Below, one piece after another: positions 1 to 64,000 of a DNA stretch of 64,000 bases. The stretch comes from SAR202 cluster bacterium. Lineage in GTDB: Bacteria; Chloroflexota; Dehalococcoidia; Lucifugimonadales; UBA3495. A model generated the notes under the pieces. The model saw only the letters and a program-made list of their open reading frames with translations. It searched no databases and was not told the DNA's origin. How positions within the stretch are numbered: position 1 is the first letter of the stretch; each line of letters begins with the position of its first letter. The stretch lies in contig VGZV01000001.1 of assembly GCA_016872385.1 (NCBI GenBank), positions 22,114 through 86,113 on the forward strand. The letters run 5' to 3'. The position numbers were made by a program, and so were the translations under genes.

Positions 1-1493
1 GTACACATATTGATGAGGAAGAGGCAGCCAGAATAGCTTCAGAGGTGGACGCCGTTATTGGCGCCACCGCGCATTGAGGAGGTTGCACGTCGTGGCTTGC
101 CCACGACATGGTTGCCCTGGAAAAGGCTGGCATTCCTGCAGTGGCCATCGCCGCCCAGAGCTTCGCCAGGGCCTGGCAGTCCTGCGTGGACGGATGGGGC
201 CAGCCCAGCACCGCTTTTGTTTGCATCCCGCACGCCACCACCGGCCAGCAGCCGGACTTCATACGCAAGATGGTGGATGAGCAGGTGGATGCCATCATCC
301 GGGGCCTCACTTCCTTACCTGCCTCTGCGGGCATCCCCAGAGGGGCCAGGGCCGGAAGCCGCGCCAGCGAGACCTACACCATCGAGATGGACGCAACACC
401 GGCAGGACTGGATGCGGTGAACCGCTTCCTGGCGGAACGGGACTGGAGCGATGGGATGCCGGTGATACCGCCCACCCCGGCAGCCGTGGAGGCGATGCTG
501 CGCGGCACCCGGCGCAACCCCCAGGACGTGGTCATGGTAATGGAGCCTGGCTTTGGCCTGGCTACCGTTGAGAAAATCGCCGTTAACGCCGTCATGGCGG
601 GCTGCCGGCCGGAGCAGTTCTCCATCCTGCTTGCCGCCATTGATTGCCTGGCGCAGCCTCAGATGAACCACCGGGACATGCAGGTCTCCGGCCATACGGA
701 AGCGCCCCTGATCCTGGTCAATGGTCCCATTGCCAAGAAGGCTGGCCTAAACTGGGGAAGCACGGCCATGGGTCCGGGTGTAGTCAACAGCGCCAACACG
801 GCCGTTGGCCGCGCGCTGCGCCTGTGTCTAATCAATATCGGCTATTGCAAGGCTGGGGCGGGAGACCCCAACTTCGTAGGCCTGCCAAGCAAGTTCGGAA
901 TGTGCCTCGCCGAGAACGAGGAACTGAGTCCCTGGCCTCCTTATCATGTTGACCGGGGATTCAAGCGCGAGGAAAGCGCCGTCACCGTGGTGTCGGTGAC
1001 CGGCCCCACAGATATCATAGACGCCGGTTCCAGGACTCCTGAAGACACCCTGAATAACATCGCCTCTATGATGTTCTACCGCAACGCAGGCGCCGGAGCC
1101 TGGGTCAGGGGTTGGCAGTCCGCCCAGGTTGGGCACACCAACAAGCGGGTCCCTTATCAGGGCCCCTACCATCCCATTGTCCTCAGCCCTTCCCGGGCCG
1201 TGATCTTGGCTGAAGCCGGCATGAGCAAGCAGGATGCCCAGGCCTGGCTGCACCGCAAGTGCAGCATCTCCCTGGAGTCGGTCCTGCGTGGCCGGGGTGT
1301 GCCCAAGGATGGCAGCGGCAAGTGGCTGGCTCACCCTGAGCTGCAACATCTGGAGAACGACCCGAACGCCACCGTTCCTGCCCTGGAGAGTCCAGAGCAG
1401 TACCTTCTCTTTGTCACCGGCGGGACGACCCACTATGCCCACTTCTTTTACGGGACCTACGGCTTGTCAACTGTAGGAGTTGAACCAGTCTGA
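1..1493 (+). CDS. Conserved hypothetical protein with N-terminal UGSC-like redox domain; 5' partial; in-frame TGA 75-77 read as candidate selenocysteine (alternative: separate gene starting ATG108)
   Basis: The frame is open from position 3 to 1493 except for TGA at 75-77. Sequence across the stop is ...EVDAVIGATAH-[TGA]-GGCTSWLAHDMVALEKAGIPAVAI. ATG108 lacks a properly spaced SD. The 461-aa downstream ORF is long and protein-like. Confidence 0.55.
86..110 (+). promoter_or_regulatory. SECIS-like hairpin downstream of TGA 75-77
   Basis: Perfect 7-bp stem 89-95 GTCGTGG / 101-107 CCACGAC with loop CTTGC, plus 2 further pairs (86-87/109-110). The apical loop lies about 20 nt 3' of the TGA. Confidence 0.35.
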
Positions 1494-1622
1494 CCTGCCT
1501 GCACCTGGGCGGGGATATGGCAACAACGAGGCCAGAACCGGGAATTTGCCTGGTGTAATAATCGGGGCCGGGCGCAAGGCCGGCAATATGGACATGCAGA
1601 TCCTTGCACTTGGTTACAAACT

Positions 1623-1788
1623 GCTCATGGTTCGACAAGCTCACCACGAGCGGGAATTGTCCACACGCTCTGAGAGCTTGTGTTAAAGGTGCCCGCTCAT
1701 GGTTCGACAAGCTCACCACGAGCGGGAAAAACCGCTCACACCTTCGGCTGGCTCAGGGCAGGCTCTGAGCTTGTCGAAGGGTGAGCAT
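1623..1788. repeat. Two tandem copies of C-type repeat (core GCTCATGGTTCGACAAGCTCACCACGAGCGGGAA; translates as SLSNHE / FDKL-type)
   Basis: The core occurs at 1623-1671 and 1691-1740, followed by a GAGCTTGTCGAAGGGTGAGC arm. The same core recurs at 7580, 12920, 21690, 25200, 38150 and 61990. Confidence 0.85.
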
Positions 1789-1964
1789 AGAAGTATATAC
1801 AACCTTTTAATACGGGCTCTTACAAAAGAAGCCCTTTGAAACTTCCTTAACATTGCGGTGATATTTTACCTTATGACGCTGGATTCCAAGCCTACGAATG
1901 GCCAACACGGAGTGCTGGCTATCACGCGCACGTTGGTGCGTTCAGGAGGTTTCCTTCTCTGTAG

Positions 1965-2306
1965 GTGGTAACTGGTATGAAAGAGATCTGGCTTGCTGCG
2001 CTGCGGGACCGGCATGCCAACATTGCAGAGTTCCGCCGCAATTCCGACCAGTTGGCGCGGTGGCTGGCGGCTGAAACCCTCGCTACGCTGCCAGTGGCAC
2101 GCAGGCAGATTGAAACTCCCCTGGGTCAAGCCACCGGCCCCACACCGCCCGAGGATGTCATGGTAGTGGTGATCTTGCGGGCAGCCTTGGCCCTTCTGGG
2201 GCCGTTCATGGAGGCTCTGCCGGGCGTGTCCGTGGGGTTTATAGGCATTGAGCGGGATGAAGGGAATGCACGCCCGCACCTCAGTGCCATTCCTAGGGCC
2301 GGTTAA
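1965..2306 (+). pseudogene. upp: Uracil phosphoribosyltransferase fragment (roughly residues 15-115 of a ~208-aa Upp)
   Basis: LRDRHANIAEFRRNSDQLARWLAAE...IETPLG...VVVILRAALALLGPFMEALPGVSVGFIGIERDE matches the Upp N-terminal half. It stops at 113 aa where it collides with the convergent globin gene, and no C-terminal half follows. Confidence 0.6.
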
Positions 2307-2702
2307 TCAGAAAAGTGGCCGTATGCTCGAAGTAGGCAATTAGCATTGCTGAATCCTCATCCGGGAGATGCATAGACCCAACAGCGGTAGTCATATGTTG
2401 TACCCAGGTGTCGCGCTCGGTCTGGCCAATGGCGAATTTCATGTGCCGCATCCTCAGCCGGGGATGACCCCGTTCGGCGGAGTAATGCGGCGGGCCACCC
2501 CAGTATTGGGATAAGAAGGCAGCCAGATGTTTTTTGCCTGGCTCCAGGTCGGGCGGGTATAGTGGCCGCAGCACGGGATCATTTTCCACCAGGTCATAGA
2601 AACGATTGACCAATGTGATGAAAATGTCTCCCCTCCTGCTCTGTCATAAAGGCTGGCATCTGCCACTGGACTTACTGGAATAGACTTGTCCTCTGGTTGC
2701 AT
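2293..2702 (-). CDS. glbO: Group II truncated haemoglobin (GlbO-like), interrupted by a 1-nt frameshift
   Basis: The C-terminal frame reads VNRFYDLVENDPVLRPLYP...FLSQYWGGPPHYSAERGHPRLRMRHMKFAI (trHbO signature). The N-terminal MQPEDKSIPVSPVADASLYDRAGG is in another frame, starting at ATG 2702. The frames join at the C4 run 2630-2633. Confidence 0.85.
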
Positions 2703-2875
2703 TGAAAAATTGGCCTCCGGAATATCCAGGCCACAAATTCTAAACTCCTTAAAAGTATATCCCCTGATCTCCAATGCGGCACACTGGGTAGTGGGTCAGT
2801 TTGCCGTGGCAAAAAGTCAGGGTTCCAATGGTCACAGCGGCGGAAGCCGGTGTCTAGAGACAGTATGGCTGGGGC

Positions 2876-2921
2876 GTACTGCTGGATTCCGGCTTGCGCC
2901 AGAATGACGAAAAGCTAATTG
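2876..2921. repeat. A-type repeat, right half only
   Basis: CTGGATTCCGGCTTGCGCCAGAATGACGAAAAGCTAATT matches the right arm of the full A elements at 12738 and 43169. Confidence 0.7.
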
Positions 2922-3061
2922 GCCCGTTACCGCACACTGGGTAGGTTGGACAGCGGCGGTTGGTCTCGGTATAATTTGCCATCCCCTTCAATATTCAGTC
3001 ACGAAACCGCCGGGCATTCCATAATCGCCATGCACGTAACTCGTACTTAAGGGGGCAAGAT

Positions 3062-3613
3062 ATGCCAGCCAAAGTTCTCGGCCTCGGTCATGTAGGGTTT
3101 TACGTAAAAGACCTGGAACTGATGAAGGACTTCTACGCGAATTTCATGGGCATGACTCTGACCAAGGTGGGTCCGCTGGGAGCCTTTTTCAGCGCCGATC
3201 CAGAGGCGTGCGACCACGAGATTGCCCTGATTAACGGGCGGCCCTCTCTTGACGACCCCCACTGGATTCAGCAGATCTCCATGCGGGTCGCGTCACTGAA
3301 TGATCTTCGCGACTTCAAGCGGCGCATTATTCAAAAGGGATACCAGCTGGACCGCATTGTATCCCATGCCAGCGCCATCGGCTGTTACTTCAGAGACCCG
3401 GAAGGCAACCCGACTGAAGTGTTCTGGCTAACCGGTATTACGTCTTGGGCCCAAATTGGGGTGCCTATTGACATAGACCAGCCGGATGAAAAGGTCATGG
3501 CGGACGTGCGCAGGTCTTATGAGGTTGTCAGGAACGTGGCAATGGGTCAAGTGCCCAGTCCGGAAACGCTAAAGGCCATTCGAGAGGCAACGGCAGTTGC
3601 CGCAGGCCGTTAA
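3062..3613 (+). CDS. VOC family protein (glyoxalase / extradiol dioxygenase fold)
   Basis: LGLGHVGFYVKDLELMKDFYANFMGMTL...DHEIALI is a VOC motif pattern. An SD-like GGGGG precedes the ATG. Confidence 0.8.
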   Translation: MPAKVLGLGHVGFYVKDLELMKDFYANFMGMTLTKVGPLGAFFSADPEACDHEIALINGRPSLDDPHWIQQISMRVASLNDLRDFKRRIIQKGYQLDRIVSHASAIGCYFRDPEGNPTEVFWLTGITSWAQIGVPIDIDQPDEKVMADVRRSYEVVRNVAMGQVPSPETLKAIREATAVAAGR

Positions 3614-3639
3614 GATTAGGCGATGTAGGTGAAATAGTT

Positions 3640-5019
3640 ATGGTGTCGCTCAGCCGGCAACTGTCTCAGTGGGTAGCGGCTCTGGAATATGAAGATCTCC
3701 CGCCTGCGGTGATTGACCGCGCCAAAGGCGTTACTTTGCACGGCCTTGGATCAGTGCTCCTTGGCTCCCAACTTTCCAAGGGCAGGCAAGCTGCCCAGCT
3801 TGTTGCGTCAGAGGAATCCGGAGTAGCCGCAGGCGCTACCATCATGGTGGATGGCGCCAGGGTGACCAAAGGCGGGGCTGCCTTCGCCAACTCGGAAATG
3901 ATTATGGCGGGCGGCAAGCTGGATTCCTTCCGAATGCTCACGCACCCGGGCACCAGCATTCTTCCTGGGGCCTTTGTGGCTGCTGAAACCGCTGGCGCTT
4001 CCGGCCGGGACTTCCTGACCGGCCTTGCGGCCGGCTATGAGGTAATGGAGCGCCTGGCAGCCGATGTCATTCCCACCGTGATGTCGCGGGGTTTTCACCC
4101 CAGCCCGGTGTTTGGCATCTTTGGTGCTGCTGCTGCCGCCGCCAAGATCCTGAACTTCACCGAGGACCAGATAAATAGCACCATTGCTCTCTGCGCGCAA
4201 CTGGCGGCCGGCAACGTGGAAGGGCCACGCAGCGGAGGCACGGCCCTGCGGGAGGGAGCCGCGGCCCGCAATGCCATGCTGGCTGTGGCCCTGGCCCAGC
4301 AGGGACATGTGGGCGGCGAAACAGTCCTGGAAGGCGATGCGGGCTTCTATCACGCTTATGCCGGCAACAACCGGGGCCAGTTAGCCTACAGCTTCGTGGG
4401 CGCCACGCAGGCCAACCTGGGTAACATTACTAAAGGGATAGGACAGGACTGGCTGTTCCTGGAAACCTTATACCGGATTTATTCAACGGCCGGTTACAAC
4501 ATTGCCCACGTGGACGTCACCGCACAGCTTTGTAGCGAGCGCAACATTCGCTACGAGGACGTTGAACGTGTGGAGGCTGTGGTGAACTGGCTGGAAACCC
4601 AGTATCCCAGCCCAGCCTTCCCCAGCCGGCGGGAAGACGGGCCGGCGCGGGCGAGGAGCACCCCATACTACACGGCCTACGGCGTCGTTCAGCGGGGCTT
4701 TCCGGTGCTGCCAAGCCACGAAGACCCCCCTGAAGTACTGGAGTTGATGCACCGGGTGAAACTCATCCCATCCCACGATATGACCCTCTTTGGGCCGCGC
4801 ATCACAATTTACACCCGAGATGGCAAGAGCTACACCAAGCAGTCCACCGGGCAGGAGTTTATGTGGGACTTCGATGAGGAAGCGCGGCGCGTCAGCGATG
4901 TTATTCCGGGGGTGCCCGTACCCGCGGCCCAGTTTGAAGAAATTATCGAGACTTGCCGCCACCTGGACACCCAGGGCCGGGCCGACCGGCTGGTTCAGTT
5001 GACCTTGAGGCAAGGCTAG
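3640..5019 (+). CDS. MmgE/PrpD family protein (2-methylcitrate dehydratase-like)
   Basis: 459 aa. The N-terminus LSQWVAALEYEDLPPAVIDRAKGVTLHGLGSVLLGS is typical of MmgE/PrpD. Confidence 0.85.
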   Translation: MVSLSRQLSQWVAALEYEDLPPAVIDRAKGVTLHGLGSVLLGSQLSKGRQAAQLVASEESGVAAGATIMVDGARVTKGGAAFANSEMIMAGGKLDSFRMLTHPGTSILPGAFVAAETAGASGRDFLTGLAAGYEVMERLAADVIPTVMSRGFHPSPVFGIFGAAAAAAKILNFTEDQINSTIALCAQLAAGNVEGPRSGGTALREGAAARNAMLAVALAQQGHVGGETVLEGDAGFYHAYAGNNRGQLAYSFVGATQANLGNITKGIGQDWLFLETLYRIYSTAGYNIAHVDVTAQLCSERNIRYEDVERVEAVVNWLETQYPSPAFPSRREDGPARARSTPYYTAYGVVQRGFPVLPSHEDPPEVLELMHRVKLIPSHDMTLFGPRITIYTRDGKSYTKQSTGQEFMWDFDEEARRVSDVIPGVPVPAAQFEEIIETCRHLDTQGRADRLVQLTLRQG

Positions 5020-5036
5020 AATGCAGCTGGGATGAG

Positions 5037-5168
5037 GGTAAGTAGTGCATCAATTATCTGTTCGGCATTCCGGCGGAAGCTGGAATCCAGGAGAAAATCT
5101 GACCCATGTAGATATCTAGACACCGGCTTTCTCCGGTGTGACGGGTTAAGGCTTGGGGTAAGCTGACA
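5037..5168. mobile_element. A-type MITE-like element (inverted orientation)
   Basis: CATTCCGGCGGAAGCTGGAATCCAG ... CTAGACACCGGCTTTCTCCGGTGTGAC, with flanks resembling the family TIR GTAGTG-ATCA. Confidence 0.7.
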
Positions 5169-5246
5169 CTCTACCTGTGGGCAAGGAATCTTAACGCAGA
5201 GTCTTGTAGACCGGCGCCGCTGATGCGGGGCCAAGGCCATAAAACA

Positions 5247-5966
5247 CTACCGGCAAGCTTCCAGCAGTTCGGGAGACCCCAGGGGAACAGCAACGCTATC
5301 CTCAAAGTAGTAAATGTTTTCCATTTTGAAGCCCCAGGAATCACCGCACCGGCAGATGTGCGGTTCAAAAGTAAACAAGCCGCAACTGCCCAGAGTGGTG
5401 TGATTATCTGCTTCGATGTATCGCCTGTCGTCCAAATGCTTCCCTATGCTATGGCCCAGGTTGCCGCGGAAATCAAGATTCTTGTATCCCCGGTCTTTAA
5501 TGGCCTGATTCATGGCCATGAACAGCTGATGCATGGTCGTGTGGGGCGCCGCAGTCTCCATCATCAGCTGGTGAAGCTGCCTTAGCGCCTCAATGCCGTG
5601 GTACAGGCCGGATGTGGCCCCAGGTTGGGCCACAACGCCGGATTCAACTATGTACGAGCGGGCGCAGTCACCCCAATAGCCATCAACCATTGGACTGAGA
5701 TCAATGGTGACCAGGTCCTGCTTACCTATCGCCAATGCCGAGGGTTGGTAAACCTTTCCCGATGCCGAAAGCGTGGTGCGTTCCCCTACCAGCACCAGTG
5801 CTCCAACGTTGTGATACCAGGACTCGCCTGCCCCGTATTGCTTCAAAAGGCGTATGCAGATGGCCGCAACCTCGCGCTCGGTGATGCCCTCTCGAATAAA
5901 GGGCGCAACGTCGCGCAATACCCTTAGCGCGATATTCTGCACATGGAAATGCGAAGATAAATCCAT
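5247..5966 (-). CDS. M24 family metallopeptidase (Xaa-Pro aminopeptidase / creatinase-like)
   Basis: 239 aa. DLVTIDLSPMVDGYWGDCARSY...GNLGHSIG...FTFEPH follows the pita-bread fold metal-ligand pattern. Confidence 0.75.
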   Translation of the reverse strand: MDLSSHFHVQNIALRVLRDVAPFIREGITEREVAAICIRLLKQYGAGESWYHNVGALVLVGERTTLSASGKVYQPSALAIGKQDLVTIDLSPMVDGYWGDCARSYIVESGVVAQPGATSGLYHGIEALRQLHQLMMETAAPHTTMHQLFMAMNQAIKDRGYKNLDFRGNLGHSIGKHLDDRRYIEADNHTTLGSCGLFTFEPHICRCGDSWGFKMENIYYFEDSVAVPLGSPELLEACR

Positions 5967-6210
5967 AAACTAACCGTTAAGTCAGAGCCTCAGTTGTGCG
6001 GCCAAGCGTCTTGTTGGGCCGCTGCCCAAGTATACCGTAATGGCGGAAGTTGGCACGGCAGCTTTGCTATCCCCTGGGGTTTAAGGGGTAGCAGGTGGCT
6101 CGTAATAATTGCCATTGCTCCTCTAAATACCCGGCGGTTTAATTCCTGCGGCGGGGATCTGGCATTGACCTTCCCCACCCGAATCTGCCAAAATACGCCA
6201 AATCCACCAA

Positions 6211-7248
6211 ATGGCGGGACATGGCAGCTGGCGAAATCGAGTATATGGGGGTAAGCAAGTGGCTGAAAATCTGAACATTCTGGTTGGAACAGTCGGCCAA
6301 GGCATAATTCGCAGCCGTGACGATGGGAAAACTTGGCAGCGCGTCGGCATCGGCGCTGGCCTCCATTCCGATGCCCTGGTGCGGTGTATCACCAACCATC
6401 CCAGCCAGCCCCAGGTAGTATTTATCGGCACTGAAAGAGGTCTATACCAGAGCAGGGACGCCGGGCAATCTTGGCGATTTCTTGATTCGCCAATGAACGG
6501 CACTTGTGTGTGGTCGCTGGCCATTGATCCCACGGACACCCACATAATGTATGCTGGGACTGGGACTCCCAACCCGGCCACCATCTTTCGGTCAACTGAT
6601 TCGGGCAAAACCTGGGACCGGAGACCAGTGGTGGTTGCCGCCGAGTGTCCTGCGGTGGGCGTGCCCCGGGTTACCGGCATTGCTATTGATCCTGAAAATC
6701 CCCAGGACATCTGGGCGGGATTTGAGGTGGACGGAGTACGTCACAGCATGGATGGAGGCGAGACCTGGGAACGGCTGGATAGCGAAGCTATTCCCAACCC
6801 CGACGTTCACAACGTGGCCATAGCCCCCGGCCCTCCCAAGACGGTGGTCGTGCTGGTAAATGACGACGTTTTTATGAGCGCCGATGGCGGCGCAAAGTGG
6901 AGGTCGGTGGGAGTACGCCAGAACTTCCCTCTGGGGTATCCCAGGGGTGTTTTGGTTCAGCCGGGTAATCCTAAAACAATCTTTGTCACCCTGGGCGATA
7001 CTACGCCAGGTTCCACTGGGACTATCATGCGTTCCAGGGATACGGGGCGCACCTGGCAGAATCTGACGCTTCCAGTCCAACCCAACACTGCCATGTGGGT
7101 GATACATTCCCAGCCCTTCGCCCCAAACACCTTGCTGGCCGGCAGCCGCTATGGGTATCTGTACCGCAGTGATGATGGCGGGGATAGCTGGGTGAAATTG
7201 TGGCGGGAAGTAAGTGAAGTCTCTTCCATATTGTGGATTCCCAATTAG
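6211..7248 (+). CDS. BNR/Asp-box repeat (sialidase / Ycf48-like beta-propeller) protein
   Basis: Repeated S-x-D-x-G-x-T-W motifs (SRDDGKTW, SRDAGQSW, STDSGKTW, SMDGGETW, SADGGAKW, SRDTGRTW, SDDGGDSW). The start may instead be GTG 6259. Confidence 0.85.
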   Translation: MAGHGSWRNRVYGGKQVAENLNILVGTVGQGIIRSRDDGKTWQRVGIGAGLHSDALVRCITNHPSQPQVVFIGTERGLYQSRDAGQSWRFLDSPMNGTCVWSLAIDPTDTHIMYAGTGTPNPATIFRSTDSGKTWDRRPVVVAAECPAVGVPRVTGIAIDPENPQDIWAGFEVDGVRHSMDGGETWERLDSEAIPNPDVHNVAIAPGPPKTVVVLVNDDVFMSADGGAKWRSVGVRQNFPLGYPRGVLVQPGNPKTIFVTLGDTTPGSTGTIMRSRDTGRTWQNLTLPVQPNTAMWVIHSQPFAPNTLLAGSRYGYLYRSDDGGDSWVKLWREVSEVSSILWIPN

Positions 7249-7368
7249 GCTGACCATGCCTCTGGAACGTCAGCAATAACGAGACACTTTGAGAGAGGAT
7301 GATACACTGGAGGTGTCGGATGAAGTCTGGCACTTTTGAGAAGTGATCTGCTTCTTCACCTAAGATTG

Positions 7369-7640
7369 CCTAACAAAATGAAGGATGTCATTCTGAGGAG
7401 TCCCGATGACATCGGGACGACGAAGAATCTGGGGTGGTGGGCGTTTGCCCCACCCCAGACCCTTCGTCCTTCAGCCGAAGGACTCAGGGTGACAGCTTCG
7501 GCATTTTGTTAGAGCGTGTGTGAGAAATGCCGTCTACCCAGCCCGCTCATCCTGAGCTTGTCGAAGGATGAGTAGCTTTTAGCCCGCTCATGGTTCGACA
7601 AGCTCACCACCAGCTGGAATTGTCACACACCCTCTTAGGG
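7369..7640. mobile_element. B-type MITE (TIR CCTAACAAAATG / CATTTTGTTAGG) carrying a nested C-type MITE
   Basis: Near-identical to the uninterrupted 145-bp copy at 34338-34482. This copy is split after CATTTTGTTA by the element at 7512-7634. Confidence 0.85.
7512..7634. mobile_element. C-type MITE (TIR GAGCGTGTGTGAG / CTCACACACCCTC) inserted into the B element, TSD TTA
   Basis: 13-bp terminal inverted repeats. TTA occurs at 7509-7511 and 7635-7637, versus a single TTA in the empty site at 34478-34480. Confidence 0.85.
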
Positions 7641-7886
7641 GTTCTAAGAAGACTGCCATCCGGAAGCCACTACCAGGAGAAATCCACACCCTCCTGGATT
7701 CGCAGAGCCTCTTGCTGGTTCAATGTCCTCCAGTAGCGCATGGTCATTGCCTGGCTGGCATGGTCAACTGGTTCTGCACTGTAGAAAGTCAGCGCTGTTC
7801 GGATATGCTCCCAGTCAATGAAGGGTGATGGTCAATGACCTCCGACATTAATTCTTTAGTGACTGTGATTATCCTCATACCTGCGG

Positions 7887-9095
7887 TCAGATGACTCCAG
7901 CACCCCGCAGCCGGCCCAAGTCTTCCAGGGGAATGCCCAGCTCACCACAATACACTTCCTCATTATGCTCGCCAAGCCGGGGTGCGGCACGCAAGGCGCT
8001 CATGGCGTTGGCCCCGTCTATCAAAAACCCTGGGCCCGAATATTTTAGCGGGCCAACTTCCGCGTGCTGCAACTCCACAAAGTAGCCACGCTCCGCCAGG
8101 TGGGGAGAGTTAACCACCTGGTCCGGGCTTTGCACCAAGCCAATCACCAGTCCGCGGGCCATGGTCTCGCGCATCAGGTCCAGGTTGTTCCATTGGGCCA
8201 GCTTGGGAGCTATCAGGTCGCGCAGTTCTTCCCAATTTTCTAAACGCAATTGCCTGGAAGCAAATTTGGGGTCAAGGAGCCGTGGTTCTTGCAGGAATTC
8301 CGCCCAGACCTCCATGGGCCTGCCCCCAGTGCCAGCGGTGGTCAAAGTCACTTCCCCATCCCGGGTTGGCAGGTGCATGCCATCCATGACATTGCGGTCG
8401 CCACCCCCGCGGCGCGGACTGCGTCCAGTGAAACTGTAAGGATGTATCAGCCCGGAAGGGGTGCTTATCGCAGCCTCCATAACCGAGACGTCCAGATGTT
8501 TGCCTTCGCCAGTAGTTTCTCTATGGAGGAGCGCCGCCATCACCGCAATGGCCCCGTTGCGGGCCGCCGTTATCTCCATTTGCTGGAGGACCGTTCCCAT
8601 GGGCGGGCGGTCCGCCGAGCCAGTGACCGCGTAGAGGTACCCGCCCAGAGCCTGGGCTATCAGATCATCCCCCAAGTAGTTCGAGTAGGGGCCGTCTTCG
8701 CCGAAGTAGGTAATGGACACCAGCACCAATCGTGGGTTGACTTGTTTAAGAGCTTCGTACCCTATGGCCAGCCGTTCCATTACGCCTGGCGGAAAACTCT
8801 CAATCACCACGTCTGCTTCCTTGACCAGCCTCACTAACAACTGGCGACCCGCGGCCTGGGCCAGATCCAGGGTAACGCCCCGTTTGTTGGTGTTGAACGC
8901 CAGAAAGGCGGTGCTGCGATCTGGATGAGGCTCTCCTCCAATGAAAGGAGGCTCCCGGCGCGCCAGGTCTCCCTGACCGGGCGGTTCAATCTTTATGCAA
9001 TCGGCGCCCTGGTCCGCCAGCAATTTGGCGCAGAAAGCCCCCGATGGCGCAGCGGCCAACTCCACCACTAGTAAATTGGACAATATGCCTGACAC
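7887..9095 (-). CDS. Family III CoA-transferase (CaiB/BaiF)
   Basis: 402 aa. The N-terminus LLVVELAAAPSGAFCAKLLADQGADCIKIEPP is the CaiB/BaiF signature. GTG start with a GAGGAGGA SD. Confidence 0.9.
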   Translation of the reverse strand: MSGILSNLLVVELAAAPSGAFCAKLLADQGADCIKIEPPGQGDLARREPPFIGGEPHPDRSTAFLAFNTNKRGVTLDLAQAAGRQLLVRLVKEADVVIESFPPGVMERLAIGYEALKQVNPRLVLVSITYFGEDGPYSNYLGDDLIAQALGGYLYAVTGSADRPPMGTVLQQMEITAARNGAIAVMAALLHRETTGEGKHLDVSVMEAAISTPSGLIHPYSFTGRSPRRGGGDRNVMDGMHLPTRDGEVTLTTAGTGGRPMEVWAEFLQEPRLLDPKFASRQLRLENWEELRDLIAPKLAQWNNLDLMRETMARGLVIGLVQSPDQVVNSPHLAERGYFVELQHAEVGPLKYSGPGFLIDGANAMSALRAAPRLGEHNEEVYCGELGIPLEDLGRLRGAGVI

Positions 9096-9125
9096 GGAAT
9101 CCTCCTCAGGTCTTTTCGACAGCCG

Positions 9126-10394
9126 TCATTCCGATTCAGCAGCGGTCTCTCCCAGTTTGGGCGTAGAGGAAATTATTCCTTCCCTGGCCAGTTCCTCAAT
9201 CTCTTCGTTGGACAATCCCGCCACGTCTCTCAGCACTTCATGGTTGTGCTGTCCCAGCGTGGCGACGTGCCGAATCGTCAGATTAACACCTGGCATACGG
9301 AAGGGCCGCCCGGCGTACACCCTGGTCCCAATATGGGGAGCTGCCTGGTTCTCAAATTCTTGCATGTAGTGTCTGCCTTGCATGTGGGGGTCCGCCACCA
9401 GGTCCTGGGCGGTAAGGATGGCGCCGGCACATATTCCACGTTCTTGCAGTGTCCGCATTAGCTGGCGGTCATCCTGTGTGGCGGTCCAGGTTCCCAACAG
9501 GTTGTCCAGCTCGCGGCGATGCTGCCAGCGTCCCAACGTGGTCTGGAAACGGGAGTCCGCCGCCCACGCCGGGTCATTCATTACGTCTTGGAGCGCCGTC
9601 CACTGGGCATCCTCCCACACGGAAATAGCTATCCATCGGTCGGTGCCACGGCAAGGATAGACGTTGTGGGGAGACTTCCACAGGTGGCCGCATCCCACGC
9701 GCGGACGCGTGATTCCGCGTTGGGCCTCCAGCACAGCCGGGCCGATGCACGAAATTCCAGTCTCCTGCATAGCCAGATCAATGCGTACTCCCTGGCCCGT
9801 GCGATTCCGGTGGTAAATGGCCAGCAGCAAGGCGTAGGCTACATTGTTCCCGGTGGAGTGGTCCATGTAATTATTGCTGGCGCGCTGGGAAGGCCCACCC
9901 TCGTACCCGGTGAGAAAAGACATCCCGCAAGCGGCGTCCACCGTGCGGGCGCGGGAACCGGCCCTGCGCCATGGACCAGTGTGGCCATAGGCGGTGCTGC
10001 TTAGGGTGATGATTCGCGGGTTGATCTTGGCCAGGCTAGCATGGTCGAAACCGAGGCGCTGCATGGTGCCGGGGCGAAAGTTGTCCGTTACCACGTCGCT
10101 ATTTTTTGCCAGGCGAAGGAAGACCTCCTTGCCTTTTGGGGTAGTCACTTCCAAGCACAGGCTTTGCTTGTTGCGTGTGCCATAATAGGCCAGGTTCCCT
10201 CCCTCATTCCACCACTCTTCTCCGCGCTGATTGTTAGGGAAGGGGCCGGCTTCGCGGTCTTGCAGGTGATCCACGCTTTCAATGCGGATGACCTGTGCGC
10301 CCAGATCTGCTAAAAACGACGTGCCCCAGGGCAGGGAGTGGACCTGCTCCAAGGTCAAGACCCGTATCCCGGCAAGGATTCCCGGCGTTGACAT
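9126..10394 (-). CDS. Family III CoA-transferase (CaiB/BaiF)
   Basis: IRVLTLEQVHSLPWGTSFLADLGAQVIRIES. ATG 10394 is preferred over 10421 because a GGAGGG SD lies 5 nt upstream. Confidence 0.9.
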   Translation of the reverse strand: MSTPGILAGIRVLTLEQVHSLPWGTSFLADLGAQVIRIESVDHLQDREAGPFPNNQRGEEWWNEGGNLAYYGTRNKQSLCLEVTTPKGKEVFLRLAKNSDVVTDNFRPGTMQRLGFDHASLAKINPRIITLSSTAYGHTGPWRRAGSRARTVDAACGMSFLTGYEGGPSQRASNNYMDHSTGNNVAYALLLAIYHRNRTGQGVRIDLAMQETGISCIGPAVLEAQRGITRPRVGCGHLWKSPHNVYPCRGTDRWIAISVWEDAQWTALQDVMNDPAWAADSRFQTTLGRWQHRRELDNLLGTWTATQDDRQLMRTLQERGICAGAILTAQDLVADPHMQGRHYMQEFENQAAPHIGTRVYAGRPFRMPGVNLTIRHVATLGQHNHEVLRDVAGLSNEEIEELAREGIISSTPKLGETAAESE

Positions 10395-10537
10395 GACGGC
10401 CCTCCGGTGAGGTAAAAGCATCCAGGATGCAATGGCCCGCCGCGGGCGGCCTGGCCCCCATCCTGCATAGTCTGGAACATGGTCCAGGACAGTTTACGGG
10501 CATCCTAGCTGTATCGCCGACGGGAGTCAATCCTCCG

Positions 10538-10655
10538 TAGTGTATCAATTTGGGCTTCATCGTTCCGCGTAAGCCGGAACCCAGTGCTGCATCTCAGCCC
10601 ACCCCTATCTGGGCACCGGCGGAAGCCGGTGCGACGGATAATTCCAAAGTAAACT
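10538..10655. mobile_element. A-type MITE-like element (inverted)
   Basis: GTAGTGTATCAATTTGGGCTTCATCGTTCCGCGTAAGCCGGAAC...GGCACCGGCGGAAGCCGGTGCGAC. Confidence 0.7.
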
Positions 10656-10898
10656 GATACACCACACCGCCCAATCCTCTGTACTCGTCGGTGTCCTCTG
10701 GTTATCCCAGGCCGGGGCATGGGCACTTTTGCTATTCCAGGGTCGAACAAGGGACTAACCAGTCGGGCATCTGCAGACCGGTGGGTGGCGCCGAAAGCCA
10801 GAGCCGCTGGTCATGCTCGCTGGCGGCTCTATTGGTCCTCAGCGTCCAGAGTTCCAAGTGTGTATAATAATGGCATCGCAAATCAGGCGGGAGGACGC

Positions 10899-11303
10899 AT
10901 GGCTATAAAAAACTGGGATACTAAGACATCTCGCATTGTATATCACCGCTTCGAAGCGGGAGAATCACTTTTGGAAGGCCTCGAGTCCTTGGCTATTTCA
11001 GAAGGCATCCGTGAAGCTGCCGTAATCTCCTGTATAGGAAGCCTGAGCCAATTAAAACGTCGTAATCTTTGCCGCGGCAAAGATGGTGTGAGAGGGCATG
11101 AGAGGGAAACAATCAACGAAATTCTTGAGTTGGTAAGTGCAGAGGGTTACGTTCAACCTTCGGAGGAGGGTGGAGTCCGGGTACATATACACGTCGCTGC
11201 TGCTCGACCTTCAGGGGAAATAGTCGGCGGCCACTGTGAAGACGCTATATGCTTTACAGGCGCATATTTGTATCTCCAGGTCGTAGAAGAAGCACGGAGT
11301 TGA
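10899..11303 (+). CDS. DUF296 / PCC-domain DNA-binding protein
   Basis: MAIKNWDTKTSRIVYHRFEAGESLLEGLESLAISEGIREAAVISCIGSL...HIHVAAARPSGEIVGGH. A GGGAGGA SD precedes ATG 10899. The upstream part of the track ORF is non-coding. Confidence 0.75.
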   Translation: MAIKNWDTKTSRIVYHRFEAGESLLEGLESLAISEGIREAAVISCIGSLSQLKRRNLCRGKDGVRGHERETINEILELVSAEGYVQPSEEGGVRVHIHVAAARPSGEIVGGHCEDAICFTGAYLYLQVVEEARS

Positions 11304-11878
11304 AACGTTAGGTAGGCTCTAGACTCTAACTCTTCCGCAAATTAGGTGAGGGGGTTCTGCACAAAAGCTGGTCAACAGGCGCTTTGCCTATCGTAGGCTG
11401 CCAACTGGTGCAGGACCCCTTGTCGCAATAAGTCCGGATTGGCCAAACTATATCCCATGTGTTTGGCCGATCTCGCCCAGCAGTTCTGGCCTTCACACTG
11501 GTCAGTACCCCAGGGCGCAGGCAATGCCTCTGGATACCCGCGCAGTCTTTCTGGGATCCTCAGGCTACCCTTTGGAACGGTTTGATGCCGGAATCAGCTT
11601 CTTCTTGGAGCCAGTCATCCAGTGGTGGCGCAGCGCATTCCCACGCCAACGGAAATGTCCAAAGATGGGCATTCCACTCCAACAGCGACGAGTCTATAGG
11701 GGCTTCCCCACGCTTGCGGAGTTCGCCGCTACGAGTCCTGCTGGGATTGAACTGGTCCCTGGCCAGCCAGCAAAACCCCAGCGTAACTAGGACCTACTTG
11801 GATTGGGCTGGAATAATGTAGTTGAATTGATTTCAGGCGTAGGCCACCGCCGCGCCCTGGTTTTAACGGAGGAACTCC

Positions 11879-12706
11879 ATGCAGATTGTCGATTCGCAAA
11901 TACACCTCTGGCAAAATGCCCGCATGGCCTCCCACCATAGGCAAATCCCCACTTTTTCAATGGACGACGCCTTGAAGGAGATGGCGGAGGCCGGGGTGGA
12001 AGCGGCGGTGTTGCATCCGCCCAGCACCTTGGGCGAGGCGGTGAATGTTCAGGCTGTGGAAGCGGCGCGGCGGCGACCGGACAAATTCTGCATTCTGGGC
12101 AATTTTGACCTTCAGCGCCCTGACCGGCGGGACATCGTCAAGAACTGGCGGCAGCGGCCGGGCATGGTGGGTTTCCGCTTCACCTTCAACCAACCGCACC
12201 AGCAGGCCTGGTGGAGCAACGGCTCCCTGGACTGGTTCTGGGCCGCGTGCGAGGAAGAAAGGTTGCCCGTGGGCTTGCTGGCGGGCGGCCACATGGCTGA
12301 CCTGGGCCAAATAGCCCAGCGCCATCCTGGGCTGAAGCTGCATATTGACCACTATGGCCGGGGCGGCGGCGGCAGCGGCGGGAAAGATGACGCCGCCTTT
12401 GCTGACTTGGGGGAGATGCTGGCCTTGGCGAAATACCCTAACGTGGCAGTCAAGCTCTCTGGAGGGCCGAGCTACTCGAGCCAACCCTATCCCTACCGCA
12501 ACATCCACAAATACATCCAGCAAGTCTTTAACGCCTTCGGGCCGCAGCGCTGCTTCTGGGGCACCGACCTAACCCGCATGCCGTGCCCGTACCGGCAATG
12601 CGTGACCATGTTCACGGAAGAGCTCCCCTGGCTCCGCGGCAGGGACAAAGAGCTAGTCATGGGGGATGCAGTCTGCGACTGGCTGGGTTGGAAACGGCCC
12701 ATCTAG
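11879..12706 (+). CDS. Amidohydrolase-2 family metal-dependent hydrolase (TIM barrel)
   Basis: The N-terminus MQIVDSQIHLW is the HxH-type metal motif. 275 aa, with a GGAGGA SD. Confidence 0.8.
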   Translation: MQIVDSQIHLWQNARMASHHRQIPTFSMDDALKEMAEAGVEAAVLHPPSTLGEAVNVQAVEAARRRPDKFCILGNFDLQRPDRRDIVKNWRQRPGMVGFRFTFNQPHQQAWWSNGSLDWFWAACEEERLPVGLLAGGHMADLGQIAQRHPGLKLHIDHYGRGGGGSGGKDDAAFADLGEMLALAKYPNVAVKLSGGPSYSSQPYPYRNIHKYIQQVFNAFGPQRCFWGTDLTRMPCPYRQCVTMFTEELPWLRGRDKELVMGDAVCDWLGWKRPI

Positions 12707-12737
12707 CGCAAGTCAGGGCGCTGGCAACAGAATTCAA

Positions 12738-13029
12738 TAGTGCGTCCGTTTGCTTAAAGGCTCAACTCGCCACACCGGCGAAAGCCGGTGTCCAGATATA
12801 GGATACATACAGTTCTCCACTGGATTCCGGTTTCCGGCGGAATGACTAAGAGCGTGTGTGAGAAATGCCGTCTACCCAGCCCGCTCATCCTGAGCTTGTC
12901 GAAGGATGAGTAGCTTTTAGTCCGCTCATGGTTCGACAAGCCCCGACCTGGTCGGGATCCCGATACGTCGGGACTCACCACCAGCGGGAATTCTCACACA
13001 CCCTCTAAGGGCTAATTGATATACTACCC
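12738..13029. mobile_element. A-type MITE carrying a nested C-type MITE
   Basis: Matches the uninterrupted 132-bp A copy at 43169-43300. It is interrupted after GGAATGAC-TAA by the element at 12850-13005. Confidence 0.8.
12850..13005. mobile_element. C-type MITE (longer subfamily with internal 33-bp hairpin insert), TSD TAA
   Basis: TIRs are GAGCGTGTGTGAG and CTCACACACCCTC. TAA occurs at 12847-12849 and 13006-13008. A 33-bp insert, CCCGACCTGGTCGGGATCCCGATACGTCGGGAC, is present relative to the 7512 copy. Confidence 0.85.
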
Positions 13030-13228
13030 AGAATTCTGATGCATTGCTCCTCATGTACATTACAAAGTAGCCGGAGGTTGCTTACGCAGGTACGGAATGG
13101 GTAAATTCGTAAATTGTGGGGTATGCCACGTCCTGGTCAAGGAGTATTGGAGGAATTAGCATTTACCAGGGAGCAGTTTGTTGAGGCGTCGGTCCAGTCT
13201 TGGGAATCTCGTCTGAGGGAAAAACATC

Positions 13229-14631
13229 ATGACCTCTCTTCAGGTAGCAAATAAACATGGTGGACATGCTACTTTGGACGTGGTTGTTCTTGACCAGTTT
13301 AATAAAGGAATACGCGGCCAAGTGGTGACTCCCGGCCAACCCAATTATGACCAGGCGCGGTCCCTCTGGAATGGCAATGCGGACAAACATCCGGCGCTAA
13401 TTGTCCAGTGTGACGGGGTGGCTGACGTCATCGCCTGTGTCAATTTCGCCCGGGACAACGGCCTGCTGCTCTCGGTACGGGGGGGCGGGCACAGCTTTCC
13501 CGGCACCTCGGTGGCCAACGACGGCCTGGTAATTGACCTGTCAGGTATGCACAGCATCCGGGTAGACCCGGTGCGGCGCACTGCCCGGGCGGAAGGGGGA
13601 ACCCGCTGGGGGGCTTTCGACCACGCCACCCAGGCCTTTGGCTTGGCCACTACCGGGGGCACTAACACTGATACCGGTATTGGTGGGCTGTCCCTGGGCG
13701 GCGGCCACGGCTGGCTGGGCGGTAAGCACGGGCTTGCCTTGGACAATCTGATCTCAGTGGACATCGTCACCGCCGACGGAAAACTGCGGATTGCCAGCCA
13801 GGAAGAGAACGCAGACCTTTTCTGGGCAGTGCGGGGTGGTGGCGGAAACTTTGGGGTGGTGACCTCCTTTGAGTACCGGCTTCACCCCGTGGGAGAATTG
13901 CTGGCGGGAATGCTGATCCATCCTATCGAGCGGGCCGCCGAAGCCTTTCGTTTCTACCGGGACTTCACTCGAAATGTTCCGGATGAGTTTACCAGTTGGT
14001 TTGTTTTGATGGTCTCCCCAGAAGGCCAGCGTGTGTGCGTCATTGTGCCCTGCTACAATGGGCCCCTGGCCGAGTGGGAGAAGTACCTAGAACCTTTACG
14101 AGAGTTCGCGCCTCCTGTAGCTGACTTAGTAGGCCCGATGAAGTATGAAGCCCTGCAGGCGCTTACTGACGACGCGCTAAAGGCCGGGCGGCAATACTAC
14201 GAAAAATCCCTCTTTCTAAAGGAAATCAGCGACGAGGCCATAGAAACCATCATCGAACACTACGACCGGGCCACGGCCCCCTACCGGTGGTGTTGCTTCA
14301 GCAGGTGGGCAACGCGGTGCTGCGGGTGCCCAATGCGGCGACGGCCTACGGCCATCGGGACGGGGCATACAACTGTCTTGCCATCCCGGTGTGGGACGAC
14401 CCTGGGGAAATGGAGATTCACCGCAAGTGGGCCCGAGACTTGTGGGAGGCCTTACTGCCCCATGGCACCGGCGGCTGGTACATAAATAACATAGGTAGTG
14501 AGGAGGACGACGGGGCGCAGGTGGTCCGCTCCTCCTTCGGCCCCAACTACCGGCGGCTGGCGCAAGTTAAGCATAAGTACGATCCAGACAACCTTTTCTG
14601 CCACAACCAGAACATTAGGCCTTTGGCTTAA
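13229..14631 (+). CDS. FAD-binding oxidoreductase with C-terminal BBE (berberine-bridge) domain, interrupted by a 1-nt frameshift
   Basis: The FAD_binding_4 pattern is LLLSVRGGGHSFPG...GIGGLSLGGGHGWLG. The C-terminal AYGHRDGAY...NYRRLAQVKHKYDPDNLF is in a second frame (track ORF 14287-14631). The frames join at the C5 run 14277-14281. Confidence 0.85.
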
Positions 14632-15050
14632 GCTGTAACAAAATTCGGGTGGGGAGCCGGCCTTAGTTGGAAACGGTTCTCATGTCAGGAGATTCCGTAT
14701 GGTTGAGGAGTCTCCTGACAATAATACCGGGCTCCCAGCGGAACCTGTCTTCCAACCGCAGGGTCTTTCAGGTTCTAGTTGCTGGCGCAAGACATATGCA
14801 CAGGAGGGCAAAGCAGCGCAAGACGTAGCTCTTCCTTGCGCACTTGCGGCAGTTTGAACAGTTACGCCAAAAGTGTACCGTAGCGCAGCCAAGGGAAACC
14901 TGCTAGAATGGATGCAGTGGTAAATATCAGCAGCCCGCCGCTCTGGCTGGGTTTAGTGCAGGACTCCCTTGTCTCTCCTGTCCTCCTCACCCCTGGAAAT
15001 CGCGCTGACTGAAGTTTCCCAACTTTTCTAACTCAAGGAGTTGGCGCGCT

Positions 15051-15398
15051 ATGCCAGACAAGACCCTTACCTGCCGCGATTGTGGCACAAATTTCATCTT
15101 CACCACTGCTGAACAGGAATTTTTCGCCAGCAAGGGCTTCACCAACGAGCCTGGCCGGTGTTCCGCGTGCCGGAGCGCCCGTAATGAATCCAGGGGCGGT
15201 TCCGGTGGCCGTGGTTACGGCGGCGGGGGCGGGTACGAACGCCGTTCCCAGCAGTTATTCCCCGCCGTTTGCGCCCAGTGCAGCAAGGATACCCAGGTGC
15301 CTTTCCAGCCCCGGGGCGACCGCCCAGTTTATTGTTCCACCTGCTATGAGACCCAGCGGGGCAGTTCTGGCCAGTCTCGCCGTGGCGGCAGCCGTTGA
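15051..15398 (+). CDS. Zinc-ribbon protein (two CxxC...CxxC units joined by an RGG/Gly-rich linker)
   Basis: TCRDCGTNFIFTTAEQEFFASKGFTNEPGRCSACR ... CAQCSKDTQVPFQPRGDRPVYCSTCY. The stop overlaps the helicase start. Confidence 0.8.
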   Translation: MPDKTLTCRDCGTNFIFTTAEQEFFASKGFTNEPGRCSACRSARNESRGGSGGRGYGGGGGYERRSQQLFPAVCAQCSKDTQVPFQPRGDRPVYCSTCYETQRGSSGQSRRGGSR

Positions 15399-16729
15399 TT
15401 GCTGAGGCGACCTCGTTCGCCAACGCCCGTATTCAACCAGCCACCCAACGCGCAATCTCACAAATGGGCATCACGGCGCCCACTCCCATTCAGGCCCAGG
15501 CAATACCAATGCTTCTTGCCGGAAATGACGTGGTGGGCCAAGCCCGCACCGGTTCCGGCAAGACCTTGGCATTCACCATCCCAATAGTGGAGCGGTGCAA
15601 CCCCAAGGTTCGTAGCGCTCAGGCCCTGGTCCTGGTGCCCACCCGCGAACTGGCCATTCAGGTGGGTGAGGTTATGGCGCACTTCTGCGCCGCCCGCCGC
15701 CTGCGCATGACGCTGCTTTACGGCGGCCGTTCCCTGGCCCCAGAGCGTTACTGGCTGGCAGGCGGAGCGCAGGTGGTGGTAGGCACCCCAGGCCGCACCC
15801 TGGACCACTTGCGCCAGGGCAGCCTTTCTCTCAACCAGTTGCACATGCTGGTGCTGGACGAAGGCGATGAGATGCTGGACCGGGGGTTTGCTCCCGATGT
15901 GGAGCGTATCCTGGCCCATACCCCGGCCAGTAGGCAGACCGCCCTTTTTTCCGCCACCATGCCCCGGTGGGTTATGGAGACTGCCTCCCGCCACCTCAGA
16001 AGCCCGGTCATGGTCCAAATTGACCGCGAAACGCAGCCGCCGCCGGAGATAGTGCATTCGGTCTATGAGGTAGCCCCCGGAGACAAGTTCAACGCGTTGC
16101 GGACCTTGCTGGACCAACGTGGCAACGGGCCTGTGCTGGTGTTCGGGCGCACCAAGCAGGGGGTGAAGAGACTGGCCCGGCAACTTGACGCCCTGGGGTA
16201 CCCGGTGGCGGCGTTGCAGGGAAACCTCAGCCAGAACACCCGGGAACGGGTATTGGGCGACTTCAAACTTGGCAACGTGCCCATCCTGGTGGCTACCAAC
16301 GTGGCGGCTCGCGGCCTGGACGTACTGGGCATTGAACGGGTAATCAACTACGAGCTTCCTGAGTCGCCGGAGCTTTTCACCCACCGCGTTGGCCGCACCG
16401 GGCGGATGGGGAACCAGGGCGAGGCTGTCACCTTTGTCACTCCGGAGGATGCCGGCAAATGGCGGCAGATTGAGCGGTCTCTCGGCCGCCGGTTGCCCCG
16501 CCGGGCCTGGCCGAAAGGCACGGCCTCCTCTGGGCAAGCAGGGCTTCCAGTAAACTCTCCCCAATCTTCGCTCGCCAGCGTCCAGGGAAATGGTCACGTC
16601 GGGAGCCAACCACACCAAGGCTCGGCGCATGCCCCTCGGCTAGCAAATGCTAGGGGCGGTTACCGGTTCAGAACGCCTGTCCGCCGCCCTGCGCCGCGCA
16701 GGACTCTTGGAGGACAACCAGGGCAGTAA
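15395..16729 (+). CDS. DEAD-box ATP-dependent RNA helicase
   Basis: Q motif, GSGKT (motif I), DEGD (variant DEAD box), SAT and HRVGRTGR are all present. The TTG start overlaps the upstream stop (TTGA). Confidence 0.9.
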   Translation: MIAEATSFANARIQPATQRAISQMGITAPTPIQAQAIPMLLAGNDVVGQARTGSGKTLAFTIPIVERCNPKVRSAQALVLVPTRELAIQVGEVMAHFCAARRLRMTLLYGGRSLAPERYWLAGGAQVVVGTPGRTLDHLRQGSLSLNQLHMLVLDEGDEMLDRGFAPDVERILAHTPASRQTALFSATMPRWVMETASRHLRSPVMVQIDRETQPPPEIVHSVYEVAPGDKFNALRTLLDQRGNGPVLVFGRTKQGVKRLARQLDALGYPVAALQGNLSQNTRERVLGDFKLGNVPILVATNVAARGLDVLGIERVINYELPESPELFTHRVGRTGRMGNQGEAVTFVTPEDAGKWRQIERSLGRRLPRRAWPKGTASSGQAGLPVNSPQSSLASVQGNGHVGSQPHQGSAHAPRLANARGGYRFRTPVRRPAPRRTLGGQPGQ

Positions 16730-16810
16730 GTCTAGCGCGGTAGGCACAATTAGGGGCCATGCGTTGGCAGTGGTGGAAAAGCTCCGTACCCCAGCAAAGT
16801 CCAGAAAGCG

Positions 16811-17060
16811 ATGGTCGCGCAATTCAGGGTGGATCCCCAATCGCTAGCCAAGCTTCGCCTCCTGGATAAAGCCGGACGCATCGCCCGAAGAGGGGTGAGG
16901 TTCATCCGCATCTTCGACCCCACCCCGGTCAGCGGACTAGCCGCCCAACCCCCACTTTGAGGACCTGGATTTGGCGGGGCAGCGCCAGTCCCTCCTGTTT
17001 ACTGGCCATATTGAATTGGACGGCTCCGTCTACCTGGCCCAGGTTGCCGCTGCCGGATGA
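16811..17060 (+). CDS. Possible small unannotated ORF (~83 aa) split by a 1-nt indel
   Basis: ATG 16811 MVAQFRVDPQSLAKLRLLDKAGRIARRGVRFIRIFDPTPVSGLAAQP, then after the C5 run 16949-16953 the +1 frame reads HFEDLDLAGQRQSLLFTGHIELDGSVYLAQVAAAG-stop (17058-17060). No family was recognised. Confidence 0.3.
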
Positions 17061-17131
17061 TGTCCCCCCTCACCTAGCGCCGCCCCGTGTTGCGTCCCAC
17101 TGGGGCGGCAATGCTATGAATGCAATCCTTG

Positions 17132-17277
17132 GGTACTGGTTCAGTTTGTCTCGCAAATGAGGAAGAAGTTGCTCGTCGCACCCCGACAAGTCGGGGTGCC
17201 CAGATACAGAATAGATACAGTTCTCTACTGGATTCCGGCTTCCGCCGGAATGACGGGTTTCAAACTGAACCAGTACT
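17132..17277. mobile_element. A-type MITE variant with 16-bp perfect TIR
   Basis: The TIR is GTACTGGTTCAGTTTG (17132-) / CAAACTGAACCAGTAC (-17277). The internal sequence is CCAGATACAGAATAGATACAGTTCTCTACTGGATTCCGGCTTCCGCCGGAATGAC. Confidence 0.8.
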
Positions 17278-17414
17278 CAATCCGCAATCTTGACAAGCTT
17301 GGGCATTTGTAACAAAATCAGGGGCAATCACCTTGCGGATGGTTCTATCCCGTGGCAGGGCTGTACCATACTACTCTCCCTGGTCAAACTGGACGCTTTT
17401 CTGCAGGAGTAGCC

Positions 17415-18212
17415 ATGACAACTACGTTAAGCGGCAGAGAGACTTCTATTACCGTCGCGGGCGCCAAGGTGCAAATGTTTTCCGGCGGCTCCGGCCCGGC
17501 CCTGGTCTTCCTCCACGGCGCGGGCGGCAGCGCAGGCTGGCAGGCCTACCACCAGGAGCTATCCAAGAAGTACACGGTGTATGTGCCTTCCCAGCCCGGC
17601 TTTAACGGCACGGAAAGGCCGGAGTGGGTCTATACCATTAACGACGTGGCCCACTTCAACCAGGCCATGGTGCAGCAGCTGGGACTGGACCATTACATTC
17701 TGATGGGTTCGTCCATGGGCGGCTGGATCGCTGCGGAAATGGCGGCCATGTGCCACCATAACCTGCGCGGGCTGATTCTGGTGGACGCGGCAGGCATCAA
17801 GCCCGAAAACTCGGACATCGCCGAGATTTTCATGGTGTCTGCTCAGACCCGCCTCAAGCAGCGGTTCTTCGATCCCACCCAGGTGCCCAATTATCAGCAG
17901 CTTACCCGCCAGCTTTCTCCTGAGGAGCAGCAGGTGGAACACGCCAACCGGGAGATGGCCTCCCGGCTGTGCTGGCGGCCCTACTTGCACAATCCCAGCC
18001 TGCCACACTATCTGGGTGCGGTGCCCACGCCTACCCTGATTGTGTGGGGCAAGCAGGACGCCATTATCCCGGTAGAGTGCGGCGAGCTGTACCAGAAGGC
18101 CCTGCCCAACGCTACCCTGCGCATTATTGACCACTGCGGCCATTCCCCAGCCCTGGAGAAGCCCCAGGAGTTCTTGAAAACGGTCACGGACTTCCTGTCC
18201 CGCCTCAAGTAA
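17415..18212 (+). CDS. Alpha/beta hydrolase
   Basis: PALVFLHGAGGS and the nucleophile elbow GSSMGG, with a C-terminal DHCGH. ATG 17415 has a GCAGGAG SD. Confidence 0.85.
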   Translation: MTTTLSGRETSITVAGAKVQMFSGGSGPALVFLHGAGGSAGWQAYHQELSKKYTVYVPSQPGFNGTERPEWVYTINDVAHFNQAMVQQLGLDHYILMGSSMGGWIAAEMAAMCHHNLRGLILVDAAGIKPENSDIAEIFMVSAQTRLKQRFFDPTQVPNYQQLTRQLSPEEQQVEHANREMASRLCWRPYLHNPSLPHYLGAVPTPTLIVWGKQDAIIPVECGELYQKALPNATLRIIDHCGHSPALEKPQEFLKTVTDFLSRLK

Positions 18213-18242
18213 TTAACCGGCATAGCAGAGCGGAGGATAGTC

Positions 18243-19385
18243 ATGGTAGAAGTGTACTGGTTCTCAGAGCAGCCCTATGGCCACATCACCGATGAAGACC
18301 TGGCTCCCTATGAGTCGGGACGGATGCACTTTCCCAACAAGAATTTTGACCCGCAGAAAGCCCAAGTGCTGTACCAGAACTACCACGACCAGTACGCCTG
18401 GGCCGACGAGATGGGTTTCGACGGTATCATGTCCAATGAGCACCACAGCGCCTACTGGTGCATGAAGCCTTCCGTCAATATTGACGGCGCGGTTATTGCC
18501 AAGGTTACCAAGCGGGCCAAGATTGCCCTGCTGGGCAACGTCATCGCCCTCAACGACCCGGTGAAAATGGCCGAGGAACTGGCGATGCTGGACTGCATCT
18601 CCGGCGGGCGGCTAATTTCCGGATTTGTGCGGGGCACGGCAGTGGAAACCCTGCACGCGGGCATCAGCCCCACGGAGAACCGTGACCGGTTTGAAGAGGC
18701 CCACGACCTGATTATCAAGTGCTGGACTACTCCCGGCCCCTTCCGCTGGGAAGGCCGCTACTTCCCCCACCGCATGGTCAACCCCTGGGTGCTGCCCATC
18801 CAAAAACCCCATCCGGCCATCTGGTTCCCGGGCACCGGCAGTCCAGAGAGCGTCATCTGGGCTGCCCAGCACCAGTACCCGTACATGAATCTGGGTGCTT
18901 TGCTGGACCTGACCATTCAGTTGAAGGGGATTTATCAGGAGACTGCCCACGAAATGGGGTACGATCCCGGCCCGGAGCACTTTGGCTACTTGATGCGGGT
19001 GCTGTGCGCCGACACCGACGAGCGGGCATACGAAATTGGCAAGACCTTTTTGTGGACCCAGACCCACCGGCAGCGCGGCCCCATTGAGTTCAACGATCCG
19101 CCAGGCTACCAGTCCCGGGAGGCCCTGCGCATCAAGATGACCCGGCCCATGATTGGCACCGGCACCATTGGCCGGCAGATGACTTACGACGATCTCCAGG
19201 CGGCTTACAACATCGTAGTGGGTAGCCCGGAAACCGTCATCAAAAAGCTGCGCCACGTCCGCAAGGAGCTGAACCCTGGCTACATCCTGATTTATGGCAA
19301 CGAGGGCTTGATGCCCCACCAGGATGTGATGCGCTCCATCGAGTTGCTGGGCAGCAAGGTAATTCCGGCCATTAAGGAAGACTAA
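18243..19385 (+). CDS. LLM-class flavin-dependent oxidoreductase (luciferase-like monooxygenase)
   Basis: 380 aa. FDGIMSNEHH and the overall LLM pattern. Confidence 0.75.
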   Translation: MVEVYWFSEQPYGHITDEDLAPYESGRMHFPNKNFDPQKAQVLYQNYHDQYAWADEMGFDGIMSNEHHSAYWCMKPSVNIDGAVIAKVTKRAKIALLGNVIALNDPVKMAEELAMLDCISGGRLISGFVRGTAVETLHAGISPTENRDRFEEAHDLIIKCWTTPGPFRWEGRYFPHRMVNPWVLPIQKPHPAIWFPGTGSPESVIWAAQHQYPYMNLGALLDLTIQLKGIYQETAHEMGYDPGPEHFGYLMRVLCADTDERAYEIGKTFLWTQTHRQRGPIEFNDPPGYQSREALRIKMTRPMIGTGTIGRQMTYDDLQAAYNIVVGSPETVIKKLRHVRKELNPGYILIYGNEGLMPHQDVMRSIELLGSKVIPAIKED

Positions 19386-19416
19386 ATATCTGGCATTCCC
19401 TGGCGGTTATGATGGT

Positions 19417-19455
19417 GCAGGGGCGGGTCTGAAATCCGCCCCTGCTGTGTTTATT
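19417..19455 (+). terminator. Rho-independent terminator after the LLM gene
   Basis: 10-bp stem GCAGGGGCGG / CCGCCCCTGC, 9-nt loop, followed by TGTGTTTATT. Confidence 0.75.
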
Positions 19456-19510
19456 GACGTTCACCTCCGACTTGAAGGCATCTCACGCCTATGGTATTCT
19501 GTAACAACGT

Positions 19511-19587
19511 CGGGGCGTAGCGCAGCCCGGTAGCGCACCTGCATGGGGTGCAGGGGGTCGCCAGTTCAAATCTGGCCGCCCCGACCA
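19511..19587 (+). tRNA. tRNA-Pro (anticodon GGG), CCA encoded
   Basis: Acceptor CGGGGCG/CGCCCCG. Anticodon stem CCTGC/GCAGG with loop AUGGGGU. T arm GCCAG-TTCAAAT-CTGGC, then a terminal ACCA. Confidence 0.9.
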
Positions 19588-19610
19588 GTCTCCCTGACCC
19601 GGCAGAATCA

Positions 19611-19646
19611 AGAGGGGCCGCCCGTAAGGCAGCCCCTTCTTTTTTG
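19611..19646 (+). terminator. Rho-independent terminator after tRNA-Pro
   Basis: AGAGGGGC ... GCCCCTTCT hairpin followed by TTTTTT. Confidence 0.6.
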
Positions 19647-19697
19647 CCTTTTGTGGCCCGCTGCGGGGCCAAGGCCAGCCACGGTCCTGATGTGGCG

Positions 19698-21434
19698 TTA
19701 CTTCAAGACTATGGTGTGCAGGGCGGAGGGGTACACCCCCAGTGGGTAAGGGCTCCAGCTCACCACTCGCGGCCCTACGCCCCAGGGGATGTTCACGTAC
19801 CCAATGCCCAACTGATAAGACTCCTCACGCAGGCGGACCATCAGCTTTCTGGTGGCCTCCGCCCGCTGCACGGGGTCAATGGTCTGGGTTGTCTCCTGGG
19901 ACATGCGGAAGATTTCCGGGTCCCCATGCAGCCGGATGTTGCTCTTGGCGTCGGCAAAGCTGGTGACCAGGGCGCCGGTGGCATCCTTGCGGGTCTCGTT
20001 GTCCCGCCAGATGATTTGCCCGTTGAGACTTCCTGCGGCCCACGCCGATCTGATGGCAGTGCTGTCGCCAACCTTTAGTTCCACATCAAGGCCCAGTTCC
20101 CTCCGCCAGTACTCGGCAGCCAGTTCCGCCGCTTCCACCTGGAAGGGCATGGAGCCGGAAGGATAGCTGTTCACAATGAGCTTGCCAAAGTCCTTGCCGC
20201 CCGGATACCCTGCTTCGGCCAGTAATTGACGGGCCTTGTTGGGGTCAAAGGGCCAGGGGTCTATGGCAGTACTGTAGCCAATGGTGCTGGGAGTCACGGC
20301 GCCGTAGCCCTTGGCCTGGAACACCTCGGGTCCGCCGTACAGCCGGTCCCGGATTATCTCCTTGTTGACCGCATAGTCCAGGGCCTGTCGCACGGCCTTC
20401 TTGTTGCAAGGGAACTTGGTGTCAAAGCAGCCTATCAGGGGCACCCACACAAATACCCCCTGCTGTCCAAATATTAACCGTCCGCCATCGGTTTCCACCT
20501 GTTTCCTGGTGGTCAGGCTGGCTGGCACAATATCTGCGCCGCCCGCCCGCAGCGCCGCCACACGGGTAGCCTCCTCGGGCACTATCTGCAAGTCCAGGGT
20601 GCGGAAGTTAGGCCGCTTGTCCAGGGGCAAGCCATTCTTGGGCTGGAAGTAAAAGTCCTCAAAGCGTTCCAACTGCATGGATGCCGCCGGAACGTACTTG
20701 ACCAGCTTCATTGGCCCAGCGCCAATGGGGTTCTTGTCGTACGCCGCTTCCAGCGCCTCGTCATGCACCGTGGGCCGCTTGGGAGATATGTGGTACCAGG
20801 AGGTGCTGGCCTCCGAAACCAGTACGCCGAAATCTGTCACCGGGATGGTGGTGGATAGGGTTACTTTGTCGGTCCCGGCCAATTCAATCTTGCCTGCCGA
20901 ACGAGACAACCGCAGAGACGACGGGGCAATGGCGTAGTTTACGGCATCTGGCCCGAAGTGGTGCTGCAACGACCACTGCACGTCTGCGGGGGTTACCTCC
21001 GTGCCGTCATGGAATTTGACTCCCTTGCGAATGGTGAAGGTCCAGGTCAGGCCGTCTGGGGAGAGGGCCCATTGGGTGGCCATGCCGGGCACCAGTTCTT
21101 TCTTTTCGTCGTCGGAGATAAGAAACCCATGCACCACCCGGCCGTAGTTAAGCCCTGCTGGCAGACCAAGTTGGAAGGAAGCGTCGAACCGTTCGTTGGC
21201 CAGGCTGCCCATCATAATGGTCAGCTTGCCGGGGTGCACTACCGGCGCGGCTGGCGCGGCGGTGGGCTTGGGCGCAGCAGTGGGAGTGGCAGCGCCTCCG
21301 GCCGAGGGTGGAGGGGTAGCAGTGGGTGCAGGCTGCGGCGTGGCAGTGGCCGCGGCTCCGCACGCTACCGCCAGCAGCATTAGTCCCAAGATCAGCCCAA
21401 GGGTCGGCACATGCCAGGTGGTTGACTTGCTCAT
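19698..21434 (-). CDS. ABC transporter substrate-binding lipoprotein, family 5 (peptide/nickel, DppA/OppA-like); no cognate permease or ATPase adjacent
   Basis: 578 aa. Lipobox LLAVAC, a Pro/Ala/Thr-rich linker, then an SBP_bac_5-like body. Confidence 0.85.
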   Translation of the reverse strand: MSKSTTWHVPTLGLILGLMLLAVACGAAATATPQPAPTATPPPSAGGAATPTAAPKPTAAPAAPVVHPGKLTIMMGSLANERFDASFQLGLPAGLNYGRVVHGFLISDDEKKELVPGMATQWALSPDGLTWTFTIRKGVKFHDGTEVTPADVQWSLQHHFGPDAVNYAIAPSSLRLSRSAGKIELAGTDKVTLSTTIPVTDFGVLVSEASTSWYHISPKRPTVHDEALEAAYDKNPIGAGPMKLVKYVPAASMQLERFEDFYFQPKNGLPLDKRPNFRTLDLQIVPEEATRVAALRAGGADIVPASLTTRKQVETDGGRLIFGQQGVFVWVPLIGCFDTKFPCNKKAVRQALDYAVNKEIIRDRLYGGPEVFQAKGYGAVTPSTIGYSTAIDPWPFDPNKARQLLAEAGYPGGKDFGKLIVNSYPSGSMPFQVEAAELAAEYWRRELGLDVELKVGDSTAIRSAWAAGSLNGQIIWRDNETRKDATGALVTSFADAKSNIRLHGDPEIFRMSQETTQTIDPVQRAEATRKLMVRLREESYQLGIGYVNIPWGVGPRVVSWSPYPLGVYPSALHTIVLK

Positions 21435-21665
21435 ACACCTCTCCTGAACAAAGTTTGCCAGAAGGATACACTAGCGCCAGCGCAGTGGCAATATGACAAC
21501 ATTTGAATGCCCTGGCTTATGTATTTCACCAAGCCATTTCTAGCCATTGTACCGGACTCACTGCATTCTTCATGGCCGCCCCTGGCTGCGTCGGCGATTT
21601 CCAGCCGCCATGTTCCGTTGCGCCAAGGGCCACCTGATGGGTGGCCCCTTTCTTCCCCTTCTTTT

Positions 21666-21766
21666 TGTTAGAGCCTGTGCTGAAAGTGCCCGATCATGCT
21701 TCGACAAGCTCACCATGAGCGAGAGAAAAGCGCTCATACTGGGCTTGTCGAAGGGTGGGCGCTGGT
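21666..21766. repeat. C-type repeat (degenerate)
   Basis: GCCCGATCATGCTTCGACAAGCTCACCATGAGCGAG...GGCTTGTCGAAGGGTGGGCG. Confidence 0.7.
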
Positions 21767-22003
21767 AGTGCACAGCGCTTTTTGAACACGCGCTAGTACT
21801 ACGGCAGTAAATTTGCCTGTCCTGTTGTGTCATGTCCCTGAACTCCCGTTTATCCACAAACGTTGGTATGATGCCGATTTACTTGGGTAAGTGCCATGTC
21901 AATAATACGTTTTGTATATCGTTTTTACGGTGTGGATGCAATTTTTCTTCATAACAGGAGTGCCAAAAGCATTGCACCAGCTTGACCGTGGAGGGTAGAC
22001 TAA

Positions 22004-22031
22004 AGTGAATTTTTAGTGATAAAAAGTGAAT
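22004..22031 (+). promoter_or_regulatory. Three helically phased direct repeats AGTGAAT / AGTGATA / AGTGAAT upstream of the secreted repeat protein
   Basis: Copies start at 22004, 22015 and 22025 (spacing 11 and 10 nt) in an AT-rich segment. They end 26 nt before ATG 22057. Confidence 0.4.
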
Positions 22032-22056
22032 AAACGGGGAGGAGTCGGAGTAGGCT

Positions 22057-24975
22057 ATGCGCGTGACCTTTACGGCGCACTTCTTGTCTGGGCCGTGGTG
22101 GGCGGGAATCTTCCTGGGCGTACTGGCCCTGTTCCTGGCGGTGAATATCCGTGCCAGTGAGGCCATGTCTTGCCCGGCGGGTTCCACGGCTGGCGACATC
22201 GGATTTGGAGAGCACATAGCATGTTCCATTGATGTCGCAGGTGAACAGGATTTTTTCACATTCAGCGGGGTCAGCGGTGAAGCTGTGTACGTGCGGGTGG
22301 CCCGCACCAACCCATCGCCTCTGGTCCTGGAGGCCCGCATCTTCCGTCCGGACAATTCTTCCCTCTGCAACGGCACCACCGCTTCCTTCAGCGATACGGC
22401 ATGCGTGCTTAACGTGACTGGCACATTCAAGATAAGGGTTTCCAATCCCGTCTCCAGCGCCACTGGGCCATACGTGCTTTACCTGCAAAACTTGACCACC
22501 CCAGTGAACGCTGCCGCCGCCAGCTATGGCGACAACTATCCGGGCAATCTTGCTGCAGGGCATGTGGCAGCTTTTACGTTCAGCGCTTTGGCGGGAGAGA
22601 ATATATTCGTGCGTTTTGCCCAGGCAGCGCCTTCGGCCTCTCTGGACCCCGAATTCAAGATTTACGGATCCGGCGGCGTCGCGCCGGTTACTCTTCTGGG
22701 GCAGGACTGCAAACGCTTCTCCTCCACCAGTGCCTTCAGAGACTGCAATATTGATGTGGATGACGCCTACACTGTGCTGGCCTTTGACCACAACGCCAGC
22801 GGTTCCGGCGATTACGTCTTTTACCTTCAGAACGAGAGCCATCGGCAAAATACCACGGTCACTACCTTTGGACAGAACTACTCGGGAATCCTCGGCCCGG
22901 GCCAAGTAGCCGACTTCACCTTCACCGCAGCTGAGAATGAGGCAGTTTACGTGCGATTTGCCCGCGCCGCCGCTTAGGCCAGCTTTGACCCGCAGTTGGA
23001 GTCCTACGATGCCGACGGCGGCTGGTTTTGCGACGGCTTTGGCGCCCACTATGCGGTGCTGGGCTGCACCATCGCCTACACCAACGGCACCCACACGGTC
23101 CTGGCCTTTGACGAAAACGGCTACCATGACGGAAGCTACGTTTTCTATTTGCAGCGGTTGAACGACCCAGTCAATGCCACGGTTTTGCCCTTTGGAGCCA
23201 CCTTGCCTGGAAGCATTGGCCCTGGGCAAGTGGCTGCCTATACCTTCAACGGAGTCGCCGGCCAGGAAGCCGATGTGGAAGTCATGGAGTCGGGGCCAAT
23301 GTCCCCGGAGTTTGAAGTGTATGGAGCCGAGACTTGGTGCTCCGTTTGGGACCAAAGTGTGGCCACACTTACTTGTCCCCTGGACAATGGTGTGCACACC
23401 ATCCTGGTCTATGACCATGTGGCGCATAACAGCGGTTCCTTTGAGATTACCCTTTGCCACACGGAGACTGGCTGTGTGGTGGCGGAAAATGCCAGCATCT
23501 CCTTAGTGAAAAAGACTAACGGCCAGGACGCCAACAGTGCGCCAGGCCCCACCTTAATTGTTGGAGACCCCATAACCTGGACTTATGAAGTCACCAATAC
23601 CGGCACGGTGACGCTCACCAGCGTCATGGTCAGTGATGATCAAGGGGTGGCGGTTAACTGTCCCAGCAATTTGCTTGCTGCGGGCGTATCCATGACTTGC
23701 ACCGGCAGCGGCGTGGCGGTAGCAGGGCCGTACAGCAATATTGGCAGCGTTACAGGCGCTCCGCCCGCTGGTGACCCGGTGGCTGCACAAGACCCAAGCC
23801 ATTACTTTGGCGTGAACCCCACGCACCTGAAGCTGGTGAAAGTGGTGGTGAACGACAACGGCGGCACTGCGGCGGCCACGGACTGGACCCTTTCTGCTGC
23901 TGGGCCAACGCCCCTGAGCGGGGCAGGGGAGGTGGAGGGCGACGTTGCGCCGGGCACTTATGCTCTTTCAGAGTCCGGGCCAGCCGGATATGCCACCACG
24001 GGGTACGATTGCGGGGCATCGGTGACCCTGGCGCTGGGAGAGTCGCGCACCTGCACCATCACCAACAACGACGTCCCGGCGCACCTGAAGCTGGTGAAGG
24101 TGGTGGTGAACAATAACGGCGGCGCTGCGGCGGCCACGGACTGGACCCTTTCTGCTGCTGGGCGTACGCCCATTGGAGGCGCGGGCGGCGCTGAGGGAGA
24201 TGTCAGCGCCGGTACTTACACCCTCTCCGAGTCTGGGCCTGGGGGTTACACCACCACCGGCTACGACTGCGGGGCGTCAGTGATCCTGGCGCTGGGAGAG
24301 TCGCGGACCTGCACCATCACCAACGATGATATGGTGCCTGATACTGCTAAGCCAGTCTGCACCATGACCGCGTACGCCACCGACCAAAACGGCAAGCGTT
24401 ACATTGAAATGTCGGTGCAGGACGCTCAGAGTGGTCTGTATAGCATTACCGTGCTGCACGTGGTCAACGCAGTAGTTACCGGTCTGACCGACCCCACCGT
24501 GGGAGTGCCCAACCTGATGGGCGGCACTACTTTGCCCGTGGCAGTTAGGGCCACCCAGATTAATCTTGGGCAGGGGCTTCAGTTGCAGTTCCTGGCCAAG
24601 GACGTGGCGGGAAACAAGGTTGCTTGTGATCCCATTGAAATCCCCATTGAACGGGGACGGGGGAAGCCGGTGACTGTTACCGTGACCGATGAGGTGCCCG
24701 GTTGCCCGGAGTGCGGCATCCCGCCAGGCACCGGGGTTGTTGCCATCATTCAGAACGGCGACCCGGGCGTGCTGCAACTGACGCTGGTGGTCAACCGGAC
24801 ATCATGGTCTTTGCGAGGGCTGGAAGCAAACGAGGAGCGAACCCTGGATATCTCGTCGGCCATCGCTGCCAAGGAGGCGGCCATCAACACTTTTTCGGTA
24901 ACCGTCCACGGCAAACCCTCCAAGGACGACGTGGCTAGGTCGGCGCTAATCACCATTCTCTGGCCCGCACCCTGA
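22057..24975 (+). CDS. Secreted or membrane-anchored multi-domain repeat protein (4 PPC-like beta-sandwich modules, DUF11-like domain, 2 prealbumin/SpaA-like repeats, C-terminal domain) with one in-frame TAG at 22975-22977
   Basis: Track ORFs 22057-22977 and 22996-24975 share one frame. The TAG sits inside module 3 (VRFARAAA-*-ASFDPQLESY versus VRFAQAAPSASLDPEFKIY in module 2). The N-terminus has a signal/TM segment. Confidence 0.8.
23824..24339 (+). repeat. Tandem duplication, 2 x 258 bp (86-aa domain HLKLVKVVVN-NGG-AAATDWTLSAAG...GESRTCTITN)
   Basis: Units 23824-24081 and 24082-24339 are largely identical at nucleotide level at both ends and diverge in the centre. Confidence 0.9.
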
Positions 24976-25007
24976 CCCAGACTGATATTCAGATTCGCCC
25001 AGCAACT

Positions 25008-25041
25008 GGCAGGCCGCCTATTGGGCGGCCTGCCTCTTTTT
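25008..25041 (+). terminator. Rho-independent terminator after the secreted repeat protein
   Basis: 11-bp stem GGCAGGCCGCC / GGCGGCCTGCC, loop TATTG, followed by TCTTTTT. Confidence 0.85.
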
Positions 25042-25134
25042 ACTTTGGAGCCTGGGCGAGTTGTGAGTCTACCCATCGCCCGTTTTGACCCGCCGTCTAT
25101 AATACCCTGCAGAGAAATTGCCGGAGCTGTCCCA

Positions 25135-25290
25135 GAGGGCGTGTGACAATTCCCGCTCGTGGTGAGTCCCGACGTATTGGGATCCCGACCAGGTCGGGGC
25201 TTGTCGAACCATGAGCGGGCTAAAAGCTACTCATCCTTCGACAAGCTCAGGATGAGCGGGCTGGGTAGACGGCATTTCCCACACAAGCTC
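25135..25290. mobile_element. C-type MITE, long subfamily, inverted orientation
   Basis: Reverse complement of the 12850-13005 copy, including the same 33-bp internal insert. Its end abuts the bicupin SD (TTAGGAGGT). Confidence 0.85.
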
Positions 25291-25305
25291 TTAGGAGGTA
25301 TTGAG

Positions 25306-26025
25306 ATGCCGCCGCTAATCAGGAATTACCGGAAAGTTTATCAGCCGGGCGGCCCCAGCGTGCGTCTGGTTTCGTTGGAAGACAATCCACCGACTTGCAC
25401 CATGACTTACTCGGTCATTGCACCGGGCAAAACCAGTTCCCACCACCTGCACCCCTGGGAGCATGAGGTATTCATCCTGGAAGGATCTGGTGCGCTGGTG
25501 TGCGATGGCAGAGAGTATCCCATCGCCGCAGGCGACGCCATGCTAATTCCGGCCAACGTAGACCACGTGACGCGTAACACTGGCCGCACTTCCATACGGC
25601 GCATCGAGGTCAATCCCCTGGCCGCTTCTCGTAACCCCAGCGCCGCCGTACAGGGCGTCAGGGGCACAGGCCAGCCGCCGGTAGTCCGCAACTTGCGCCA
25701 GATAGACCAGAGCGACGGCCCGGCCCGCCCAATACTTAATGCGGCGGATGGCGCGGTGAACTACATAATGGCCTTCCGCTCCCTGGACCCGGGCAGCGTG
25801 GCTCCCAACCACGTCCATCCCGCCGAGCACCTGGCCTACATGATGGAAGGGGGCTGCGACCTGGTGGTGGACGGCCGGGCCTATCCGGTGCAGGAGGGGG
25901 ACGCAGTCCTGGTGCAGCCCAACGCCGCCCACGAGTGGCGCAGCAACAGCCCCCGGCGGGCCGCCTGGCTGGTTTTAACCCCAGATAGCGGAACATTTAG
26001 ACCGCCAGCCTTGCCTCAAAAGTAG
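25306..26025 (+). CDS. Bicupin (two cupin_2 domains)
   Basis: HHLHPWEHEVFILEGSG...GDAMLIPANVDH and a second HVHPAEHLAYMMEGG...GDAVLVQPNAAH. ATG 25306 has an AGGAGG SD. The upstream part of the track ORF is MITE sequence. Confidence 0.85.
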   Translation: MPPLIRNYRKVYQPGGPSVRLVSLEDNPPTCTMTYSVIAPGKTSSHHLHPWEHEVFILEGSGALVCDGREYPIAAGDAMLIPANVDHVTRNTGRTSIRRIEVNPLAASRNPSAAVQGVRGTGQPPVVRNLRQIDQSDGPARPILNAADGAVNYIMAFRSLDPGSVAPNHVHPAEHLAYMMEGGCDLVVDGRAYPVQEGDAVLVQPNAAHEWRSNSPRRAAWLVLTPDSGTFRPPALPQK

Positions 26026-26037
26026 GGCTTTCGATAG

Positions 26038-26195
26038 TCAGTAACGTTTTGCACTCAATTAATGTCACCCTGAGCGGAGCGAAGCTCATTCTTTGCTCCC
26101 TTATATAAAATACAAGGGTCTAAATTTCCAGGATTTTAGATTCTTCGTCCCGATGCAATCGCGATTCAGGGTGATATTTTGGGCAAAGCCGCAGG
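26038..26195. repeat. Degenerate B-type element (inverted)
   Basis: TGTCACCCTGAGCGGAGCGAAG ... TAGATTCTTCGTCCCGATGCAATCGCGATTCAGGGTGATATTTTG resembles the 7369 and 34338 copies. Confidence 0.55.
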
Positions 26196-26214
26196 GCCGG
26201 TTCATTCTCTAATC

Positions 26215-26290
26215 GTTGGGGCGCACCCGTGTGGGCGTTCCCGGCATGGCCCTCCACCCAAGGGCAGACCCATGGGTCTGCCCCTACCCC
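26215..26290. repeat. G-type GC-rich hairpin repeats
   Basis: GGGGCGCACCCGTGTGGGCGTTCC and GGGCAGACCCATGGGTCTGCCCCTAC. Related to 53685-53712. Confidence 0.6.
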
Positions 26291-26394
26291 CGCCGAGGAT
26301 GAATCAACCCAGGTAAAGCCGCTGCTGGTATTGACAAGCCGTCAATTTATGCTAGTCTATGTATTCGCAATCAGTTACACTAACTGCCATTATT

Positions 26395-26844
26395 ATGAGC
26401 AACCAAGAACAAGTGATAGAGTCCTTGCGGGCCAGGGGCTACCGCTTGACCCCCCAGCGGCTGCTGGTGCTGAGCATCATTGCCGAAGGCGGCGGGCACA
26501 TGGGAGTGGACGAAGTATTCCAGCGAGCCAAGGCGGCCTACCCGTACATGGACATCGCCACAGTGTACCGCAACCTGCACCTGCTGAAAGGGTTGGGGGT
26601 GGTCACCGAGGTGGCCATTGGCGACCGCCTGCACTACGAGCTTACTGATCCCAACGGCCACCACCATCACATGGTCTGCCGGGTATGCCGGGGCGCTTTC
26701 AACCTCAGCCCCCATTACCTGGAGGAGTTCCGGCAGGTGTTGACCCGGGACTTTGGCTTTGAACCGGACCTGGACCACTTTGCCGTGTCCGGCGTCTGCG
26801 CCTCTTGCCACGCTGCGGGCGGGGAAGCGCAAGGGGCTGGATGA
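26395..26844 (+). CDS. Fur family transcriptional regulator (Zur-like)
   Basis: LRARGYRLTPQRLLVLSIIAE...VYRNLHLLKGLGVV...HHHHMVCRVCRG...C..C. The stop overlaps the SBP start (ATGA). Confidence 0.85.
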   Translation: MSNQEQVIESLRARGYRLTPQRLLVLSIIAEGGGHMGVDEVFQRAKAAYPYMDIATVYRNLHLLKGLGVVTEVAIGDRLHYELTDPNGHHHHMVCRVCRGAFNLSPHYLEEFRQVLTRDFGFEPDLDHFAVSGVCASCHAAGGEAQGAG

Positions 26845-27860
26845 CCATGCGTTGCAGGCTGCTTGGCGTCCTGGTTATGCCTTTGCTCATGGTCGTAGTG
26901 GGTTGCGCCCAAAGGCCAGCCCCTGCGTCCCCGACAGCCCCTGGACTGGGGCTGCAAGTGGTGACCACCGTATCTCCCATCACCAGCATTGTGGAGAACA
27001 TTGGCGGTGTACGTATTCATCTGGAAGGCATTGTGCCGGAAGGGACCAACTCCCACACTTTTGAACCTGCGCCCTCGGTGGCAGGGGCGCTTGCCAAGGC
27101 GGACCTTATCATTGTGAATGGACTGTTTCTGGAGGAGCCGACGCTGGCGATGGCCCAGGCTAACAAGAAGCCTGGTGCGGTAATTCTGTCCCTGGGCGAC
27201 GGGACCATCTCTAAAGACCAGTGGGCCTTTGACTTCTCCTTTCCAGAATCAGAAGGGCACCCTAACCCCCACCTCTGGCCGGACCCGCTTCTAGGCTTGA
27301 AGTATGCAGAACTGGTGGAGGCGGAACTGTCCCGGCTGGACCCCGCCAACGCCAATTACTACCAGGAGAACCTGGGCAAGTTCCGGCAGCGCATTGAGGC
27401 CCTGGATGCAGGCATTCGCGCCGCCGTCCAGACTATTCCGCCCGGCCGCCGCAAACTGCTGACCTACCACGATTCTTGGGCCTATTTTGCCCGCCGGTAC
27501 GGCATGGAGGTCATTGGCGCGGCCCAGCCCTCGGACTTCTCGGAGCCTTCGGCCAAGGAGGTGGCCGGCTTGATTGACCAGATCCGCCAGCAGCAAGTCC
27601 CGGCGGTGTTCGGTTCAGAAGTGTTCCCCAGCACGGTGCTGGAGACTATCGCCAAGGAAGCTGGGGCAAGGTATGTTGATGAATTACGGGACGACGATCT
27701 GCCTGGCGCGCCTGGAGATACCCTCCATTCCTACCTGGGCCTGATGCTGCAAAATATGGAAATCATGATTCCCGCCTTGGGCGGCACGGTGGACTCCTTA
27801 TCTGGCTTTGATGCCAGCCCGGTATTCTCCGGCGCCAGTCCGGCAATCTACCTGCAGTAG
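26841..27860 (+). CDS. Metal ABC transporter substrate-binding lipoprotein (ZnuA/TroA cluster 9)
   Basis: Lipobox MVVVGC. VVTTVSPITSIVENIGG and HPNPHLWPDP motifs. Confidence 0.85.
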   Translation: MTMRCRLLGVLVMPLLMVVVGCAQRPAPASPTAPGLGLQVVTTVSPITSIVENIGGVRIHLEGIVPEGTNSHTFEPAPSVAGALAKADLIIVNGLFLEEPTLAMAQANKKPGAVILSLGDGTISKDQWAFDFSFPESEGHPNPHLWPDPLLGLKYAELVEAELSRLDPANANYYQENLGKFRQRIEALDAGIRAAVQTIPPGRRKLLTYHDSWAYFARRYGMEVIGAAQPSDFSEPSAKEVAGLIDQIRQQQVPAVFGSEVFPSTVLETIAKEAGARYVDELRDDDLPGAPGDTLHSYLGLMLQNMEIMIPALGGTVDSLSGFDASPVFSGASPAIYLQ

Positions 27861-27869
27861 CTGTAAGTC

Positions 27870-28748
27870 GTGCTTCATCCTACTCCGCATCACCGGGCGC
27901 CGGGCCAGCCAATCATTGAGCTGCGCGGAGTCACCAGCGGGTATGAAGGCCAGCAAGTGCTGCGCCAGGTTGACCTGCGGGTTATGCCCGGCGATTTTAT
28001 TGGCTTGCTGGGCCCCAGTGGTTCCGGCAAGACGACTTTGTTGCGCACTATGCTGGGCGCGGCCCACATTTTCCACGGCGAAGTCTTGGTCCACGGCGTT
28101 TCCATTGCCCGGCAGCGGCCCCAGGCGGGATACGTGCCCCAGTTGGAAACCATAGACTGGAACTTTCCGGTCACGGTAGCTGAGGCAGTGATGATGGGCC
28201 GCACCATGAACAACGTCCTCTTTCCCTGGCACCGGCGTCAGGACTGGAAGCTGGCCCGGGAGATGATGGACCGGCTGGGCATTTCCCACCTGGCCCGGCG
28301 GCACATTCGTGAGCTGTCCGGCGGGCAGCAGCAACGGGTGTTCCTGGCCCGCGCCCTGGTCAGCAGTCCCGATTTGCTGCTTTTGGACGAACCCACCAGC
28401 GGCGTGGACATCAAGACCCGCGATGATGTGATGCACCTGCTCCATGAACTGAACCACCAGGGCGTCACCATCATCCTTACCACCCATGAAATCAACGCCG
28501 TGGCCGTGCACCTGCCCTGGCTGGTCTGCCTTAACGGGTACGTTCTGGCCGAAGGCCCGCCGGCCAAGGTCATAACCTCGCAGGTCCTCAAGCAGACCTA
28601 TGGCGCCGAGATGCCGGTGATTAACTACCAGGGCATGATGCTGGTGGCGGAAAGCCCGCACCCGTTTAACCGCAACGGCGGCGACTCCAGCCGTAACGCC
28701 GGAGGGCAGGGCGCGGCCGAAGCAGGCGCTGCGGACAGCCATGCTTGA
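27870..28748 (+). CDS. Metal ABC transporter ATP-binding protein (ZnuC-type)
   Basis: Walker A GPSGSGKTT, signature LSGGQQQR, Walker B LLLLDEP. Confidence 0.9.
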   Translation: MLHPTPHHRAPGQPIIELRGVTSGYEGQQVLRQVDLRVMPGDFIGLLGPSGSGKTTLLRTMLGAAHIFHGEVLVHGVSIARQRPQAGYVPQLETIDWNFPVTVAEAVMMGRTMNNVLFPWHRRQDWKLAREMMDRLGISHLARRHIRELSGGQQQRVFLARALVSSPDLLLLDEPTSGVDIKTRDDVMHLLHELNHQGVTIILTTHEINAVAVHLPWLVCLNGYVLAEGPPAKVITSQVLKQTYGAEMPVINYQGMMLVAESPHPFNRNGGDSSRNAGGQGAAEAGAADSHA

Positions 28749-29616
28749 GCCTTTTCAATACCAGTTCTTTGTCCGTGGCCTGGCGGCGGCGACCCTGGTG
28801 GGCGGGCTGTGCGGCCTCATCGGCGTATACATCGTCCTGCGCCGCATGGCCTACATAGGGCATGGGCTGTCCCACTCGGTGTTTGGCGGCGCAGTGGTCA
28901 GCTACGTCATGTCCTTCAATTTTTTTGTGGGAGCCAGCCTGTGGGGCTTCCTCTCCGCCATTCTCATCACCCTCACCACCAGAAAACATAAGATTGGCTC
29001 CGATGCGGCCATTGGCATTATCACCACTGCCAGCTTTGCCTTGGGCATTGCCCTGATTAGCCGGTACAAGACCTTCACACGCAGCTTCGATGCAGCCTTG
29101 TTCGGCAACATCCTGGGAGTCACGCAGGGCGACTTGCTGGCCATTGTGGTGGTGGCGGCGGCCACCGCCATAATCCTGTTCTCTGGCTACAAACTCTTCT
29201 TGTTTGCCACCTTTGAACCGGAAGTCTCCCGCTTTTACGGCGTGCCCACGGGCTGGGTTGACACCCTGTTTTCCTTGGTGCTAGCCGCCACCATTGTGGT
29301 GTCCATGCAAATACTGGGCGTCACCCTCATCGCCGCCGCCATCGTCATACCGCCCATAGTTGCCCGGCTGCTCACCGACAGCTTCAAGACCATGATCCTG
29401 CTCTCCACTGCCGTGGGAGCTTTTTGCGGGCTGGCCGGGGTCTACATCAGCTACTATGTGGACGTGTCCTCCGGGGCCAGCGTGGTGCTGTTTTCCGCTC
29501 TGGTCTTTGTGGCGGTGCTGGCCTACTCCAACCTCAAGACCCGGCTAGCCCTAGCCGCTGGCGCAGGCGGCAGGGCGGGGCACCATCACGCCGGAGACAC
29601 CAGTCCCTTCCACTAG
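28741..29616 (+). CDS. Metal ABC transporter permease (ZnuB-type, ABC-3 family)
   Basis: 291 aa, polytopic. Overlaps the ATPase gene by 8 nt. Confidence 0.85.
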   Translation: MLEPFQYQFFVRGLAAATLVGGLCGLIGVYIVLRRMAYIGHGLSHSVFGGAVVSYVMSFNFFVGASLWGFLSAILITLTTRKHKIGSDAAIGIITTASFALGIALISRYKTFTRSFDAALFGNILGVTQGDLLAIVVVAAATAIILFSGYKLFLFATFEPEVSRFYGVPTGWVDTLFSLVLAATIVVSMQILGVTLIAAAIVIPPIVARLLTDSFKTMILLSTAVGAFCGLAGVYISYYVDVSSGASVVLFSALVFVAVLAYSNLKTRLALAAGAGGRAGHHHAGDTSPFH

Positions 29617-29785
29617 CCCCAAGGTGGGCTGATCCTTCTGGGACTTCCCTTTCTGAATTCAGGCCGGGATCCGGCTAGTTGTTCACCTGCCCCCGCGCCT
29701 GGGCGCCGGCTTTTGCCGGTGCGGCGTAAGCCTTCCTAATGCTCGCCACGGCAAGCTGGGCCATTGCCCTTTAGTGCCCATCCTA

Positions 29786-29872
29786 AAAACTCACCGCTGA
29801 GTACGCGGAGACCGCTGAGATAAAAGGAATCCAATACAAACTCTCTGCTTTCTTTGCGCTCTCTGCGGTTAT
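29786..29872. repeat. E-type repeat (AAAAACTCACCGCTGAGTACGCGGAGACCGCTGAG...CTCTCTGCGGTTAT)
   Basis: Reverse complement of the copy at 58529-58617. Related copy at 54376-54459. Confidence 0.8.
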
Positions 29873-29944
29873 TGGATAGGCGCTTATAGCTTTGCAGGAT
29901 GCTCCTGAGCACATACCCACCTTGCTGCCTTGGTTTACAAATAA

Positions 29945-30014
29945 GTAACAAGTTTTTAACAACGACGTTACACTCCAGAAATGTTCTGGAAATACCTGCG
30001 TTACATACTTTAAC
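29945..30014 (+). promoter_or_regulatory. Array of 11-nt phased pentamers (GTAAC-n6-TTAAC-n6-GTTAC-n6-GAAAT-n6-GAAAT-n6-GTTAC) with a central 17-bp palindrome; candidate nitrogen-regulator operator
   Basis: Pentamers start at 29945, 29956, 29967, 29978, 29989 and 30000. The palindrome TCCAGAA-ATG-TTCTGGA spans 29974-29990. The AT-rich segment lies 80-150 nt upstream of the PII-like gene. Confidence 0.4.
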
Positions 30015-30091
30015 TTGCCAACAAGTTCTGTTGGCGTCCACTTAACTTCATAATTTAGGATGATTACGTATTAGTAACCGGCGATAATGAG

Positions 30092-30409
30092 GTGGATGCA
30101 GTGAAGGAAGTCATTGCGATAGTCCGTCCGGAGCGGCGAGAGGCCACACTAAACGCCATGCGCAGCGTCGGCCTTGCAGAATTGCTCCATGTCCGTGTCA
30201 TGGGCCGCGGACGCCAACAGGGCCTTCAGTACCTGCGCCGCGCCCAGGGTGAGCAGGAGGCAGGCATGGCCTTCCTTTCCAAGCGCCTCATGTCCTGGAT
30301 GGTGCCCGATGACCAGGTGGAGCAAACAGTGCGTACCCTGCTGCGAATAAATCAGTCCGGCAACCACGGCGATGGCAAGATTTTTGTCTGCCCGGTGGAA
30401 GAAGCCTGA
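30092..30409 (+). CDS. P-II-like nitrogen regulatory protein with extended T-loop and no C-terminal tail
   Basis: KEVIAIVRPER...VMGRGRQQG...GDGKIFVCPVEEA. The start is GTG 30092 or GTG 30101 (a GAGGTGG SD favours 30101). Confidence 0.8.
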   Translation: MDAVKEVIAIVRPERREATLNAMRSVGLAELLHVRVMGRGRQQGLQYLRRAQGEQEAGMAFLSKRLMSWMVPDDQVEQTVRTLLRINQSGNHGDGKIFVCPVEEA

Positions 30410-30455
30410 AGGCAGCCCTGGCAAATTACTGCTGAAGGGACGGGAGTGATACGAC

Positions 30456-31106
30456 GTGGCCAAGCGCGAAGGCGTCAACTACCCCAAGTTTAAGGATCAG
30501 TTTGCGGTGATGGACTTTGAGGCGGAGCCGTTGCCCGTGCTGTCGCTGTTCCCAATGCCGCCGGCCAGCTATTTGGAAGACTGGCAGTTGACTTTCACCG
30601 ACGTCAACAGCCAGCGGCGCGTGGTCACCGGTGCCCAACTCTTGAGTCTGCCCCGGGTGCATGGGCGCGTCCCCCTGGTATGCCAGATTTTTAACTGGTC
30701 TGAGGAGCCGGAGGTGGAGGGGGTGCGCCTGGTGGATGTGCTGGATGCCATCGGTGTAGACGCCCCGGATAGCGGCTATTTTGCCTTTCACTCCGCTGAC
30801 GGCCTCTATTTTGAAGGGCTTCCCCGCACTATGGCCCGCGACCCCCGGGTGCTGCTGGTCTTTGGGCTGGCGGGCCGCCCGCTGCCCCGGGAGTACGGCG
30901 GCCCGGTGCGCTCGCTGGTGCCCTTCCTGCAAGGCTACAAGAGTGTCAAGTGGGTGCATCTGGTGCGGGCTTACCGCAAGGACCCGGTGGGCATCAAACG
31001 GCTGCTGGGCCAGAGCCGCACCGCAGTGCTGGGTTCAGTGGGCCAGGAATTGGCTGGCGTGGTAGTGGGCCGCATGGGCGACGGCGACAGCACCCTGGAG
31101 GTATGA
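30456..31106 (+). CDS. Small cytoplasmic molybdopterin-binding oxidoreductase, sulfite-oxidase/YedY fold
   Basis: 216 aa with no signal peptide. WQLTFTDVNSQRRVVTGAQLLSLPRVHGRVPLVCQIFNWSEEPEVEGVRLVDVL and GRPLPREYGGPVRSLVPFLQGYKSVKWV match the Oxidored_molyb pattern, including the Cys ligand context. Confidence 0.7.
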   Translation: MAKREGVNYPKFKDQFAVMDFEAEPLPVLSLFPMPPASYLEDWQLTFTDVNSQRRVVTGAQLLSLPRVHGRVPLVCQIFNWSEEPEVEGVRLVDVLDAIGVDAPDSGYFAFHSADGLYFEGLPRTMARDPRVLLVFGLAGRPLPREYGGPVRSLVPFLQGYKSVKWVHLVRAYRKDPVGIKRLLGQSRTAVLGSVGQELAGVVVGRMGDGDSTLEV

Positions 31107-32353
31107 ACGTGGGGCACCGTCCAACGCTTATAGCCTCTTTCCTGCATTTTGACGTCAGTTTCATGCTCTGGGTGCTGCTGGGCGCACTGGGCGTGTATAT
31201 TGCCGAGAGCTTGGGACTTACGTCGGCGCAGAAGGGCCTCATGGTGGCGGTGCCCATCCTCAGCGGGGCGCTGCTGCGAATACCTCTGGGATTGCTTAGT
31301 GACCGCTTTGGTGGAAGGCGCATTGGCGCCGGATTGCTGGTCTTCCTGTTTTTGCCTTTGACCCTGGGCTGGCGGATGGGCGACAGTCTTCCGGCGCTGC
31401 TGGGCATTGGCCTTATGCTGGGGGCGGCAGGCGCGTCCTTTGCCGTGGCATTGCCCCTGGCCAGCCGGTGGTATCCCAAGGAGCGGCAGGGCCTGGTCAT
31501 GGGAATAGCCGCCGCGGGCAACAGCGGCACGGTCATCGCTAACTTGCTGGCGCCGCGGCTGGCTGCTTTAGTTGGATGGCACAACGTGCTGGCGCTGGCC
31601 ATGCTGCCCCTGGCGGTGGTCTTGCTGGCCTTCGTGCTTATGGCCAAGGAACAACAGCAAGTTGCATCCCAAAGGTGCCCTGCCCTTGCTGCTGGCGGCC
31701 CAAAGTTCTTGGCCCTGAAACAAGCGGACCTCTGGTGGTTCTGCCTGTTCTACAGCGTCACCTTCGGAGGCTACGTAGGGCTGAGCAGTTTCCTGCCCAT
31801 TTTCCTTAGAGACCAGTACCACGTTGCGCCAGTGACCGCTGGTTACCTGACTGCCGCTGCTGCGGTAGTAGGCAGCGGCCTGCGCCCGGCGGGCGGCTAT
31901 CTGTCCGACAAATTTGGCGGCGTGGCCATGCTCACCGCCCTGCTGCTGGGCATCAGCCTGGTGTATGTGCTAGCCAGCCGCCTGCCCGCCCTGGGCATCA
32001 TGATGGTTCTGATCATCGCCGGGATGGCCTGCCTGGGCATGGGCAACGGCGCAGTTTTCCAGTTGGTGCCTCAGCGGTTCTCTGGGGAAATTGGCCTGGC
32101 CACTGGAATTATCGGGGCCTTTGGCGGCTTGGGCGGTTTCTTCCTTCCCAATTTGCTGGGGAATGCCAGGGAAGTTAGCGGCTCCTTTGGGCCGGGTTTG
32201 CTGGTGCTGGCGGGGGCTGCCTTGACCGCACTGGTGGCGTTGCGAGTCCTGGTGCTGGTGGAAAACGGCTGGCGCCGGGCCTGGGCGCAGCCTACCCCGG
32301 CGCCTGAAGCAGTGCCGGGGAGAGTCATTATGGTCCCTTACCTGCAACCCTAG
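31103..32353 (+). CDS. narK: Nitrate/nitrite MFS porter (NNP family, NarK/NasA-type)
   Basis: 12-TM profile. NNP signatures IAAAGNSGT and GIIGAFGGLGGFFLP. ATG 31103 overlaps the upstream stop (ATGA). Confidence 0.85.
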   Translation: MNVGHRPTLIASFLHFDVSFMLWVLLGALGVYIAESLGLTSAQKGLMVAVPILSGALLRIPLGLLSDRFGGRRIGAGLLVFLFLPLTLGWRMGDSLPALLGIGLMLGAAGASFAVALPLASRWYPKERQGLVMGIAAAGNSGTVIANLLAPRLAALVGWHNVLALAMLPLAVVLLAFVLMAKEQQQVASQRCPALAAGGPKFLALKQADLWWFCLFYSVTFGGYVGLSSFLPIFLRDQYHVAPVTAGYLTAAAAVVGSGLRPAGGYLSDKFGGVAMLTALLLGISLVYVLASRLPALGIMMVLIIAGMACLGMGNGAVFQLVPQRFSGEIGLATGIIGAFGGLGGFFLPNLLGNAREVSGSFGPGLLVLAGAALTALVALRVLVLVENGWRRAWAQPTPAPEAVPGRVIMVPYLQP

Positions 32354-32388
32354 TTGAGCACTCTGGGAGGGCGGAAAGGAGGCGCACT

Positions 32389-33945
32389 ATGAAACCCGGC
32401 AACAACCCCATGGAAAAAATCAAGGCTGAGAAAGATGGCCTGGACATTCTCCAGGAGATTGACGAACTGGCCGCCAAACACGGCGGCTGGGAGACCCTGG
32501 ATCCCGGCGACCGGGAGCGCCTCAAATGGATTGGCACTTTCTTCCGCAAACCCACCCCTGGGCTGTTCATGATGCGGATACGCATCACCAACGGCCAGGC
32601 TACCAGCGCCCAGTTGCGCGCTTTGGCGGACATTGCCCAGCGGTTGGGCAACGGGGTGCTGGACTTGACTACCCGCCAGCAGGCGCAGCTCCGCGCGGTC
32701 AAAATCCAGGATGTGCCTCAAATCATTCAGGCGCTGCAAGGGGTGGATCTGACCTCCTTGCAGACCGGCCTGGATAACATCCGCAACATTAGCTGCTGTC
32801 CGCTTTCCGGCCTCACTGCCAACGAGTTGCTGGACGCTTCGCCCGTGGGCGTTGAATACACGCGGATGTTTCTGAACAACAAGGAGTTCTCCAACCTGCC
32901 CCGCAAGTTCAACGTGACCATTACCGGGTGCCTGGAAAACTGCACCCATGCCGAGACCCAGGACCTGGGTATGACGCCGGCCGTGCGCACCTCCGACGGC
33001 CAGCCCGGTTTCAACGTGGTGGCGGGGGGCAAAATGGGTTCCGGCGGTATGACCGTAGCCCAACCCCTGGACATTTTTGTCACGCCCCAAAACGCGGCAC
33101 GGCTGGCGGCCCAGGTCACTCTGCTGTTCCGGGACGAAGGCGTGCGGGAGCAACGAAACAAGGTGCGGCTGGCCTTTCTCATCCAGGCCTGGGGTGTGGA
33201 CAAGTTCCGGGCAGCCCTGGAGGACCGCTGGGGGCTTCCCCTGGAGCGGGCCGGCCGGGATGTGCGCCATGCTGTTCACACGGACCACCTGGGCGTGCAG
33301 CGGCAGAAGCAGCCTGGCATGTATTCCGTGGGCCTGTGTGTGCCCACGGGCCGCATAACCAGCGAACGGATGCAGGAGTTGGCTCTTCTGGCCGATAGAT
33401 ACGGCAGCGGCCACGTACGTTTGACCAACGCCCAGAACGCTATTCTGGTCAACGTGCCCCAGCATCGCCTGACCGCCCTGCTGTCCGAGCCGCTGCTGCG
33501 CGAGTTGTCGCCGGTGCCTTCCGCCTTCCATCGTGGGCTGGTTACCTGCACCGGCGTGGATTACTGCAACCTGGCCTTGATTGAGACTAAGGGCACTGGC
33601 CTGGCCTTGTCCAACGCCCTGGCCCGGCGGTTTCCCGGTGCATCCAACCTTACCATGCACTGGTCGGGGTGTCCTGCCGGATGCGGCAACCATCAAGCGG
33701 CGGATGTGGGGTTCCAGGGGGCCAAGGCGCGGGTCAACGGCCAGGTGGTGGATGCAGTAAGCATATTTGTGGGCGGCCGCACCGGCACCGAGCCCAAGCC
33801 TGGCGAAAAAATCATGGAACTGATACCCGTAGATATGCTGGAAGAGGTTGTGCCCGTCGTTCTGCGGCACCTGGAGGTGCTGAAAAAGGTTACCCGGGAT
33901 TCCGAGGCTGAGTCCCGTGTTTTGATGGTCCCGGTGCTGGTTTAA
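32389..33945 (+). CDS. nirA: Ferredoxin-dependent nitrite/sulfite reductase (siroheme, 4Fe-4S)
   Basis: 518 aa. Cluster-binding Cys motifs TCTGVDYC and SGCPAGCGNH, in a two-half NIR_SIR architecture. Confidence 0.85.
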   Translation: MKPGNNPMEKIKAEKDGLDILQEIDELAAKHGGWETLDPGDRERLKWIGTFFRKPTPGLFMMRIRITNGQATSAQLRALADIAQRLGNGVLDLTTRQQAQLRAVKIQDVPQIIQALQGVDLTSLQTGLDNIRNISCCPLSGLTANELLDASPVGVEYTRMFLNNKEFSNLPRKFNVTITGCLENCTHAETQDLGMTPAVRTSDGQPGFNVVAGGKMGSGGMTVAQPLDIFVTPQNAARLAAQVTLLFRDEGVREQRNKVRLAFLIQAWGVDKFRAALEDRWGLPLERAGRDVRHAVHTDHLGVQRQKQPGMYSVGLCVPTGRITSERMQELALLADRYGSGHVRLTNAQNAILVNVPQHRLTALLSEPLLRELSPVPSAFHRGLVTCTGVDYCNLALIETKGTGLALSNALARRFPGASNLTMHWSGCPAGCGNHQAADVGFQGAKARVNGQVVDAVSIFVGGRTGTEPKPGEKIMELIPVDMLEEVVPVVLRHLEVLKKVTRDSEAESRVLMVPVLV

Positions 33946-34015
33946 CACCAGCAACAGCGATCGCATGACCGTTCCGCCTGGGTATTTGAATAGCTTGTGT
34001 ATAAGGAGGCCAGCC

Positions 34016-34333
34016 ATGAAGATGATACGTGCGGTGGTCCGCCCGGAAAAAGAGGAAGCCGTAGGTGCAGCCCTGGCCAAGGCTGGGTTCCCGGCGCTTA
34101 CCAAATGGGATGTGGTGGGGCGGGGCAAGCAACAGGGCATTCAAGTGGGCAGCCACATTTATGATGAGCTGGCCAAGTCCCTGGTGCTAATAGTGGTCAA
34201 TGATGACCAGGTGGAAAAGGCAGCCAAGGTGATTCATGATGCAGCCTTCTCCAGATATCCGGGCGACGGCAAAATCTTCGTCACGCCGGTGGATACCGCT
34301 TATACCATCCGCACTGGCAAGTCAGAGCTTTAG
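34016..34333 (+). CDS. P-II-like nitrogen regulatory protein (short non-canonical T-loop)
   Basis: MKMIRAVVRPEKEE...VVGRGKQQGIQVGSHIYDE...GDGKIFVTPVDTAYTIRTG. An AAGGAGG SD precedes ATG 34016. Confidence 0.85.
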   Translation: MKMIRAVVRPEKEEAVGAALAKAGFPALTKWDVVGRGKQQGIQVGSHIYDELAKSLVLIVVNDDQVEKAAKVIHDAAFSRYPGDGKIFVTPVDTAYTIRTGKSEL

Positions 34334-34337
34334 AGTG

Positions 34338-34482
34338 CCTAACAAAATGAAGGATGTCATTCTGAGGAGTCCCGATGCTATCGGGACTGCAAAGAAGCTG
34401 GGGTGGGGCAAGCGCCCACCACCCCAGACCCTTCGTCCTTCAGCCGAAGGACTCAGGGTGACAACTTCGGCATTTTGTTAGG
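34338..34482. mobile_element. B-type MITE, intact 145-bp copy
   Basis: TIR CCTAACAAAATG / CATTTTGTTAGG. Near-identical to 7369-7511 and serves as the empty-site reference for the nested insertion there. Confidence 0.85.
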
Positions 34483-34607
34483 GGTTTTTATTCACCTTCC
34501 CGGGCGGCGGGTGCGCCACTGGGAAGGGCCGCTACTGGCCCAGCAACATTCCAAGAAAGAGAGCGCCCCTGTGTGCCAGGAGGCGCTCCTTGACGTATAG
34601 TCACCGG

Positions 34608-36825
34608 CTATTGCACCAGCAGGCCGGCGCATTCTCCAGGCGCGCCAACGAACCCCAGGGCGGTAGCCGCTGCGTTGGGGATGTACTGCACCTTGAAGGA
34701 GTAGGTCCCCACCGCCAGCGGGCCATAGTTGCTGGACTGGGCGGTTGTGACACCGCTGCCGCCGCTAAGGGCCACTGTTTGCATGGAGGCAGGCCGGACA
34801 TTGCAGCTTGAGGTGCCTGTGAAGTATGCAATACTCACGCTGCCCGTTGGCGTCGCCGATGGGTCGCTACTGGTGATTGTGGCCTTGACATAGACGGAGG
34901 ACCCGGAGGCCACTACCTTCACGTTGCAGTTGTTGAAATTGCACAAAGCCGTGGCCGGAGGAACTGCCAGGACCTCCGTGCCCACAGTGGCCACTGGCGG
35001 CGGCACAATGGTGAAGGAATAAACAAACGGGGCCATGACGTTGCCCGCCAGGCCCCCGGCTTCCACGGTCACATCCACTACCTGGGAATTGGCAAAGTTA
35101 ACGGCTGGGTCGTAGGTCAGCGTGTAATCCGCCGCCGAGCCGGTGATGGCTGGTGACACCACGGTTCCTTCCACCGTCATCTTCAGGCTGGAGAGGTTGA
35201 CCCCTGCGGCCAAGTCTTTCACGTGCACCACAATGTTGGTGTAAACGGGTACGTTGGTGGCTCCCGGCAGCGGGTCGTGGCCCGAGGTGAAGGGCGGGGT
35301 TACGTCCAGCACCGTGACCACTGCGGTGTCGCATCCTGCGCCGCCGTTGTTGTCGGTTACGCAAACGGCGGCGTTAAACGCGCCTATGGAGTTGTAAGTA
35401 TGGCTCAAGGCAAAGGTCTTGCTGGCCGTCAGGGTCAACGGCTGAATGCCTGAGCCGTCGCCGTAGTCCACGGTGGCTGTCCAGGTATCACTGCCGGCGT
35501 CAGTAAAGGAGCCGGAACTGGAAAAAGCGGCACCCTGGTTGATGGTGGCATCGGGGCCTGCGTTCACCACCGGCGCCACGTTGGCAACCACTACTGAGGC
35601 AGTGTCTGTCCCGCTTTTGCCCAGGGTGTTGGTGACTTTCAGCCCTATGCTGAAAGTCCCGTTGTCGGAAAATACCACTGCTACCGTAATTCCGGTGGCA
35701 TCATCGTATAGATTGTCGTTGTCCAGGTCCCACAGGTAGGTTAAAGCGCTGCCGCCGGGTTCGCTCGATCCTGTGCCAGTGACGGTCACGGCGCTGCCTT
35801 CAGCTCCAGCATAAGGTCCGACAGCCTCTGCAGTGGGTGGCGGCAGGGGAGTTGGCGTCGGCGCCGGAGTAGGCGTCGGCCCCCCCTGCGACTCCGCCGC
35901 AGTTGGTGGCGCCGCTGTCGGTGAAGGTCTTGCCCGCCACCGGAATAAATTGCCAGTCGTAGCTGGTGGGGTGCAGCGTAAGTTTGAGCACGCCGTGAGT
36001 ATTGGCGTTACGGACCTCGCTATTGGGCAAAACAGTGCCAATGCGCGACAGTCCAGCTCCGCCGGTGCCTACGGTAATCTGCCGGAAGCCGTTTACGGGG
36101 TCGGCTTGGCCTGCCGGGTTCTGCAGGCCAAATCGCTCGTAGATGTGTTCATGGGCATTGAGCACCACGTCCACACCGTTGTCGTAAAGAATCTGGAGCA
36201 TCGGAATGATGTTGGGATTGACGCCGCCATGGGTGGTGCCGGAGCTGAAGGCCGGGACGTGCCAATAGGCCAGCAAGCACTGAGACCTGCTGCGGCCCGC
36301 CAGGTCGCTGAGCAGCCAGCTGGTTTGAGCAGAACTGGGGCTGCTGAGGGAGACCACGTGCCATGCGCCCAGGTCGTAACTGTAGTAACCCAGCCCGTTT
36401 GGACCTGCGTTGGCCCCGAAATAGGTATAGTAGGGCACGCCGCCGGTGCCTTGCATATCGTGGTTGCCCGGGGCAGGCTGGGTGCGGGCCTTGTGGCGTC
36501 CCCACACCGGGTCATAACAGTTGTTAAAGTTGTCGGTAGTGCCGCTGGGGTACACATGGTCCCCCAAGGTAAGCACAGTGCCCGGAATACTGTCCACCAG
36601 TGTGGCGGTGGCTGAGTCGGTGGTGAAGTTACAGCCCGCAATGTCACCGGCTGCCACCACCACTGGGTCGGTCACTTGGCCGGGCGCCTGACTGGCGGCG
36701 AAATTGTCAAACACCTTGAGGGAATTGTAGGCAGTCGGGAGTTGGTACAGCACGCCAAACAAACTGGCCAGCAGCACCAGCGCTGCAACAGGCCACCAAC
36801 GCCGCAATCGCATAAACAGCATCAC
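34608..36825 (-). CDS. Secreted metallophosphoesterase fused through a Pro/Thr linker to PKD and Ig-like domains; interrupted by a 1-nt indel in a G7 run
   Basis: Track ORFs 35800-36825 (GDHVYP...GNHD...NAHEHIYER calcineurin-like motifs, N-terminal TM/signal) and 34608-36041 (PTPTPAPTPTP linker, PKD-like YLWDLDNDNLYDD..) overlap out of frame. They join at the C7/G7 run 35880-35886. Confidence 0.8.
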
Positions 36826-37043
36826 CCTTACCCTTCCTCTTGCTTAATTAACAACGATAACTAGAGCAAATTGCCGGACTCCGAGACGCCATGGGTTATT
36901 ATACTTCGATACAGTATGTGAGGTCAGTACCCAAACGGTGAATGTATGGAGTACCATCTGTCACGGAATGACTACCTTCTCCCTTGGATTTGCGGTAAAC
37001 TGCGGCGGCGGTGCAAGCGTAAGTCTGCGCCGGGAGTTATTAC

Positions 37044-38126
37044 ATGAAAATTACGGCTATCGAGTGCTTTATCCTGGACAAGCAGTTCCCCTTCGTCAAG
37101 GTGCATACCGATGAAGGGATAACCGGCATCGGAGAAATCTTCCGGCGCAATGCCGCCATCTACAAGACTGCGGCAGAGAGCGTGCTGGCGCCCTGCCTCA
37201 TCGGCAAAGACCCCCTCAATGCGGAGGGCCTTTGGCAAGAGATGTCCCGCGCGGGCGTGGCCATAGACACCCGCAGCGCGGTCTATTGCGCCATGGCGGG
37301 CATAGATATTGCCCTCTGGGATATCCGCGGCAAGGCCTGGGGTGTGCCGATTTACCAGTTGCTGGGCGGCAAAGTCCGGGACAAAATTCCAGTGTACGCC
37401 AGTTCGCTGGCGCGCACTCTGACGCCGGTGGAAGAAGCGAAACGCGCCGCCCATTTTGCCGAGCTGGGGTTCCGAGGGTACAAGCTGCACAACGCCGTGG
37501 CCGCCGCCCTGGACGACCCGCGAGAGACGGTAGTGGCCAGTGTGCGCGAGGTGCGCCGGGCAGTGGGCGACGGGTATCCAATCCTGGTGGACGTGAACGG
37601 GGCATTCTCCGCCCACCGGGCCATTGAAATTGGCAAGCAGTTGCAGGACCTGGGCACCTTTCACTTTGAGGAGCCGTGTCCCAACTACGACCTGGAAGGT
37701 CTTGCCCAGGTGGCGGGGGCGCTGTCTATGCCCATCGCCTCAGGCGAATGCATTTACACGCGCCGCGACTTTGCCGACCTGATTCTTAAAGGCCAGGTGG
37801 ACATTGTCCAGCCAGACATTGTAAAGGCGGGCGGCTTCACCGAGATGCAGAAAATTGCGGCGGTGGCTTCCACTTTCCGACGGCCCATCACCGTGCATAA
37901 TGTCCAGCCCACCATCTGCACCGTGGCCCACCTGCATTTTTGCGCCAACCAGGCCAACGTGGTGTATTCCCAGGAGTACGTCATAGAACAGGTGTCCATC
38001 CGGGACCAGCGGCCTATCCTCAAGACGCCAATGGAAGTCAAGGACGGCTACCTGGCGGTGCCCGAAGGCCCTGGTTTGGGCGTAGAATTGGATGAGGCGG
38101 CTTTCAGTTACTGGGCGTCGGTCTAA
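37044..38126 (+). CDS. Enolase-superfamily enzyme (mandelate racemase / muconate lactonizing family)
   Basis: 360 aa. MKITAIECFILD...VKVHTDEGITGIGE, DVNGAF and EEP metal-ligand pattern. Confidence 0.85.
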   Translation: MKITAIECFILDKQFPFVKVHTDEGITGIGEIFRRNAAIYKTAAESVLAPCLIGKDPLNAEGLWQEMSRAGVAIDTRSAVYCAMAGIDIALWDIRGKAWGVPIYQLLGGKVRDKIPVYASSLARTLTPVEEAKRAAHFAELGFRGYKLHNAVAAALDDPRETVVASVREVRRAVGDGYPILVDVNGAFSAHRAIEIGKQLQDLGTFHFEEPCPNYDLEGLAQVAGALSMPIASGECIYTRRDFADLILKGQVDIVQPDIVKAGGFTEMQKIAAVASTFRRPITVHNVQPTICTVAHLHFCANQANVVYSQEYVIEQVSIRDQRPILKTPMEVKDGYLAVPEGPGLGVELDEAAFSYWASV

Positions 38127-38144
38127 AAGCTTGTATCAGAAGGA

Positions 38145-38240
38145 GACCGCTCATGGTGAGCCCGTCGAACCATGAGCGGTGCGGATACGCTCCGCCCCTT
38201 CGGCTGGCTCATGGCAAGCTCAGAGCTTGTCGAAGAGCGG
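38145..38240. repeat. C-type repeat (degenerate composite)
   Basis: GACCGCTCATGGTGAGCCCGTCGAACCATGAGCGGT ... CAGAGCTTGTCGAAGAGCGG. Confidence 0.7.
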
Positions 38241-38317
38241 ACCAGTGAACTAATGCAACTTCCAGATGGGTTCATCCTTGGCAACAATCATCTAAAGTAC
38301 TGGCTGGAGCGGAAGAA

Positions 38318-38848
38318 ATGGAGACGGCCACACTGGGCGGTGGATGCTTCTGGTGCGTTGAAGCGGCCTTCAATGAGTTGAAGGGCGTACAACAGGCGCT
38401 GTCAGGCTACTCTGGCGGAACGGTGGCAAATCCTACATACCGCCAGGTCTGCACGGGCGGGACCGGCCACGCCGAAGTGGTGCAAGTGACTTTCGATCCC
38501 CAGGTGATTTCCTACCAGGAAATCCTGGAGGTCTTTTTCTCGGTGCATGACCCTACCACGTTGAACCGCCAGGGCAATGACGTGGGCACTCAATACCGCT
38601 CCGTCATTTTCTACCATAGCCCGGAGCAGAAGGCCACGGCGGAAGCGGTGGTGAAAGAGCTGGCGGCCGATCAGACCTGGCATGACCCCATTGTCACGCA
38701 GATTGTTCCTTTCAAGGAATTCTTTGTGGCCGAGGACTACCACCAGGAGTACTACCGGCTGAACGGCCAGCAGCCCTACTGCCAGTTTGTTATATCCCCC
38801 AAAATGGCCAAATTCCGCAAGACGTACCGGGAAAAGCTGAAGCGCTAG
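38318..38848 (+). CDS. msrA: Peptide-methionine (S)-S-oxide reductase
   Basis: TLGGGCFWCVEAAF catalytic motif, 176 aa. Confidence 0.92.
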   Translation: METATLGGGCFWCVEAAFNELKGVQQALSGYSGGTVANPTYRQVCTGGTGHAEVVQVTFDPQVISYQEILEVFFSVHDPTTLNRQGNDVGTQYRSVIFYHSPEQKATAEAVVKELAADQTWHDPIVTQIVPFKEFFVAEDYHQEYYRLNGQQPYCQFVISPKMAKFRKTYREKLKR

Positions 38849-39798
38849 CTCCCCTCAAAGAAGCGCCGCGGGTTCTCCACGGTAATCTGTTGAATGACCT
38901 GGCTGGATACGCCCAACTCCCGCAGCCGGGGCAGCACTTTCTTGGAGATAAAGGTGTAGCCGTCTGGATTCAGTCTGCGGCGTTCTTCCTGCATCTCCGG
39001 GCTGTGGCGGGCCTTGGGCACTGAGTAATCGTGGGACAGCATGATGCGGTGGGCGTAGCCTGCATCTATAAGCTGCTTGGCAACTTCGGTGCGTTGCTCC
39101 CACTTGGGCGTCCCGGCAATGCGGCCCCCGGGATATCTGTCCAGGCCCAGCCAGACTCCCTTCTCCAGCAGCCCCAGCAAGTAGCTCAGGTCGGTGTCGT
39201 CGTTGCTGTGGCCAATATACACTCGGTTCAGGTCCACCCCCTCCTCCTCCAGAATACGCACCTGCTGTTCCCCCACCCGGTCGGGAGACCAGGTATGGGT
39301 TGAAATTGGCGTGCCGGTGCGCAGGTGGGTCCGGGCTGCGGCGCGCAGAATCACCTCCTGCGGGGGAGTTATCCCTCCCCGGTCGCTGGCCACCTTGATA
39401 ATGCCTGCCTTGATGCCGGTGCCTTCAATTCCTTCTTCAATTTCCCTGACATAAAGGGGGACGATTAAATCAGGCGACACTTCGCCGAAGGAGCGCGGCA
39501 CCGACAGGTGGTTGCCCGTGGCGGCGATTATCTGCAACCTGGTCTTTTGTGACACTTCCTCAATCATTCGGATGTCCCGTCCCAGGTCGAAGGTGGTCAC
39601 ATCCACCACCGTGCGGACTCCCAGGTCGTAGGCTGCCTTGAACGCCGCCACCGACTGCTCGATGATGCCCGCCCGGTCAACAAACTCCGGGTAAGTGTGA
39701 CGCAGGCCGGCGGAGTTGGTGCCCACGTGCTCGTGGCTCAGGGTGTACCCCATGTTTGCGGTATCTATTGGCCCCAGAACTGTGTTTATGGTTGCCAT
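38845..39798 (-). CDS. Phosphotriesterase-related protein (PTE/Php family amidohydrolase)
   Basis: MATINTVLGPIDTANMGYTLSHEHV... 317 aa. The 3' end overlaps the convergent msrA by 4 nt. Confidence 0.85.
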   Translation of the reverse strand: MATINTVLGPIDTANMGYTLSHEHVGTNSAGLRHTYPEFVDRAGIIEQSVAAFKAAYDLGVRTVVDVTTFDLGRDIRMIEEVSQKTRLQIIAATGNHLSVPRSFGEVSPDLIVPLYVREIEEGIEGTGIKAGIIKVASDRGGITPPQEVILRAAARTHLRTGTPISTHTWSPDRVGEQQVRILEEEGVDLNRVYIGHSNDDTDLSYLLGLLEKGVWLGLDRYPGGRIAGTPKWEQRTEVAKQLIDAGYAHRIMLSHDYSVPKARHSPEMQEERRRLNPDGYTFISKKVLPRLRELGVSSQVIQQITVENPRRFFEGS

Positions 39799-39851
39799 AC
39801 TTAACGCTCCTTGCTGGTTTCAGAAGGTGTCTACAAAGGCACATCATTGGC

Positions 39852-39923
39852 CATTGCGAGCGAAGCCATGCAATCTCTCCTCTTAAAGCAGGATTGCATT
39901 GGGGTTGCGCCCCTCGCAACGAC
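39852..39923. repeat. F-type hairpin repeat (CATTGCGAGCGAAGC...GCGCCCCTCGCAACGAC)
   Basis: Single copy in this window. Palindromic arms typical of small interspersed repeats. Confidence 0.5.
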
Positions 39924-40093
39924 TTTTTAAACATGCCCTCAGGCAGAGATATTCTAACGCACCTGGCGGGGAACGCCAGGCCAGGCTGGACTTTTCTGGC
40001 GCTTGTTGCGGCCTTGATTTTCCCGTAACTTGCCTTAAGATATCGGAGAAATCCGTCGCAAATTATGCGGCGAGAGGATGAGGAGGTCCTGGC

Positions 40094-40558
40094 ATGGCAA
40101 CCAAGATAGCTGGCGAGACCTACTTGGGCGACGCTCTGCACCTTCCCCTGTCTCAGGATGGACAGGTATCGGCGTATGTATGGCCAATGCGCGTTCTCAA
40201 GACCGGATGCGGCGGTCCCACCATCGGCGTAGAAGTGGGCAATGAGGAAGTCCTGCGCTGGGACTGCCACGACCAGCCCGGCCATTGGCACCGCGGCGGC
40301 TATGACAAGCTGGGCGCCCGCGGTTCCCATGTGGAGTTTCCCGAAGGCGTGCATGAAGCTGGCAAGCAGGTGACCTGGGCGCTGGGCCAGATTACCAAGT
40401 CCAGTGGCGAGCTTCTTACCGAAGCTGGCTTTGGCCAGGCCGCAACCCTGCTGGACCCGGCCCTGGTCAAGGCCGCCATCACCAAGATTAAGCGGCACAT
40501 CCGCAACCAGGGCGACCTGAAGTCCGTCGCCATCGAAAAGAAGCTGCTCAAGGTCTAG
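40094..40558 (+). CDS. Hypothetical protein (154 aa), no family recognised
   Basis: Clean ORF with protein-like composition (…WDCHDQPGHWHRGGYDKLG…), followed 23 nt later by the VHL-domain gene. Confidence 0.6.
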   Translation: MATKIAGETYLGDALHLPLSQDGQVSAYVWPMRVLKTGCGGPTIGVEVGNEEVLRWDCHDQPGHWHRGGYDKLGARGSHVEFPEGVHEAGKQVTWALGQITKSSGELLTEAGFGQAATLLDPALVKAAITKIKRHIRNQGDLKSVAIEKKLLKV

Positions 40559-40580
40559 GGGCAGCAGCAGACTGGCCAGG

Positions 40581-41254
40581 ATGCCTGTGCGCCGCAAGTG
40601 GGGAATGCCGGAGGAAGTTTGGTGGCTGAGCGTATTGCTCGGCATGGCCATCAGCCCCATTCTGTTGGCCTCAACGGTGGTCGTGGCGGACAAGGCCATC
40701 CTGTCCAGTTCTTCATACAGCCGGCAGTACCGTGCACCTGGCGGAGGCGCTCCAGTGCCAGGCGGGCTGCTGCCCAGTTCTGGCGCGGCCTCCGCCGGTT
40801 TGCCAACGCCCGTTTCCGGACAAAGCGGCGGCCACGGATTGGGAGCAGGTAGTTCTCCATCGGCGCCTGCCCAATCCAGCGGTGCGCCACTGGCCGCCAC
40901 TTCCGTTGCGACGCCTGCCGCCACCGTCGCGGTTACACCCGCGCCTACCAGCACTACGGTGGCGGCGCCGCGCGCAAGTTTGCCGCCCCTGGATTGCAGC
41001 AACGAGCCGGACTTACGGTCCACGGAAGGCGCGGTTGTCACTTCTGTGGAGTTCACCAACGGGTCTACCAAACCCGTGCGGGTTTACTGGCTAGACTACA
41101 GCGGGCAGGCCAGCTCTACCAGACCTTGCCTACCACCGCCCACTATGTCCAAAGCACCTGGGTCACTCACCCCTGGGTGGTGACGGACTTGAACGGGCGG
41201 TGCCTGGCTATTTACCTGGCGGTGGCTCAGCCGGGGAGCGTTGCACTAAAATAA
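40581..41254 (+). CDS. Membrane-anchored protein with C-terminal VHL beta-domain; interrupted by a 1-nt indel
   Basis: N-terminal TM, Ala/Ser/Pro/Gly-rich low-complexity linker, then LRSTEGAVVTSVEFTNGSTKPVRVYWLDYSGQ / (frame change near 41103-41111) / QLYQTLPTTAHYVQSTWVTHPWVVTDLNGRCLAIY. This aligns with the human VHL beta-domain pattern LRS..V.F.N.S...V..WL...G....Y.TLP......S...H.W...D..G. Confidence 0.65.
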
Positions 41255-41302
41255 CCGCTGGCGATGACCGCCAAGATATATGCTCTTCATTGGAGTATTA
41301 GG

Positions 41303-41839
41303 GTGATAAGAAGCTACCAGGGCAAGACTCCCAAGGTGCATCCCACTGCCTGGGTCAGTGAAGCGGCGTACGTAATCGGCGACGTGGAAATCGGAGAGTA
41401 TTCCAGCGTTTGGCCTGGCACAGTAATCCGGGCCGACACGGTAAAAATAACCCTGGGGAAGTATGTGGACATCCAGGACAATTGCGTAATTCACGGTGAC
41501 ACCGATTCCTACTATGGTGACTACGTTACCCTGGGGCACGGAGTCACCTGCCACGCCAAAAACATCAGCAACCACTGCCTCATAGGCAACGGCGCCACTC
41601 TTAACGATGGTGTAATTCTGGGGGAGTATTCCATTGTGGCCAGTGGTTCCGTGGTCTTGGAAAGGAAGGAGTTCCCCGCCAGGTCATTTGTGGTGGGCGT
41701 CCCTGCCGCCGCCAGAGAGGAGCCAACCAACGAGCGGCACCATCAAATGATACAGCGCACCGCCGAGAACTATGCCCGCAAGGCGCAACTATTCAAGGCC
41801 GAAGGGCTGGGCGGCACTGAAGTGGAGGGCGGCAGCTAA
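41303..41839 (+). CDS. Gamma-class carbonic anhydrase family protein (left-handed beta-helix, hexapeptide repeats)
   Basis: IRSYQGKTPKVHPTAWVSEAAYVIGDVEIGEYSSVWPGTVIRAD. The GTG 41303 start is preferred over 41264. Confidence 0.85.
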   Translation: MIRSYQGKTPKVHPTAWVSEAAYVIGDVEIGEYSSVWPGTVIRADTVKITLGKYVDIQDNCVIHGDTDSYYGDYVTLGHGVTCHAKNISNHCLIGNGATLNDGVILGEYSIVASGSVVLERKEFPARSFVVGVPAAAREEPTNERHHQMIQRTAENYARKAQLFKAEGLGGTEVEGGS

Positions 41840-41888
41840 TCAGTCCTCCTGCCTCCTGCACCCCTGGGGCTGACCATTTCCGGGCACG

Positions 41889-41925
41889 AAAACCCCCAGC
41901 CGTTGAAGAACGGGCTGGGGGTTTT
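41889..41925 (+). terminator. Rho-independent terminator (A-tract / hairpin / T-tract, potentially bidirectional)
   Basis: AAAA-CCCCCAGCC-GTTGAAGAACG-GGCTGGGGG-TTTT. Confidence 0.85.
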
Positions 41926-41998
41926 GAGTTAGGAGCCGCAGTCGTACCAGAAAGGGTTCTTAGCTGGCTGGGATCAGTTCGGCGGCCACCATTAGCCA

Positions 41999-43024
41999 GT
42001 GGGTAGCATTATCCCAGCTCATGTCCGCCACCTGGCTGAAGTTGTTGCGATTGCCAAGGTTCTGGACCTGAATTCGTTAATCGCAGATACATCCAGAATG
42101 TTGAACAGGGTTATCGGTGATGAGGTGGAACTGACCACAGACCTGTCCCCCAACTTGGGCCTGGTCAAGATAGATTCCGGCCAATTTGTCCAGGTTATCA
42201 TTAACATGGCTATCAACGCCAGAGATGCCATGCCGCAAGGCGGCAAGCTGAGAATCTCCACCAAGAGCGTCATCATTCAGCAGGGACAAGCTTCCCAGCT
42301 TCATATACTGGCGCCTGGAAAATATGTGGCCGTCACTATAGCGGACACCGGCGCTGGCATGACTGAGGAAGTCAAAGCCCACCTGTTTGAGCCCTTCTTC
42401 ACCACCAAGGAACTGGGCAAAGGAACTGGTCTGGGGCTGTCCACTTGCTACGGGATTATCCGGCAGGCGGGCGGGCATATTGAAGTCGCCAGCGAGCCGG
42501 GGCAAGGCGCAGCCTTCACCATCTACTTGCCAACCGTCAGTGCTGTGGCAGAGAGGACTACCGACGCTCCTCAAGCGGCTCCCCGGCCGCCGGCCTGGGA
42601 GACCGTCCTTCTGGTGGAGGACGATCCCAACGTCCGGAAATTTGTGGGAGGGTGCCTCCGCCTGGAAGGGTATGAGGTCATTGAAGCGGTCAACGGCGTA
42701 GAGGCGTTGTCCGTGATGGGAAACCATCCTGACAAGCCAATCCATGTTTTGGTTACTGACGTGGCAATGCCACGCATGGGGGGACAGGAGTTGGCCCAGC
42801 AGCTTCAGATCGCTCAGCCGGGTGTCAAGGTGCTGTTCATCTCGGGCCATGCTGTGAGCGGTAGCGCAGCTGGCAATGCCGCCGCGCCTGGGACAGACGT
42901 GCTGCTGAAGCCTTTTTTGCCAGATGTCTTGGCGCGCAAGATCCGCGAGTTGTTGGATAAGCCGGATGCACTCGCCCATTCTGTGGCTGCAGAAGTGCGG
43001 ACTTCCCGCGTTTCTCCTCAGTAG
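41999..43024 (+). pseudogene. Hybrid histidine kinase remnant: HATPase_c plus receiver domain only; sensor and HisKA phospho-acceptor regions missing
   Basis: Starts at ...KVLDLNSLI (the segment that normally follows HisKA), with N/G1/G2 boxes (NARDAMPQGG, DTGAGM, GTGLGLS), then REC (LLVEDDPNVR...VTDVAMPRMGG). A terminator lies immediately upstream and no HisKA is present in any frame. Confidence 0.6.
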
Positions 43025-43168
43025 TCCAAAGTCCGTCTGTCTTAAATCCGTGCTGGGAGCCACTGGTTCTTGCCCCTGGCCTGCAACCGTCCCTGCCACC
43101 GGTGGGGTCAACCCTAGTGTGTGCCGGGAGCAGTTCTACCTTATTCCGACAATGATTTGCTCCATTGA

Positions 43169-43300
43169 GTAGTGTATCAGTTTGCTTAAGGCCTCAACTT
43201 GTCACACCGGCCTTCGCCGGTGTCCAGATACAGAATAGATACAATTCTCTACTGGATTCCGGCTTCCGCCGGAATGACGAAGGGCTAATTGATACACTAC
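43169..43300. mobile_element. A-type MITE, intact 132-bp copy
   Basis: TIR GTAGTGTATCA / TGATACACTAC. Internal CACACCGGCCTTCGCCGGTGTCCAGATA...CTGGATTCCGGCTTCCGCCGGAATGAC. Confidence 0.85.
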
Positions 43301-43500
43301 CATCCATTGGTGTTTCTTGCTTCTGTCCTGGCAATAGCAGTGTAAAACGTGGTAGTGGCGTAGGCTTGCTTGACTGATTAGATAGCTGCCGGGGCCAGAG
43401 GGAGCTTGTTCACGTAAGGACGGATGACACGGATGTGTCCTCTGGCATATACTGAGCTTCGTTAGGTAGTGTTGGCCAAGACTGGCTGAAGCTCGTTCCA

Positions 43501-45366
43501 ATGGCAAAGAGCCAGGATAAAGGCGGTCTGGAGGAAACGCATTTGGGCCGTGTTCATGTAGGCGTCCTGGTCATTCTAGCGTTTCTGGCCCCGGTCATAC
43601 TGGCGGCCTGCAAAACTTCCCAGGCTGCGCCCCCGCCTGCGGCTTCCGCTGGAGCGCGCCAATCGCCATCGGTGGCCGTACGGGTAGCGCCCGCCGTCAT
43701 GGGCAGCATTGCCGTAGGATCAGAGTATCCCGCCACTGTGAATGCCCGCGATCAGGTTAATCTGGCGCCCTTGTCCACCGGGCGGCTGGACAAACTCCAC
43801 GTGGACGTGGGTTCAGAAGTCCGGAAAGGCCAGGTAATCGCTGAACTGAGCCACGGTACTTTGGACGCTCAGTTGCAGCAAGCTCAGGCGGGCGTGCGCA
43901 ATGCCCAGGCCAAGCTTGCCGCGGTAAAGGCCGCCATCGGCCCCAACCAGCTTAAAGCCCAGGCGCAGTTGGATGCCGCCAGGGCCAAACTCCAGCAGTT
44001 GGCGGCGCCTTCGGCGTTGGAGCTTCAGTCCCAGGAAAGCCAGGTGGCCAAGGCCAGGGCCGATGTGGAAAGCGCACAGCTGAAACTCTACCAGCTCCAG
44101 CACCCGTCGGCGGCTGACCTGGCCGATGCTATCTCTGATGTGGCGGAAGCCCAGAGCAAGCTCGGTGATGCCCAGGCCAATACTAATGCCGCCATATCTC
44201 ACCACCTGAAATCCACCTCTCTGGGCGCAGACGTGCGGAACTGGTGGCAGCTTCTACTGGACTCACGGGAAGTCCTGGCAGCCAATAAAATAACCATCCT
44301 GAATTTGCCTCAGGTCTTTGGCTTGCAGCTTTCGTCTGCCGATGTAGCTGCCGCCCAGGAACTGGCGGAATCCAGCCAGCATACTATCGCCGCGCTATTG
44401 GGGAATATCTACGCATCGTCCTTGATGCCCCAGAAGGTGCAGACCGCAATGTGGGCGGAGGCATCGGCAGAAGCGACGCTGAACGACGCCAGGGCAGCCC
44501 TGGAAACCTTGCAAAGCCCCAGCGTGACGGACATCGCCCTGGCCCAAGCAGACGTGGACTTTGCTGAGGCTGACCTGGCATCGGCAGAAGCCAAGCTGGC
44601 CTTGCTGAAGTCTCCCAGCATGGCGGACATCTCCGCGGCCCAGTCGGCCGTGGCTGCCGCCGAATATACTTTCGCGCTGAGCCAAGACTCCTTCGTCCAG
44701 CAAGATATTGCTGCCGCCCAGGCCCAGGTGGACCAGGCCCAGGCCCAGGCAGACCTGGTGCAGCACCAGTTGGCGGACCTCCAGTTGCTGGCCCCCTTCG
44801 ACGGCTTTATAACCCAGCGCTTTCTGGCGCCGGGAGCGTTGGCCGCCACGCAGTCTCCCATTGTCACCCTGGCAGGAAAGGACATGGTCATCTCTCTGCG
44901 AGTGGAAGAGAGCAAAATCGGCTCACTTCAGCCGGGCCAGCGCGTCGCCTTTACCAGTCCAGCCATTACCGGCGGTCCAGTCCAGTTGGGGGTGGAGCGC
45001 ATTGCCCCCGCCGCCGACGAGAAGTCGCACACCTTCCAGGTACAGTTGACGCCCTTGGCTGGGGCTCCTGTCCTGAAACCAGGCATGTCCGGCCAGGTGG
45101 ACATACTGGATGGCCGAGATAACGCAGTCTTGGTGCCCAAAGAAGCAGTGGTGCGGGGCGACGGTCAAAGCTATATTTTTATTGTGCAGGAAGGGAAAGC
45201 CCGGCGTCAGAAGGTGGACGCAGGGCTGGTTGACTCCAAAAATACCGAAGTCCGGCAGGGCGTCAACGCCGGAGACCGGGTGGTGGTGGCGGGCCAGAAC
45301 TTGCTTAAGGACGGCGACCGTGTCTCGGTGGAAGGGGCCACAGAACGGCAGCGTCCGCCCGGCTAA
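43501..45366 (+). CDS. Efflux RND transporter periplasmic adaptor (HlyD/MFP family) with very long coiled-coil hairpin
   Basis: 621 aa. N-terminal anchor ending in Cys, extended Ala/Gln/Leu-rich coiled coil, C-terminal beta-barrel (VVRGDGQSYIFIVQEGKARRQKV). Confidence 0.85.
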   Translation: MAKSQDKGGLEETHLGRVHVGVLVILAFLAPVILAACKTSQAAPPPAASAGARQSPSVAVRVAPAVMGSIAVGSEYPATVNARDQVNLAPLSTGRLDKLHVDVGSEVRKGQVIAELSHGTLDAQLQQAQAGVRNAQAKLAAVKAAIGPNQLKAQAQLDAARAKLQQLAAPSALELQSQESQVAKARADVESAQLKLYQLQHPSAADLADAISDVAEAQSKLGDAQANTNAAISHHLKSTSLGADVRNWWQLLLDSREVLAANKITILNLPQVFGLQLSSADVAAAQELAESSQHTIAALLGNIYASSLMPQKVQTAMWAEASAEATLNDARAALETLQSPSVTDIALAQADVDFAEADLASAEAKLALLKSPSMADISAAQSAVAAAEYTFALSQDSFVQQDIAAAQAQVDQAQAQADLVQHQLADLQLLAPFDGFITQRFLAPGALAATQSPIVTLAGKDMVISLRVEESKIGSLQPGQRVAFTSPAITGGPVQLGVERIAPAADEKSHTFQVQLTPLAGAPVLKPGMSGQVDILDGRDNAVLVPKEAVVRGDGQSYIFIVQEGKARRQKVDAGLVDSKNTEVRQGVNAGDRVVVAGQNLLKDGDRVSVEGATERQRPPG

Positions 45367-45387
45367 AATCTTGGTGAGAGGCTGGCT

Positions 45388-48300
45388 GTGGGCATAACCC
45401 AGTTTGCCATCAAACGTCCTGTAACCATCGCCATGTTCATTTTGGGCATGGTGCTCATTGGCATCATGGCCTATGACCGGCTCCAGGTTAGCCGCCTCCC
45501 AAATATCACATTTCCGGTAGTCACCATCCAGGTAGGGTATCCGGGGGCTTCTGCCCGGGATGCCGAGCAACTGGTGGCCCGGCCCATTGAACAGGCGGTC
45601 AACGGCCTGGCGGGCTTGCAGGACATAACTTCCACATCTACGGAAGGCCGGGCCACTATAAGGCTAACCCTGGCCGACAACGCTGACCTGAACCAGGCGG
45701 TGGGTGAGGTGGACCGCATCATGTCCTCCATCCGCAGCCGCCTGCCTGATGACATTGACCCCCCCAACGTCATCCGCGCCGATATTAACGCCCAGCCCAT
45801 TATGAACATCTCCCTTTCGGGAGACGTTTCCCTGGGCCAGCTATACACCCTGGCTACCGAGCGCATTGCGCCAAGGCTCCAGTCAGTGGAGGGTGTGGCC
45901 CAGGTCAACGTGTCTGGCGGGCTGCGTCCAGAAGTCCAGGTACTGGTAGATCCCACCAAACTGCAAGCCTATGGCCTGACCCTGCAGCAAGTGCAGACCG
46001 CCTTGTCCCAGAGCAACCTCAACAGTCCCGGCGGCACTGTGTACCAGGGAGTAACCCAGTTTGATGTGCGCACCTCCGCTTCCCTGGACAGTGTGGACCA
46101 GTTTAGGGACATAGTGGTGAGTTCTGGGCCTGCTGGCAGCGTTTACTTGCGGGACGTGGCGCGGGTGGAGGACACGTTTGCGCCCCAACGGACAATGCAG
46201 CGGTTCAACGGCCAGCCCAGTGTAGGGTTGTCCATTGTCCAGCAGAGCGGGGCTAACGCGGTGCAGACCGTGGAACTGGTTAGGGAGGAGTTGGAACGCC
46301 TGGAACCTACCTTGCCCGCCAGCGCGGAGTTCCACGTGACCAACGACGCCAGCCGGTTCACCAAGGCTTCCATTCATGCGGTGCAGACTGACTTGCTGAT
46401 TGCGGTGGTGCTGTGCGGGCTGGTGCTGCTGGTCTTTTTACACGCCTGGCGCAACACCGTCATTGTATTGCTGGCCATACCTACGTCCCTCATTTCTACT
46501 TTCCTGGTCATGTATCTGCTCCACTTCAGCCTCAACACCATCTCCTTGATGGCCCTGGCTTTACTGGTGGGCATTCTGGTGGATGACTCCATTGTGGTGT
46601 TGGAAAACATCCACCGCCACCGTCAGCTGGGGGAAGAGCCTTTGCTGGCCGCAGTGAAGGGCCGGAACGAAATAGGTGCCGCCGCCATTGCCATCACTCT
46701 CACCGATGTGGTGGTGTTCCTGCCCATCGCATTTATTTCCGGATCCCTGGGCCAGCTCCTGCGGGAATTTGGCCTGACGGTGGTGGCGGCAACCCTTTTC
46801 TCCCTGTTCATTTCCTTCACCCTGACCCCCATGCTGGCGGCCCACTGGCTAAAACCGGAGAAGTTCAACCTCCGCCGCCGGGATGCTGCCGCAAGGCAAT
46901 ACCTTGACCTGGGCAGGTTTGGCGAGGCGTGGGATGCGAGCCTGGACCGGCTGGCCAGGCACTATCAGGAGGTGTTGCGCTGGGCGCTGGGCCATCCCCT
47001 GGTGGTCCTGCTGGCGGGAGGCGCTGCGCTGGGCACAGCCATTGCTTTTATTCCCCTGCATATCCTGGGCACCGAGTACACGCCGGTGGAGGATGATAAC
47101 CAGTTCAACGTTCAAGTGCAGATGCCGCCCGGCACTTCATTGCAAGGCACCAGCGAGGCTATGACCAGGCTGGAAGCCAAGCTGATGGAACTGCCGGAAG
47201 TCCGGGGGGTGTTTGCCACGGTGGGCAGCAGCGGTCAGCGGGCCGATTCTGGCAGCATTAGCGTGCAGTTGGTGGATAAAGGGCAGCGGCAGCGCACCGC
47301 CACTGAGGTGCTCCAGGACGCCCGGCGCATTGGCCGCACCATTCCCGGAGCTTCGGTCAGCGGCAACGTCCCCAGCAGTTTGGGCGGCGGCGGTTCGCCC
47401 ATCAGCATCCGCATCCTGGGCAGCGACTTTGACACCCTCAAGGAGGTGGCAGCCCAGGTGAGCGCCGTGGTGCGGGATACCCCCGGCGCCACCGATGTAC
47501 GCTTCTCCGACCCGGCGGGTCTGCCGGAGGTGGATGCAGTGGTGGACTGGACGCGCATGGCGCCCCTGGGCATATCGGCATCCAGCGTGTCCGGGACCTT
47601 GCGCACTGCCGTCACCGGCAGCGTAGCAGGCCAGTTTGACCGTCCCGACGGCACCCAGAGCGACGTGCGGATGAAGATTGAGGGCGCCGACCATATGACC
47701 GTCGCTCACCTTGGCGCGCTGCCTATTTACTCTCCGGTTGCGGGAAGTTCGGTGCGCCTGGACCAGGTGGCCCGCCTGGAGCAGGTCTTGGGCCCCAGCC
47801 AGATTAACCGGGCCAGCCAGCAGCGCAGCCTTACCTTAAGCGCCAATGTCAGCGGGCGTTCTCTGGGCGAAGTGGCCCGGGATTTGGAGACCCAACTCCA
47901 GCAGATTCAACTGCCCCCTGGTTACCGGGTAGTGTTCACCGGCCAGGTGGACCGGCTCAACCAGACCTTCACATCCCTGCAGCAGACATTGATGCTATCG
48001 GCCCTGATGATTTACATGCTGCTGGCCGCCCTGTACGAAAGCCTGCTGCGCCCGCTGGCCATAATGTTTTCCATCCCCCTGGCCCTGGTGGGGGCCTTCA
48101 CCGGCCTGCTGGTCAGCGGCAATACCATCAACCTGTTCTCCATGATCGGCATGATATTGCTGATGGCCCTGGTTGCCAAGAACGGCATCTTGCTGATTGA
48201 CTACGCAGATACGCTGCACAAGCGCGGTGTGGCCCGCCGGGAGGCCATTCTGGAAGCCGGGGCCACCCGGCTGCGGCCTATATTGATGACTTCCTTCACC

Positions 48301-48543
48301 ATCGTGTTTGCCATGATTCCCCTAGCTCTGAAGCTGGGGCCGGGGGCTGAGTCCCGCTCACCCATTGCAGTGGTGTTGATGGGGGGAGTCATCAGTTCCA
48401 TGCTGCTGACCCTGGTGGTGGTGCCAGTGGCCTACGATCTGCTGGAAGAGGCTTTGGCGTGGGGGAAAAGAGCGCCTGCGTTGATGCGGGGGGCAGGCGC
48501 GCCAGCCCCGCGGTTGCCGCCCAGGTGCATGGCGGCGGCTTGA
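45388..48543 (+). CDS. Efflux RND transporter permease (AcrB/HAE1-type)
   Basis: 1051 aa. FAIKRPVTIAMFILGMVLIG N-terminus and a 12-TM duplicated architecture. Confidence 0.92.
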   Translation: MGITQFAIKRPVTIAMFILGMVLIGIMAYDRLQVSRLPNITFPVVTIQVGYPGASARDAEQLVARPIEQAVNGLAGLQDITSTSTEGRATIRLTLADNADLNQAVGEVDRIMSSIRSRLPDDIDPPNVIRADINAQPIMNISLSGDVSLGQLYTLATERIAPRLQSVEGVAQVNVSGGLRPEVQVLVDPTKLQAYGLTLQQVQTALSQSNLNSPGGTVYQGVTQFDVRTSASLDSVDQFRDIVVSSGPAGSVYLRDVARVEDTFAPQRTMQRFNGQPSVGLSIVQQSGANAVQTVELVREELERLEPTLPASAEFHVTNDASRFTKASIHAVQTDLLIAVVLCGLVLLVFLHAWRNTVIVLLAIPTSLISTFLVMYLLHFSLNTISLMALALLVGILVDDSIVVLENIHRHRQLGEEPLLAAVKGRNEIGAAAIAITLTDVVVFLPIAFISGSLGQLLREFGLTVVAATLFSLFISFTLTPMLAAHWLKPEKFNLRRRDAAARQYLDLGRFGEAWDASLDRLARHYQEVLRWALGHPLVVLLAGGAALGTAIAFIPLHILGTEYTPVEDDNQFNVQVQMPPGTSLQGTSEAMTRLEAKLMELPEVRGVFATVGSSGQRADSGSISVQLVDKGQRQRTATEVLQDARRIGRTIPGASVSGNVPSSLGGGGSPISIRILGSDFDTLKEVAAQVSAVVRDTPGATDVRFSDPAGLPEVDAVVDWTRMAPLGISASSVSGTLRTAVTGSVAGQFDRPDGTQSDVRMKIEGADHMTVAHLGALPIYSPVAGSSVRLDQVARLEQVLGPSQINRASQQRSLTLSANVSGRSLGEVARDLETQLQQIQLPPGYRVVFTGQVDRLNQTFTSLQQTLMLSALMIYMLLAALYESLLRPLAIMFSIPLALVGAFTGLLVSGNTINLFSMIGMILLMALVAKNGILLIDYADTLHKRGVARREAILEAGATRLRPILMTSFTIVFAMIPLALKLGPGAESRSPIAVVLMGGVISSMLLTLVVVPVAYDLLEEALAWGKRAPALMRGAGAPAPRLPPRCMAAA

Positions 48544-48571
48544 GTACGGCGCCTGGTGACGACGGTGACGA

Positions 48572-49171
48572 TTAGGTCTGCTCCACCAGCCAGCGCAATA
48601 GCGCCTCCACTTCCTCCACAGAGTGTAGCTTGAGGTCAATGACCGCCAGAAAGTCTGGGCGGTTTTCTGCGTTTACTACACCGATGCCCAGAGTTTTGAC
48701 ATCCTCGGTTTCCCGCAGGGACCGCACCGCATAGAACGCGTCCATGTCGGTGATGTCATCGCCAAGATAGATGATGCCACGCAATTGGTGAGCCGCCATC
48801 AATGACCGCAGCACGGTGCCTTTGTTAATTGCCAGGGGCGGCCGCAGTTCCAGAACCCTCCGTCCTTCCGTTATTTTGAGCCCTCCTCGGTCTGCGAGAG
48901 AGACAGGTATCCCTAGACATGATGCAGACCTGCATAATGCAACCAGCCTTTGGGTAAGCTGGCGGAGCGAAAGCTGCCGGTTGGCGGTTTTGGCCGCCGC
49001 TCCACCGGTGATAAAGGCGTCCCCGTTGCGGGGACAGGCACTGGATTGGGGATTCAGTGCCTGGAGTAGCCTGGGATGCCTGCGCCTTCGGGCGGCGCGT
49101 CCAGGAGTTTCTGGACTCGGCCCCCAGCCAGTCGCACCAACTACGACTGGATGACATATCTTTATCCTCAC
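48572..49171 (-). pseudogene. Trehalose-phosphatase-like HAD protein, apparently degenerate (C-terminal third conserved, catalytic DxDGT motif and cap region eroded)
   Basis: The C-terminal VLELRPPLAINKGTVLRSLM...IIYLGDDITDMDAF matches OtsB motifs III/IV. The N-terminal position of DxDGT reads GATGW and the middle region is about 60 aa short. Confidence 0.4.
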
Positions 49172-49478
49172 ATGAGTATAACCTGCATATTATGATATAA
49201 CAGCCCCTGGAATGTGGTGCACTTACGGATGACTCATTGAAAATAGCAATCAATATGTAAAAAGTTAATCCTAATTTGCCGTACACTGGTCGGCGGCTCT
49301 GATGTTGGCATGGGATTAGGTGGCACATGCTGGGCCACTGCCGCGGGTGTGAATGGGAAAAACCCGTGACGGTGCTAGATTTGCCAAGGTGAACCTGCGT
49401 TGCAATTATGTATAATCGCCTAGGAGTATTGTCCACTTTCTTAGAATTTTCCCATTTACTTTTTGGCGGCCAGGGATT

Positions 49479-50958
49479 GTGGTCTCATGCCGCTGCTGCC
49501 GAAGGATTGTCTGCTTAGTGACTGACCGTCCTGATCTTACGCCCACAGAAGGGGACAGCGCCGTCCAGGTACAAGTGGACCACGGTTTATCCAGGCCGTT
49601 GGCCAGGGCAATTACCCTGGACAAGCAAGTGACCGCCCCTCCCAAAACATTGGGAGTTAACGGTGTCGCCCTGGGTTTCGCCCTGTTGATTTTGCTGGGT
49701 ACGGTACTTCTTTCGTTGCCCGTGGCCCTAGCGCCAGGCACTGACTGGGATGTTTTGACTGCTTTTTTTACGGCTACCTCCGCCGTGTGTGGTGGGCTTG
49801 GTGGTGGTGGATACGGGCACGCACTGGAGCACCTTTGGTCAGGTAGTGATTATCACCTTGGTGCAGTTGGGCGGCCTGGGGGTAATGACCGCCTCCATGT
49901 TCATCCTCATTATCTTGCGAAGGCCCATATCATTCCGTGACCGCTTTGAACTAAGGGAGGTTTCTAAGGCCGGCGGGATCCAATCGGTGGCTGGCCTTAT
50001 CTGGGCAACTGTGCTGGTGACCCTGCTTTTTGAAGCAGTGGGCGCGGCGGCTTTGTGGTACCGCATGGACGGTTTGGAGGGGAACCATAGGGCCATCGGG
50101 ATGGGCGTATTTCATGCGGTGTCTGCCTTTAATAATGCCGGCTTCGATTTGATGCCGCCATTCACCAATTTGACAACTTACGCCACTGATCCTTTTTTCT
50201 TGCTGGTAACCGCCCTTCTGGTCTTTTTTGGCGGCATTGGCGCCCTGGTTCTGATGGACATTTTTAGCAAACGCACCTGGAAAGCCTTATCTCAAAATTC
50301 CAGAATTGTGCTAATTGCTTCGGGGATTTTGCTCCTCGTCGGGTTTCTGGGAATTCTCGCCACTGAGTTCACAAACCCCAAGACCTTGTTCCCCCTTAGC
50401 TGGCACGACAAGTTGGTCAACGCCTTTTTTCACTCAGTAACGGCCCGTACCGCAGGATTTGACTCACTGAGTGTGGCGGATTTCAAAGACGAGACCCAAT
50501 TCTTACTTATGCTGTTGATGTATATCGGCGGAGCCACCGGTTCTACCGCCGGCGGTATTAAAGTCACTACTCTGGCAATTTTGGTGCTGGCTTCTCTGGC
50601 TGCAGTCCGCGGGTATGAACACGCTTCGGTTATGGGAGCACGGCTCAGCCACCGCCTGGTTTACCGGGCGATGTCGGTGGCGGTGCTCACGCTGTTTGTT
50701 ATTTTCCTTGCGACTCTGGTGCTCACCGTCTCAGAAGAGTTCTTGTTCCGCCAAGTCCTGTTTGAGGTCGTATCGGCATTTGCCACGGTGGGCCTGACCA
50801 CCGGCATAACCCCGGACTTGAGCCTGGTGGGAAAGCTGACCATCATAGTGGTCATGTACCTGGGCCGGCTGGGACCGTTGACTTTGGCCTATGCCCTGGC
50901 CCAACGCGCCAGGGAGCCCAGCTATCAGCTGCCGGAAAGGGAAATCGGCATTGGTTAG
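49479..50958 (+). CDS. trkH: TrkH/KtrB family potassium uptake protein, interrupted by a 1-nt indel
   Basis: The first frame reads GFALLILLGTVLLSLP...FFTATSAVC. The second frame (track ORF 49789-50958) reads GLVVVDTGTHWSTFGQVVIITLVQLGGLG. They join at GG 49791-49792. The true start is uncertain (GTG 49574 is possible). Confidence 0.8.
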
Positions 50959-50978
50959 TCAGCAGAGGGAGGTGCCTC

Positions 50979-51617
50979 TTGGCAAAAAACGTGGTAATTG
51001 TTGGCTTGGGGCGGTTTGGGTCAGTCCTGTCGAAAGAGCTGACTCAGGCCGGCTATGACATTCTGGGCGTGGACCGGCGTCCCGACCGGGTGCGGGAAAT
51101 GGGCCAGACAATTAGCAAGGCGGTGCAGGGAGAAGCCACCGATCCGGAGCTTTGGCGGGACATTCCTGTGAAGGGCGCGGACGCTGGAGTTGTAGCCTTC
51201 AGTTCCAGCGTGGAAGCCAATGTGCTGGCGGCGCTTCTGATGCGCCGGGCGGGGCTTAAGCACGTGGTGGCCGTTTCCCGCAGCGAACTGCACTCGGAAG
51301 TCTTGCAGGCCATTGGGGTGGACCAGATTGTGGAACCCCAGGTGGAAAGCGCCATGCGGCTGGCGCGAGCCTTTGGCACTAATATCAAGGACTATCTGGA
51401 AGTGACCAAGGGCTTTGGAATAGCCCGGATTCCGGCGGAGACCCACTGGAAGGGCGCTACCGTGCAGAAAGTCCAGCAGGATGAGGATGTGACGGTGCTG
51501 GCGCTGGTGCGGGGCCACCGGGTTTTGCTGGTGCCTTCGGAGAACGACAAGCTGAGTGAGGGGGATGTGCTAGTGCTGGCAGGCAAGGATGGAGACTTGC
51601 GGAAGCTGCCGAGTTAA
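50979..51617 (+). CDS. trkA: TrkA/KtrA family potassium uptake regulatory protein (RCK N and C domains)
   Basis: VVIVGLGRFG Rossmann motif, 212 aa. TTG start with a GAGGGAGG SD. Confidence 0.85.
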   Translation: MAKNVVIVGLGRFGSVLSKELTQAGYDILGVDRRPDRVREMGQTISKAVQGEATDPELWRDIPVKGADAGVVAFSSSVEANVLAALLMRRAGLKHVVAVSRSELHSEVLQAIGVDQIVEPQVESAMRLARAFGTNIKDYLEVTKGFGIARIPAETHWKGATVQKVQQDEDVTVLALVRGHRVLLVPSENDKLSEGDVLVLAGKDGDLRKLPS

Positions 51618-51675
51618 GTGGCATGGACTGGGCGCGTGGAAGACGTGCGTGGTTTACTGACATGAGGCGACGCCA

Positions 51676-52723
51676 GTGACTAACCCGATGCTTGGCCTTG
51701 CTTTACTGATATTGCTGGCAAAAGTCCTTGAGGAAGTTGCCGCCCGTCTGCGCCAGCCGCCGCTGCTGGGCGACGTGGTGGCTGGACTCCCCATGGGACC
51801 GCTGGGATTTTCCGCGGTGCACCCCAGCGATGAGCTGGAGCTGTTCATAACTATCGGTATTTTCTTCCTGGTTGGTCTGGAAGAAATTGATGTAGCTGGG
51901 TTCTTGGCAAACTTGCGCACGCGGCTGTTTGTGGCCTCGGTGGCGGCGTTTGCCGCTCCCTTCGCACTGGTTATGGTGGTCTGCCGGTACTTTGGGCTGG
52001 GTTAGACGCCGGCCATAGCCATCAGTTCCGTGGCGGCCATTTCCAGCTTGAGCGTACTGGCCAAGGTGCTGGGGGATATGGGGCGGCTTCGGGACCACAC
52101 CGGCTCCAGCTCTTTAGCATCACCGTCATTGTGGAGCTTTTGGGGCTGCTGATTGTCAGCGTGCTGACTTTCACCGCCGCGGGGGCCAGGAATTTGAGGC
52201 CCTGGAGCTTCTGTGGTTTGCGCTGGGAGTTGTAGGCTTTATGGTGGGCGGCTGGGTGCTGGGGCATTGGCTGGCGCCCCGGTTGCTGCGCCTGGCGTTG
52301 CGCTATACCAGCGCCCGGGAAATTCCCTTTGGCGTCCTGATGGGCATCCTGTTGCTCTTTGTATATTTCGGAGAGCTTAGCGGGGTCCACGGCACTATAG
52401 GCGCATTGTTGTTGGGCGTAGCAATGTCCAGGAGCGCCCACGAGTTCCACGCGGATGTGGTGAAGGGGTTCCGCAGCATTGTCTACGGGGTCTTTGTGAC
52501 CATATTCTTCGCTGGCGCCTGGTTGCGCCTGGACCTCTCCTTTTTGCAGCTTTCTGGACTGGTGGTGGCCGGGCTCATTGGCGCAACCATCATCATCACA
52601 AATATATGCCCTGCCACCCCAAGTATAGCAGTATTTAACGATGTTACTCACCGAATATTGTCATATATTCACTTATTGGGACTATTTACTGAGAAGTGGA
52701 GTTATATTTGTCGTGCTTGTTGA
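51676..52723 (+). pseudogene. Cation:proton antiporter (CPA2/Kef-type) pseudogene: in-frame TAG, two frameshifts, truncated and replaced 3' end
   Basis: LLILLAKVLEEVAARLRQPPLLGDVVAG...TAG at 52003-52005...ISSLSVLAKVLGDMGRLRD. Frame change near 52103-52107, then LQLFSITVIVELLGLLIVS. Frame change at the G5 run 52181-52185, then EFEALELLWFALGVVGFMVGGW. After about 52600 the sequence becomes AT-rich and non-homologous. Confidence 0.8.
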
Positions 52724-52829
52724 CCAGGAGATCTTACTGTGGAGCGGGGTGTCAACCTGACGGGGTGAGCAGAAGGGCGAGGGCAGCAACCTGTCCGAGT
52801 GGCGACGTGGCTTCAGTGGTCCCCTGGTG

Positions 52830-53741
52830 TTAGCCCCTTCTGGAAGGCGGAATGTCTACTCCCAGCAGGGCGCGCCGCGCCACCGCCCAGGCGCCGCGCA
52901 ATACTCCTTGCGCCGATGCCGTGTCCGGAGCCAGCGTCTTTACCGCCATGCCCTGCCCGCCGGGCAGAAGACTGGCCCCGGCCGCAGCGTTGGGGCATCC
53001 GCCAACTGCGGCGCGGACCTGATGCAGCAGAAGCTCCGCATCCCCCGCCTGCGACACGACAATGAGGGTCCCCACGGCGTATCCGTGGCCCTGGGTTTGA
53101 ATACCCAGCACGCCCCTGCCCAGGGGAGAGCGGGCTGCTGGCGAAAGGTCATAGCTTTCCCAGTACAGGATATGCCCTGCCGAGTCCTGCACCTCCAGCC
53201 GGTTTTGCAGCCGGGAATAGGCCAGGTTTTCCCCGCGGGCGGTCCGCCCCTGGGCCAGCGCCTCGCCGTAGATCAACGTGGCGCCTGGGGCTACTCTTAT
53301 GTGTGTCTGCTGGCTTAGGCGGGCGCTCTGGAAGGGTATGAGCGGCTCTGGCATGTACTCTAGACAACTGTCCTGGCCAAGGGTTAGACAGGTGTCCAGG
53401 CGTGCGCTTCCTTCCGGCATGGAATAGACTTTGGTGGCCGCCTGGGTAGTCAGGTGCGCCCTGGCCCCAGGGCCAACCTCTGCCTGCACTGTTAAGTGGT
53501 CGCCTGCCAGCAGCCCGGCCGTAGGGTTGCACAAGTAAATAAAAGCCATGTCCGGCAGGTTGTGGTCCAGGTACAGCGCCCGCTGTACCTGCAGAGGTGG
53601 GACGGTGCGCTTCCCCACCAGGCGGGTGCGGCCTTCCCGCACCGCCAGGGCCAGGTCCGCCAGTCCCTCCTGCGCCCTGGTTACGTAGGGGCAGACCTGG
53701 GTGTCTGCCCTGGGAGTCGGTTCAGCAGCGGGCCGCAACAA
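52830..53741 (-). CDS. ureD: Urease accessory protein UreD/UreH
   Basis: [23 protein letters not shown]...[14 protein letters not shown]...YMPEPLIPF. The start is uncertain. The nearest upstream canonical start in frame is TTG 53741 (the track ORF extends to 53828 and overlaps ureG). Confidence 0.8.
53685..53712. repeat. G-type GC-rich hairpin between ureG and conserved ureD sequence
   Basis: GTAGGGGCAGACC-TGGGT-GTCTGCCCTG. Related to 26262-26287. Confidence 0.6.
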
Positions 53742-54351
53742 CCCCGACTCCCCTGAGAATATGCGCCACCACTTCCTCCAGGCCCTGGCCGGTGCGGCAG
53801 TTGGTGAACAAGAAAGGCTTGCCGGCACGGACGCGGGCGGCGTCCCGCTCCATCACCGCCAGGTCAGCGCCCACGTGGGGGGCCAGATCAATTTTGTTAA
53901 TCACCAGCAGGTCGGTCTGGGTGATGCCCTGGCCGCGCTTGCGGGGGATCTTGTCGCCCGCAGCCACGTCAATGACATAAAGCTGGTAGTCGGCTAGTGC
54001 TGGACTAAAGGTCAGGGTCAGGTTGTCGCCGCCGCTTTCGATGAGCATCAGGTCCGAATCCGGATATGCCGCCGCCAGCTCCTCCGCCGCCAGCAGGTTC
54101 ATGCTGGGGTCTTCCCGCACCGCGGTGTGGGGACATGCGCCGGTCTCCACGCCGCGGATGCGGCCCAGGTCCAGCACCCCCGCCAGGGTGCGCCGCACGT
54201 GGTCGGCGTCCTCGCGGGTGAAGATGTCGTTGGTGATGACCAGGGGTTTCAGCCCGCGGGCCAGCAGGCGGGGCGCCAGGGCCTCCAGCAACGTGGTCTT
54301 GCCGGAACCCACCGGGCCGCCAATACCGACGCGGGGAATTTGTGGGGGCAT
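53722..54351 (-). CDS. ureG: Urease accessory GTPase UreG
   Basis: [16 protein letters not shown]-loop, ESGGDNL and NKIDL motifs. Confidence 0.95.
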
Positions 54352-54375
54352 GGCTTTTCTCCTTGGGGGGAAGGA

Positions 54376-54459
54376 TTAACCGCAGGGAGCGCGGGGAGAG
54401 CAGAGGATTTTTGGTTACTCTTAAAAACTCAGCGTTCTCTGCGGTCTCCGCGGTGAATT
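54376..54459. repeat. E-type repeat in the ureF-ureG spacer
   Basis: TAACCGCAGGGAGCGCGGGGAGAGCAGAGG...CTCAGCGTTCTCTGCGGTCTCCGCGGTGAATT. Confidence 0.75.
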
Positions 54460-54460
54460 G

Positions 54461-55309
54461 TTAGCTGGCAAATATCCGCAAGTCGCTGCTCTCATGGTTC
54501 ATGGCCGCAATGTCCAGCTCCGGAGTGAAGGAGGTCATCTCCCGCCAGTCTCGCTGGGCAATTTCCTGGGCCAGCTCCAGGGCCAGGGATTGCAGGCGGC
54601 GCAGAATTTCCTGGGCCTGGCGGTGGGTCATGGGCAGCAGGCGCAGCCCGGCGCTGAGCACGCCCACGCAATAGCTGTGGCAAAAAGCCAACAGCGCCCA
54701 CTGCTCCGGTATTTCCAGGCAATGAGACACTACCCCCAGGGCCACTGCGCCGGCGCCTGGCGATTCCCTGCGTTCCACCGCGGCCAGGAAGCTGCGGTGC
54801 ATGGGGTGGCTGGTAAAGGCGGCGGTCTCCTGGAGCAGCCTGCGGCCGTGCTGGCAAGAGGCGGCCCGCAGCTCCGAGGGCAATTTCAAGGCGTGCAGGC
54901 GCTGGTCAATGGCGACTACCGTTGCCAGGTCGTTATGGACGGCGGCGCGATAGGCATGGAGCAGGGCCACGCCGTCGGCGGGCAGCACCGACCAGGCAAG
55001 CTGGTGGGCCAGTAATTCCTCCACGTCGGCGGCGGCGCGCACCCAGTCCTGGCGCACCATGCCCTCCATCCCCTGGGAGTGGGCGTACATCCCCGTGGGG
55101 AAGAAGGAGTCGGATAGCTGGAGGGCGGTGAGGAAGGCCCGGCTGTGGTGGCGGAAATCCCCCCCACCCCCCTTTGCAAAGGGGGGCTTAGTTAACCCCC
55201 CTTCAGTAAGAAGGCGACTGGCTAACCATCCTTCATCAATGGAAGACCCCTCTAACCCCCCTTTTCTAAAGGGGGGTACGGGGGGATTTAGGGCCTCGCC
55301 GCTTCTCAT
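54461..55309 (-). CDS. ureF: Urease accessory protein UreF with a ~55-aa N-terminal extension encoded by two D-type repeats
   Basis: The conserved UreF body starts at FLTALQLSDSFFPTGMYAHSQGME. The only canonical in-frame start upstream of it is ATG 55309, 6 nt after the ureC stop, so the repeat copies at 55153-55293 are read as PPFRKGG...PPFAKGGGG. Confidence 0.8.
   Translation of the reverse strand: MRSGEALNPPVPPFRKGGLEGSSIDEGWLASRLLTEGGLTKPPFAKGGGGDFRHHSRAFLTALQLSDSFFPTGMYAHSQGMEGMVRQDWVRAAADVEELLAHQLAWSVLPADGVALLHAYRAAVHNDLATVVAIDQRLHALKLPSELRAASCQHGRRLLQETAAFTSHPMHRSFLAAVERRESPGAGAVALGVVSHCLEIPEQWALLAFCHSYCVGVLSAGLRLLPMTHRQAQEILRRLQSLALELAQEIAQRDWREMTSFTPELDIAAMNHESSDLRIFAS
55153..55293. 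repeat. Two D-type repeats (CCCCCC-TTT-nn-AAA-GGGGGG palindromes flanked by GGGGGGATTT) inside the ureF 5' region
   Basis: Copies at 55153-55200 and 55251-55293. Related copies at 57056-57093 and 57280-57320. Confidence 0.8.
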
Positions 55310-55314
55310 CGCAT

Positions 55315-57033
55315 CTACACCAGGAAGAATAACTGGGCCAGGCTCAGGCGCTCCGCCGGGGGCACGGTAGCCAACTCGCCGTCTACCCGCACCTGGTAGG
55401 TGTCCGGGTTTACCTCGATGTGGGGCGTGCGGTCGTTGCGCACCATCTGGCGCTTGGTGATGGTGCGGCAGCCCAGCACCGGCGCCACCATCCGCCGCAG
55501 CCCCAGCTGCTGGTGCACCCCCAGCTCGTAGGCGCGGCGGGAGACGAAGGTGACGCAGGTGCGGGCCAGGGCTGACCCCAGCGCCCCGTACATGGGCCGG
55601 TAAAACTGCGGCTCGGCGGTGGGGATGGAGCCGTTGGGGTCGCCCATCAGCGCCCAGGCCACCATGCCACCTTTGATAATCATCTTGGGCTTGGCCCCAA
55701 AAGTGCCCACCGGCCACAGCACAATATCCGCCAGCTTGCCCGGCGTCAAAGACCCCACCAGGTGGCTGATGCCGTGGGTGATGGCTGGATTGATGGTCAA
55801 CTTGGCCAGGTAGCGCAGCACCCGGAAGTTGTCATGCTCCGCAGCGTCCTCCGGCAGCTTCCCTTTCATCTGCTTCATCTTGTCGGCAGTCTGGAACAGG
55901 CGGGTAAAGTTCTCGCCCACCCGGCCCATGGCTTGGGAGTCGGAGGAGTACATACTTATGACGCCCAGGTCGTGGAGCACATCTTCCGCGGCCATGGTCT
56001 CCGGGCGGATACGGCTCTCGGCGAAGGCCACGTCCTCGGCCACGCCGGGGTTCAGGTGGTGGCACACCATCAGCATGTCCATGTGCTCGGCCAGGGTGTT
56101 GACCGTGTAGGGCCTTGTAGGGTTGGTGGAGGAGGGCAGCACGTTCAGGTGGGCAGAGATGCGGATGATGTCCGGGGCATGGCCGCCGCCCGCACCCTCG
56201 GTGTGGTAGGTGTGGATGGTGCGGCCCGCGATGGCGGCGATGGTGTCCTCCACGAACCCAGCCTCGTTCAGGGTGTCGGTATGGATGGCCACCTGCACGT
56301 CGTGGGCGTCAGCCGCCCGCAGGCAGGCGTCAATGGCGGCGGGGGTGGTGCCCCAGTCCTCATGGAGCTTCAACCCGCAGGCCCCGGCCTCGATCTGCTC
56401 CTCCAGCGGGGAAAGTTCGCTGGCGTTGCCTTTGCCCAGCAGGCCCCAGTTGATGGGCAGCGCCTCCGCCGCCTCCAGCATCCGGTGGATGTGCCACGGG
56501 CCGGGGGTGCAGGTGGTGGCGCGGGTGCCGTCGGCGGGGCCGGTGCCGCCGCCAATGTGGGTGGTGATGCCGTTGGACAGGGCGTGGTACACCTGCTGGG
56601 GCGCAATCATGTGGATGTGGGTGTCTATGCCGCCAGGAGTGGCGATAAGGTGTTCCCCGGCGATGACTTCCGTGCCCGCGCCCACCACCAGGCTGGGGTC
56701 CACTCCGTCCATGACGCCGGGGTTGCCCGCCTTGCCGATGCCAACGATGCGGCCATCCTTGACCCCCAGGTCGGCCTTGATGATGCCCAGCAGGGGGTCC
56801 ATGACGATGACATTGGTAATCACCAGGTCCAGAGCGCCGTTGCGGTTGGTGGCGTTGGGGGACTGGCCCATGCCATCCCTGGCGGTCTTGCCGCCGCCAA
56901 AGACCAGCTCGTCGCCGGGGGTAATCAGGTCCCGCTCCACCTGGCAGATGAGGGATGTATCGGCCAGCCGGAACCGGTCCCCGGCGGTGGGGCCATAAAG
57001 CTCAGCGTAGTGGCGGCGGCTAATGCGGGCCAT
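55315..57033 (-). CDS. ureC: Urease alpha subunit
   Basis: 572 aa. [41 protein letters not shown] and other urease active-site motifs. Confidence 0.97.
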
Positions 57034-57055
57034 GCTAATTAGCTCCCTTGAGGCG

Positions 57056-57320
57056 AAAATTTCCCCAACGACCTCTTGTGAAAGGGGGGAACGCTGTAAG
57101 CTCCCTTTTGATAATGGGGTACTGGTACACTTTGCGGGCGCAGCAGAAAATGAGTTTATTCGTCACACCGGCGGAAGCCGGTGTCCAGAAATGCACGAGG
57201 CAGTTGCACGCTTCTGAATTCCGGTGCAAGCCGGAATGACGAGGCCCGAAAGGACCCAGTACCGCAAATGGGGAAGGACTTAAGCCCCCCTTTCGTAAAT
57301 GGGGGTTGGGGGGATTTCCC
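57056..57320. repeat. Composite of D-type, A-type (57119-57262) and D-type repeats filling the ureB-ureC spacer
   Basis: The 309-bp spacer between ureB (stop 57343) and ureC (start 57033) consists almost entirely of recognisable repeat copies. Confidence 0.8.
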
Positions 57321-57342
57321 GCGCCGCTAAGCAACCCGCCTT

Positions 57343-57735
57343 TCATTGCAGAGCGCCTCCGCCAAACCCCCGCTGCTCCGCCGCCGCCTGCGCCCTTGCC
57401 CGCGCCTCTGGCCCGTCCAGGCCGCCGTTGGTCAGGCCGTTCAGGCCCTGCACCCGCCGTGTGCCGCCGATGGCTACCAGGGTCACATCCTTGCGGTCCC
57501 CCGGCTCGAAGCGCACTGCCGTGCCCGCAGGGATATCCAGCCGCATCCCAAAGGCGGCGGCGCGGTCAAAACGCAGCGCCCGGTTGACCTCAAAGAAGTG
57601 GAAGTGGGAACCCACCTGCACTGCCCGGTCGCCGGTGTTCCACACGCTGAGGCTCACCGTGGGCCGGCCTGAGTTAAGCTCTATCGTGCCCTGGTCGGGA
57701 AGGTAGTTGGCGGTTTCACCGGACATAAGCATCAC
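57343..57735 (-). CDS. ureB: Urease beta subunit
   Basis: [39 protein letters not shown] 57726 is the likelier start (an AGGTGA SD lies 6 nt upstream). Confidence 0.93.
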
Positions 57736-57785
57736 CTAACAGTGAGAGTCGTCCTTACGAGCGACATCCCGAATTTGCATCGAAA

Positions 57786-57873
57786 GCACCGGCTTAAGGT
57801 AGTTAGCGCATCGTTCTGGCGAAAGCCGGAACCCAGAGCGGCAACTGGATTCCAGCTTTCGCTGGAATGACGG
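57786..57873. repeat. A-type repeat in the ureA-ureB spacer
   Basis: GCACCGGCTTAAGG...CTGGCGAAAGCCGGAACCCAG...CTGGATTCCAGCTTTCGCTGGAATGACGG. Confidence 0.75.
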
Positions 57874-57953
57874 GGCCATACTAGGGTGGCTCCTCTGCCT
57901 AAAAATCTGGCTGAAAATTCGGAATGATTTATGGACAAAGGTGGTGGCAGTCC

Positions 57954-58256
57954 CTACACAATCGGGTCGTGGCAGGAGACCAGCTTGGTGCCGTCGGGAA
58001 AAGTGGCCTCCACCTGTACCAGGGGCACCAGGTCCGGCACCCCTTCCATGACCTCTTCCCGCGTCAACACCTGGCGGCCCAGCTCCATCACCTGGGCCAC
58101 GGTCTTGCCGTCCCGCGCGCCCTCCAGCATGGCCTCAGTAATCAAGGCCACCGATTCCGGCACGTTGAGCTTGAGGCCTCGCGCTTTGCGCCTGCGAGCC
58201 ACCTCCGCCGCCACGTACACCAGCAGCTTTTCCGATTCCCGGGGAGTCAGCATCAT
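57954..58256 (-). CDS. ureA: Urease gamma subunit
   Basis: [31 protein letters not shown]...100 aa. Confidence 0.95.
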
Positions 58257-58385
58257 TGCAGCACCCGCCGCCGTGAATGTATTTGCGCCATGATTATATT
58301 ACGTATTCGGCCTTCTGCGGGGCTTGACCCAAGGCGGTCATTCATCCCCCTCGCCCAATTAGCGAGCCTTGCCCGAAAAATCATT

Positions 58386-58462
58386 GTCGCACCGGCGAAA
58401 GCCGGTGCCCAGACTCTCTGTGAAGTTGCGGCTACTGGGTTCCGGCTTCCGCCGGAACGACG
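58386..58462. repeat. A-type repeat upstream of ureA
   Basis: GTCGCACCGGCGAAAGCCGGTGCCCAG...CTGGGTTCCGGCTTCCGCCGGAACGACG. Confidence 0.75.
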
Positions 58463-58528
58463 TTCTATCCCTCGGCGATATTCGGATAACCCCCGCTGGG
58501 CGGGAGAATGGGATTTAGAGCCTATCCT

Positions 58529-58617
58529 AATAACCGCAGAGAGGGTAAAGAACGCAGAGAGTTTGTATTGGATTTCTTTTAACTCGGCGTTCTCCGCGTA
58601 CTTGGCGGTAAGTTTTT
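58529..58617. repeat. E-type repeat between glnA and ureA
   Basis: AATAACCGCAGAGAGGGTAAAGAACGCAGAGAGTTTGTATTGGATT...CTCGGCGTTCTCCGCGTACTTGGCGGTAAGTTTTT. Reverse complement of 29786-29872. Confidence 0.8.
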
Positions 58618-58650
58618 AGGATAGGCACTTAGGGGGTGGGGGTAATCCTC

Positions 58651-59985
58651 CTAAAGCACCGGCAAGTACCGGGAAATTTCGTAGTCGGTCACGGTGGAGC
58701 GGTAATCCTCCCACTCCAGTTTTTTATTCTGCAGGAAGCTGGTGAAGATATGGTCGCCCAGGGCGTCATGCACCAACTCACTGCGCTCGGCCAGGATAAT
58801 GGCCTCGCCCAGGCTGCCGGGCAGCTGGCCGATGCCCAGGGACTGCCGCCGCTGGGGTGTCATTTCAAAAACGCTGCCCGTCAGGGGCGGCAGCACCGGG
58901 TAATTTTCCTGTATGCCTTTCATTCCTGCCGCCAGCATTGCGCTGAATGCCAGGTAGGGGTTGCAGGCCGGGTCCGGCGCCCGGTACTCCAGCCGGATGG
59001 AGTCCTCAAAACCGGGCTTGTAGTCCGGGACCCGCACCAGGTCAGACCGGCTCAAGTAGCTCCAGGATGCGTAAACTGGGGCTTCGTGCCCCGGCACCAG
59101 GCGCTTGTAGGAGTTAATCCACTGGTTGGTCACCAGCGTGATTTCCGGGGCGTGGCGCAGCAGACCGGCAATAAACTGCTTGGCAGATCGGGAAAGGTAG
59201 TGGTCATCGTCGTTGTCAAAAAAGGCGTTCCGGCCCTCTTTAAACAGCGATTGGTGGAAGTGCATTCCGGAGCCGTTGATGCCAGAGATGGGCTTGGGCA
59301 TAAAGGAGGCATACGCTCCTTGAATCTGGGCCAGCTCTTTAATGACCAGCTTGGCGGTCATCAGGTTATCCGCCATGGTGAGGGCATCGGCGTACTCCAG
59401 GTCAATTTCGTGTTGGCTGGGGGCGTCCTCATGGTGGGAGTATTTCACCGAAATGCCCATCTCGGCCAGGTTCAGCACGGTGTCTCGCCGCAGGTCGCTG
59501 GCGGGATAGGTGGAAAGCTGGTCGAAATAGCCGGAGTGGTCCAGCAGTTCCGGCTTCTCCGAGCTTTTCATGTAGAAAAATTCCAGTTCCGTGCCGATGT
59601 TGTAGGTGAAGCCCAAACGCACCAGCTTTTCCAGGTTGCGCTTGAGCACGTAGCGCGGGTCCCCGGCGAAGGGTTCACCCCGGGGGCGGCGGATATCGCA
59701 GAACATGCGGGCCACCGCGTTTTGCTTGGGACGCCAGGGCAGCAAGGTGAAAGTGGCTGGGTCCGGAAAGGCCCGCATATCACTTTCGTGGGAGCGGGCA
59801 AAGCCGTCAATGGCTGAACCGTCAAAGCCCACGCCTAGCTCCAGGGCTTCCTCCAGGTCGTCCACGTTGATGGCGAAACCTTTCAGGTGGCCCAGAATGT
59901 CGGTGAACCAGAGGCGGACGAATTTTACGTCCTTCTCCCTGGCTAGCCTCACCACCCAGTCCCGGTCTTTTGTCTCTGTAGTCAT
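58651..59985 (-). CDS. glnA: Glutamine synthetase, type I
   Basis: 444 aa. VKFVRLWFTDILGHLKGFAI, GFDGSAIDGF, MPKPISGINGSGMHFHQSL. Confidence 0.95.
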   Translation of the reverse strand: MTTETKDRDWVVRLAREKDVKFVRLWFTDILGHLKGFAINVDDLEEALELGVGFDGSAIDGFARSHESDMRAFPDPATFTLLPWRPKQNAVARMFCDIRRPRGEPFAGDPRYVLKRNLEKLVRLGFTYNIGTELEFFYMKSSEKPELLDHSGYFDQLSTYPASDLRRDTVLNLAEMGISVKYSHHEDAPSQHEIDLEYADALTMADNLMTAKLVIKELAQIQGAYASFMPKPISGINGSGMHFHQSLFKEGRNAFFDNDDDHYLSRSAKQFIAGLLRHAPEITLVTNQWINSYKRLVPGHEAPVYASWSYLSRSDLVRVPDYKPGFEDSIRLEYRAPDPACNPYLAFSAMLAAGMKGIQENYPVLPPLTGSVFEMTPQRRQSLGIGQLPGSLGEAIILAERSELVHDALGDHIFTSFLQNKKLEWEDYRSTVTDYEISRYLPVL

Positions 59986-60035
59986 GTTTATTACTCCCTA
60001 TTGCCCAGTTAAATTAGGTTAAGCAGCAAAAGAGC

Positions 60036-60215
60036 TTCAATTAGGAGAACGTCATTCCGGCGGAAGCCGGAATCCAATAGAATGCATCAACCACTTTTGT
60101 ATCAGGACACCGCCGAAAGCCAGTGTGATGAGCCGAGTTCTTAAGCAAATTGATTCACTACACTTATTTCAAGAACCTTACTTTCTCTGGGCACCGGCCT
60201 TCGCCGGTGCGACGG
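60036..60215. repeat. A-type element (inverted, 60036-60161) plus a solo A-type hairpin (60187-60215)
   Basis: GTCATTCCGGCGGAAGCCGGAATCC...GGACACCGCCGAAAGCCAGTGTGA...CTTAAGCAAATTGATTCACTAC, then GGCACCGGCCTTCGCCGGTGCGAC. Confidence 0.75.
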
Positions 60216-60224
60216 TCAGATACC

Positions 60225-60935
60225 CTACACGGCCAGGTACTCCCGCACCATATTCTGGTCCAGGTACTTGGCAGTTCCTTCCAGGACTATGGACCCCTTC
60301 TCCATCACATAGCAGTAGTCGGCTACGCTCAAGGCAAAGTCCAGGAATTGCTCCACCAGCAAAATGGTAGTGCTGCCCGTGTTGCCCAGTTCCTGGAGCA
60401 GCGCCTCAATCTCCTGGACTATGGAGGGCTGGATGCCTTCAGTAGGTTCATCCAGCAGCAAGAGCTTGGGACGGCGCACCAGGGCGCGGGCCAGGGCCAG
60501 CTGCTGCTGCTGGCCGCCGCTGAGCGTGCCGCCGATTTTCCTGGGGTTTACTTTGAGGGCGGGGAACAGCTGGTACATCTCGTCCACCGCTTCCAGGCCG
60601 CGCTGTTTGCTGGGCACCGGCTCTAGGCCCATGAGCAGGTTTTCGTGAATGGTCAGGTATGGGAAGATGTCCCGGCCCTGGGGCACGTAGCTAATGCCGG
60701 CCCTGGCCCGCTTGTAGGTTGGCCAGCCCGTCACGTCCTGGTCCTGGAAGGTCACCTGTCCCTGGCGGGGGCGCAGCAAGCCCATGATGGACTTGAGCAG
60801 GGTGGTCTTGCCCACGCCATTGCGGCCCATAAGGCACACCACGCCGTGCTGGGGAATGGCCATATTCACTTGGGACAGCACTACGCTCTCCCCGTAAGCC
60901 ACTGATAAGGACTGGATTTCCAGCATCTGGTCCAT
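60225..60935 (-). CDS. urtE: Urea ABC transporter ATP-binding subunit UrtE
   Basis: Walker A GRNGVGKTT and LSGGQQQQL. Position and size (236 aa) follow UrtD. Confidence 0.88.
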   Translation of the reverse strand: MDQMLEIQSLSVAYGESVVLSQVNMAIPQHGVVCLMGRNGVGKTTLLKSIMGLLRPRQGQVTFQDQDVTGWPTYKRARAGISYVPQGRDIFPYLTIHENLLMGLEPVPSKQRGLEAVDEMYQLFPALKVNPRKIGGTLSGGQQQQLALARALVRRPKLLLLDEPTEGIQPSIVQEIEALLQELGNTGSTTILLVEQFLDFALSVADYCYVMEKGSIVLEGTAKYLDQNMVREYLAV

Positions 60936-60938
60936 GTT

Positions 60939-61844
60939 TTAAGCGGTGGCTGAGGCGGAACTTCTGTGGCTGCTGGCGAGACTGGTACTGCTGGTCCCGG
61001 CAGCAGGTTCGGGCTCGCCCTCGGCCTTTACCGGGCGCTGTTTGCCGTGGCCCAGGTATGCCTTGATGACCTGGGGGTCTTGCTGCACGTCCTCCATAGA
61101 ACCTTCGCTGAGCACCTTGCCCATGTGCATCACCGTCACCTTGCGGGCCAGTTGACGCACGAATTGCATGTCGTGCTCCACCACCAGCACCGACCGGTCC
61201 TGGACAATGCGCTGCAACAGTTCGCCGGTGCGGTCCCGCTCCCGCCGGGTCATGCCCGCCACCGGCTCGTCCAGCAGCAGCAGTTTGGGGTCTTGCACCA
61301 GCAGCATCCCAATCTCCAGCCACTGTTTCTGCCCGTGGGACAGCGTGCCAGCCCGCTGGTTAACCTGTTCGGTCAGGCTTACCTGTTCCAAAGTTGCGCC
61401 GATGCGGTCGGCATCTTGAGCACCCAAGGATTTGAGCTGCGCCCCCAAGGAACTGCGGAATCCCAGGGCTACCTCCAGGTTCTGGAACACCGACAGGCTG
61501 CCGAATACAGATGGGGTTTGGAACTTGCGCCCAATTCCCAGGCGCACCAGGTCATGCTCCTGCCTGCGGGCCAGGTCAATCCAGCCGTCAAAAATTACGC
61601 GGCCCCGGCTGGGCTTGGTCTTGCCTGTAATTACGTCTATCAAGGTGGTCTTGCCAGCCCCGTTGGGGCCGATGAGGAACCGCATCTCTCCCCGGTCCAG
61701 GCTGAAATCCAGGGCGTCCAGCACAGTGAAGCCGTCAAAGCTCACCGTCAGCTTCTCTGCCGATAGGATGGGCCCGCTGCCCGCTGGGGATGCGCGGACG
61801 GCTGAAGGGCTGCTACTGGGCTTTTTGGGGAATATACTGATCAT
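60939..61844 (-). CDS. urtD: Urea ABC transporter ATP-binding subunit UrtD
   Basis: GPNGAGKTTLIDVITGKTKP, LSHGQKQWLEIG. ATG 61844 is preceded by an AGGAG SD. Confidence 0.88.
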   Translation of the reverse strand: MISIFPKKPSSSPSAVRASPAGSGPILSAEKLTVSFDGFTVLDALDFSLDRGEMRFLIGPNGAGKTTLIDVITGKTKPSRGRVIFDGWIDLARRQEHDLVRLGIGRKFQTPSVFGSLSVFQNLEVALGFRSSLGAQLKSLGAQDADRIGATLEQVSLTEQVNQRAGTLSHGQKQWLEIGMLLVQDPKLLLLDEPVAGMTRRERDRTGELLQRIVQDRSVLVVEHDMQFVRQLARKVTVMHMGKVLSEGSMEDVQQDPQVIKAYLGHGKQRPVKAEGEPEPAAGTSSTSLASSHRSSASATA

Positions 61845-61958
61845 TCCGTCTCCTGTGGGATTGGCTCCGGCAGGCCGGCACCGATTTTTTAGGTAACACC
61901 CCAAATAGTATTGGCGGATCAAAAGCCTGTTCTAAAACGCCATTAATACTTCCACGCA

Positions 61959-62035
61959 CCCTTCGACAAGCTCAGGGTGAGCGGGTTTTTTCCGCTCGTG
62001 GTGAGCTTGTCGAACCAGGAGCGGGCACTTTTAAC
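61959..62035. repeat. C-type repeat overlapping the urtC 3' end
   Basis: CCCTTCGACAAGCTCAGGGTGAGCGGGTTTTTTCCGCTCGTGGTGAGCTTGTCGAACCAGGAGCGGGC. The urtC stop (61972-61974) lies inside it. Confidence 0.8.
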
Positions 62036-63174
62036 ATGCCGCCTTGTTGCGAATCGGCCAGTTTCTTTCTGCCCAAGGCTGCCCGTACCTGTCCCAGCCA
62101 TCCCCAGCGGGGCCGCCAGCCTTCCCCGCGGAACAAGCCCATAATGCCGCCAGGGAAGACCAGCACCGCCCCTACAAACAAGGCGCCCAGGAAGTACTGC
62201 CAGATGTCAGGGAATGACTCGCTCAGCAGGCTTTTAGCGCCGTTGACCACAATGGCTCCCAGCACTGCTCCCATCAGCACGCCGCGGCCTCCTACGGCAA
62301 CCCAGATGGCTATTTCCACCGAGGGTACGATGCCCATCATGGAAGGTGATACTATGCCTACCTGGGGCACGAACAGCGCCCCGGCAATTCCTGCCAGCCC
62401 GGCAGAAAGGGTGAACACCAGGGTTTTGAGAATGGCCGGGTTGTAGCCCGAAAACCGCACCCGGTTCTCATCATCGCGCATGGCCACTAGCAGCCGTCCC
62501 AGCCGGGAAGAAATTATCCAGTGGCACAGCAAGTAGGTCAGTGCCAGGGCCGCCACGGTAACGTAGTACAGGGCCAACTGGGTGCCTGGCCTGGAAATGG
62601 GAAATCCGAAGATGGCGCTGAAGTTGGTTATGCCGTTGGTGCCTCCGGTGTAGGGCTGTTGTCCCACAAAGAGGATGCTGACAATCAGGGCCAGGGCCTG
62701 GGTTATCAGGGCAAAGTACACACCGGTGATGCGGCTGCGAAACACCAGGTAACCCAGGCCTCCCGCCAGCGCGGCAGGAATGATGAATATCATGGGCAAG
62801 GCAAACCAGGGATGCCGGAAAGGCTCCCAGAAGAAAGGCAGTTCCCGAAGGCCGCTCCAGAACATAAAGTCCGGCAGCTTGCCCCCGGCGGCTTCCAGTT
62901 TCAAGTACATGGCAAAGGAGTACCCTCCCAGGCCAAAGAACACGCCGTGGCCCAGGCTGAGCATCCCCGCATAACCCCAGATTAGGTTCAGGGACAGGGC
63001 CAGTATGGCAAAGGTCATGAACTTGCCCAGGAGCCCCATGCGGAAGCCGGAAAGCACCGCCGGGGCCAGCAGCAGCGCCAGCAGCGCCAGCGCCGGGAAA
63101 GCCCACTGGGCCAGCCACGGCTTGCGCAGGCCAGGCTGGAAGAAAGTCCGAAGTACGCCCAATCCTCTTATCAT
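61972..63174 (-). CDS. urtC: Urea ABC transporter permease UrtC (C-terminal ~20 codons supplied by a repeat element)
   Basis: 400 aa. [24 protein letters not shown] branched-chain-type permease motifs. Operon context. Confidence 0.88.
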
Positions 63175-63187
63175 GGCAAGGCCTGTT

Positions 63188-64000
63188 CTACCGGGTCCGC
63201 AGCCGCATTAGACCCGCAGGCTTCCATTGCAGGAAAAGAATCACCATGACAAAGACCAGCACTTTGCCCACCACCGCCGTGGTGCCGAATTCAAATATCG
63301 TGTTAAGCATTCCAATTATGAATGCGGCCATAATGGTGCCCGGTATTTGCCCCAGGCCGCCCAGAATCACTACTATAAAGGCATCCACTACATAAAAGGT
63401 GCCCAGCGACGGACCAATGGGGCCGATTAGCGTCAGCGCCCATCCTGCAATGCCCGCCAGTCCAGCTCCCAGGGCAAAAGTCAGGCTGTCCACCCGCCGG
63501 GTGGACACGCCCAGGCTGGAGGCCATATCCCGGTTCTGCATCACGGCCCGCATCCGGCGGCCTTCGCTGGATCGGTACATGTACCAGTAAATGCCTGCCA
63601 GGCACACCAGCACCACCAGGATAATGAAGAGCCGCTTCATGGGCAGCACCAGGTCGCTGCCCAGGGCCACGCCGCCGGAAAGCCATTGGGGGGCCACCAC
63701 CTGCACGTTGGGCGCGCCGAAGATAGACCGGGCCAGTTGCTGCAAAATCAAGCCTACTCCCCACGTAGCCAGCAAAGTGTCCAGGGGGCGGCGGTATAGA
63801 AACCGGATTAGGGACCGCTCCACCAGGAATCCCACTGCCCCGGTAACGATAAAAGCCAGAGGTATGGCGATTAGAAATGTTACTTCCGAGGAAGGTCCGC
63901 CGGTAAGGGCGCTGGCGGCAATCTGCAGGGCGTAGGTGGTATAAGCGCCAATCATGATGAACTCGCCGTGGGCCAGGTTGATGACGTTCATCAAGCCGAA
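63188..64000 (-). CDS. urtB: Urea ABC transporter permease UrtB (5' end beyond the window)
   Basis: [20 protein letters not shown]... The ORF is open to the window edge. It lies upstream of urtC on the same strand. Confidence 0.85.

Follow-up and report, generated by a model that had tools for sequence, protein, structure and literature searches.

Hairpin-rich repeats in the spacers of a SAR202 genome, and a miniature transposon enclosing a CGTC hairpin dimer

Introduction

The CGTC-1 family of REPs (Di Nocera 2013), the dRS3 or NTS element of Neisseria and the "Ssn-related motif" or SRM (Chenal 2025) are the same class of sequence, and in Neisseria this element is the target of the single-strand DNA nuclease Ssn. 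There, cleavage and binding by SsnA were found to be controlled by the three bases that precede the palindrome and by the C that directly follows it (PMC11893778).

The DNA analysed here is from a lake genome, a MAG from Lake Tanganyika that bears the label "SAR202 cluster bacterium" (Chloroflexota). The window, by which we mean the whole stretch of 64,000 nucleotides, encodes proteins identical to NCBI entries MBM3941342-MBM3941380, and DNA identical to it is present in lake samples of ENA, JGI and Logan. The populations sampled are all clonal (100% identity), so that they revealed neither an empty site nor an insertion polymorphism. An earlier note had described seven families of palindromic, MITE-like repeats in the window (A to G). 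Profile, pattern and BLAST searches recovered all seven where it had placed them, and the repeats exceed chance expectation.

Results and discussion

Repeat load and dispersal

Self-BLAST revealed 26 repeated intervals, and the window holds some 33 repeat copies totalling about 3.6 kb (5.6%), or one per 1.9 kb. Hairpins of the form GTC-palindrome-C number 24, compared with 6.8 +/- 2.5 in Markov-1 random sequences, and folding as single-stranded DNA gave z-scores of -7.9 and -9.3 for two copies of A (at 43169 and 17133, respectively), -9.1 for B (7369) and -5.8 for C (7513). By BLAST alone repeats occupy 18 of the 37 spacers of ≥50 nt and make up 24% of the non-coding bases; with profile matches added the counts rise to 21 of 37, and to 18 of the 24 spacers of ≥200 nt, so that the claim that most spacers are occupied is roughly right (57-75%). 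The density, which had been called unusual, is indeed high but not unprecedented, being comparable to that of the Neisseria NIME/dRS3 arrays and of other CGTC-REP-rich genomes (PMC1797815, PMC3733652). It also varies from place to place: only 3 copies lie in roughly 29 kb of flanking DNA, while contig L133 has about 20 in 14 kb. Outside the window, A, B, C, D, E and G are found on the upstream flank (L125) and on seven Lake Tanganyika contigs which do not overlap it (L132-L138). The presence of copies on at least seven other contigs shows that the families are dispersed, as had been proposed, and are not a local duplication. What the earlier note missed is the mosaic nature of the seven "families", which are built of nested modules.

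Family A is a MITE with a 9-bp target-site duplication

Family A is a genuine MITE. The element measures about 135 bp (range 130-145 bp), has terminal inverted repeats (TIRs) of 14-16 bp and a 9-bp target-site duplication, and encloses two hairpins inverted relative to each other, CGTC-A(T/C)(T/A)CCGGC-GNRA-GCCGG..T-CCAG. An nhmmer profile built from three copies found ten full copies in the window, at the positions first cited, with E-values of 1e-17 to 1e-30, and two partial ones. At least 12 further copies lie on other contigs, where the flanking genes differ. In the 14 copies where both TIRs are present, the 9-mers on the two sides agree at 7.86 of 9 positions (mismatched pairs of flanks: 4.16), and 93% of copies agree at ≥7 of 9 positions against 3.3% of controls. 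Clear duplications are CTGAAGCTG (L132), TCCCGCACG (L134) and CCTCTCCAAA (L136); on L133 three A copies adjoin each other in one target. Among insertion sequences, a 9-bp duplication is the mark left by a DDE transposase, here one that would act in trans.

The reference copy (43169..43300, +; E=2e-30) has the TIRs GTAGTGTATCAGTTTG / CTAATTGATACACTAC, a flanking repeat TCCATTG and hairpins at 43201-43227 (+) and 43252-43278 (-). The copy at 2788..2930 (+; E=7e-26) has outer TIRs GTAGTGGGTCAG / GGCCCGTTAC, the flanking direct repeat GCACACTG and CGTC-type hairpins at 2831-2857 (+) and 2882-2908 (-). Inverted copies are located at 5042..5174 (-; E=2.7e-27; full), 22 nt past the MmgE_PrpD stop, at 10537..10665 (-; E=3e-21; full), and at 60025..60166 (-; E=9e-25), 39 nt upstream of the glnA start. 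A further copy (57119..57262, +) occupies the ureB-ureC intercistronic spacer; the ureA-ureB spacer contains a core, that is, the hairpin dimer without clear outer TIRs (57776..57899, +; E=8e-18), and a core with other outer arms lies upstream of ureA (58350..58497, +; E=2e-20). The copy at 12737..13027 (+), with its right TIR TTGATATACTAC at 13016-13027, is split by a nested family C element; alignment to the uninterrupted copy at 43169 places the insertion point at GAC-TAA|...|TAA-GGGC. The partial copies are 29657..29772 (strand unassigned; E=1e-8), which adjoins an E copy and carries a degenerate hairpin, GCCGCACCGGCAAAAGCCGGCGCCCAG, at 29699-29725 (-), and 60167..60253 (-), a solo CGTC hairpin (CGTCGCACCGGCGAAGGCCGGTGCCCAG, 60187-60213, -) with a partial A arm.

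The copy at 17133..17276 (+) represents a second TIR subtype (GTACTGGTTCAGTTTG / CAAACTGAACCAGTAC), and the stem of its hairpin 1 is fully compensated (CACCCCGAC/GTCGGGGTG). The changes that distinguish the two TIR subtypes are mirrored at both ends of the element, a pattern that could reflect selection for pairing of the ends and not recognition by a transposase; against this, one of the L133 copies mixes both subtypes.

The passenger hairpin and its relatives in B and F

In each A hairpin an 8-bp covarying stem with a 4-nt loop of GNRA type stands between a CGTC head, which is unpaired, and a CCAG tail; the consensus is CGTCATTCCGGCGRAAGCCGGAATCCAG. Over 44 hairpins, 95.4% of cells are paired, both sides change in six of the eight pairs, and the G-T-C of the head and the C-C-A-G tail are invariant or nearly so; the covariation score of 0.468, compared with 0.162 in shuffles, was reached by none of 500 shuffles. 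The consensus and the Neisseria NTS CGTCATTCCCGCGMAVGCGGGAATCYRG (PMC11893778) differ in a single compensated base pair and a single base of the loop, and the hairpin has all the features stated for CGTC-1 REPs (PMC3733652). The same 25-mer pattern was found, mostly as inverted dimers, in more than 120 GTDB genome stretches among the matches listed, from phyla including Proteobacteria, Chloroflexota/Dehalococcoidia, Bacteroidota, Desulfobacterota and Zixibacteria. Because the published SRM search expression encodes a CCCGCG-type stem, only two hairpins of the window match it. Judged from its sequence, the passenger of A belongs to the CGTC-1 / dRS3 / NTS / "Ssn-related motif" class, which is spread across bacterial phyla.

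Families B and F are dimers of hairpins related to the A type (GTC-palindrome-C). The B copies at 7369..7512 (+) and 34338..34481 (+) are 89% identical, the latter starting 4 nt past the stop of the P-II gene; in the former, outer TIRs CTAACAAAATGAAGG / CTTCGGCATTTTGTTAG surround two GTC-palindrome-CTGG hairpins, and a mini-hairpin is nested in each. The copy first cited at 26038 is a divergent variant, B2 (26063..26177, -; E=5e-19), with the same hairpin-dimer core and different outer arms. Family F has one copy in the window (39852..39935, +; fold z=-2.7), a single dimer of GTC-(A/G)TTGCGAG...GCAAT-C hairpins, and its motif GTCRTTGCGAG recurs in other genomes (L016, L076, L124). The hairpins of A, B and F are of an already named cross-phylum class, the CGTC-tagged REPs or dRS3/NTS/SRM, which the first reading had missed.

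Family C and the remaining families

Family C, of which all seven cited copies and one extra fragment were found, is a MITE unrelated to A, with the TIR GAGCNTGTG and a 3-bp TWA duplication. The latter (TTA or TAA) is perfect in four of the eight copies, matches at two of three positions in three more, and does not match in one. Because of the duplication type, the family may be IS5/Harbinger-like. The reference copy (7513..7635, +; TIRs GAGCGTGTGTGAGAAA / TTGTCACACACCCTC; TTA duplication) contains two inverted hairpins that share the conserved loop GAGCTTGTCGA. Assemblies diverge at the left end of this copy. The element nested in A (12851..13006, +; E=1e-31) has TAA on both sides and a 32-nt double mini-hairpin insert at 12942-12973, and the same insert is present at 25134..25289 (-; E=1e-31), which ends 16 nt before a cupin gene start. 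The others are a right half (1612..1671, +; E=1e-12) and the C2 copies 1678..1808 (+; E=3e-22; TIR GAGCTTGTGTTAAAGG...), 21670..21791 (+; E=1e-23), 38126..38235 (+; partial; E=4e-17), adjoining the MR_MLE stop codon, and 61924..62036 (-; E=4e-26), between two ABC-transporter genes and overlapping the 3' end of the permease ORF. The description "MITE-like" is upheld, and the duplications of A and C strengthen it.

Families D, E and G are further hairpin repeats and, like B and F, candidate mobile elements. Family D, with the structure AAATCCCCCC-N-CCCCCCTTTGCAAAGGGGGG-CTTAG, has three clear copies, at 55153..55190 (+; ureC-ureF spacer, inside an over-called UreF ORF), 55251..55290 (-) and 57280..57320 (-; 22 nt past the ureB stop), and a degenerate one at 57056..57095 (+) which does not match the strict pattern. 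All three cited E copies were found, at 29771..29881 (+; E=4e-33; TIRs AGTGCC(C/T)ATCCTAAAAAC / GTTATTGGATAGGC; fold z=-3.3), 54375..54465 (-; E=7e-21; ureF-ureG spacer) and 58520..58630 (-; E=2e-30; 20 nt past the glnA stop), as were both G hairpins (GGGCAGACC-N4-GGTCTGCCC), at 26255..26290 (fold z=-3.4) and 53685..53715 (ureG-ureD spacer), with strand unassigned.

Repeats, genes and transcription

As the earlier note observed, many copies lie close to stop or start codons, at distances from a few nt up to some tens (4, 22 and 20 nt past stops for B 34338, A 5042 and E 58520), and the C copies at 38126 and 61924 overlap gene 3' ends. Its spurious ORFs are likewise translations of repeats: CCGGCGAAAGCCGGTGTCCAG gives PAKAGVQ, TTCCGCCGGAATGAC FRRND, AGCTTGTCGAACCATGAG SLSNHE and CCCCCCTTTGCAAAGGGGGG PPFAKGG, and the public UreF and UreD gene calls are over-extended through D and G copies. 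Its suggestion that the repeats probably supply terminators was not supported. Terminator-like sites in the window show no enrichment over shuffles (13 vs 19.3, 24 vs 19.3 and 21 vs 19.0), no A, D or E copy was called, the matches that touch B2, F and C copies are no more than marginal ones of 5-6 bp, and no U-tracts lie 3' of the hairpins. Copies are present at all five intercistronic junctions of ureABCFGD and at one in an ABC-transporter operon, which is hard to reconcile with efficient termination. On mRNA the CGTC hairpins would instead form stable, non-terminating stem-loops which may affect processing or stability.

Mobilisation and the possible role of Ssn

About 175 kb of DNA from this organism yielded no transposase with matching TIRs, and neither did some 2 Mb of loci from other organisms that bear the hairpin; no ssn/GIY-YIG gene turned up there either. 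We therefore infer both the mobilising enzymes and a role of Ssn here. The A and C shells would have spread through transposases encoded elsewhere in the genome, and a DDE transposase gene with ends of the GTAGTGTATCAGTTTG or GAGCSTGTGTGAGAAA type would be expected. In other organisms, hairpins of the CGTCATTCCGGCGAAAGCCGGAATCCA type lie on both sides of GIY-YIG (Ssn-like) genes in three independent contexts, with heads outward as in the A core. In one ssn context (Nitrosomonas, L147/L149) the upstream hairpin has the opposite orientation. The CGTC hairpins would extrude in single-stranded DNA and, as in Neisseria, are likely to be bound and cleaved by a GIY-YIG single-strand endonuclease of the Ssn family; CGTCATTCCGGCGGAAGCCGGAATCCAG as single-stranded DNA would be the substrate for a cd10448/Ssn homologue.

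Overall, we consider it probable that several families of hairpin-rich, non-autonomous mobile repeats have settled in the spacers of this SAR202 genome, inserted beside and into one another, and that chief among them is A, a MITE carrying a CGTC hairpin dimer. The elements are of known kinds, here in a new host; what is new, and only modestly so, is that a DDE-type MITE serves as the vehicle for CGTC hairpin dimers.

Repeat families of the window

The window has a G+C content of approximately 60%, and its proteins are identical to NCBI entries MBM3941342-MBM3941380, which are annotated "SAR202 cluster bacterium"; DNA identical to the window is also present in ENA assembly ERZ27247963, in JGI Lake Tanganyika metagenomes and in Logan assemblies. 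The gene map, drawn from the public gene calls and their Pfam domains, is one of ordinary metabolism and transport, including the urease operon ureABCFGD (minus strand, 58256 to 52830), glnA and an ABC transporter. Neither transposase nor GIY-YIG genes are present on this map.

Self-comparison revealed 26 repeated intervals in the window and, together with profile searches, recovered the repeat families where the earlier note had placed them. Family A is represented by 10 full and two partial copies (profile search). Profile or pattern searches gave three copies of B, eight of C (in two subtypes), three of E, three or four of D and two of G; F occurs once only. When tallied, approximately 33 copies of all families occupy some 3.6 kb, corresponding to 5.6% of the window and to between about a quarter and 30% of its non-coding DNA. 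According to the self-comparison and a curated copy list, repeats are found in 18-21 of the 37 spacers of ≥ 50 nt, and in 18 of the 24 spacers of ≥ 200 nt.

The families are dispersed, and the local duplication that the earlier note had named as the contrary outcome was not seen. When metagenomes were scanned for a 24-nt string taken from an A subfamily, seven Lake Tanganyika contigs without overlap with the window were retrieved (L132-L138), on which copies of A, B, C, D, E and G are found; the upstream flank of the window (L125) contains C and E copies. Copy density is clustered, with three copies in approximately 29 kb of flanks versus about 20 in 14 kb of contig L133. Overlapping contigs from other samples are all 100% identical to the window, with no empty site or insertion variation among them. 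Short-read contigs of other samples terminate within the repeats, as is expected of multi-copy sequence.

The repeats also leave their mark on the annotation. The spurious ORFs that had been attributed to them are just that, since the peptides cited are literal translations of the repeats, and a literature search for these peptides gave no match. The public UreF and UreD calls extend through D and G copies; in the former the UreF Pfam domain begins at residue 90 of 282. One C copy (7503-7635) was compared with 11493-11593 of locus L150 and with L125. Between 19095 and 7503 ENA contig k141_1508467 agrees with the window, but below 7503 it runs on into other genes (Wzy_C/TPR, PAS), and a second ENA contig covers window positions 1-7629. 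Since the ENA contigs diverge at the C copy, the join in the window reflects either chimeric assembly or structural variation at this repeat.

Several other features of the window were recorded. A 255-nt tandem duplication of 81% identity (23817-24329) lies within a gene with CLIPPER_2 and SpaA_2 domains (22996-24975), where it represents a duplicated domain of the protein and has no connection with the intergenic families. Genes that seem fragmentary or frameshifted are found at 1965-2306 (the N-terminal half only of a UPRTase), 48572-49171 (a trehalose-phosphatase fragment), 48786-50958 (a TrkH without about the first 77 profile positions, following a 1-kb unannotated gap) and 13274-14631 (an FAD-linked oxidase with its BBE domain in another reading frame).

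Family A is a MITE

Family A elements are non-coding, 130-145 bp in length, and present in at least 22 copies on 9 contigs at unrelated loci. A full copy consists, in order, of an outer TIR, a spacer, a first hairpin, a centre of 25-35 nt, a second hairpin in inverted orientation, a spacer and the opposite TIR. The outer TIR is of two subtypes, GTAGTGTATCAGTTTG and GTACTGGTTCAGTTTG; the element ends pair as GTAGTGTATCAGTTTG...CAAACTGATACACTAC, and 10-14 of the 14 bases are complementary (14 copies). In its single-stranded DNA fold the element has three hairpins closed by an outer stem (z = -7.9 in one copy and -9.3 in another).

The 14 copies with both TIRs are flanked by a TSD of 9 bp, occasionally 10 bp. 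The best 9-mer agreement between flanks is 7.86 of 9 positions versus 4.16 for mismatched flank pairs, and at least 7 of 9 positions agree in 93% of the copies versus 3.3% of the controls; clean duplications are CTGAAGCTG, TCCCGCACG and CCTCTCCAAA. Staggered cutting by DDE transposases leaves just such a footprint, a duplication of fixed length (9 bp), and family A is therefore a genuine MITE, the transposase that moves it presumably being of the DDE type. A TA duplication of the IS630/Tc1 type had been considered for families A and C; further copies gave 9 bp for A and TWA for C. The TA duplication was first read at the flanks of family B too, which is known from three copies. Mirrored differences between the TIRs of A copies, which resemble RNA-style covariation, are better read as two TIR subtypes because one copy on L133 carries one end of each.

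Three A copies lie side by side in the same GGGATTG target at 3421-3857 of L133, two lie back to back at 2523-2796 of L138 with one target in common, and an internal tandem array of A cores is found at 105-355 of L133. These arrangements suggest target preference and tandem amplification. In approximately 175 kb of DNA from the same organism and in the other loci examined, the TIR pattern was found nowhere but at MITE ends, and no autonomous partner was found there; nor did the DNA examined contain an empty A shell without its hairpin dimer.

In its length, TIRs, TSDs, intergenic sites near genes, strong folding and nesting, family A is like the bacterial MITEs of 100-160 bp (Correia/NEMIS, RUP, ERIC, Nezha), a likeness of features. 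It is unusual among them in carrying a REP dimer of cross-phylum distribution as internal cargo.

The CGTC hairpin

The hairpins enclosed by family A have the consensus CGTCATTCCGGCGRAAGCCGGAATCCAG, with CACCGGC/GCCGGTG and other compensated variants. All clear window hairpins have CGTC or TGTC ahead of the stem. Among 44 hairpins G1 and C3 of the head are invariant and T2 is conserved in ≥ 90%; in the C-C-A-G tail the first C and final G are invariant and the second C and the A are conserved in ≥ 90%. The stem consists of eight pairs, with 95.4% of the cells paired. Six of the eight pairs change on both sides. The covariation score is 0.468, compared with 0.162 for shuffles, and none of 500 shuffles came up to the observed value. 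The first pair is A-U in 33 of the 44 and G-C in seven, the second U-A in 22 and C-G in 21, and the loops are GAAA, GGAA, GCAA or their complements. The GTC ahead of the stem and the CCAG behind it are thus invariant or nearly so while the stem covaries.

CGTC-tagged REPs were defined by Di Nocera, De Gregorio and Rocco (BMC Genomics 2013, PMC3733652). Their CGTC-1 family, which comprises Neisseria dRS3 and Rickettsia RPE-6 and is without a dedicated transposase, is built of a CGTC (sometimes TGTC) head, a stem of 8 bp, a loop of 4 nt and a CCA tail, with inverted dimers as its usual arrangement (PMC3733652). CGTC REPs were reported from five phyla, Chloroflexi not among them (PMC3733652). The hairpins of family A share this head, an 8-bp stem starting A-T, the 4-nt loop and the CCA tail, occur mostly as inverted dimers (10 of 12 window occurrences) with spacers of 20-100 bp, and have no adjoining transposase gene. 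Judged by sequence they display each CGTC-1 feature, the rule of "AT at second position" being true for only about half of them, as the 22 U-A and 21 C-G pairs indicate. The inner stem of the window hairpins differs in being CCGGC/GCCGG. In Halothiobacillus neapolitanus all CGTC-1 dimers lie within a 41-bp palindrome, which was interpreted as their target (PMC3733652), much as the window dimers lie within the arms of family A. Where the 2013 survey took the arms as a target, however, the 9-bp duplications argue that in the window arms and dimer move as one transposable unit.

A genome scan with the pattern GGATTCCGGCNNNNGCCGGAATGAC, for which approximately 0.3 matches are expected by chance, matched at least 120 genome stretches in Proteobacteria, Chloroflexota/Dehalococcoidia, Bacteroidota, Desulfobacterota, Acidimicrobiia, Zixibacteria and others. 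Nearly all of the matches listed are inverted dimers. The partner hairpins, which the search pattern left free, are paired in 34 of 36 instances and show a wide variety of stems, and a single element in another genome (L085) has one hairpin of each stem type. The bare dimers of other phyla (n = 63) have no flanking direct repeats, and outer palindromic arms are found in only 12% of the cross-phylum dimers versus 0.5% of controls, from which it follows that the MITE shell is specific to the SAR202 lineage.

Among predicted viral contigs of IMG/VR (L153 onwards) the exact 25-nt hairpin pattern occurs in 106 stretches, some of them multi-copy (e.g. IMGVR_UViG_3300050015_000339); no Ssn homologue was found near the hairpins in these stretches. 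A CGTC hairpin dimer is also present on a 3.8-kb contig binned as archaeal (L087, a Bathyarchaeota MAG), which may represent binning contamination or a real occurrence outside the Bacteria. A Dehalococcoidia MAG (L065) contains same-strand tandem arrays of CGTC hairpins at 3080-3320 and 4880-5070 with a 62-nt period. These are NIME-like rather than CRISPR arrays, since their "spacers" are identical.

NIMEs are dRS3 repeats flanking RS elements in Neisseria (Bentley et al. 2007, PMC1797815). The window spacers resemble them as intergenic mosaics in which dRS3-type hairpins bracket short variable spacers and are mixed with other repeat families, and same-strand hairpin arrays occur in L065 and L133. 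They differ in that the window hairpins are mostly single inverted dimers in a defined MITE instead of long arrays, and in that neither a link to phage integrase nor DUS-type uptake sequences were seen.

Families B to G and nesting

The frame of GTC, palindrome and C is common to the sequences of A, B and F. In family B a pair of hairpins, GTC-A(T/C)(T/C)CTGAG...CGAAG..T-CTGG, is enclosed by outer TIRs (CTAACAAAATGAAGG), and both hairpins contain an inner mini-hairpin; in the variant B2 the B core has different arms. Family F consists of one dimer, GTC-RTTGCGAG...GCAAT-C. Families D, E and G, likewise made up of hairpin or TIR repeats, are present on other contigs too.

Family C is of another kind, its TIRs being GAGC(G/C)TGTG... 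and its element ends GAGCSTGTGTGAGAAA; its two inverted hairpins have covarying stems and share a conserved loop (GAGCTTGTCGA). Its TSD, TTA/TAA, is perfect in four of eight copies, agrees at two of the three positions in three, and is absent from one. A 3-bp TWA duplication is typical of IS5-group and PIF/Harbinger elements. With its TIRs and 3-bp TWA duplication family C is like IS5/Harbinger (Tourist-like) elements, and the type of duplication points to an IS5/Harbinger-type MITE. Other Chloroflexota and a few Proteobacteria also carry the C loop and the F motif. Two C hairpins (7552-7607 and 12892-12943) show weak Rfam similarity to Aggregatibacter sRNA 41 (AaHKsRNA41; 28.6 bits against a gathering threshold of 97, E = 0.013), which may itself contain a related repeat.

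The families are nested. One A copy is split by a C copy (12851-13006) bounded by a TAA duplication; with C taken out, the A sequence reads GAC-TAA-GGGC. This C copy holds a 32-nt double mini-hairpin which is also found in the C copy at 25134. Mini-hairpins of 15-18 nt (TCCCGAT-N-ATCGGGA, TCCTTCAGCCGAAGGA and CCCGACCTGGTCGGG) recur as inserts in B and C copies, at 7401-7417, 7467-7482, 12942-12973, 25184-25198, 34370-34386 and 34436-34451, and act like an additional level of modular or mobile units. On contig L134 (3144-3300) a C copy with the double mini-hairpin has approximately 12 nt of family A sequence on each side, the rest of A being absent; at this second locus the A::C composite, in whole or in part, has been copied or truncated.

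Hairpins and ssn genes

The Neisseria NTS, CGTCATTCCCGCGMAVGCGGGAATCYRG, encompasses dRS3 and serves, in single-stranded DNA, as the binding and cleavage site of the GIY-YIG nuclease SsnA, which has no action on RNA (Chenal et al., Nat Commun 2025, PMC11893778). The bases just 5' of the palindrome determine cleavage and the C just 3' of it determines binding; NTS-like hairpins, termed SRMs, flank ssn genes (cd10448 GIY-YIG) across phyla, and symbionts are enriched among the SRM-rich species (PMC11893778). The usual window copy differs from the NTS consensus at three positions of this 28-nt hairpin, which are one compensated pair and one loop base. The determinants of the SsnA type are kept: GTC ahead of the palindrome and C behind it are invariant or nearly so, and the conserved hairpin positions are those relevant to the recognition of single-stranded DNA by SsnA. 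As with NTS and SRMs, the distribution of the hairpins is clustered and non-random. Since the published SRM expression matches only two window hairpins (0.5 expected) and misses most copies, membership was judged by the CGTC-1 definition and by the hairpins that lie beside real ssn genes.

The Ssn family was searched with an Ssn-like GIY-YIG sequence of 94 amino acids, which represents a very large real family: all 8000 scored candidates were significant and all contained PF01541. Near-identical hairpins with CCGGC stems bracket ssn genes in other bacteria. On a Rhodocyclaceae contig a GIY-YIG gene is preceded by CGTCATCCCGGCAAACGCCGGGATCCA and followed on its far side by the inverted TGGATCCCGGCGTTTGCCGGAATGACG. 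Two further GIY-YIG proteins (95 amino acids) are encoded on many marine and other contigs (L259-L275), with CGTCATTCCGGCGAAAGCCGGAATCCA approximately 124 nt upstream of the gene and the inverted CGTCATTCCGGTGRAAACCGGAATCCA 2 nt past its stop codon, and the GIY-YIG gene of locus L139 is likewise flanked by hairpins of this type. In L259-L262 the hairpin-ssn-hairpin unit lies between the SBP_bac_5 and BPD_transp_1 genes of an ABC-transporter operon, except in L261, where a DDE_Tnp_ISAZ013 transposase lies upstream.

In three contexts the hairpins that bracket ssn have their heads outward and their tails toward the gene, an arrangement that the A core shares. The Nitrosomonas context differs, with the upstream hairpin in the opposite orientation and a separate dimer 240 nt downstream. 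Just downstream of ssn in Nitrosomonas sp. Is79A3 (L147, 704-810) is a MITE-like element whose TIR is GGAAACTCTGAATAACT and whose hairpins, GTCATTCCGAACAAAGTGAGGAATC, again vary the GTC-palindrome-C theme. Because outward heads are common to both, the A core is readable as an ssn cassette without ssn. We put this forward as a hypothesis, and the shared topology makes the derivation of dimers from ssn cassettes directly testable.

No GIY-YIG or ssn ORF was found by regular expression and tblastn in the window, its flanks or L132-L138, some 175 kb of a genome of several Mb, and the gene table of the L150 flank (approximately 10 kb) has no GIY-YIG domain. The same searches found no ssn near the hairpins in the 120 genome loci (approximately 2 Mb). 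The window hairpins differ from NTS and SRMs in this respect, in riding within a MITE with TIRs and a TSD, and in their host, a free-living lake bacterium which is neither a competent pathogen nor a symbiont.

Terminators and RNA matches

The earlier note had supposed that the elements probably supply terminators, which was not borne out. Terminator-like sites are at or below the shuffled expectation and none falls on an A, D or E copy, the hairpins are without following U-tracts, and copies occur inside operons: all five junctions of ureABCFGD carry at least one element, as does one junction of an ABC-transporter operon. An identity as intrinsic terminators was accordingly rejected. Strong terminator-like hairpins, with 11-12 bp stems and T-runs, are found outside all repeat families at 19417-19445 (+) and 19613-19637 (-), where they flank a tRNA gene (19511-19584).

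No repeat reaches an Rfam gathering threshold in the window, where the passing matches are one tRNA and one match in a coding region. The latter, to 5_ureB_sRNA (56583-56884, plus strand; 98.8 bits), is antisense inside the ureC coding region and is probably conserved urease coding sequence rather than an sRNA gene.

Alternative explanations

We read the repeats as selfish MITEs whose cargo hairpins are putative recognition sites of an Ssn-type nuclease, presumed to be active in this organism and encoded elsewhere. That their density should reflect a metagenome assembly artefact or a local segmental duplication is hardly credible. Short-read contigs of other samples do stop inside repeats, and the window join at the C copy 7513-7635 conflicts with the ENA assembly, but sequence across elements is identical in independent ENA, JGI, Logan and NCBI assemblies, copies are 10-40% different from one another with unique flanks, and the families recur on seven non-overlapping contigs. 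The elements might also be kept mainly as host RNA signals (terminators, mRNA stabilisers or processing sites), with mobility incidental. Stems are strongly selected and folds stable, copies lie just past stop codons as well as at every urease junction, and hairpins of REPs and MITEs are known to raise or lower mRNA stability (reviewed in PMC3733652). We nevertheless consider this explanation quite unlikely: U-tracts and an enrichment of terminator-like sites are lacking, there is no Rfam family match, the elements are palindromic and lie in both orientations relative to genes, and TSDs and nesting are signs of selfish spread. Furthermore, the invariant positions are the unpaired CGTC/CCAG flanks, which are relevant to the recognition of single-stranded DNA by an enzyme inactive on RNA (PMC11893778).

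Mobilisation by a RAYT, a tyrosine transposase of the IS200/IS605 type, as for the GTAG REPs of Pseudomonas and enterobacteria, would fit several features of the elements. They are inverted doublets of short palindromes, 20-35 nt apart as in a REPIN, are able to fold into a long hairpin and are amplified within the genome, and the outer TIR of family A happens to begin with GTAG (GTAGTG...). The REPIN/RAYT system and its GTAG REP super-family were reportedly described by Bertels and Rainey in 2011. Single-strand transposition of the IS200/IS605 type is not known to leave a target-site duplication, however, and family A has one of 9 bp. The gene tables of the window and flanks contain no RAYT, nor is there a Y1 transposase domain among their Pfam-annotated genes. 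With a CGTC rather than a GTAG head on the hairpins, and no RAYT linked to CGTC REPs by Di Nocera et al. (PMC3733652), a RAYT origin is very improbable. It is also possible, if on balance unlikely, that the hairpin dimers and not the shells are the primary mobile unit, gene-less derivatives of hairpin-ssn-hairpin that Ssn moved via single-stranded DNA without a TSD, one of which landed in a pre-existing MITE and was then amplified. The outward-headed hairpins around ssn in three contexts favour this, as do the 63 bare dimers without direct repeats, the rarity of outer arms, and the presence of the SAR202 core in at least four outer contexts (two TIR subtypes, 57776 and 58350) and in the tandem arrays of L133 (105-355). 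Against it, we know of no GIY-YIG enzyme that transposes DNA, no ssn lies near the hairpins in approximately 2 Mb of hairpin-bearing loci, the Nitrosomonas context has the other hairpin orientation, and no empty A shell was found. Chenal et al. noted that NTS-ssnA-NTS resembles an insertion sequence, but cutting is the activity that they demonstrated for SsnA (PMC11893778).

A more general proposal, which we advance as a doubtful one, would make the CGTC/NTS dimers the gene-less, non-autonomous form of the hairpin-ssn-hairpin cassette. CGTC REPs would owe their mobility to Ssn, the enzyme long sought for them, which would work on single-stranded DNA and leave no TSD, and the SAR202 dimer would have been captured by a DDE-type MITE and amplified by this second, unrelated transposition system. 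If this were true, Ssn would be the first GIY-YIG transposase-like enzyme, and the conservation of a 28-nt hairpin across bacterial phyla would be explained.

Significance

On the reading that we prefer, that of selfish MITEs with putative Ssn-type recognition sites as cargo, side effects on mRNA structure and recombination are plausible, and any regulatory effect of the repeats is one that we infer. The repeats account for the spurious ORFs, the over-extended UreF and UreD calls, the assembly breaks and one doubtful join in the MAG. They belong to known kinds, the CGTC-1 REPs (dRS3/NTS/SRM) and MITEs, and leave the known categories unchanged; the novelty lies in the host phylum, in the nested mosaic and in the evidence for a DDE-type MITE carrying CGTC dimers. 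The CGTC-REP/dRS3/NTS class is thereby extended to the SAR202 Chloroflexota. CGTC REPs, which had no dedicated transposase in the 2013 account, gain a concrete route of multiplication as the cargo of a MITE with a 9-bp TSD.

Follow-up and report, generated by a model that had tools for sequence, protein, structure and literature searches.

Pseudogenes that arise by slipped-strand mispairing at mononucleotide runs are seen in mutation-accumulation lines, in Mycobacterium leprae and in recently host-restricted bacteria. Poly-G and poly-C tracts also occur in the phase-variable contingency loci of Neisseria, Campylobacter and Haemophilus. The stretch of DNA analysed here, 64 kb in length and hereafter called the window, belongs to a SAR202-cluster metagenome-assembled genome (MAG; Chloroflexota, Dehalococcoidia) found in Lake Tanganyika metagenomes, and it resembles both kinds of system in part. 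Like the slippage-decay genomes, it contains +/-1 indels concentrated in homopolymer runs, as well as nonsense mutations, partial deletions, one gene with multiple lesions and abundant short interspersed repeats in the intergenic DNA; unlike in M. leprae-type decay, the host is a free-living planktonic lake bacterium, neither pathogen nor symbiont, and the sample is limited to 64 kb. A poly-C tract in the gene of a secreted multidomain protein and one polymorphic tract recall the contingency loci, whereas in the window the tracts are short, those at the disrupting sites do not vary in length, and the range of genes affected does not fit surface-antigen switching. Open reading frames (ORFs) split at G/C runs are likewise reminiscent of the homopolymer artefacts known from 454, Ion Torrent and nanopore assemblies, but the lesions found here recur gap-free across independent assemblies, with Illumina documented for the JGI samples, and include some that lie outside homopolymers. 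We conclude with high confidence that the broken genes of the window are genuine pseudogenes of a nearly clonal Lake Tanganyika SAR202 population, and that they are fixed in all the assemblies compared.

The analysis covered this one window of a genome whose G+C content is about 60%, and NCBI labels the proteins of the window as SAR202 cluster bacterium. Each suspected frameshift was repaired by one base, and the product was compared with Pfam models, with the EncM structure or with homologues that are intact, to see whether the match ran unbroken. The window was compared with per-run Logan contigs from at least six SRA runs, with two JGI Lake Tanganyika samples (3300020603 and 3300020198) and with the ENA MEGAHIT assembly ERZ27247963, in all cases at the level of consensus sequence. 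Some of the Logan SRR runs may be the same reads that built the MAG, and the documented platform and origin, Illumina HiSeq 2500 for the Lake Tanganyika libraries (PMC8245535), cover the JGI samples only. The disrupted loci obtained are shown in Table 1.

Table 1. Disrupted loci of the window and the tract that differs in length between assemblies
Feature	Position	Strand	Lesion or remaining match
upp (uracil phosphoribosyltransferase) remnant, 3' half absent	1977..2306	+	Pfam UPRTase profile 9-109 of 206 only
glbO (group II truncated haemoglobin) pseudogene	2293..2654	-	1-nt deletion in or adjoining C4 2630-2633
Tyrosine recombinase/integrase 3' remnant	7670..7762	-	site 7823 just upstream
EncM/BBE-like FAD oxidase pseudogene	13274..14631	+	1-nt deletion at C5 14277-14281
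Conserved small protein (~82 aa)	16811..17060	+	1-nt insertion at C5 16949-16953
Large repeat-containing surface protein (CLIPPER_2/SpaA_2 domains)	22057..24975	+	in-frame TAG 22975-22977
Metallophosphoesterase-PKD fusion gene, split	34608..36825	-	1-nt insertion at C7 35880-35886
VHL-beta-domain protein	40635..41254	+	1-nt deletion within 41103-41113
Hybrid histidine kinase, 5'-truncated	41999..43024	+	HATPase_c and receiver domain, no HisKA
G6 run, RND pump gene C-terminal tail	48488..48493	+	G7 in ENA assembly; 1051 vs 1062 aa
otsB (trehalose-6-phosphate phosphatase) 3' remnant	48572..48880	-	Pfam Trehalose_PPase profile 145-208 of 235 only
trkH/ktrB pseudogene	49653..50958	+	1-nt insertion within 49789-49794
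CPA2 cation/proton antiporter pseudogene	51676..52723	+	TAG 52003-52005; frameshifts ~52103-52109 and G5 52181-52185; 3' truncation

The initial annotation had listed nine frameshift sites in eight genes, and one-base repair restored a continuous match at eight of these sites, in seven genes. In glbO, the N-terminal peptide 'SLYDRAGGE' sits upstream in another frame, and the addition of one base at the C4 run turns a Bac_globin match to profile positions 15-117 into one to 1-116. In the oxidase, FAD_binding_4 and BBE are encoded in different frames, and the repaired product aligns with EncM over 1-450. A DNA alignment of the oxidase gene with an intact orthologue (L099), whose synteny ends at the gene itself, placed just one 1-nt gap, where the C5 run ends, which fits the loss of a C or of the adjacent base equally. 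No intact oxidase allele with >78% identity was found among 5.8 billion proteins. The repaired small protein and an 84-aa homologue are 55% identical and align over their whole length. For the metallophosphoesterase-PKD gene, nearly all of the top homologues carry both domains in one protein and the BLASTP match runs unbroken over the junction; some gene fragments, among them the metallophosphoesterase without its PKD tail, could still be functional. The Pfam match of the VHL protein (32.5 bits) was seen after repair only, and the repaired CPA2 gives one continuous Na_H_Exchanger match (profile 2-312 of 375). The site that did not stand is the GGG at 7823-7825, which had been assigned to a possible small ORF. 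No small-ORF family was found there, and the site adjoins the integrase remnant, which matches a single homologue, the C-terminal end of a tyrosine recombinase (P0266, PF00589), 84% identical over 'HAS.AMTMRYWRTL.QQEALRIQEGVDF.W'.

Three of the confirmed frameshifts are insertions and five are deletions, so both kinds occur, as had been stated. The further claim that every frameshift falls within a G or C run was borne out at five of the eight sites (C4, C5, C5, C7 and G5), but not at those of VHL and trkH or at the first of the two in CPA2. Four of the eight sites have runs of 5 nt or longer, against the 4-7% expected per site (simulation p ~2e-4), and this enrichment in long G/C runs is real. 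For the three remaining sites slippage in a run is no more than a possible cause, because their runs of 2-3 nt are no longer than chance; among random stretches as wide as these three intervals, 55-60% contain a G/C run of 3 nt or more.

The lesions extend beyond homopolymers, with two nonsense codons, five truncated remnants (upp, otsB, the kinase, the integrase and the 3' end of CPA2) and the three frameshifts outside meaningful runs. TAG is the commonest ordinary stop in the window, ending 20 of 47 genes, and the in-frame TAGs of the surface protein and CPA2 are thus real nonsense mutations, as first proposed; the former lies inside a repeat unit, at a position that is Ser in an earlier unit of this protein. 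Partial Pfam matches likewise bear out the suggested truncation of upp, whose ORF end coincides with the end of the convergent glbO, and the remnants of the kinase and of otsB, the latter with degraded sequence upstream. The two frameshifts of CPA2 go in the same direction, and this gene carries four lesions in total, as expected where a gene is already dead, while most of the other broken genes carry one, which suggests that these are recent. Pfam scans of ten further genes gave full-length matches throughout, with no additional truncations, and scans of the ORFs in gaps found the otsB remnant alone. A codon-position G+C screen for extra hidden frameshifts was too noisy, with antisense frames that look coding too.

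Whether the split genes reflect sequencing or assembly error or genuine decay had been left open by the initial annotation, which nevertheless argued that some of the decay is real, and the comparison of assemblies bears on this directly. Per-sample Logan and JGI contigs, amounting to 88 kb against the window, covered all lesions with one mismatch and no gaps, and the ENA contig equals the window over 9698-48126 without differences. Individually, glbO was identical in an ENA contig and in a Logan contig from SRR16108669 that recurs in five samples; the oxidase (Logan contig L014), the surface protein (L012) and the metallophosphoesterase-PKD gene (L008) were the same in the ENA contig as well; the small ORF was the same in L014, VHL in L016 and L017, and trkH and CPA2 in three Logan contigs each. 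The sole indel between assemblies is the G6/G7 difference in the RND tail. Homopolymer-length error, with the real genes intact, might be argued from the five frameshift sites within G/C runs of 4-7 nt, and at the G6/G7 run one of the two assemblies could be wrong. Against this, every lesion recurs with no gaps in the independent read sets, that is, at least six runs, the two JGI samples and the ENA assembly; the JGI samples were sequenced on Illumina, a platform that does not leave homopolymer indels in a consensus; the frameshifts occur alongside nonsense codons and truncations; and most of the window's G/C runs of 6 nt or longer sit in intact genes. Error is therefore highly improbable, and the recurrence across separately assembled contigs, together with the matches restored by one-base repair, indicates ordinary pseudogenes. 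The decay proposed as the alternative to error is supported for all of the confirmed lesions, homopolymer or not.

Two other readings were considered. If the G/C tracts were reversible on/off switches of the contingency type, the C7 tract in a secreted or surface-type protein and the variable RND tract would be natural candidates; the RND tract, however, is the only variable one and lies in a dispensable C-terminal tail, no length variation was found at the eight disrupting sites in any assembly (at the level of consensus), the tracts measure only 4-7 nt, and the affected genes are mainly cytoplasmic or metabolic, such as the globin, the oxidase and trkH. Phase variation is thus equally hard to credit. 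Slightly less probable still is the decoding of the frameshifts and TAGs by programmed frameshifting, transcriptional slippage or stop-codon recoding, such that full-length proteins are made. Both internal stops are TAG, and several of the shifts are located in homopolymers, where slippage can be promoted, but TAG is an ordinary stop here, the shifts run in both directions, and a single frame encodes the orthologues of the oxidase, the metallophosphoesterase-PKD protein and the small protein. In CPA2, moreover, a TAG and a truncation accompany two shifts in the same direction.

With genuine pseudogenes as the preferred reading, the broken loci number about 12 of 56, or about one gene in five, close to the initial estimate of roughly 11 of about 55. 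Free-living bacteria are expected to hold pseudogenes at a few per cent, and the density observed is unusual for a planktonic bacterium and far above that expectation. The flanks outside the window (~15 kb) contain no obvious broken genes, suggesting that the density may be local rather than genome-wide. The mechanism proposed is well known, indeed textbook. The frameshifts would have arisen as +/-1 replication slippage, about half of them in G/C mononucleotide runs of 4-7 nt, the most slippage-prone sequence in a genome of 60% G+C, and would then have escaped purifying selection along with the two nonsense mutations and several partial deletions. The G6/G7 difference between assemblies fits active change in run length. 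The broken genes have presumably lost their function. Fixation of the lesions may be due to weak selection, in a small or recently bottlenecked population or under recently relaxed needs.

A more specific cause would be that salt and osmotic functions came under relaxed selection once an ancestor from marine or saline water had moved into fresh water. SAR202 is a mainly marine group and the habitat here is a freshwater lake, and a K+ uptake channel, a cation/proton antiporter and a trehalose-phosphate phosphatase make up three of the 12 broken loci, clustered at 48.5-52.7 kb. The nine other broken loci, including the globin, upp, the oxidase, VHL, the kinase and surface proteins, nevertheless have no link to salinity, and trkA, which adjoins trkH, is intact. 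A UreC search of genome contigs gave three Dehalococcoidia chromosomes with 83-86% identity, whose synteny with the window is limited to urease and urea-transport genes and does not extend to trkH, CPA2 and otsB. A TrkA search of genome contigs for related genomes returned no match, a metagenome contig search for relatives returned just one unrelated 2-kb contig, and a literature search on SAR202 pseudogenes found nothing relevant. Such targeted decay is rather unlikely as an account of the window.

The resolution of the ambiguity between artefact and decay for this window means that split genes in the MAG should be annotated as pseudogenes, and neither polished away nor counted as two proteins each. 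The density of pseudogenes, the near-clonality and the repeats together hint that a freshwater offshoot of this largely marine clade recently went through a bottleneck or changed its habitat. A tentative and somewhat doubtful extension is that a free-living, nearly clonal, Tanganyika-endemic SAR202 lineage is in genome-wide decay, with about 20% pseudogenes and proliferating MITE-like repeats, following a recent bottleneck or a marine-to-freshwater shift, and with trkH, CPA2 and otsB among the casualties. If true, genome-wide decay in SAR202 would be a rare planktonic case of the erosion that is normally seen in host-restricted bacteria.

The window proteins are NCBI entries MBM3941332 to MBM3941377 by exact look-ups ('MAG: ... 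[SAR202 cluster bacterium]'), and are also found on JGI/IMG contigs reaching 133 kb in length, as well as one ENA contig of 108.9 kb. Identical pieces of the window occur in two JGI samples, 3300020603 and 3300020198, which are Lake Tanganyika metagenomes (Illumina HiSeq 2500, 2x150; PMC8245535). The G+C content is about 59–60%, and the window encodes a single tRNA-Pro together with a cluster for urease and urea transport.

The initial annotation had left two readings of the broken genes, namely homopolymer error in sequencing or assembly and slippage-driven decay. Contigs encoding exactly the same neighbouring proteins as the window were chosen from Logan per-run assemblies (SRR7990525, SRR7990526, SRR7052762, SRR7052952, SRR16108669 and SRR16108675) and from the two JGI samples, with coverage as listed in the table. 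Over 88 kb aligned, all lesions were reproduced with one mismatch and no gaps, which makes the population nearly clonal from sample to sample. An ENA MEGAHIT contig matches the window without difference over 9698–48126, and the sole indel in any assembly lies in the run at 48488–48493, which is G7 in ENA, whereas the window and three Logan contigs have G6; the difference alters just the last residues of an RND pump (1062 versus 1051 aa). Such agreement among separate assemblies rules out random homopolymer miscalls as the source, and the documented platform of the JGI samples is not prone to such errors. The decay reading is borne out by lesions identical across the Logan, JGI and ENA assemblies and by one-base repairs that restore homologue matches; these are genuine lesions, fixed in every library sampled.

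Every frameshift had been placed in a G/C run. Each interval was taken between the last and first homologue-matching residues and extended by 6 nt at either end, and the longest overlapping runs were 4, 5, 5, 7, 3, 3, 2 and 5 nt, so that the claim holds at five sites (4–7 nt), while the three runs of only 2–3 nt are uninformative. Runs of ≥5 nt occurred in 4–7% of random intervals of equal lengths, and at least four of eight intervals with such a run arose in 0.02% of 100,000 simulations (0.3% with the small ORF left out), p-values that are approximate because the intervals were set after the runs had been seen. About half of the lesions were probably made by slippage in G/C runs, and the remainder comprises deletions, base substitutions and small indels of other kinds. 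Both directions of frameshift occur, as first proposed, with five deletions and three insertions.

Every frameshift case was tested by one-base repair. The 106-aa glbO ORF covers Bac_globin positions 15–117 and lacks the start 'SLYDRAGGE', which lies upstream in another frame; one base added at the C4 run gives positions 1–116 and raises the score from 93.5 to 107.3 bits. The FAD oxidase has FAD_binding_4 and BBE domains in separate frames, and its sole 100% protein match is a 403-aa fragment; one C added at 14277–14281 yields a 1–450 alignment with EncM (E = 1e-111) that is gap-free at the junction. Its nearest intact orthologues are 467 aa long with 74–78% identity, and DNA alignment with one intact orthologue, a comparison proposed earlier, shows just one gap, of 1 nt, where the C5 run ends. 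The small ORF belongs to a family of 84–130-aa proteins (HMMER), and without one C of its C5 run aligns end to end with the homologue P0138 at 55% identity. Nearly all top homologues of the metallophosphoesterase-PKD protein carry both domains on one chain; the shift lies in a Pro/Thr linker holding the C7 run, and the repaired product aligns unbroken from residues 55 to 609 over the junction. Neither unrepaired VHL piece matches Pfam, while the repaired protein scores 32.5 bits against the VHL beta domain. This frameshifted bacterial gene (40635–41254) encodes a eukaryote-type VHL beta domain after a long Ala/Pro/Ser-rich N-terminal region. Repair of trkH extends the TrkH match from positions 78–489 to 59–489. 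For CPA2, a single matching stretch (profile positions 2–312 of 375) is obtained once three frames are joined and the TAG at 52003 is read through, so the gene carries two frameshifts besides the nonsense codon and is truncated at its 3' end.

The frameshift proposed in GGG at 7823–7825 was rejected, as no small-protein family was found there in the databases and the sole match is to the C terminus of a tyrosine recombinase; 7670–7762 is an integrase remnant beside a short-repeat cluster. At 7363–7629, ENA contig k141_1508467 joins the window from 7503 onward to another left flank (a Wzy_C/TPR gene), with the breakpoint inside a repeat, while window 1–7629 is found on a second ENA contig. The discrepancy reflects either a structural variant or mis-joining in one of the assemblies.

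The truncated remnants were upheld: the upp match covers its profile only as far as position 109 of 206, the histidine kinase lacks HisKA, and otsB retains only positions 145–208 of 235. Both in-frame TAGs are likewise real, the one at 22975 falling mid repeat unit, at a position occupied by Ser in an earlier unit of this protein. Stop-codon recoding fails a defining test since TAG ends 20 of 47 ordinary genes; phase variation and programmed frameshifting each fail one as well.

Coordinates of per-sample contig cover and interspersed repeat families in the window
Feature	Locus	Positions
Contig cover	glbO	1784-7396
Contig cover	oxidase and small ORF	12963-17189
Contig cover	first TAG	19549-23896
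Contig cover	C7 site	34461-38175
Contig cover	VHL	38149-43296
Contig cover	trkH with CPA2	43274-57187
Repeat family		2794-2930, 12732-12868, 17195-17276, 43164-43300
Repeat family		7511-7603, 12849-12941, 25199-25291
Repeat family		7363-7512, 34332-34481
Repeat family		29767-29873, 58529-58635
Repeat family		21678-21757, 61957-62036

The intergenic regions hold at least five families of 80–160-nt interspersed repeats with hairpin cores, at which per-run contigs stop and which look like MITE or REP elements. Within the urease operon, G/C-run-rich elements translating as 'PPF(A/R)KGG' (55159–55285 and 57035–57346) contain many of the G6/C6/C7 runs of the window; one fills the ureB–ureC gap, and one or two make up the apparent N-terminal extension of ureF. 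An Rfam 5_ureB_sRNA match (56583–56884, + strand, 98.8 bits) is antisense to conserved ureC coding sequence and most likely reflects coding-sequence conservation, not an sRNA gene.

Our count is about 12 of 56 loci broken, close to the roughly 11 of 55 genes first estimated, and ten further genes are full length by Pfam check. Gene calls in the flanks of the window (6 kb on the left, 9 kb on the right) revealed no obvious breaks, so this density cannot be claimed genome-wide. Many breaking events look recent, judging from the single lesion in most broken genes and the intact trkA beside trkH; the CPA2 decay is older. Three broken loci (otsB, trkH and CPA2) are tied to ion/osmolyte balance and their loss fits a freshwater habitat, which would favour targeted loss of such genes; however, the other nine are unrelated to that balance, and targeted loss is therefore ranked as a secondary hypothesis. 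Slipped-strand mispairing under relaxed selection would be the mechanism. It is already standard, and what is new is its occurrence in an unusual host, planktonic lake SAR202; a literature search found no published account of SAR202 pseudogenes. The finding settles the annotation question on the split genes and flags the lineage as deserving a genome-wide pseudogene census.

Follow-up and report, generated by a model that had tools for sequence, protein, structure and literature searches.

Within the window (the whole 64,000-nucleotide stretch analysed), a copy of one short repeat is interrupted by a second, which raises the question of whether the second is a mobile element that jumped into the first and, if so, which kind of transposase carried it there. 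The first part can be answered at the locus itself: a 123-bp non-coding MITE, C, is inserted in an older MITE, B, and has duplicated a 3-nt TTA. An uninterrupted B, in the stretch 34338-34482, has the 3′ end ...CATTTTGTTAGGGG and carries TTA once (34478-34480), whereas the filled copy (from 7369) reads ...CATTTTGTTA, then 123 nt (7512-7634), then TTAGGGG, with TTA on both sides of the insert (7509-7511 and 7635-7637). The single and double triplets are thus read from the sequences of the two B copies, both of which run as the original prediction had given them, and the copies are 89% identical over the 150 nt up to the insertion point. The 13-nt arms of C, GAGCGTGTGTGAG on the left (7512-7524) and GTCACACACCCTC on the right (7622-7634), are complementary at 11 of 13 positions; inverted arms of this length had been proposed, but with the right arm written as CTCACACACCCTC, its first base wrongly C. 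Allowing up to two mismatches, the 13-mer occurs six times in the window compared to 1.4 expected, a count reached by 0 of 100 shuffles.

The limits of B were set by comparing six copies (two in the window, one at locus L087, two at L106 and one at L107), which give a length of 155 bp and ends at 7364/7644 and 34333/34487; the 145-bp element described earlier at 34338-34482 has the correct sequence, but B extends 5 nt further on each side. Its TIRs are GA(G/T)TGCCTAACAAAATG and CATTTTGTTAGGGGTT(C/T), or, across all six copies, GA(G/T)(T/C)GCCTAACAAAATG to CATTTTGTTAGGGGTT(C/T/G). In the filled copy the left 148 nt of B (7364-7511, + strand, left TIR GATTGCCTAACAAAATG) end with the left copy of the TTA, C follows on the + strand, and the terminal 10 nt of B (TTAGGGGTTC, 7635-7644, +) begin with the right copy, the whole being enclosed by B's own TAA duplication (7361-7363 and 7645-7647). 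The intact 155-bp B (34333-34487, +) is a paralogous empty site with its target TTA free, and has its own TTA duplication (34330-34332 and 34488-34490). The L087 copy is likewise flanked by TTA/TTA, and the flanks of the other three are imperfect. B is itself a MITE with GAG ends and TWA flanks, probably belonging to the same transposase superfamily.

The nested pair lies between convergent genes, one for a BNR-repeat protein (6211-7248, +) and one for a CoA-transferase (7887-9095, -). No Rfam family matches B or C, and a simple scan of 7200-7900 gave no promoter and no terminator match. The region folds far better than its shuffles (z=-8.8), as nested inverted repeats necessarily do. At the intact B, a P-II nitrogen-regulator gene (33965-34333) stops at a TAG whose TA belongs to B's left TTA duplication and whose G is B's first base; the frame without B would extend about 36 codons further. 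All of the Pfam P-II domain lies within the first 119 of the 122 residues. The stop codon, made by the duplication and the element together, suggests that B has altered or supplanted the end of this gene.

C is an independent multi-copy MITE, found outside B in unique DNA, in a different repeat family and at about 35 distinct metagenome sites. A second window copy, of a 156-bp subfamily (12850-13005, +; arms complementary at 12 of 13 positions), is flanked by TAA (12847-12849 and 13006-13008) and is nested in a repeat of the D3 family (about 12738-13027). The filled D3 copy reads GAC-TAA-[C]-TAA-GGGCTAATTG, and uninterrupted paralogues, such as that at 43164-43300 (+), read GAC-GAA-GGGCTAATTG (GAA at 43279-43281); the lengths fit a 3-nt duplication, and the paralogue triplet is one base off TAA. 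The third copy (25135-25290, -), also 156 bp and lying in unique DNA, is flanked by TAA/TGG and lacks an intact duplication. In the stretch 25291-25305 its end directly adjoins a Shine-Dalgarno-like GGAGG and is separated by 12 nt from the downstream start codon of a bicupin gene (25303-26025).

Beyond these three copies, searching JGI metagenomes for a 20-mer from inside C gave 39 loci, all from the lake samples Ga0194110/121/131/132, with C lengths of 82, 84, 115, 122-123 and 156-157 bp; window and lake loci together give 38 distinct flank contexts. Copies of full length share 96-99% identity with that at 12850 in the window. Nine distinct copies of 122-123 bp (window and metagenome loci) make the 123-bp form a subfamily of its own, C123, to which the insert in B belongs, and the 156-bp form has 33 nt more, a pair of small hairpins placed within the loop of an internal hairpin. 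C therefore has the features by which a MITE is described: it is short (123 bp, variants 82-157 bp) and non-coding, with TIRs, a constant 3-nt duplication and many dispersed copies. The 96-99% identity among C copies compared to 84-92% among B copies agrees with the order of nesting and indicates that C spread later than B, and the movement of C was presumably fairly recent.

The duplication was examined over 65 elements, comprising the C family and TIR-sharing elements of sister genomes, de-duplicated by their flanks. Identical 3-nt flanks occur in 45 of the 65, compared to 39% expected from flank frequencies (binomial p=6.8e-7). The flanks are TNA in 126 of 130 cases, with A or T as the central base in about 90% (TWA). 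Reverse-complementary flank pairs are found for only 11 of the 65, which shows that the TIR does not extend into the triplet and that the triplet is directly duplicated. Identical flanks are absent from 20 elements, including the window copy at 25135-25290. Aligning copies from the window, the metagenome loci and the sister genomes, a check proposed with the original prediction, gives a consistent TIR, GAG(C/G)GTGTGTGA(G/C)AA(A/T)T at both ends of C, and a 3-nt TNA duplication. Two other readings of the triplet were ruled out: TWA as part of the TIR, the flanks being direct and not inverted repeats, and a 2-nt TA duplication of the IS630/mariner type, since AA rather than TA stands beside the left GAG terminus in TAA-flanked copies.

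A scan of the genome collection with the TIR consensus led, among the matches listed, mostly to Dehalococcoidia MAGs. Paired inverted TIRs there delimit two size classes, 121-153 bp (MITEs) and 884-899 bp, and elements of either class are flanked by TAA, TTA, TGA or TCA. The longer elements have the TIR GAGGGTGTGTGAGAAA and TAA/TTA flanks, and are present in several copies per genome in Dehalococcoidia MAGs. The original prediction, which had C mobilised by a transposase making 3-bp TWA duplications, and expected that transposase to be found with matching IS ends, is borne out on both points by the flanks above and by IS of 883-899 bp in related Dehalococcoidia/Chloroflexota genomes, with C-type ends GAGGGTGTGTGA[G/C]AA... 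and TWA duplications. Single sister genomes hold at least 5-8 near-identical copies among the fetched loci, and the IS thus is or was active in them. For instance, locus L119 (Chloroflexi MAG GCA_026713265.1) and locus L120 each contain an 883-bp IS with TTA/TTA flanks and the TIR GAGGGTGTGTGACAAT, which is identical to the right end of C (16/16 nt); the left end of C matches the IS end GAGGGTGTGTGAGAAATCCCGT at 20 of 22 nt. The likeness of C to the IS is limited to these roughly 20 terminal nucleotides, and C is therefore no simple internal-deletion derivative of the IS.

The IS encodes orfA, matching PF13340 (DUF4096), and orfB, matching PF01609 and PF13586 (DDE domain), which a -1 shift joins into a 261-aa protein. 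This protein scores 261 bits against the NCBIfam model NF033580 (transpos_IS5_3; E=1e-77, profile 1-258 of 258), for which the cut-off is 110 bits. Of 8000 candidates scored for homology, 7996 reached E<=1e-30, and the best homologues bearing names are annotated as IS5 family transposases of Chloroflexi and Dehalococcoidia. The frameshift is required in the copies at L020, L049 and L119; the L120 copy is a single uninterrupted ORF of 279 aa. A Kozakia plasmid carries a 916-bp proteobacterial relative (56% aa identity) with ends GAGCCTG...CTC and flanks TAA/TCA, and the closest named relative seen carries an 'ISAli1 family' annotation (55.5% identity). With its 883-899 bp and GAG...CTC ends the IS fits what we take to be the ISfinder description of the IS1031 group (850-1050 bp, 3-bp duplication, ends GAG). 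Recognition of a three-nucleotide insertion site is a common feature of that group, whose members have a single ORF, whereas the IS427 group has two frameshifted ORFs (PMC2516522). The partner IS thus belongs to the IS5 family and is IS1031-like, its subgroup being ambiguous because a 3-nt target, an IS1031 trait, is combined in most copies with the frameshifted ORFs of IS427.

We consider it very probable that C was moved in trans by an IS5-family DDE transposase from such an IS1031-like IS of about 885 bp. The transposase would recognise the TIRs GAG(C/G)GTGTGTGA(G/C)AA(A/T)T over some 16-20 nt, the element would enter a C-TWA-G target cut with a 3-nt stagger, and repair of the offset ends would duplicate TWA; here C would have struck the TTA 10 nt inside the right end of the older B. 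Staggered cutting is general knowledge of DDE transposases, and we apply it to C by inference. Cognate transposases were sought nearer to C as well. Searching the 64-kb window with the cognate IS proteins (tblastn) gave no homologue (best E=0.8), so that the earlier statement that the window contains no transposase gene is confirmed as far as this IS5-type family is concerned. An intact IS was sought in the same metagenome population and none was found there; the only relative found is one defective locus, seen in several samples (L093/L099/L124/L125). This IS is 785 bp long (L099:2119-2903), lacks about 28 codons of orfA, encodes a transposase 68% identical to that of the sister-genome IS, and adjoins an 82-bp C through a shared TTA. 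Its TIRs, GAGCCTGTGTCAAAAG and GAGGGTGTCTAAAAAG, are closer to the window's C2 repeats (1676-1820 and about 21671-21790) than to C.

These last observations bear on whether C, as a true MITE with a 3-nt duplication, owes its movement to some other transposase, whether from a further IS5 subgroup (IS427 or ISL2, for instance) or from another element in the host genome. The best-matching IS ends do come from other genomes, the remnant in the population has somewhat different ends, and the transposase family is very large (the 7996 of 8000 above), so that many relatives could share TNA targeting. However, C and these IS have in common 16-20 terminal nucleotides, the duplication and the end triplet GAG, and no other candidate emerged. 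A different enzyme therefore seems very improbable, and we infer that C was moved by a transposase of this IS5 class rather than another.

Somewhat less credible still is that B::C is a composite B subfamily spreading as one unit, with no insertion event at the window locus, the circumstance that the original prediction had named as speaking against it. A second B::C123 exists at L087:5085-5366, and its junctions (TTTTG-TTA-[C123]-TTA-GGGG) and orientation are those of the window copy. However, no two of the six B copies are less alike than those of the two composites, at 84% identity, whereas the C at L087 shows about 98% identity to the reference C copy across the parts that both contain; such figures leave the idea that the 123 bp are integral to a longer B unsupported. 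Moreover, C occupies more than 30 sites without B, four B copies are without C, and C is found at other, similar (C/T)TTTG-TTA sites (L093/L099 and L114), which points to a target hot spot. With B parts so dissimilar and C so alike, the window and L087 composites would instead be independent hits of the same favoured TTA, for which the identities are suggestive, not conclusive. Transposition of B::C as a composite was rejected on the identities of the B copies.

Much of C consists of a hairpin module, which has an invariant 13-nt loop, TGAGCTTGTCGAA, and an 8-bp stem, GCTCRYSS/SSRYGAGC. The window has 16 copies where 1 is expected; they lie on both strands and within several repeats, C and C2 among them. 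The module is also found in some sister Dehalococcoidia genomes. The nested C has two inverted copies (loops at 7553-7565, +, and 7594-7606, -), and others lie at 1631-1643, 1703-1715, 1766-1778, 12891-12903, 21700-21712, 25237-25249, 61962-61974, 62002-62014 and further places. A comparison of 41 distinct modules, drawn from the window and the loci, shows compensatory changes in the stem: the two pairs next to the loop alternate between CG and GC (22/13 and 20/14), and the third between TA and CG (26/10). A literature search for the loop gave no match beyond unrelated primers. Rather than filler, the module may be a structure under selection for binding protein or nucleic acid. The extra 33 nt of the 156-bp C (12942-12974 and 25166-25198; hairpins CCCGACCTGGTCGGG and TCCCGATACGTCGGGA) sit exactly in the loop of the second module, and since similar TCCCGA...TCGGGA hairpins occur in B and elsewhere, small hairpins may be inserted into or exchanged between repeats.

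Least credible of all is that C is a REP/BIME-like hairpin cassette, placed by a RAYT or IS200/IS605-type single-strand mechanism or by recombination and flanked by TTA through coincidence: C is indeed mostly hairpin modules with a conserved loop and covarying stems, the modules do occur outside it and B::C does fold far better than shuffles (the z=-8.8 above), but its defined ends carry TIRs common to a transposase-encoding IS, its flanks are TNA in 126 of 130 cases and identical in 45 of 65, the filled and empty sites differ by exactly the element plus 3 nt, and we know of no target duplications or TIRs in REP/RAYT or IS200/IS605 elements.

The target sites of these elements can be described further. 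Over 53 reconstructed sites with perfect duplications, the target logo has C at -1 (77%), T (100%), W (90%), A (100%) and G at +3 (77%), with weaker preferences for T at -2 and A at +4. The preferred target thus resembles cTC-TWA-GAg, which is the same as an element end followed by its duplication, and in 14 of the 53 cases the target lies directly against the end of a further GAG-ended element. Related elements often stand end to end with one TWA shared between them, MITE beside MITE or IS beside MITE (L027:3774-3948; L114:11340-11545; L099:2119-2988; L107:9848-10030), an arrangement consistent with the match of the logo to the element junction. Each insertion leaves a ...CTC-TWA-GAG... junction of the same form as the preferred target. 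It is possible, though we hold it only tentatively and think it rather doubtful as a whole, that this leads MITEs to favour sites in or beside the ends of resident GAG-ended elements, and that the hairpin module is a selected binding structure. Were this true, it would lead to nested and abutted arrays, new modular MITE families and substrates for recombination in SAR202 genomes.

Other repeats of the window touch on the same families. The C2 family, related to C, has ends GAGCYTGTGYTRAAAG and lies at 1601-1820, about 21671-21790, about 61945-62040 and 38140-38235; its type of end matches the TIRs of the defective metagenome IS (L099:2119-2903), and a C2 copy meets a partial C-like element at 1672-1676, the two sharing a TGA. 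The D3 family and its relatives, of about 135 bp (about 12738-13027, 43164-43300, 2794-2930 and 17195-17276; also 57211, 57842, 58432 and 60038), have the TIR GTAGTGTATCAGTTTGC, internal hairpins CACCGGCGAAAGCCGGTG and GGATTCCGGCTTCCGCCGGAATGAC, and an end type unlike that of the GAG families. An Rfam match to 5_ureB_sRNA (98.8 bits, 56583-56884, +) falls inside long ORFs at about 55315-57042 and is most likely conserved coding sequence, not an sRNA. The sole tRNA of the window is at 19511-19584.

Exact protein matches (NCBI MBM3941335/6/9) assign the window to a MAG of a SAR202 cluster bacterium (Chloroflexota). We also looked for this site in further strains. Exact matches to the proteins of the P-II and cupin genes and to P0123 and P0129 were looked up; no record offered an orthologous empty site, and no filled/empty polymorphism between strains was found: the only orthologous JGI contig retrieved, Ga0194132_10000439 (L123), also carries B::C and is 100% identical to the window over the whole intergenic region. 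Sister Dehalococcoidia genomes have only the TIRs and hairpin modules in common with B and C, the internal sequences of B and C being absent from them, and viral contigs scanned for the TIR pattern gave no match. One ENA metagenome contig (L001) is 99.98% identical to window 7509-19095 (L001:11456-11600 against window 7500-7640), keeps the TTA flank, has 2 SNPs in the distal part of C and passes into unrelated DNA exactly past the outer end of C. The switch reflects either a mis-join during assembly or, in another strain, recombination of one C copy with a second. Two further contigs, from Logan, stop inside C copies (window 7581 and 12874).

What the locus provides is a transposition footprint that documents itself, with filled and empty sites in one window, and a link from the short repeats of uncultured freshwater SAR202 (Dehalococcoidia) to an IS5-type transposase and a C-TWA-G target. 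In practical terms, C elements explain broken or mis-joined short-read contigs, such as the two Logan contigs and the ENA contig that switches at a C end, and they can be used as markers for strain tracking and should be masked or annotated in these MAGs. C is a SAR202-specific family of a known kind, namely IS5-family-derived MITEs with a 3-nt TWA duplication, and its mechanism holds nothing unexpected, making it an ordinary example of well-known mobile DNA. Of mild interest beyond this are a preferred target resembling the junction that the element itself forms, the nested and abutted arrangements that result, and a hairpin module whose loop is conserved.

The nearest known systems are the IS1031-like IS5 elements and the MITEs derived from them, which have in common with the present family the 3-nt TNA duplication and GAG...CTC ends. 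The IS are alike in length (883-899 bp) and in a DDE transposase with DUF4096 and DDE_Tnp_1 domains (transpos_IS5_3), and the MITEs in being short and non-coding and in sharing only their TIRs with the IS; the relative in Kozakia (Acetobacteraceae) shows the same pattern of ends and flanks. The differences lie in the host, here a freshwater SAR202/Dehalococcoidia, and in the TIR GAGGGTGTGTGA, which is specific to this clade among the matches listed. Many IS copies here also differ from the IS1031 group in having orfA and orfB joined by a -1 frameshift, an IS427 trait (PMC2516522). A similar picture emerges for Chunjie, a MITE of Geobacter uraniireducens, which is intergenic, with conserved TIRs, direct repeats, several lengths and partial copies; as a review describes it, it is like C in its intergenic position, TIRs, direct repeats and size variants (PMC10969869). 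It differs in having no sequence relationship to C.

REP/BIME repeats are mobilised by RAYT-type HUH enzymes and, to our knowledge, are without TIRs or target duplication. They resemble C in being intergenic and modular with dense hairpins, and differ in that C has both TIRs and duplications. Tourist-like MITEs are eukaryotic and depend on an additional Myb-like protein, ORF1. In maize and rice they are frequently nested one within another, which has served as a built-in empty-site control. They are like C in the TAA/TTA duplication, the short TIRs and the high copy number. However, the host here is bacterial, and the IS encodes a transposase only and nothing like the Myb-like ORF1. Tourist-like MITEs such as mPing belong with PIF/Harbinger elements, which make a 3-bp TAA/TTA target duplication (PMC2836001), and PIF/Harbinger and IS5 transposases have been analysed as one phylogenetic group (PMC12730594). 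C is best regarded as a mechanistic analogue only of Tourist-like MITEs and not as a member, and the nested pair described here offers a bacterial counterpart to nested Tourist/PIF-Harbinger MITEs that leaves knowledge of how such elements work unchanged.

Follow-up and report, generated by a model that had tools for sequence, protein, structure and literature searches.

Positions 22057-24975, on the forward strand of the 64-kb stretch of DNA analyzed here (the window), probably hold a lineage-specific gene for a secreted or surface protein that was interrupted by a recent nonsense mutation. The gene occupies a single reading frame of 973 codons (frame 1), which opens with ATG at 22057 and closes with TGA at 24973-24975, and the TAG at 22975-22977 is the sole stop inside it (gcc gct TAG gcc agc). 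The ORF listing accordingly divides the frame into ORF1 (22057-22977, 306 aa) and ORF2, which shares its frame and runs from a TTG at 22996 to 24975 (659 aa). When the stop is read through, ORF1 and ORF2 give a 972-codon reading, and 665 codons are open past the TAG with no second lesion.

Gene organization and source

An earlier reading of this DNA, made from the letters and the ORF list and referred to below as the sequence-only reading, had placed two ORFs in one frame, split by nothing but the TAG; its coordinates are correct by both the sequence and the ORF list. The host is a freshwater SAR202 (Chloroflexota) bacterium, and the MAG on record for this SAR202 cluster bacterium lists the two products as adjacent "hypothetical proteins", MBM3941346.1 (FJ316_00180) and MBM3941347.1 (FJ316_00185). 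The GC3 of the ORF2 stretch is 0.70, similar to that of the neighboring genes.

Long open stretches that share a frame and are split by one stop occur ten times within the window, so such a pair is not rare. Of the other pairs, those that were checked (HlyD/AcrB and two CoA-transferases) are complete separate genes. What exceeds chance at 22975 is that, in the structure predicted below, one folded domain crosses the stop. The features of the locus are collected in Table 1.

Table 1. Features of the interrupted gene and its flanks, with positions counted along the window
Feature	Position	Strand	Basis or remark
Promoter-like TTTACT-17-AATAAT, upstream of ORF1	21878..21906	+	Consensus scan alone, 9/12 matches, weak
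Shine-Dalgarno-like GGAGGAGTCGGAG (GGAGGAG/GGAG)	22038..22050	+	Read from sequence; proximal GGAG 6 nt before ATG 22057
Putative signal peptide, aa 1-36 (MRVTF...WWAGIFLGVLALFLAV NIRASEA)	22057..22164	+	Inferred from hydropathy
PPC-type beta-sandwich module 1, aa 37-144	22165..22488	+	Internal alignment; homology to PPC-module proteins
PPC-type module 2, aa 145-258	22489..22830	+	Alignment; TCG Ser codon opposite TAG
PPC-type module 3, aa 259-366, broken by stop	22831..23154	+	Alignment and AlphaFold2 model
In-frame TAG, codon 307, module position 53	22975..22977	+	Loop between strands 4 and 5 of module 3
TTG, earliest possible ORF2 restart codon	22996..22998	+	Inside strand 5 of module 3
PPC-type module 4, aa 367-467	23155..23457	+	Alignment
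CLIPPER_2/DUF7507 domain (PF24346)	23497..23814	+	48.3 bits vs cut-off 27, profile 2-104 of 105
SpaA_2 (PF19403) repeat 1	23824..24072	+	Pfam
SpaA_2 (PF19403) repeat 2	24082..24330	+	Pfam
C-terminal region, 214 aa, no detectable relatives	24331..24972	+	Pfam, PDB sequences, word-indexed search
Intrinsic-terminator-like hairpin and T run	25008..25044	+	12-bp stem, 10 G-C pairs; after ORF2

Repeat modules and the position of the stop

Upstream of the CLIPPER_2 domain the protein carries four modules of ~100-115 aa that align mutually, and this internal alignment confirmed the four ~110-aa repeats described by the sequence-only reading. An exhaustive HMMER search with modules 1-4 against 1.84 billion representative proteins returned 2249 relatives at E <= 0.001, and the best non-self matches were 30-40% identical. 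PF04151 scored above its cut-off in the modules of nine of the ten relatives scanned, reaching 130.8 bits in P0015 and 115.8 bits in P0014 against a cut-off of 25.9. Neither ORF1 nor ORF2 gave a Pfam match to PF04151 at E <= 0.1, and the gathering score was not reached. Membership of the window's modules in PF04151 is therefore by transitive homology, because homologs at 30-40% identity match the family and the modules themselves do not.

Module 3 was aligned end to end with 41 other modules (three from the same gene and 38 from homologs, 42 sequences altogether), and the near-invariant positions that lie past the stop are retained in it. An AlphaFold2 model built with this 42-sequence alignment, in which the stop was read through, folds module 3 into a single sandwich of nine strands (pLDDT 94.2, pTM 0.86). 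The top Foldseek match of the model is the PPC domain of Bacillus anthracis collagenase (5sv5; E 7e-6, TM 0.76), and further matches are the collagen-binding domains of ColG and ColH (1nqj, 3jqw). As modeled, module 3 is a beta sandwich of the PPC/collagen-binding fold, and some weak agreement comes from searching PDB sequences with a profile, which found PliG at E 2e-4 and 5sv5 at E 0.004. The earlier assignment of the modules to the PPC type thus holds, both through the PF04151 matches of their homologs and through the superposition of the module 3 model on PPC/collagen-binding domains.

The stop falls in the third module, as had been recognized from the letters, and the model places it between strands 4 and 5, flanked by E38-45 and E54-59. 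In the 42-sequence alignment the stop column is a mostly gapped, variable loop. Module 3 is thus incomplete in both ORFs: ORF1 would hold strands 1-4, and ORF2 would start within strand 5. The TAG stands opposite a serine of module 2 (AAPSASLDPE vs AAA*ASFDPQ), and the alignment bore out the earlier observation that the codon of this serine is TCG, one substitution from TAG.

Among the relatives inspected, the modules of homologs continue unbroken through the equivalent region (for example in P0013-P0016 and P0026), and one exception was found, P0130, with a frameshift in its own third module. P0130 (L022), which comes from a repeat-rich contig of 1434 bp, is the closest relative of ORF1 at 40% identity. 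Its frameshift lies in the same loop and was considered as a shared recoding site; the lesion is a different one (a G run of four bases, against five in the next module) and the contig is short, and we treated the two as unrelated.

Domains downstream of the stop

The sequence-only reading had seen a DUF11-like domain, two SpaA-like repeats and a C-terminal domain of ~200 aa downstream of the modules, and profile searches confirm the DUF11-like domain and the repeats. The DUF11-like domain is matched by PF24346, and the same region also scores 24 bits with TIGR01451. PF19403 scores 137.3 bits in two stretches, with a gathering score of 25. The C-terminal 214 aa gave no match in Pfam, among PDB sequences or in a word-indexed protein search, the last of which was lossy and missed ORF2 itself, and a single-sequence AlphaFold model of this region had a pLDDT of 33. 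Both the domain combination and the C-terminal region with no relatives appear to be lineage-specific.

CLIPPER_2/DUF7507 and SpaA_2 have recently been described as isopeptide-cross-linked extracellular stalk domains that are present in Chloroflexota too (PMC12617251). Candidate isopeptide residues are visible in the sequence (LVKVV...LSESG...TITN). Comparison of SpaA_2 repeat 1 with repeat 2 gave a dS of 0.70, a dN of 0.10 and a dN/dS of 0.14, a codon pattern which indicates that the downstream part has been translated under purifying selection for most of its past. It follows from this ratio that the stop would be recent relative to the divergence of the repeats, or that the region would still be in use.

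Transcription and translation signals

ORF1 is preceded by a Shine-Dalgarno-like sequence and, further upstream, by a weak promoter-like match (Table 1). Its N-terminus is signal-peptide-like, with a mean Kyte-Doolittle hydropathy of 2.50 in the top 15-aa window followed by NIRASEA. The N-terminus of ORF2 has no hydrophobic stretch (top window 1.03). Both results are in keeping with the earlier suggestion that a first piece would retain the signal peptide and a second would have none. The TTG at 22996 sits 19 nt past the stop, and no Shine-Dalgarno match was found in the 20 nt upstream of it (AGGCCAGCTTTGACCCGCAG). No terminator-like site was found at the ORF1-ORF2 junction and those inside ORF1 are short, weak matches only, whereas a strong candidate follows ORF2. 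Because no comparably strong terminator-like site lies between them, ORF1 and ORF2 probably form one transcription unit.

A shared transcript and a TTG close to the stop are what a functional pair of genes would have, with ORF1 secreted and ORF2 made by reinitiation at TTG 22996, and the NCBI annotation does list two proteins, MBM3941346.1 and MBM3941347.1. The split between strands 4 and 5, however, leaves an incomplete domain in both products, the TTG lacks a Shine-Dalgarno sequence, and no homolog that starts at this point was found among the relatives inspected. A signal peptide is also missing from ORF2, whose CLIPPER_2 and SpaA_2 domains are of the kind that forms extracellular stalks (PMC12617251). 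Because of the split fold, the missing Shine-Dalgarno sequence, the non-hydrophobic N-terminus of ORF2 and the extracellular nature of its domains, we consider a designed two-gene arrangement very unlikely. The sequence-only reading had left a recent nonsense mutation and a two-piece product as alternatives; the split sandwich and an ORF2 with neither Shine-Dalgarno sequence nor signal peptide favor the former.

Reproducibility and reading of the TAG codon

ORF1 ending at the TAG is carried by nine contigs, of which five are listed: ENA ERZ27247963, Logan SRR7990525 and SRR7052952, and IMG 3300020603 and 3300020074. Compared across as much as 3.8 kb, the five listed contigs are 100% identical to the window DNA. 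Both IMG data sets come from the series of 24 metagenomes that Tran et al. 2021 (PMC8245535) described for Lake Tanganyika. All sampled assemblies from this lake have TAG as their consensus, and the site is not a homopolymer. Because identical DNA was recovered in assemblies from different libraries and different pipelines, the TAG is not a sequencing or assembly error. The sequence-only reading had named reads with TCG or TGG at 22975-22977 as evidence against an interrupted gene; neither codon appeared, and several independent assemblies carry TAG there. An exact-product look-up with ORF2 returned no record. With all sampled copies identical, nothing at the population level points to relaxed selection past the stop. 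The locus has one mark of a nonsense pseudogene, namely a premature in-frame stop that cuts a conserved domain and is reproduced in independent data.

The reproducibility of the TAG is that of assembly consensus contigs, in which alleles of lower frequency are invisible. Null alleles commonly segregate at genes for surface proteins, and an intact allele, for example one with TCG, could coexist with a TAG that wins the consensus, in which case the gene would carry a segregating loss-of-function polymorphism and not a fixed one. Such coexistence is unlikely, as several separate libraries share the TAG consensus and no fused protein was recovered, either from the 1.84 billion representatives that were searched exhaustively or by two junction-spanning word-indexed searches, which were lossy.

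TAG is also an ordinary stop in this DNA. It ends 26 of the 61 crude ORFs in the window, more than any other stop codon. Among these ORFs are the neighboring genes for ZnuA and ABC-3, in both of which the Pfam profile is matched up to its end; the earlier judgment that TAG is an ordinary stop in the window and that recoding is unlikely is upheld. Recoding of TAG by pyrrolysine or otherwise finds no counterpart within the 64-kb window, where TAG is the commonest stop and the only tRNA is a tRNA-Pro. The data come from a metagenome-assembled genome and TAG is one base from seven sense codons, both of which would suit an artefact or a TAG recoded through pyrrolysine or a suppressor tRNA. Yet the identity of the DNA across libraries and pipelines at a site outside any homopolymer speaks against the former, the use of TAG in 26 of 61 ORFs with tRNA-Pro as the sole tRNA in 64 kb speaks against the latter, and we regard this pair of explanations as extremely improbable.

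Read-through of the TAG, whether leaky or programmed, would yield a short secreted two-module protein together with a fraction of the full 972-residue isoform. It would fit an ORF2 that is open over 665 codons with its domains intact, a TAG that is the consensus in all sampled assemblies, and a stop placed in a loop that is variable and mostly gapped and should accept nearly any amino acid. No stimulatory RNA structure was found after the stop, however (fold z = -0.20 vs shuffled sequence), and among the ordinary stops of the window TAG is the most frequent. No inspected homolog has a stop at the equivalent position, the tandem-module relatives that were inspected having sense codons throughout, and a young mutation would leave the downstream frame equally open. 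In bacteria, few cellular genes are subject to programmed read-through. Taken together, these points make read-through improbable, and it is more doubtful still that the TAG is purposely retained as a leaky stop, from which a short secreted PPC-module protein would be made in abundance and a full-length surface protein with its stalk only rarely. If it were so, a free-living Chloroflexota bacterium would offer a cellular case of regulated stop-codon read-through.

Searches for orthologs

A comparison with orthologs, which the sequence-only reading had proposed as a check, found none, split or intact, and the best relative is 40% identical; a gene pair that is naturally split at this place, which would have told against an interrupted gene, was neither found nor excluded by these searches. 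A full-length word-indexed protein search returned no such architecture and no fused allele, and a junction-centered one returned no fused protein. Both searches were lossy, the first having missed ORF1 and the second ORF2, and their negative results are weak because known self-matches were missed. The exhaustive HMMER search of 1.84 billion representatives, for which modules 1-4 alone were the query, contained no fused protein and no ortholog. When the full protein was searched against GTDB species genomes, 15 loci were returned, the source genome not being among the results; each of the 15 matches the DUF7507/SpaA_2 part only, and tblastn on these 15 loci found neither the N-terminal modules nor the C-terminal region. 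Conversely, none of the 150 best relatives of the PPC modules has the DUF7507/SpaA_2 part or the C-terminal region. A metagenome scan with ORF1 yielded one distant relative at 28% identity.

Proposed history of the gene

The most probable history begins with one ancestral gene at 22057-24975 for a secreted or cell-surface protein of 972 residues. We infer this one-gene ancestry from domain continuity alone. The ancestral protein would have had, in order, a Sec-type signal peptide, four PPC-type modules, a CLIPPER_2/DUF7507 domain, two SpaA_2 domains and the C-terminal region with no relatives. A single base substitution would then have produced the TAG at codon 307. The change of TCG (Ser) to TAG is the most parsimonious, C to A being the simplest origin because the aligned codon of module 2 is TCG; the other six sense codons that lie one base from TAG are also possible ancestors. 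The mutation is presumably young, because the downstream frame is fully open and its domains are intact. A perfectly open ORF2 is equally predicted by continued use, through read-through or restart.

After such a substitution, translation would end at a surface loop within module 3. A fragment of ~270 residues, with two whole PPC modules and four orphan strands, is expected to be made and exported, and the 665 codons downstream would go all but untranslated. At most a trace product would come from basal read-through or from weak reinitiation at TTG 22996, and any reinitiated product would have no signal peptide. Both the identity of the ancestral codon and the loss of function are put forward on this reasoning, and the mutation may have been fixed by drift or by selection for loss of the surface protein.

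Comparison with known systems

The practical value of this analysis is an annotation correction, in that MBM3941346.1 and MBM3941347.1 are better taken as the two parts of a single disrupted PPC/CLIPPER_2/SpaA_2 surface-protein gene. The locus would add another surface-protein gene that a point mutation has inactivated within a natural population, an ordinary event that involves no new mechanism and would fit either drift or selection against a surface structure.

With the secreted proteins that carry tandem PPC (PF04151) domains, the gene shares modules of ~105 aa and the motif G..Y.F....G..v.vr....DP.l.lY...G...C.....YtilA.D..g...G.Y.lyLQ. Among the relatives inspected, the chain past the modules either continues into SLH, dockerin or RTX domains or ends, whereas here it continues into CLIPPER_2 and SpaA_2 domains, and the gene differs further from tandem PPC proteins in having no peptidase domain. 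With isopeptide stalk proteins and fibrillar adhesins (PMC12617251) it shares one PF24346 and two PF19403 domains, all above their cut-offs. Unlike those proteins it has just these three domains and no long tandem stalk, and the gene is interrupted; no surface anchor (LPXTG, SLH or OmpA) is recognizable in its sequence.

The closest parallel in the lesion itself is with bacterial nonsense pseudogenes. Proven examples differ in that here the ancestral state is proposed with no intact ortholog among the searches made. The resemblance otherwise extends to a single in-frame stop within a conserved domain, halves that are annotated separately, a downstream half with no start signals of its own, and a reading frame that carries no further lesions.

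Architecture and nearest relative of the disrupted protein

Downstream of the in-frame TAG, the two SpaA_2 repeats (PF19403) of the disrupted protein share 81% identity in DNA (201/249 nt) and 83% in protein (69/83 aa), with a dN/dS of 0.14 between them. The pair is an old internal duplication in which constraint has been maintained. No relatives of the 214-aa C-terminal region were detected in Pfam, among PDB sequences or by a lossy word-indexed protein search, and it may be a lineage-specific domain for anchoring or binding.

The nearest relative of ORF1, the 306-aa reading frame that ends at the TAG, is P0130 (40% identity), carried on the 1434-bp contig L022. P0130 is frameshifted in its own third PPC module, in the loop equivalent to the stop-bearing loop of ORF1, because a run of GGGG stands there versus GGGGG in the next module. 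This frameshift is likely to be an assembly or sequencing error, or else an independent lesion.

Features of the disrupted protein, its relative and other genes of the window
Feature	Position	Strand	Remarks
CoA-transferase family III paralogue	7887-9095	-	window
CoA-transferase family III paralogue	9126-10421	-	window
SpaA_2 repeat 1	23824-24072	+	window
SpaA_2 repeat 2	24082-24330	+	window
C-terminal region, 214 aa	24331-24972	+	window
Fur-family regulator, ZnuA-type binding protein, ABC ATPase, ABC-3 permease	26359-29616	+	
596-aa ORF	32350-34140	-	coding-like GC3 0.66
PKD / Big_5 domain protein	34608-36041	-	window
Urease alpha-subunit gene	55315-57033	-	Urease_alpha and Amidohydro_1 domains
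5_ureB_sRNA match	56583-56884	+	Rfam, 98.8 bits
P0130 frameshift	L022, about 981-1010		JGI Ga0683327_0381555

Other genes of the window

Just downstream of the disrupted gene lies an apparent metal-uptake operon, consisting of the Fur-family regulator, the ZnuA-type binding protein and the ABC ATPase and ABC-3 permease, in which TAG is the stop codon of both the ZnuA and the ABC-3 genes. The two CoA-transferase family III paralogues are complete, arranged in tandem and in a shared frame, and a single stop-bounded gap separates them. The 596-aa ORF, which had no Pfam match at E <= 1e-5, is adjoined by the gene for the PKD / Big_5 protein. The 5_ureB_sRNA match falls within, and antisense to, the urease alpha-subunit gene, and its score probably reflects conserved urease coding sequence rather than a genuine antisense sRNA.
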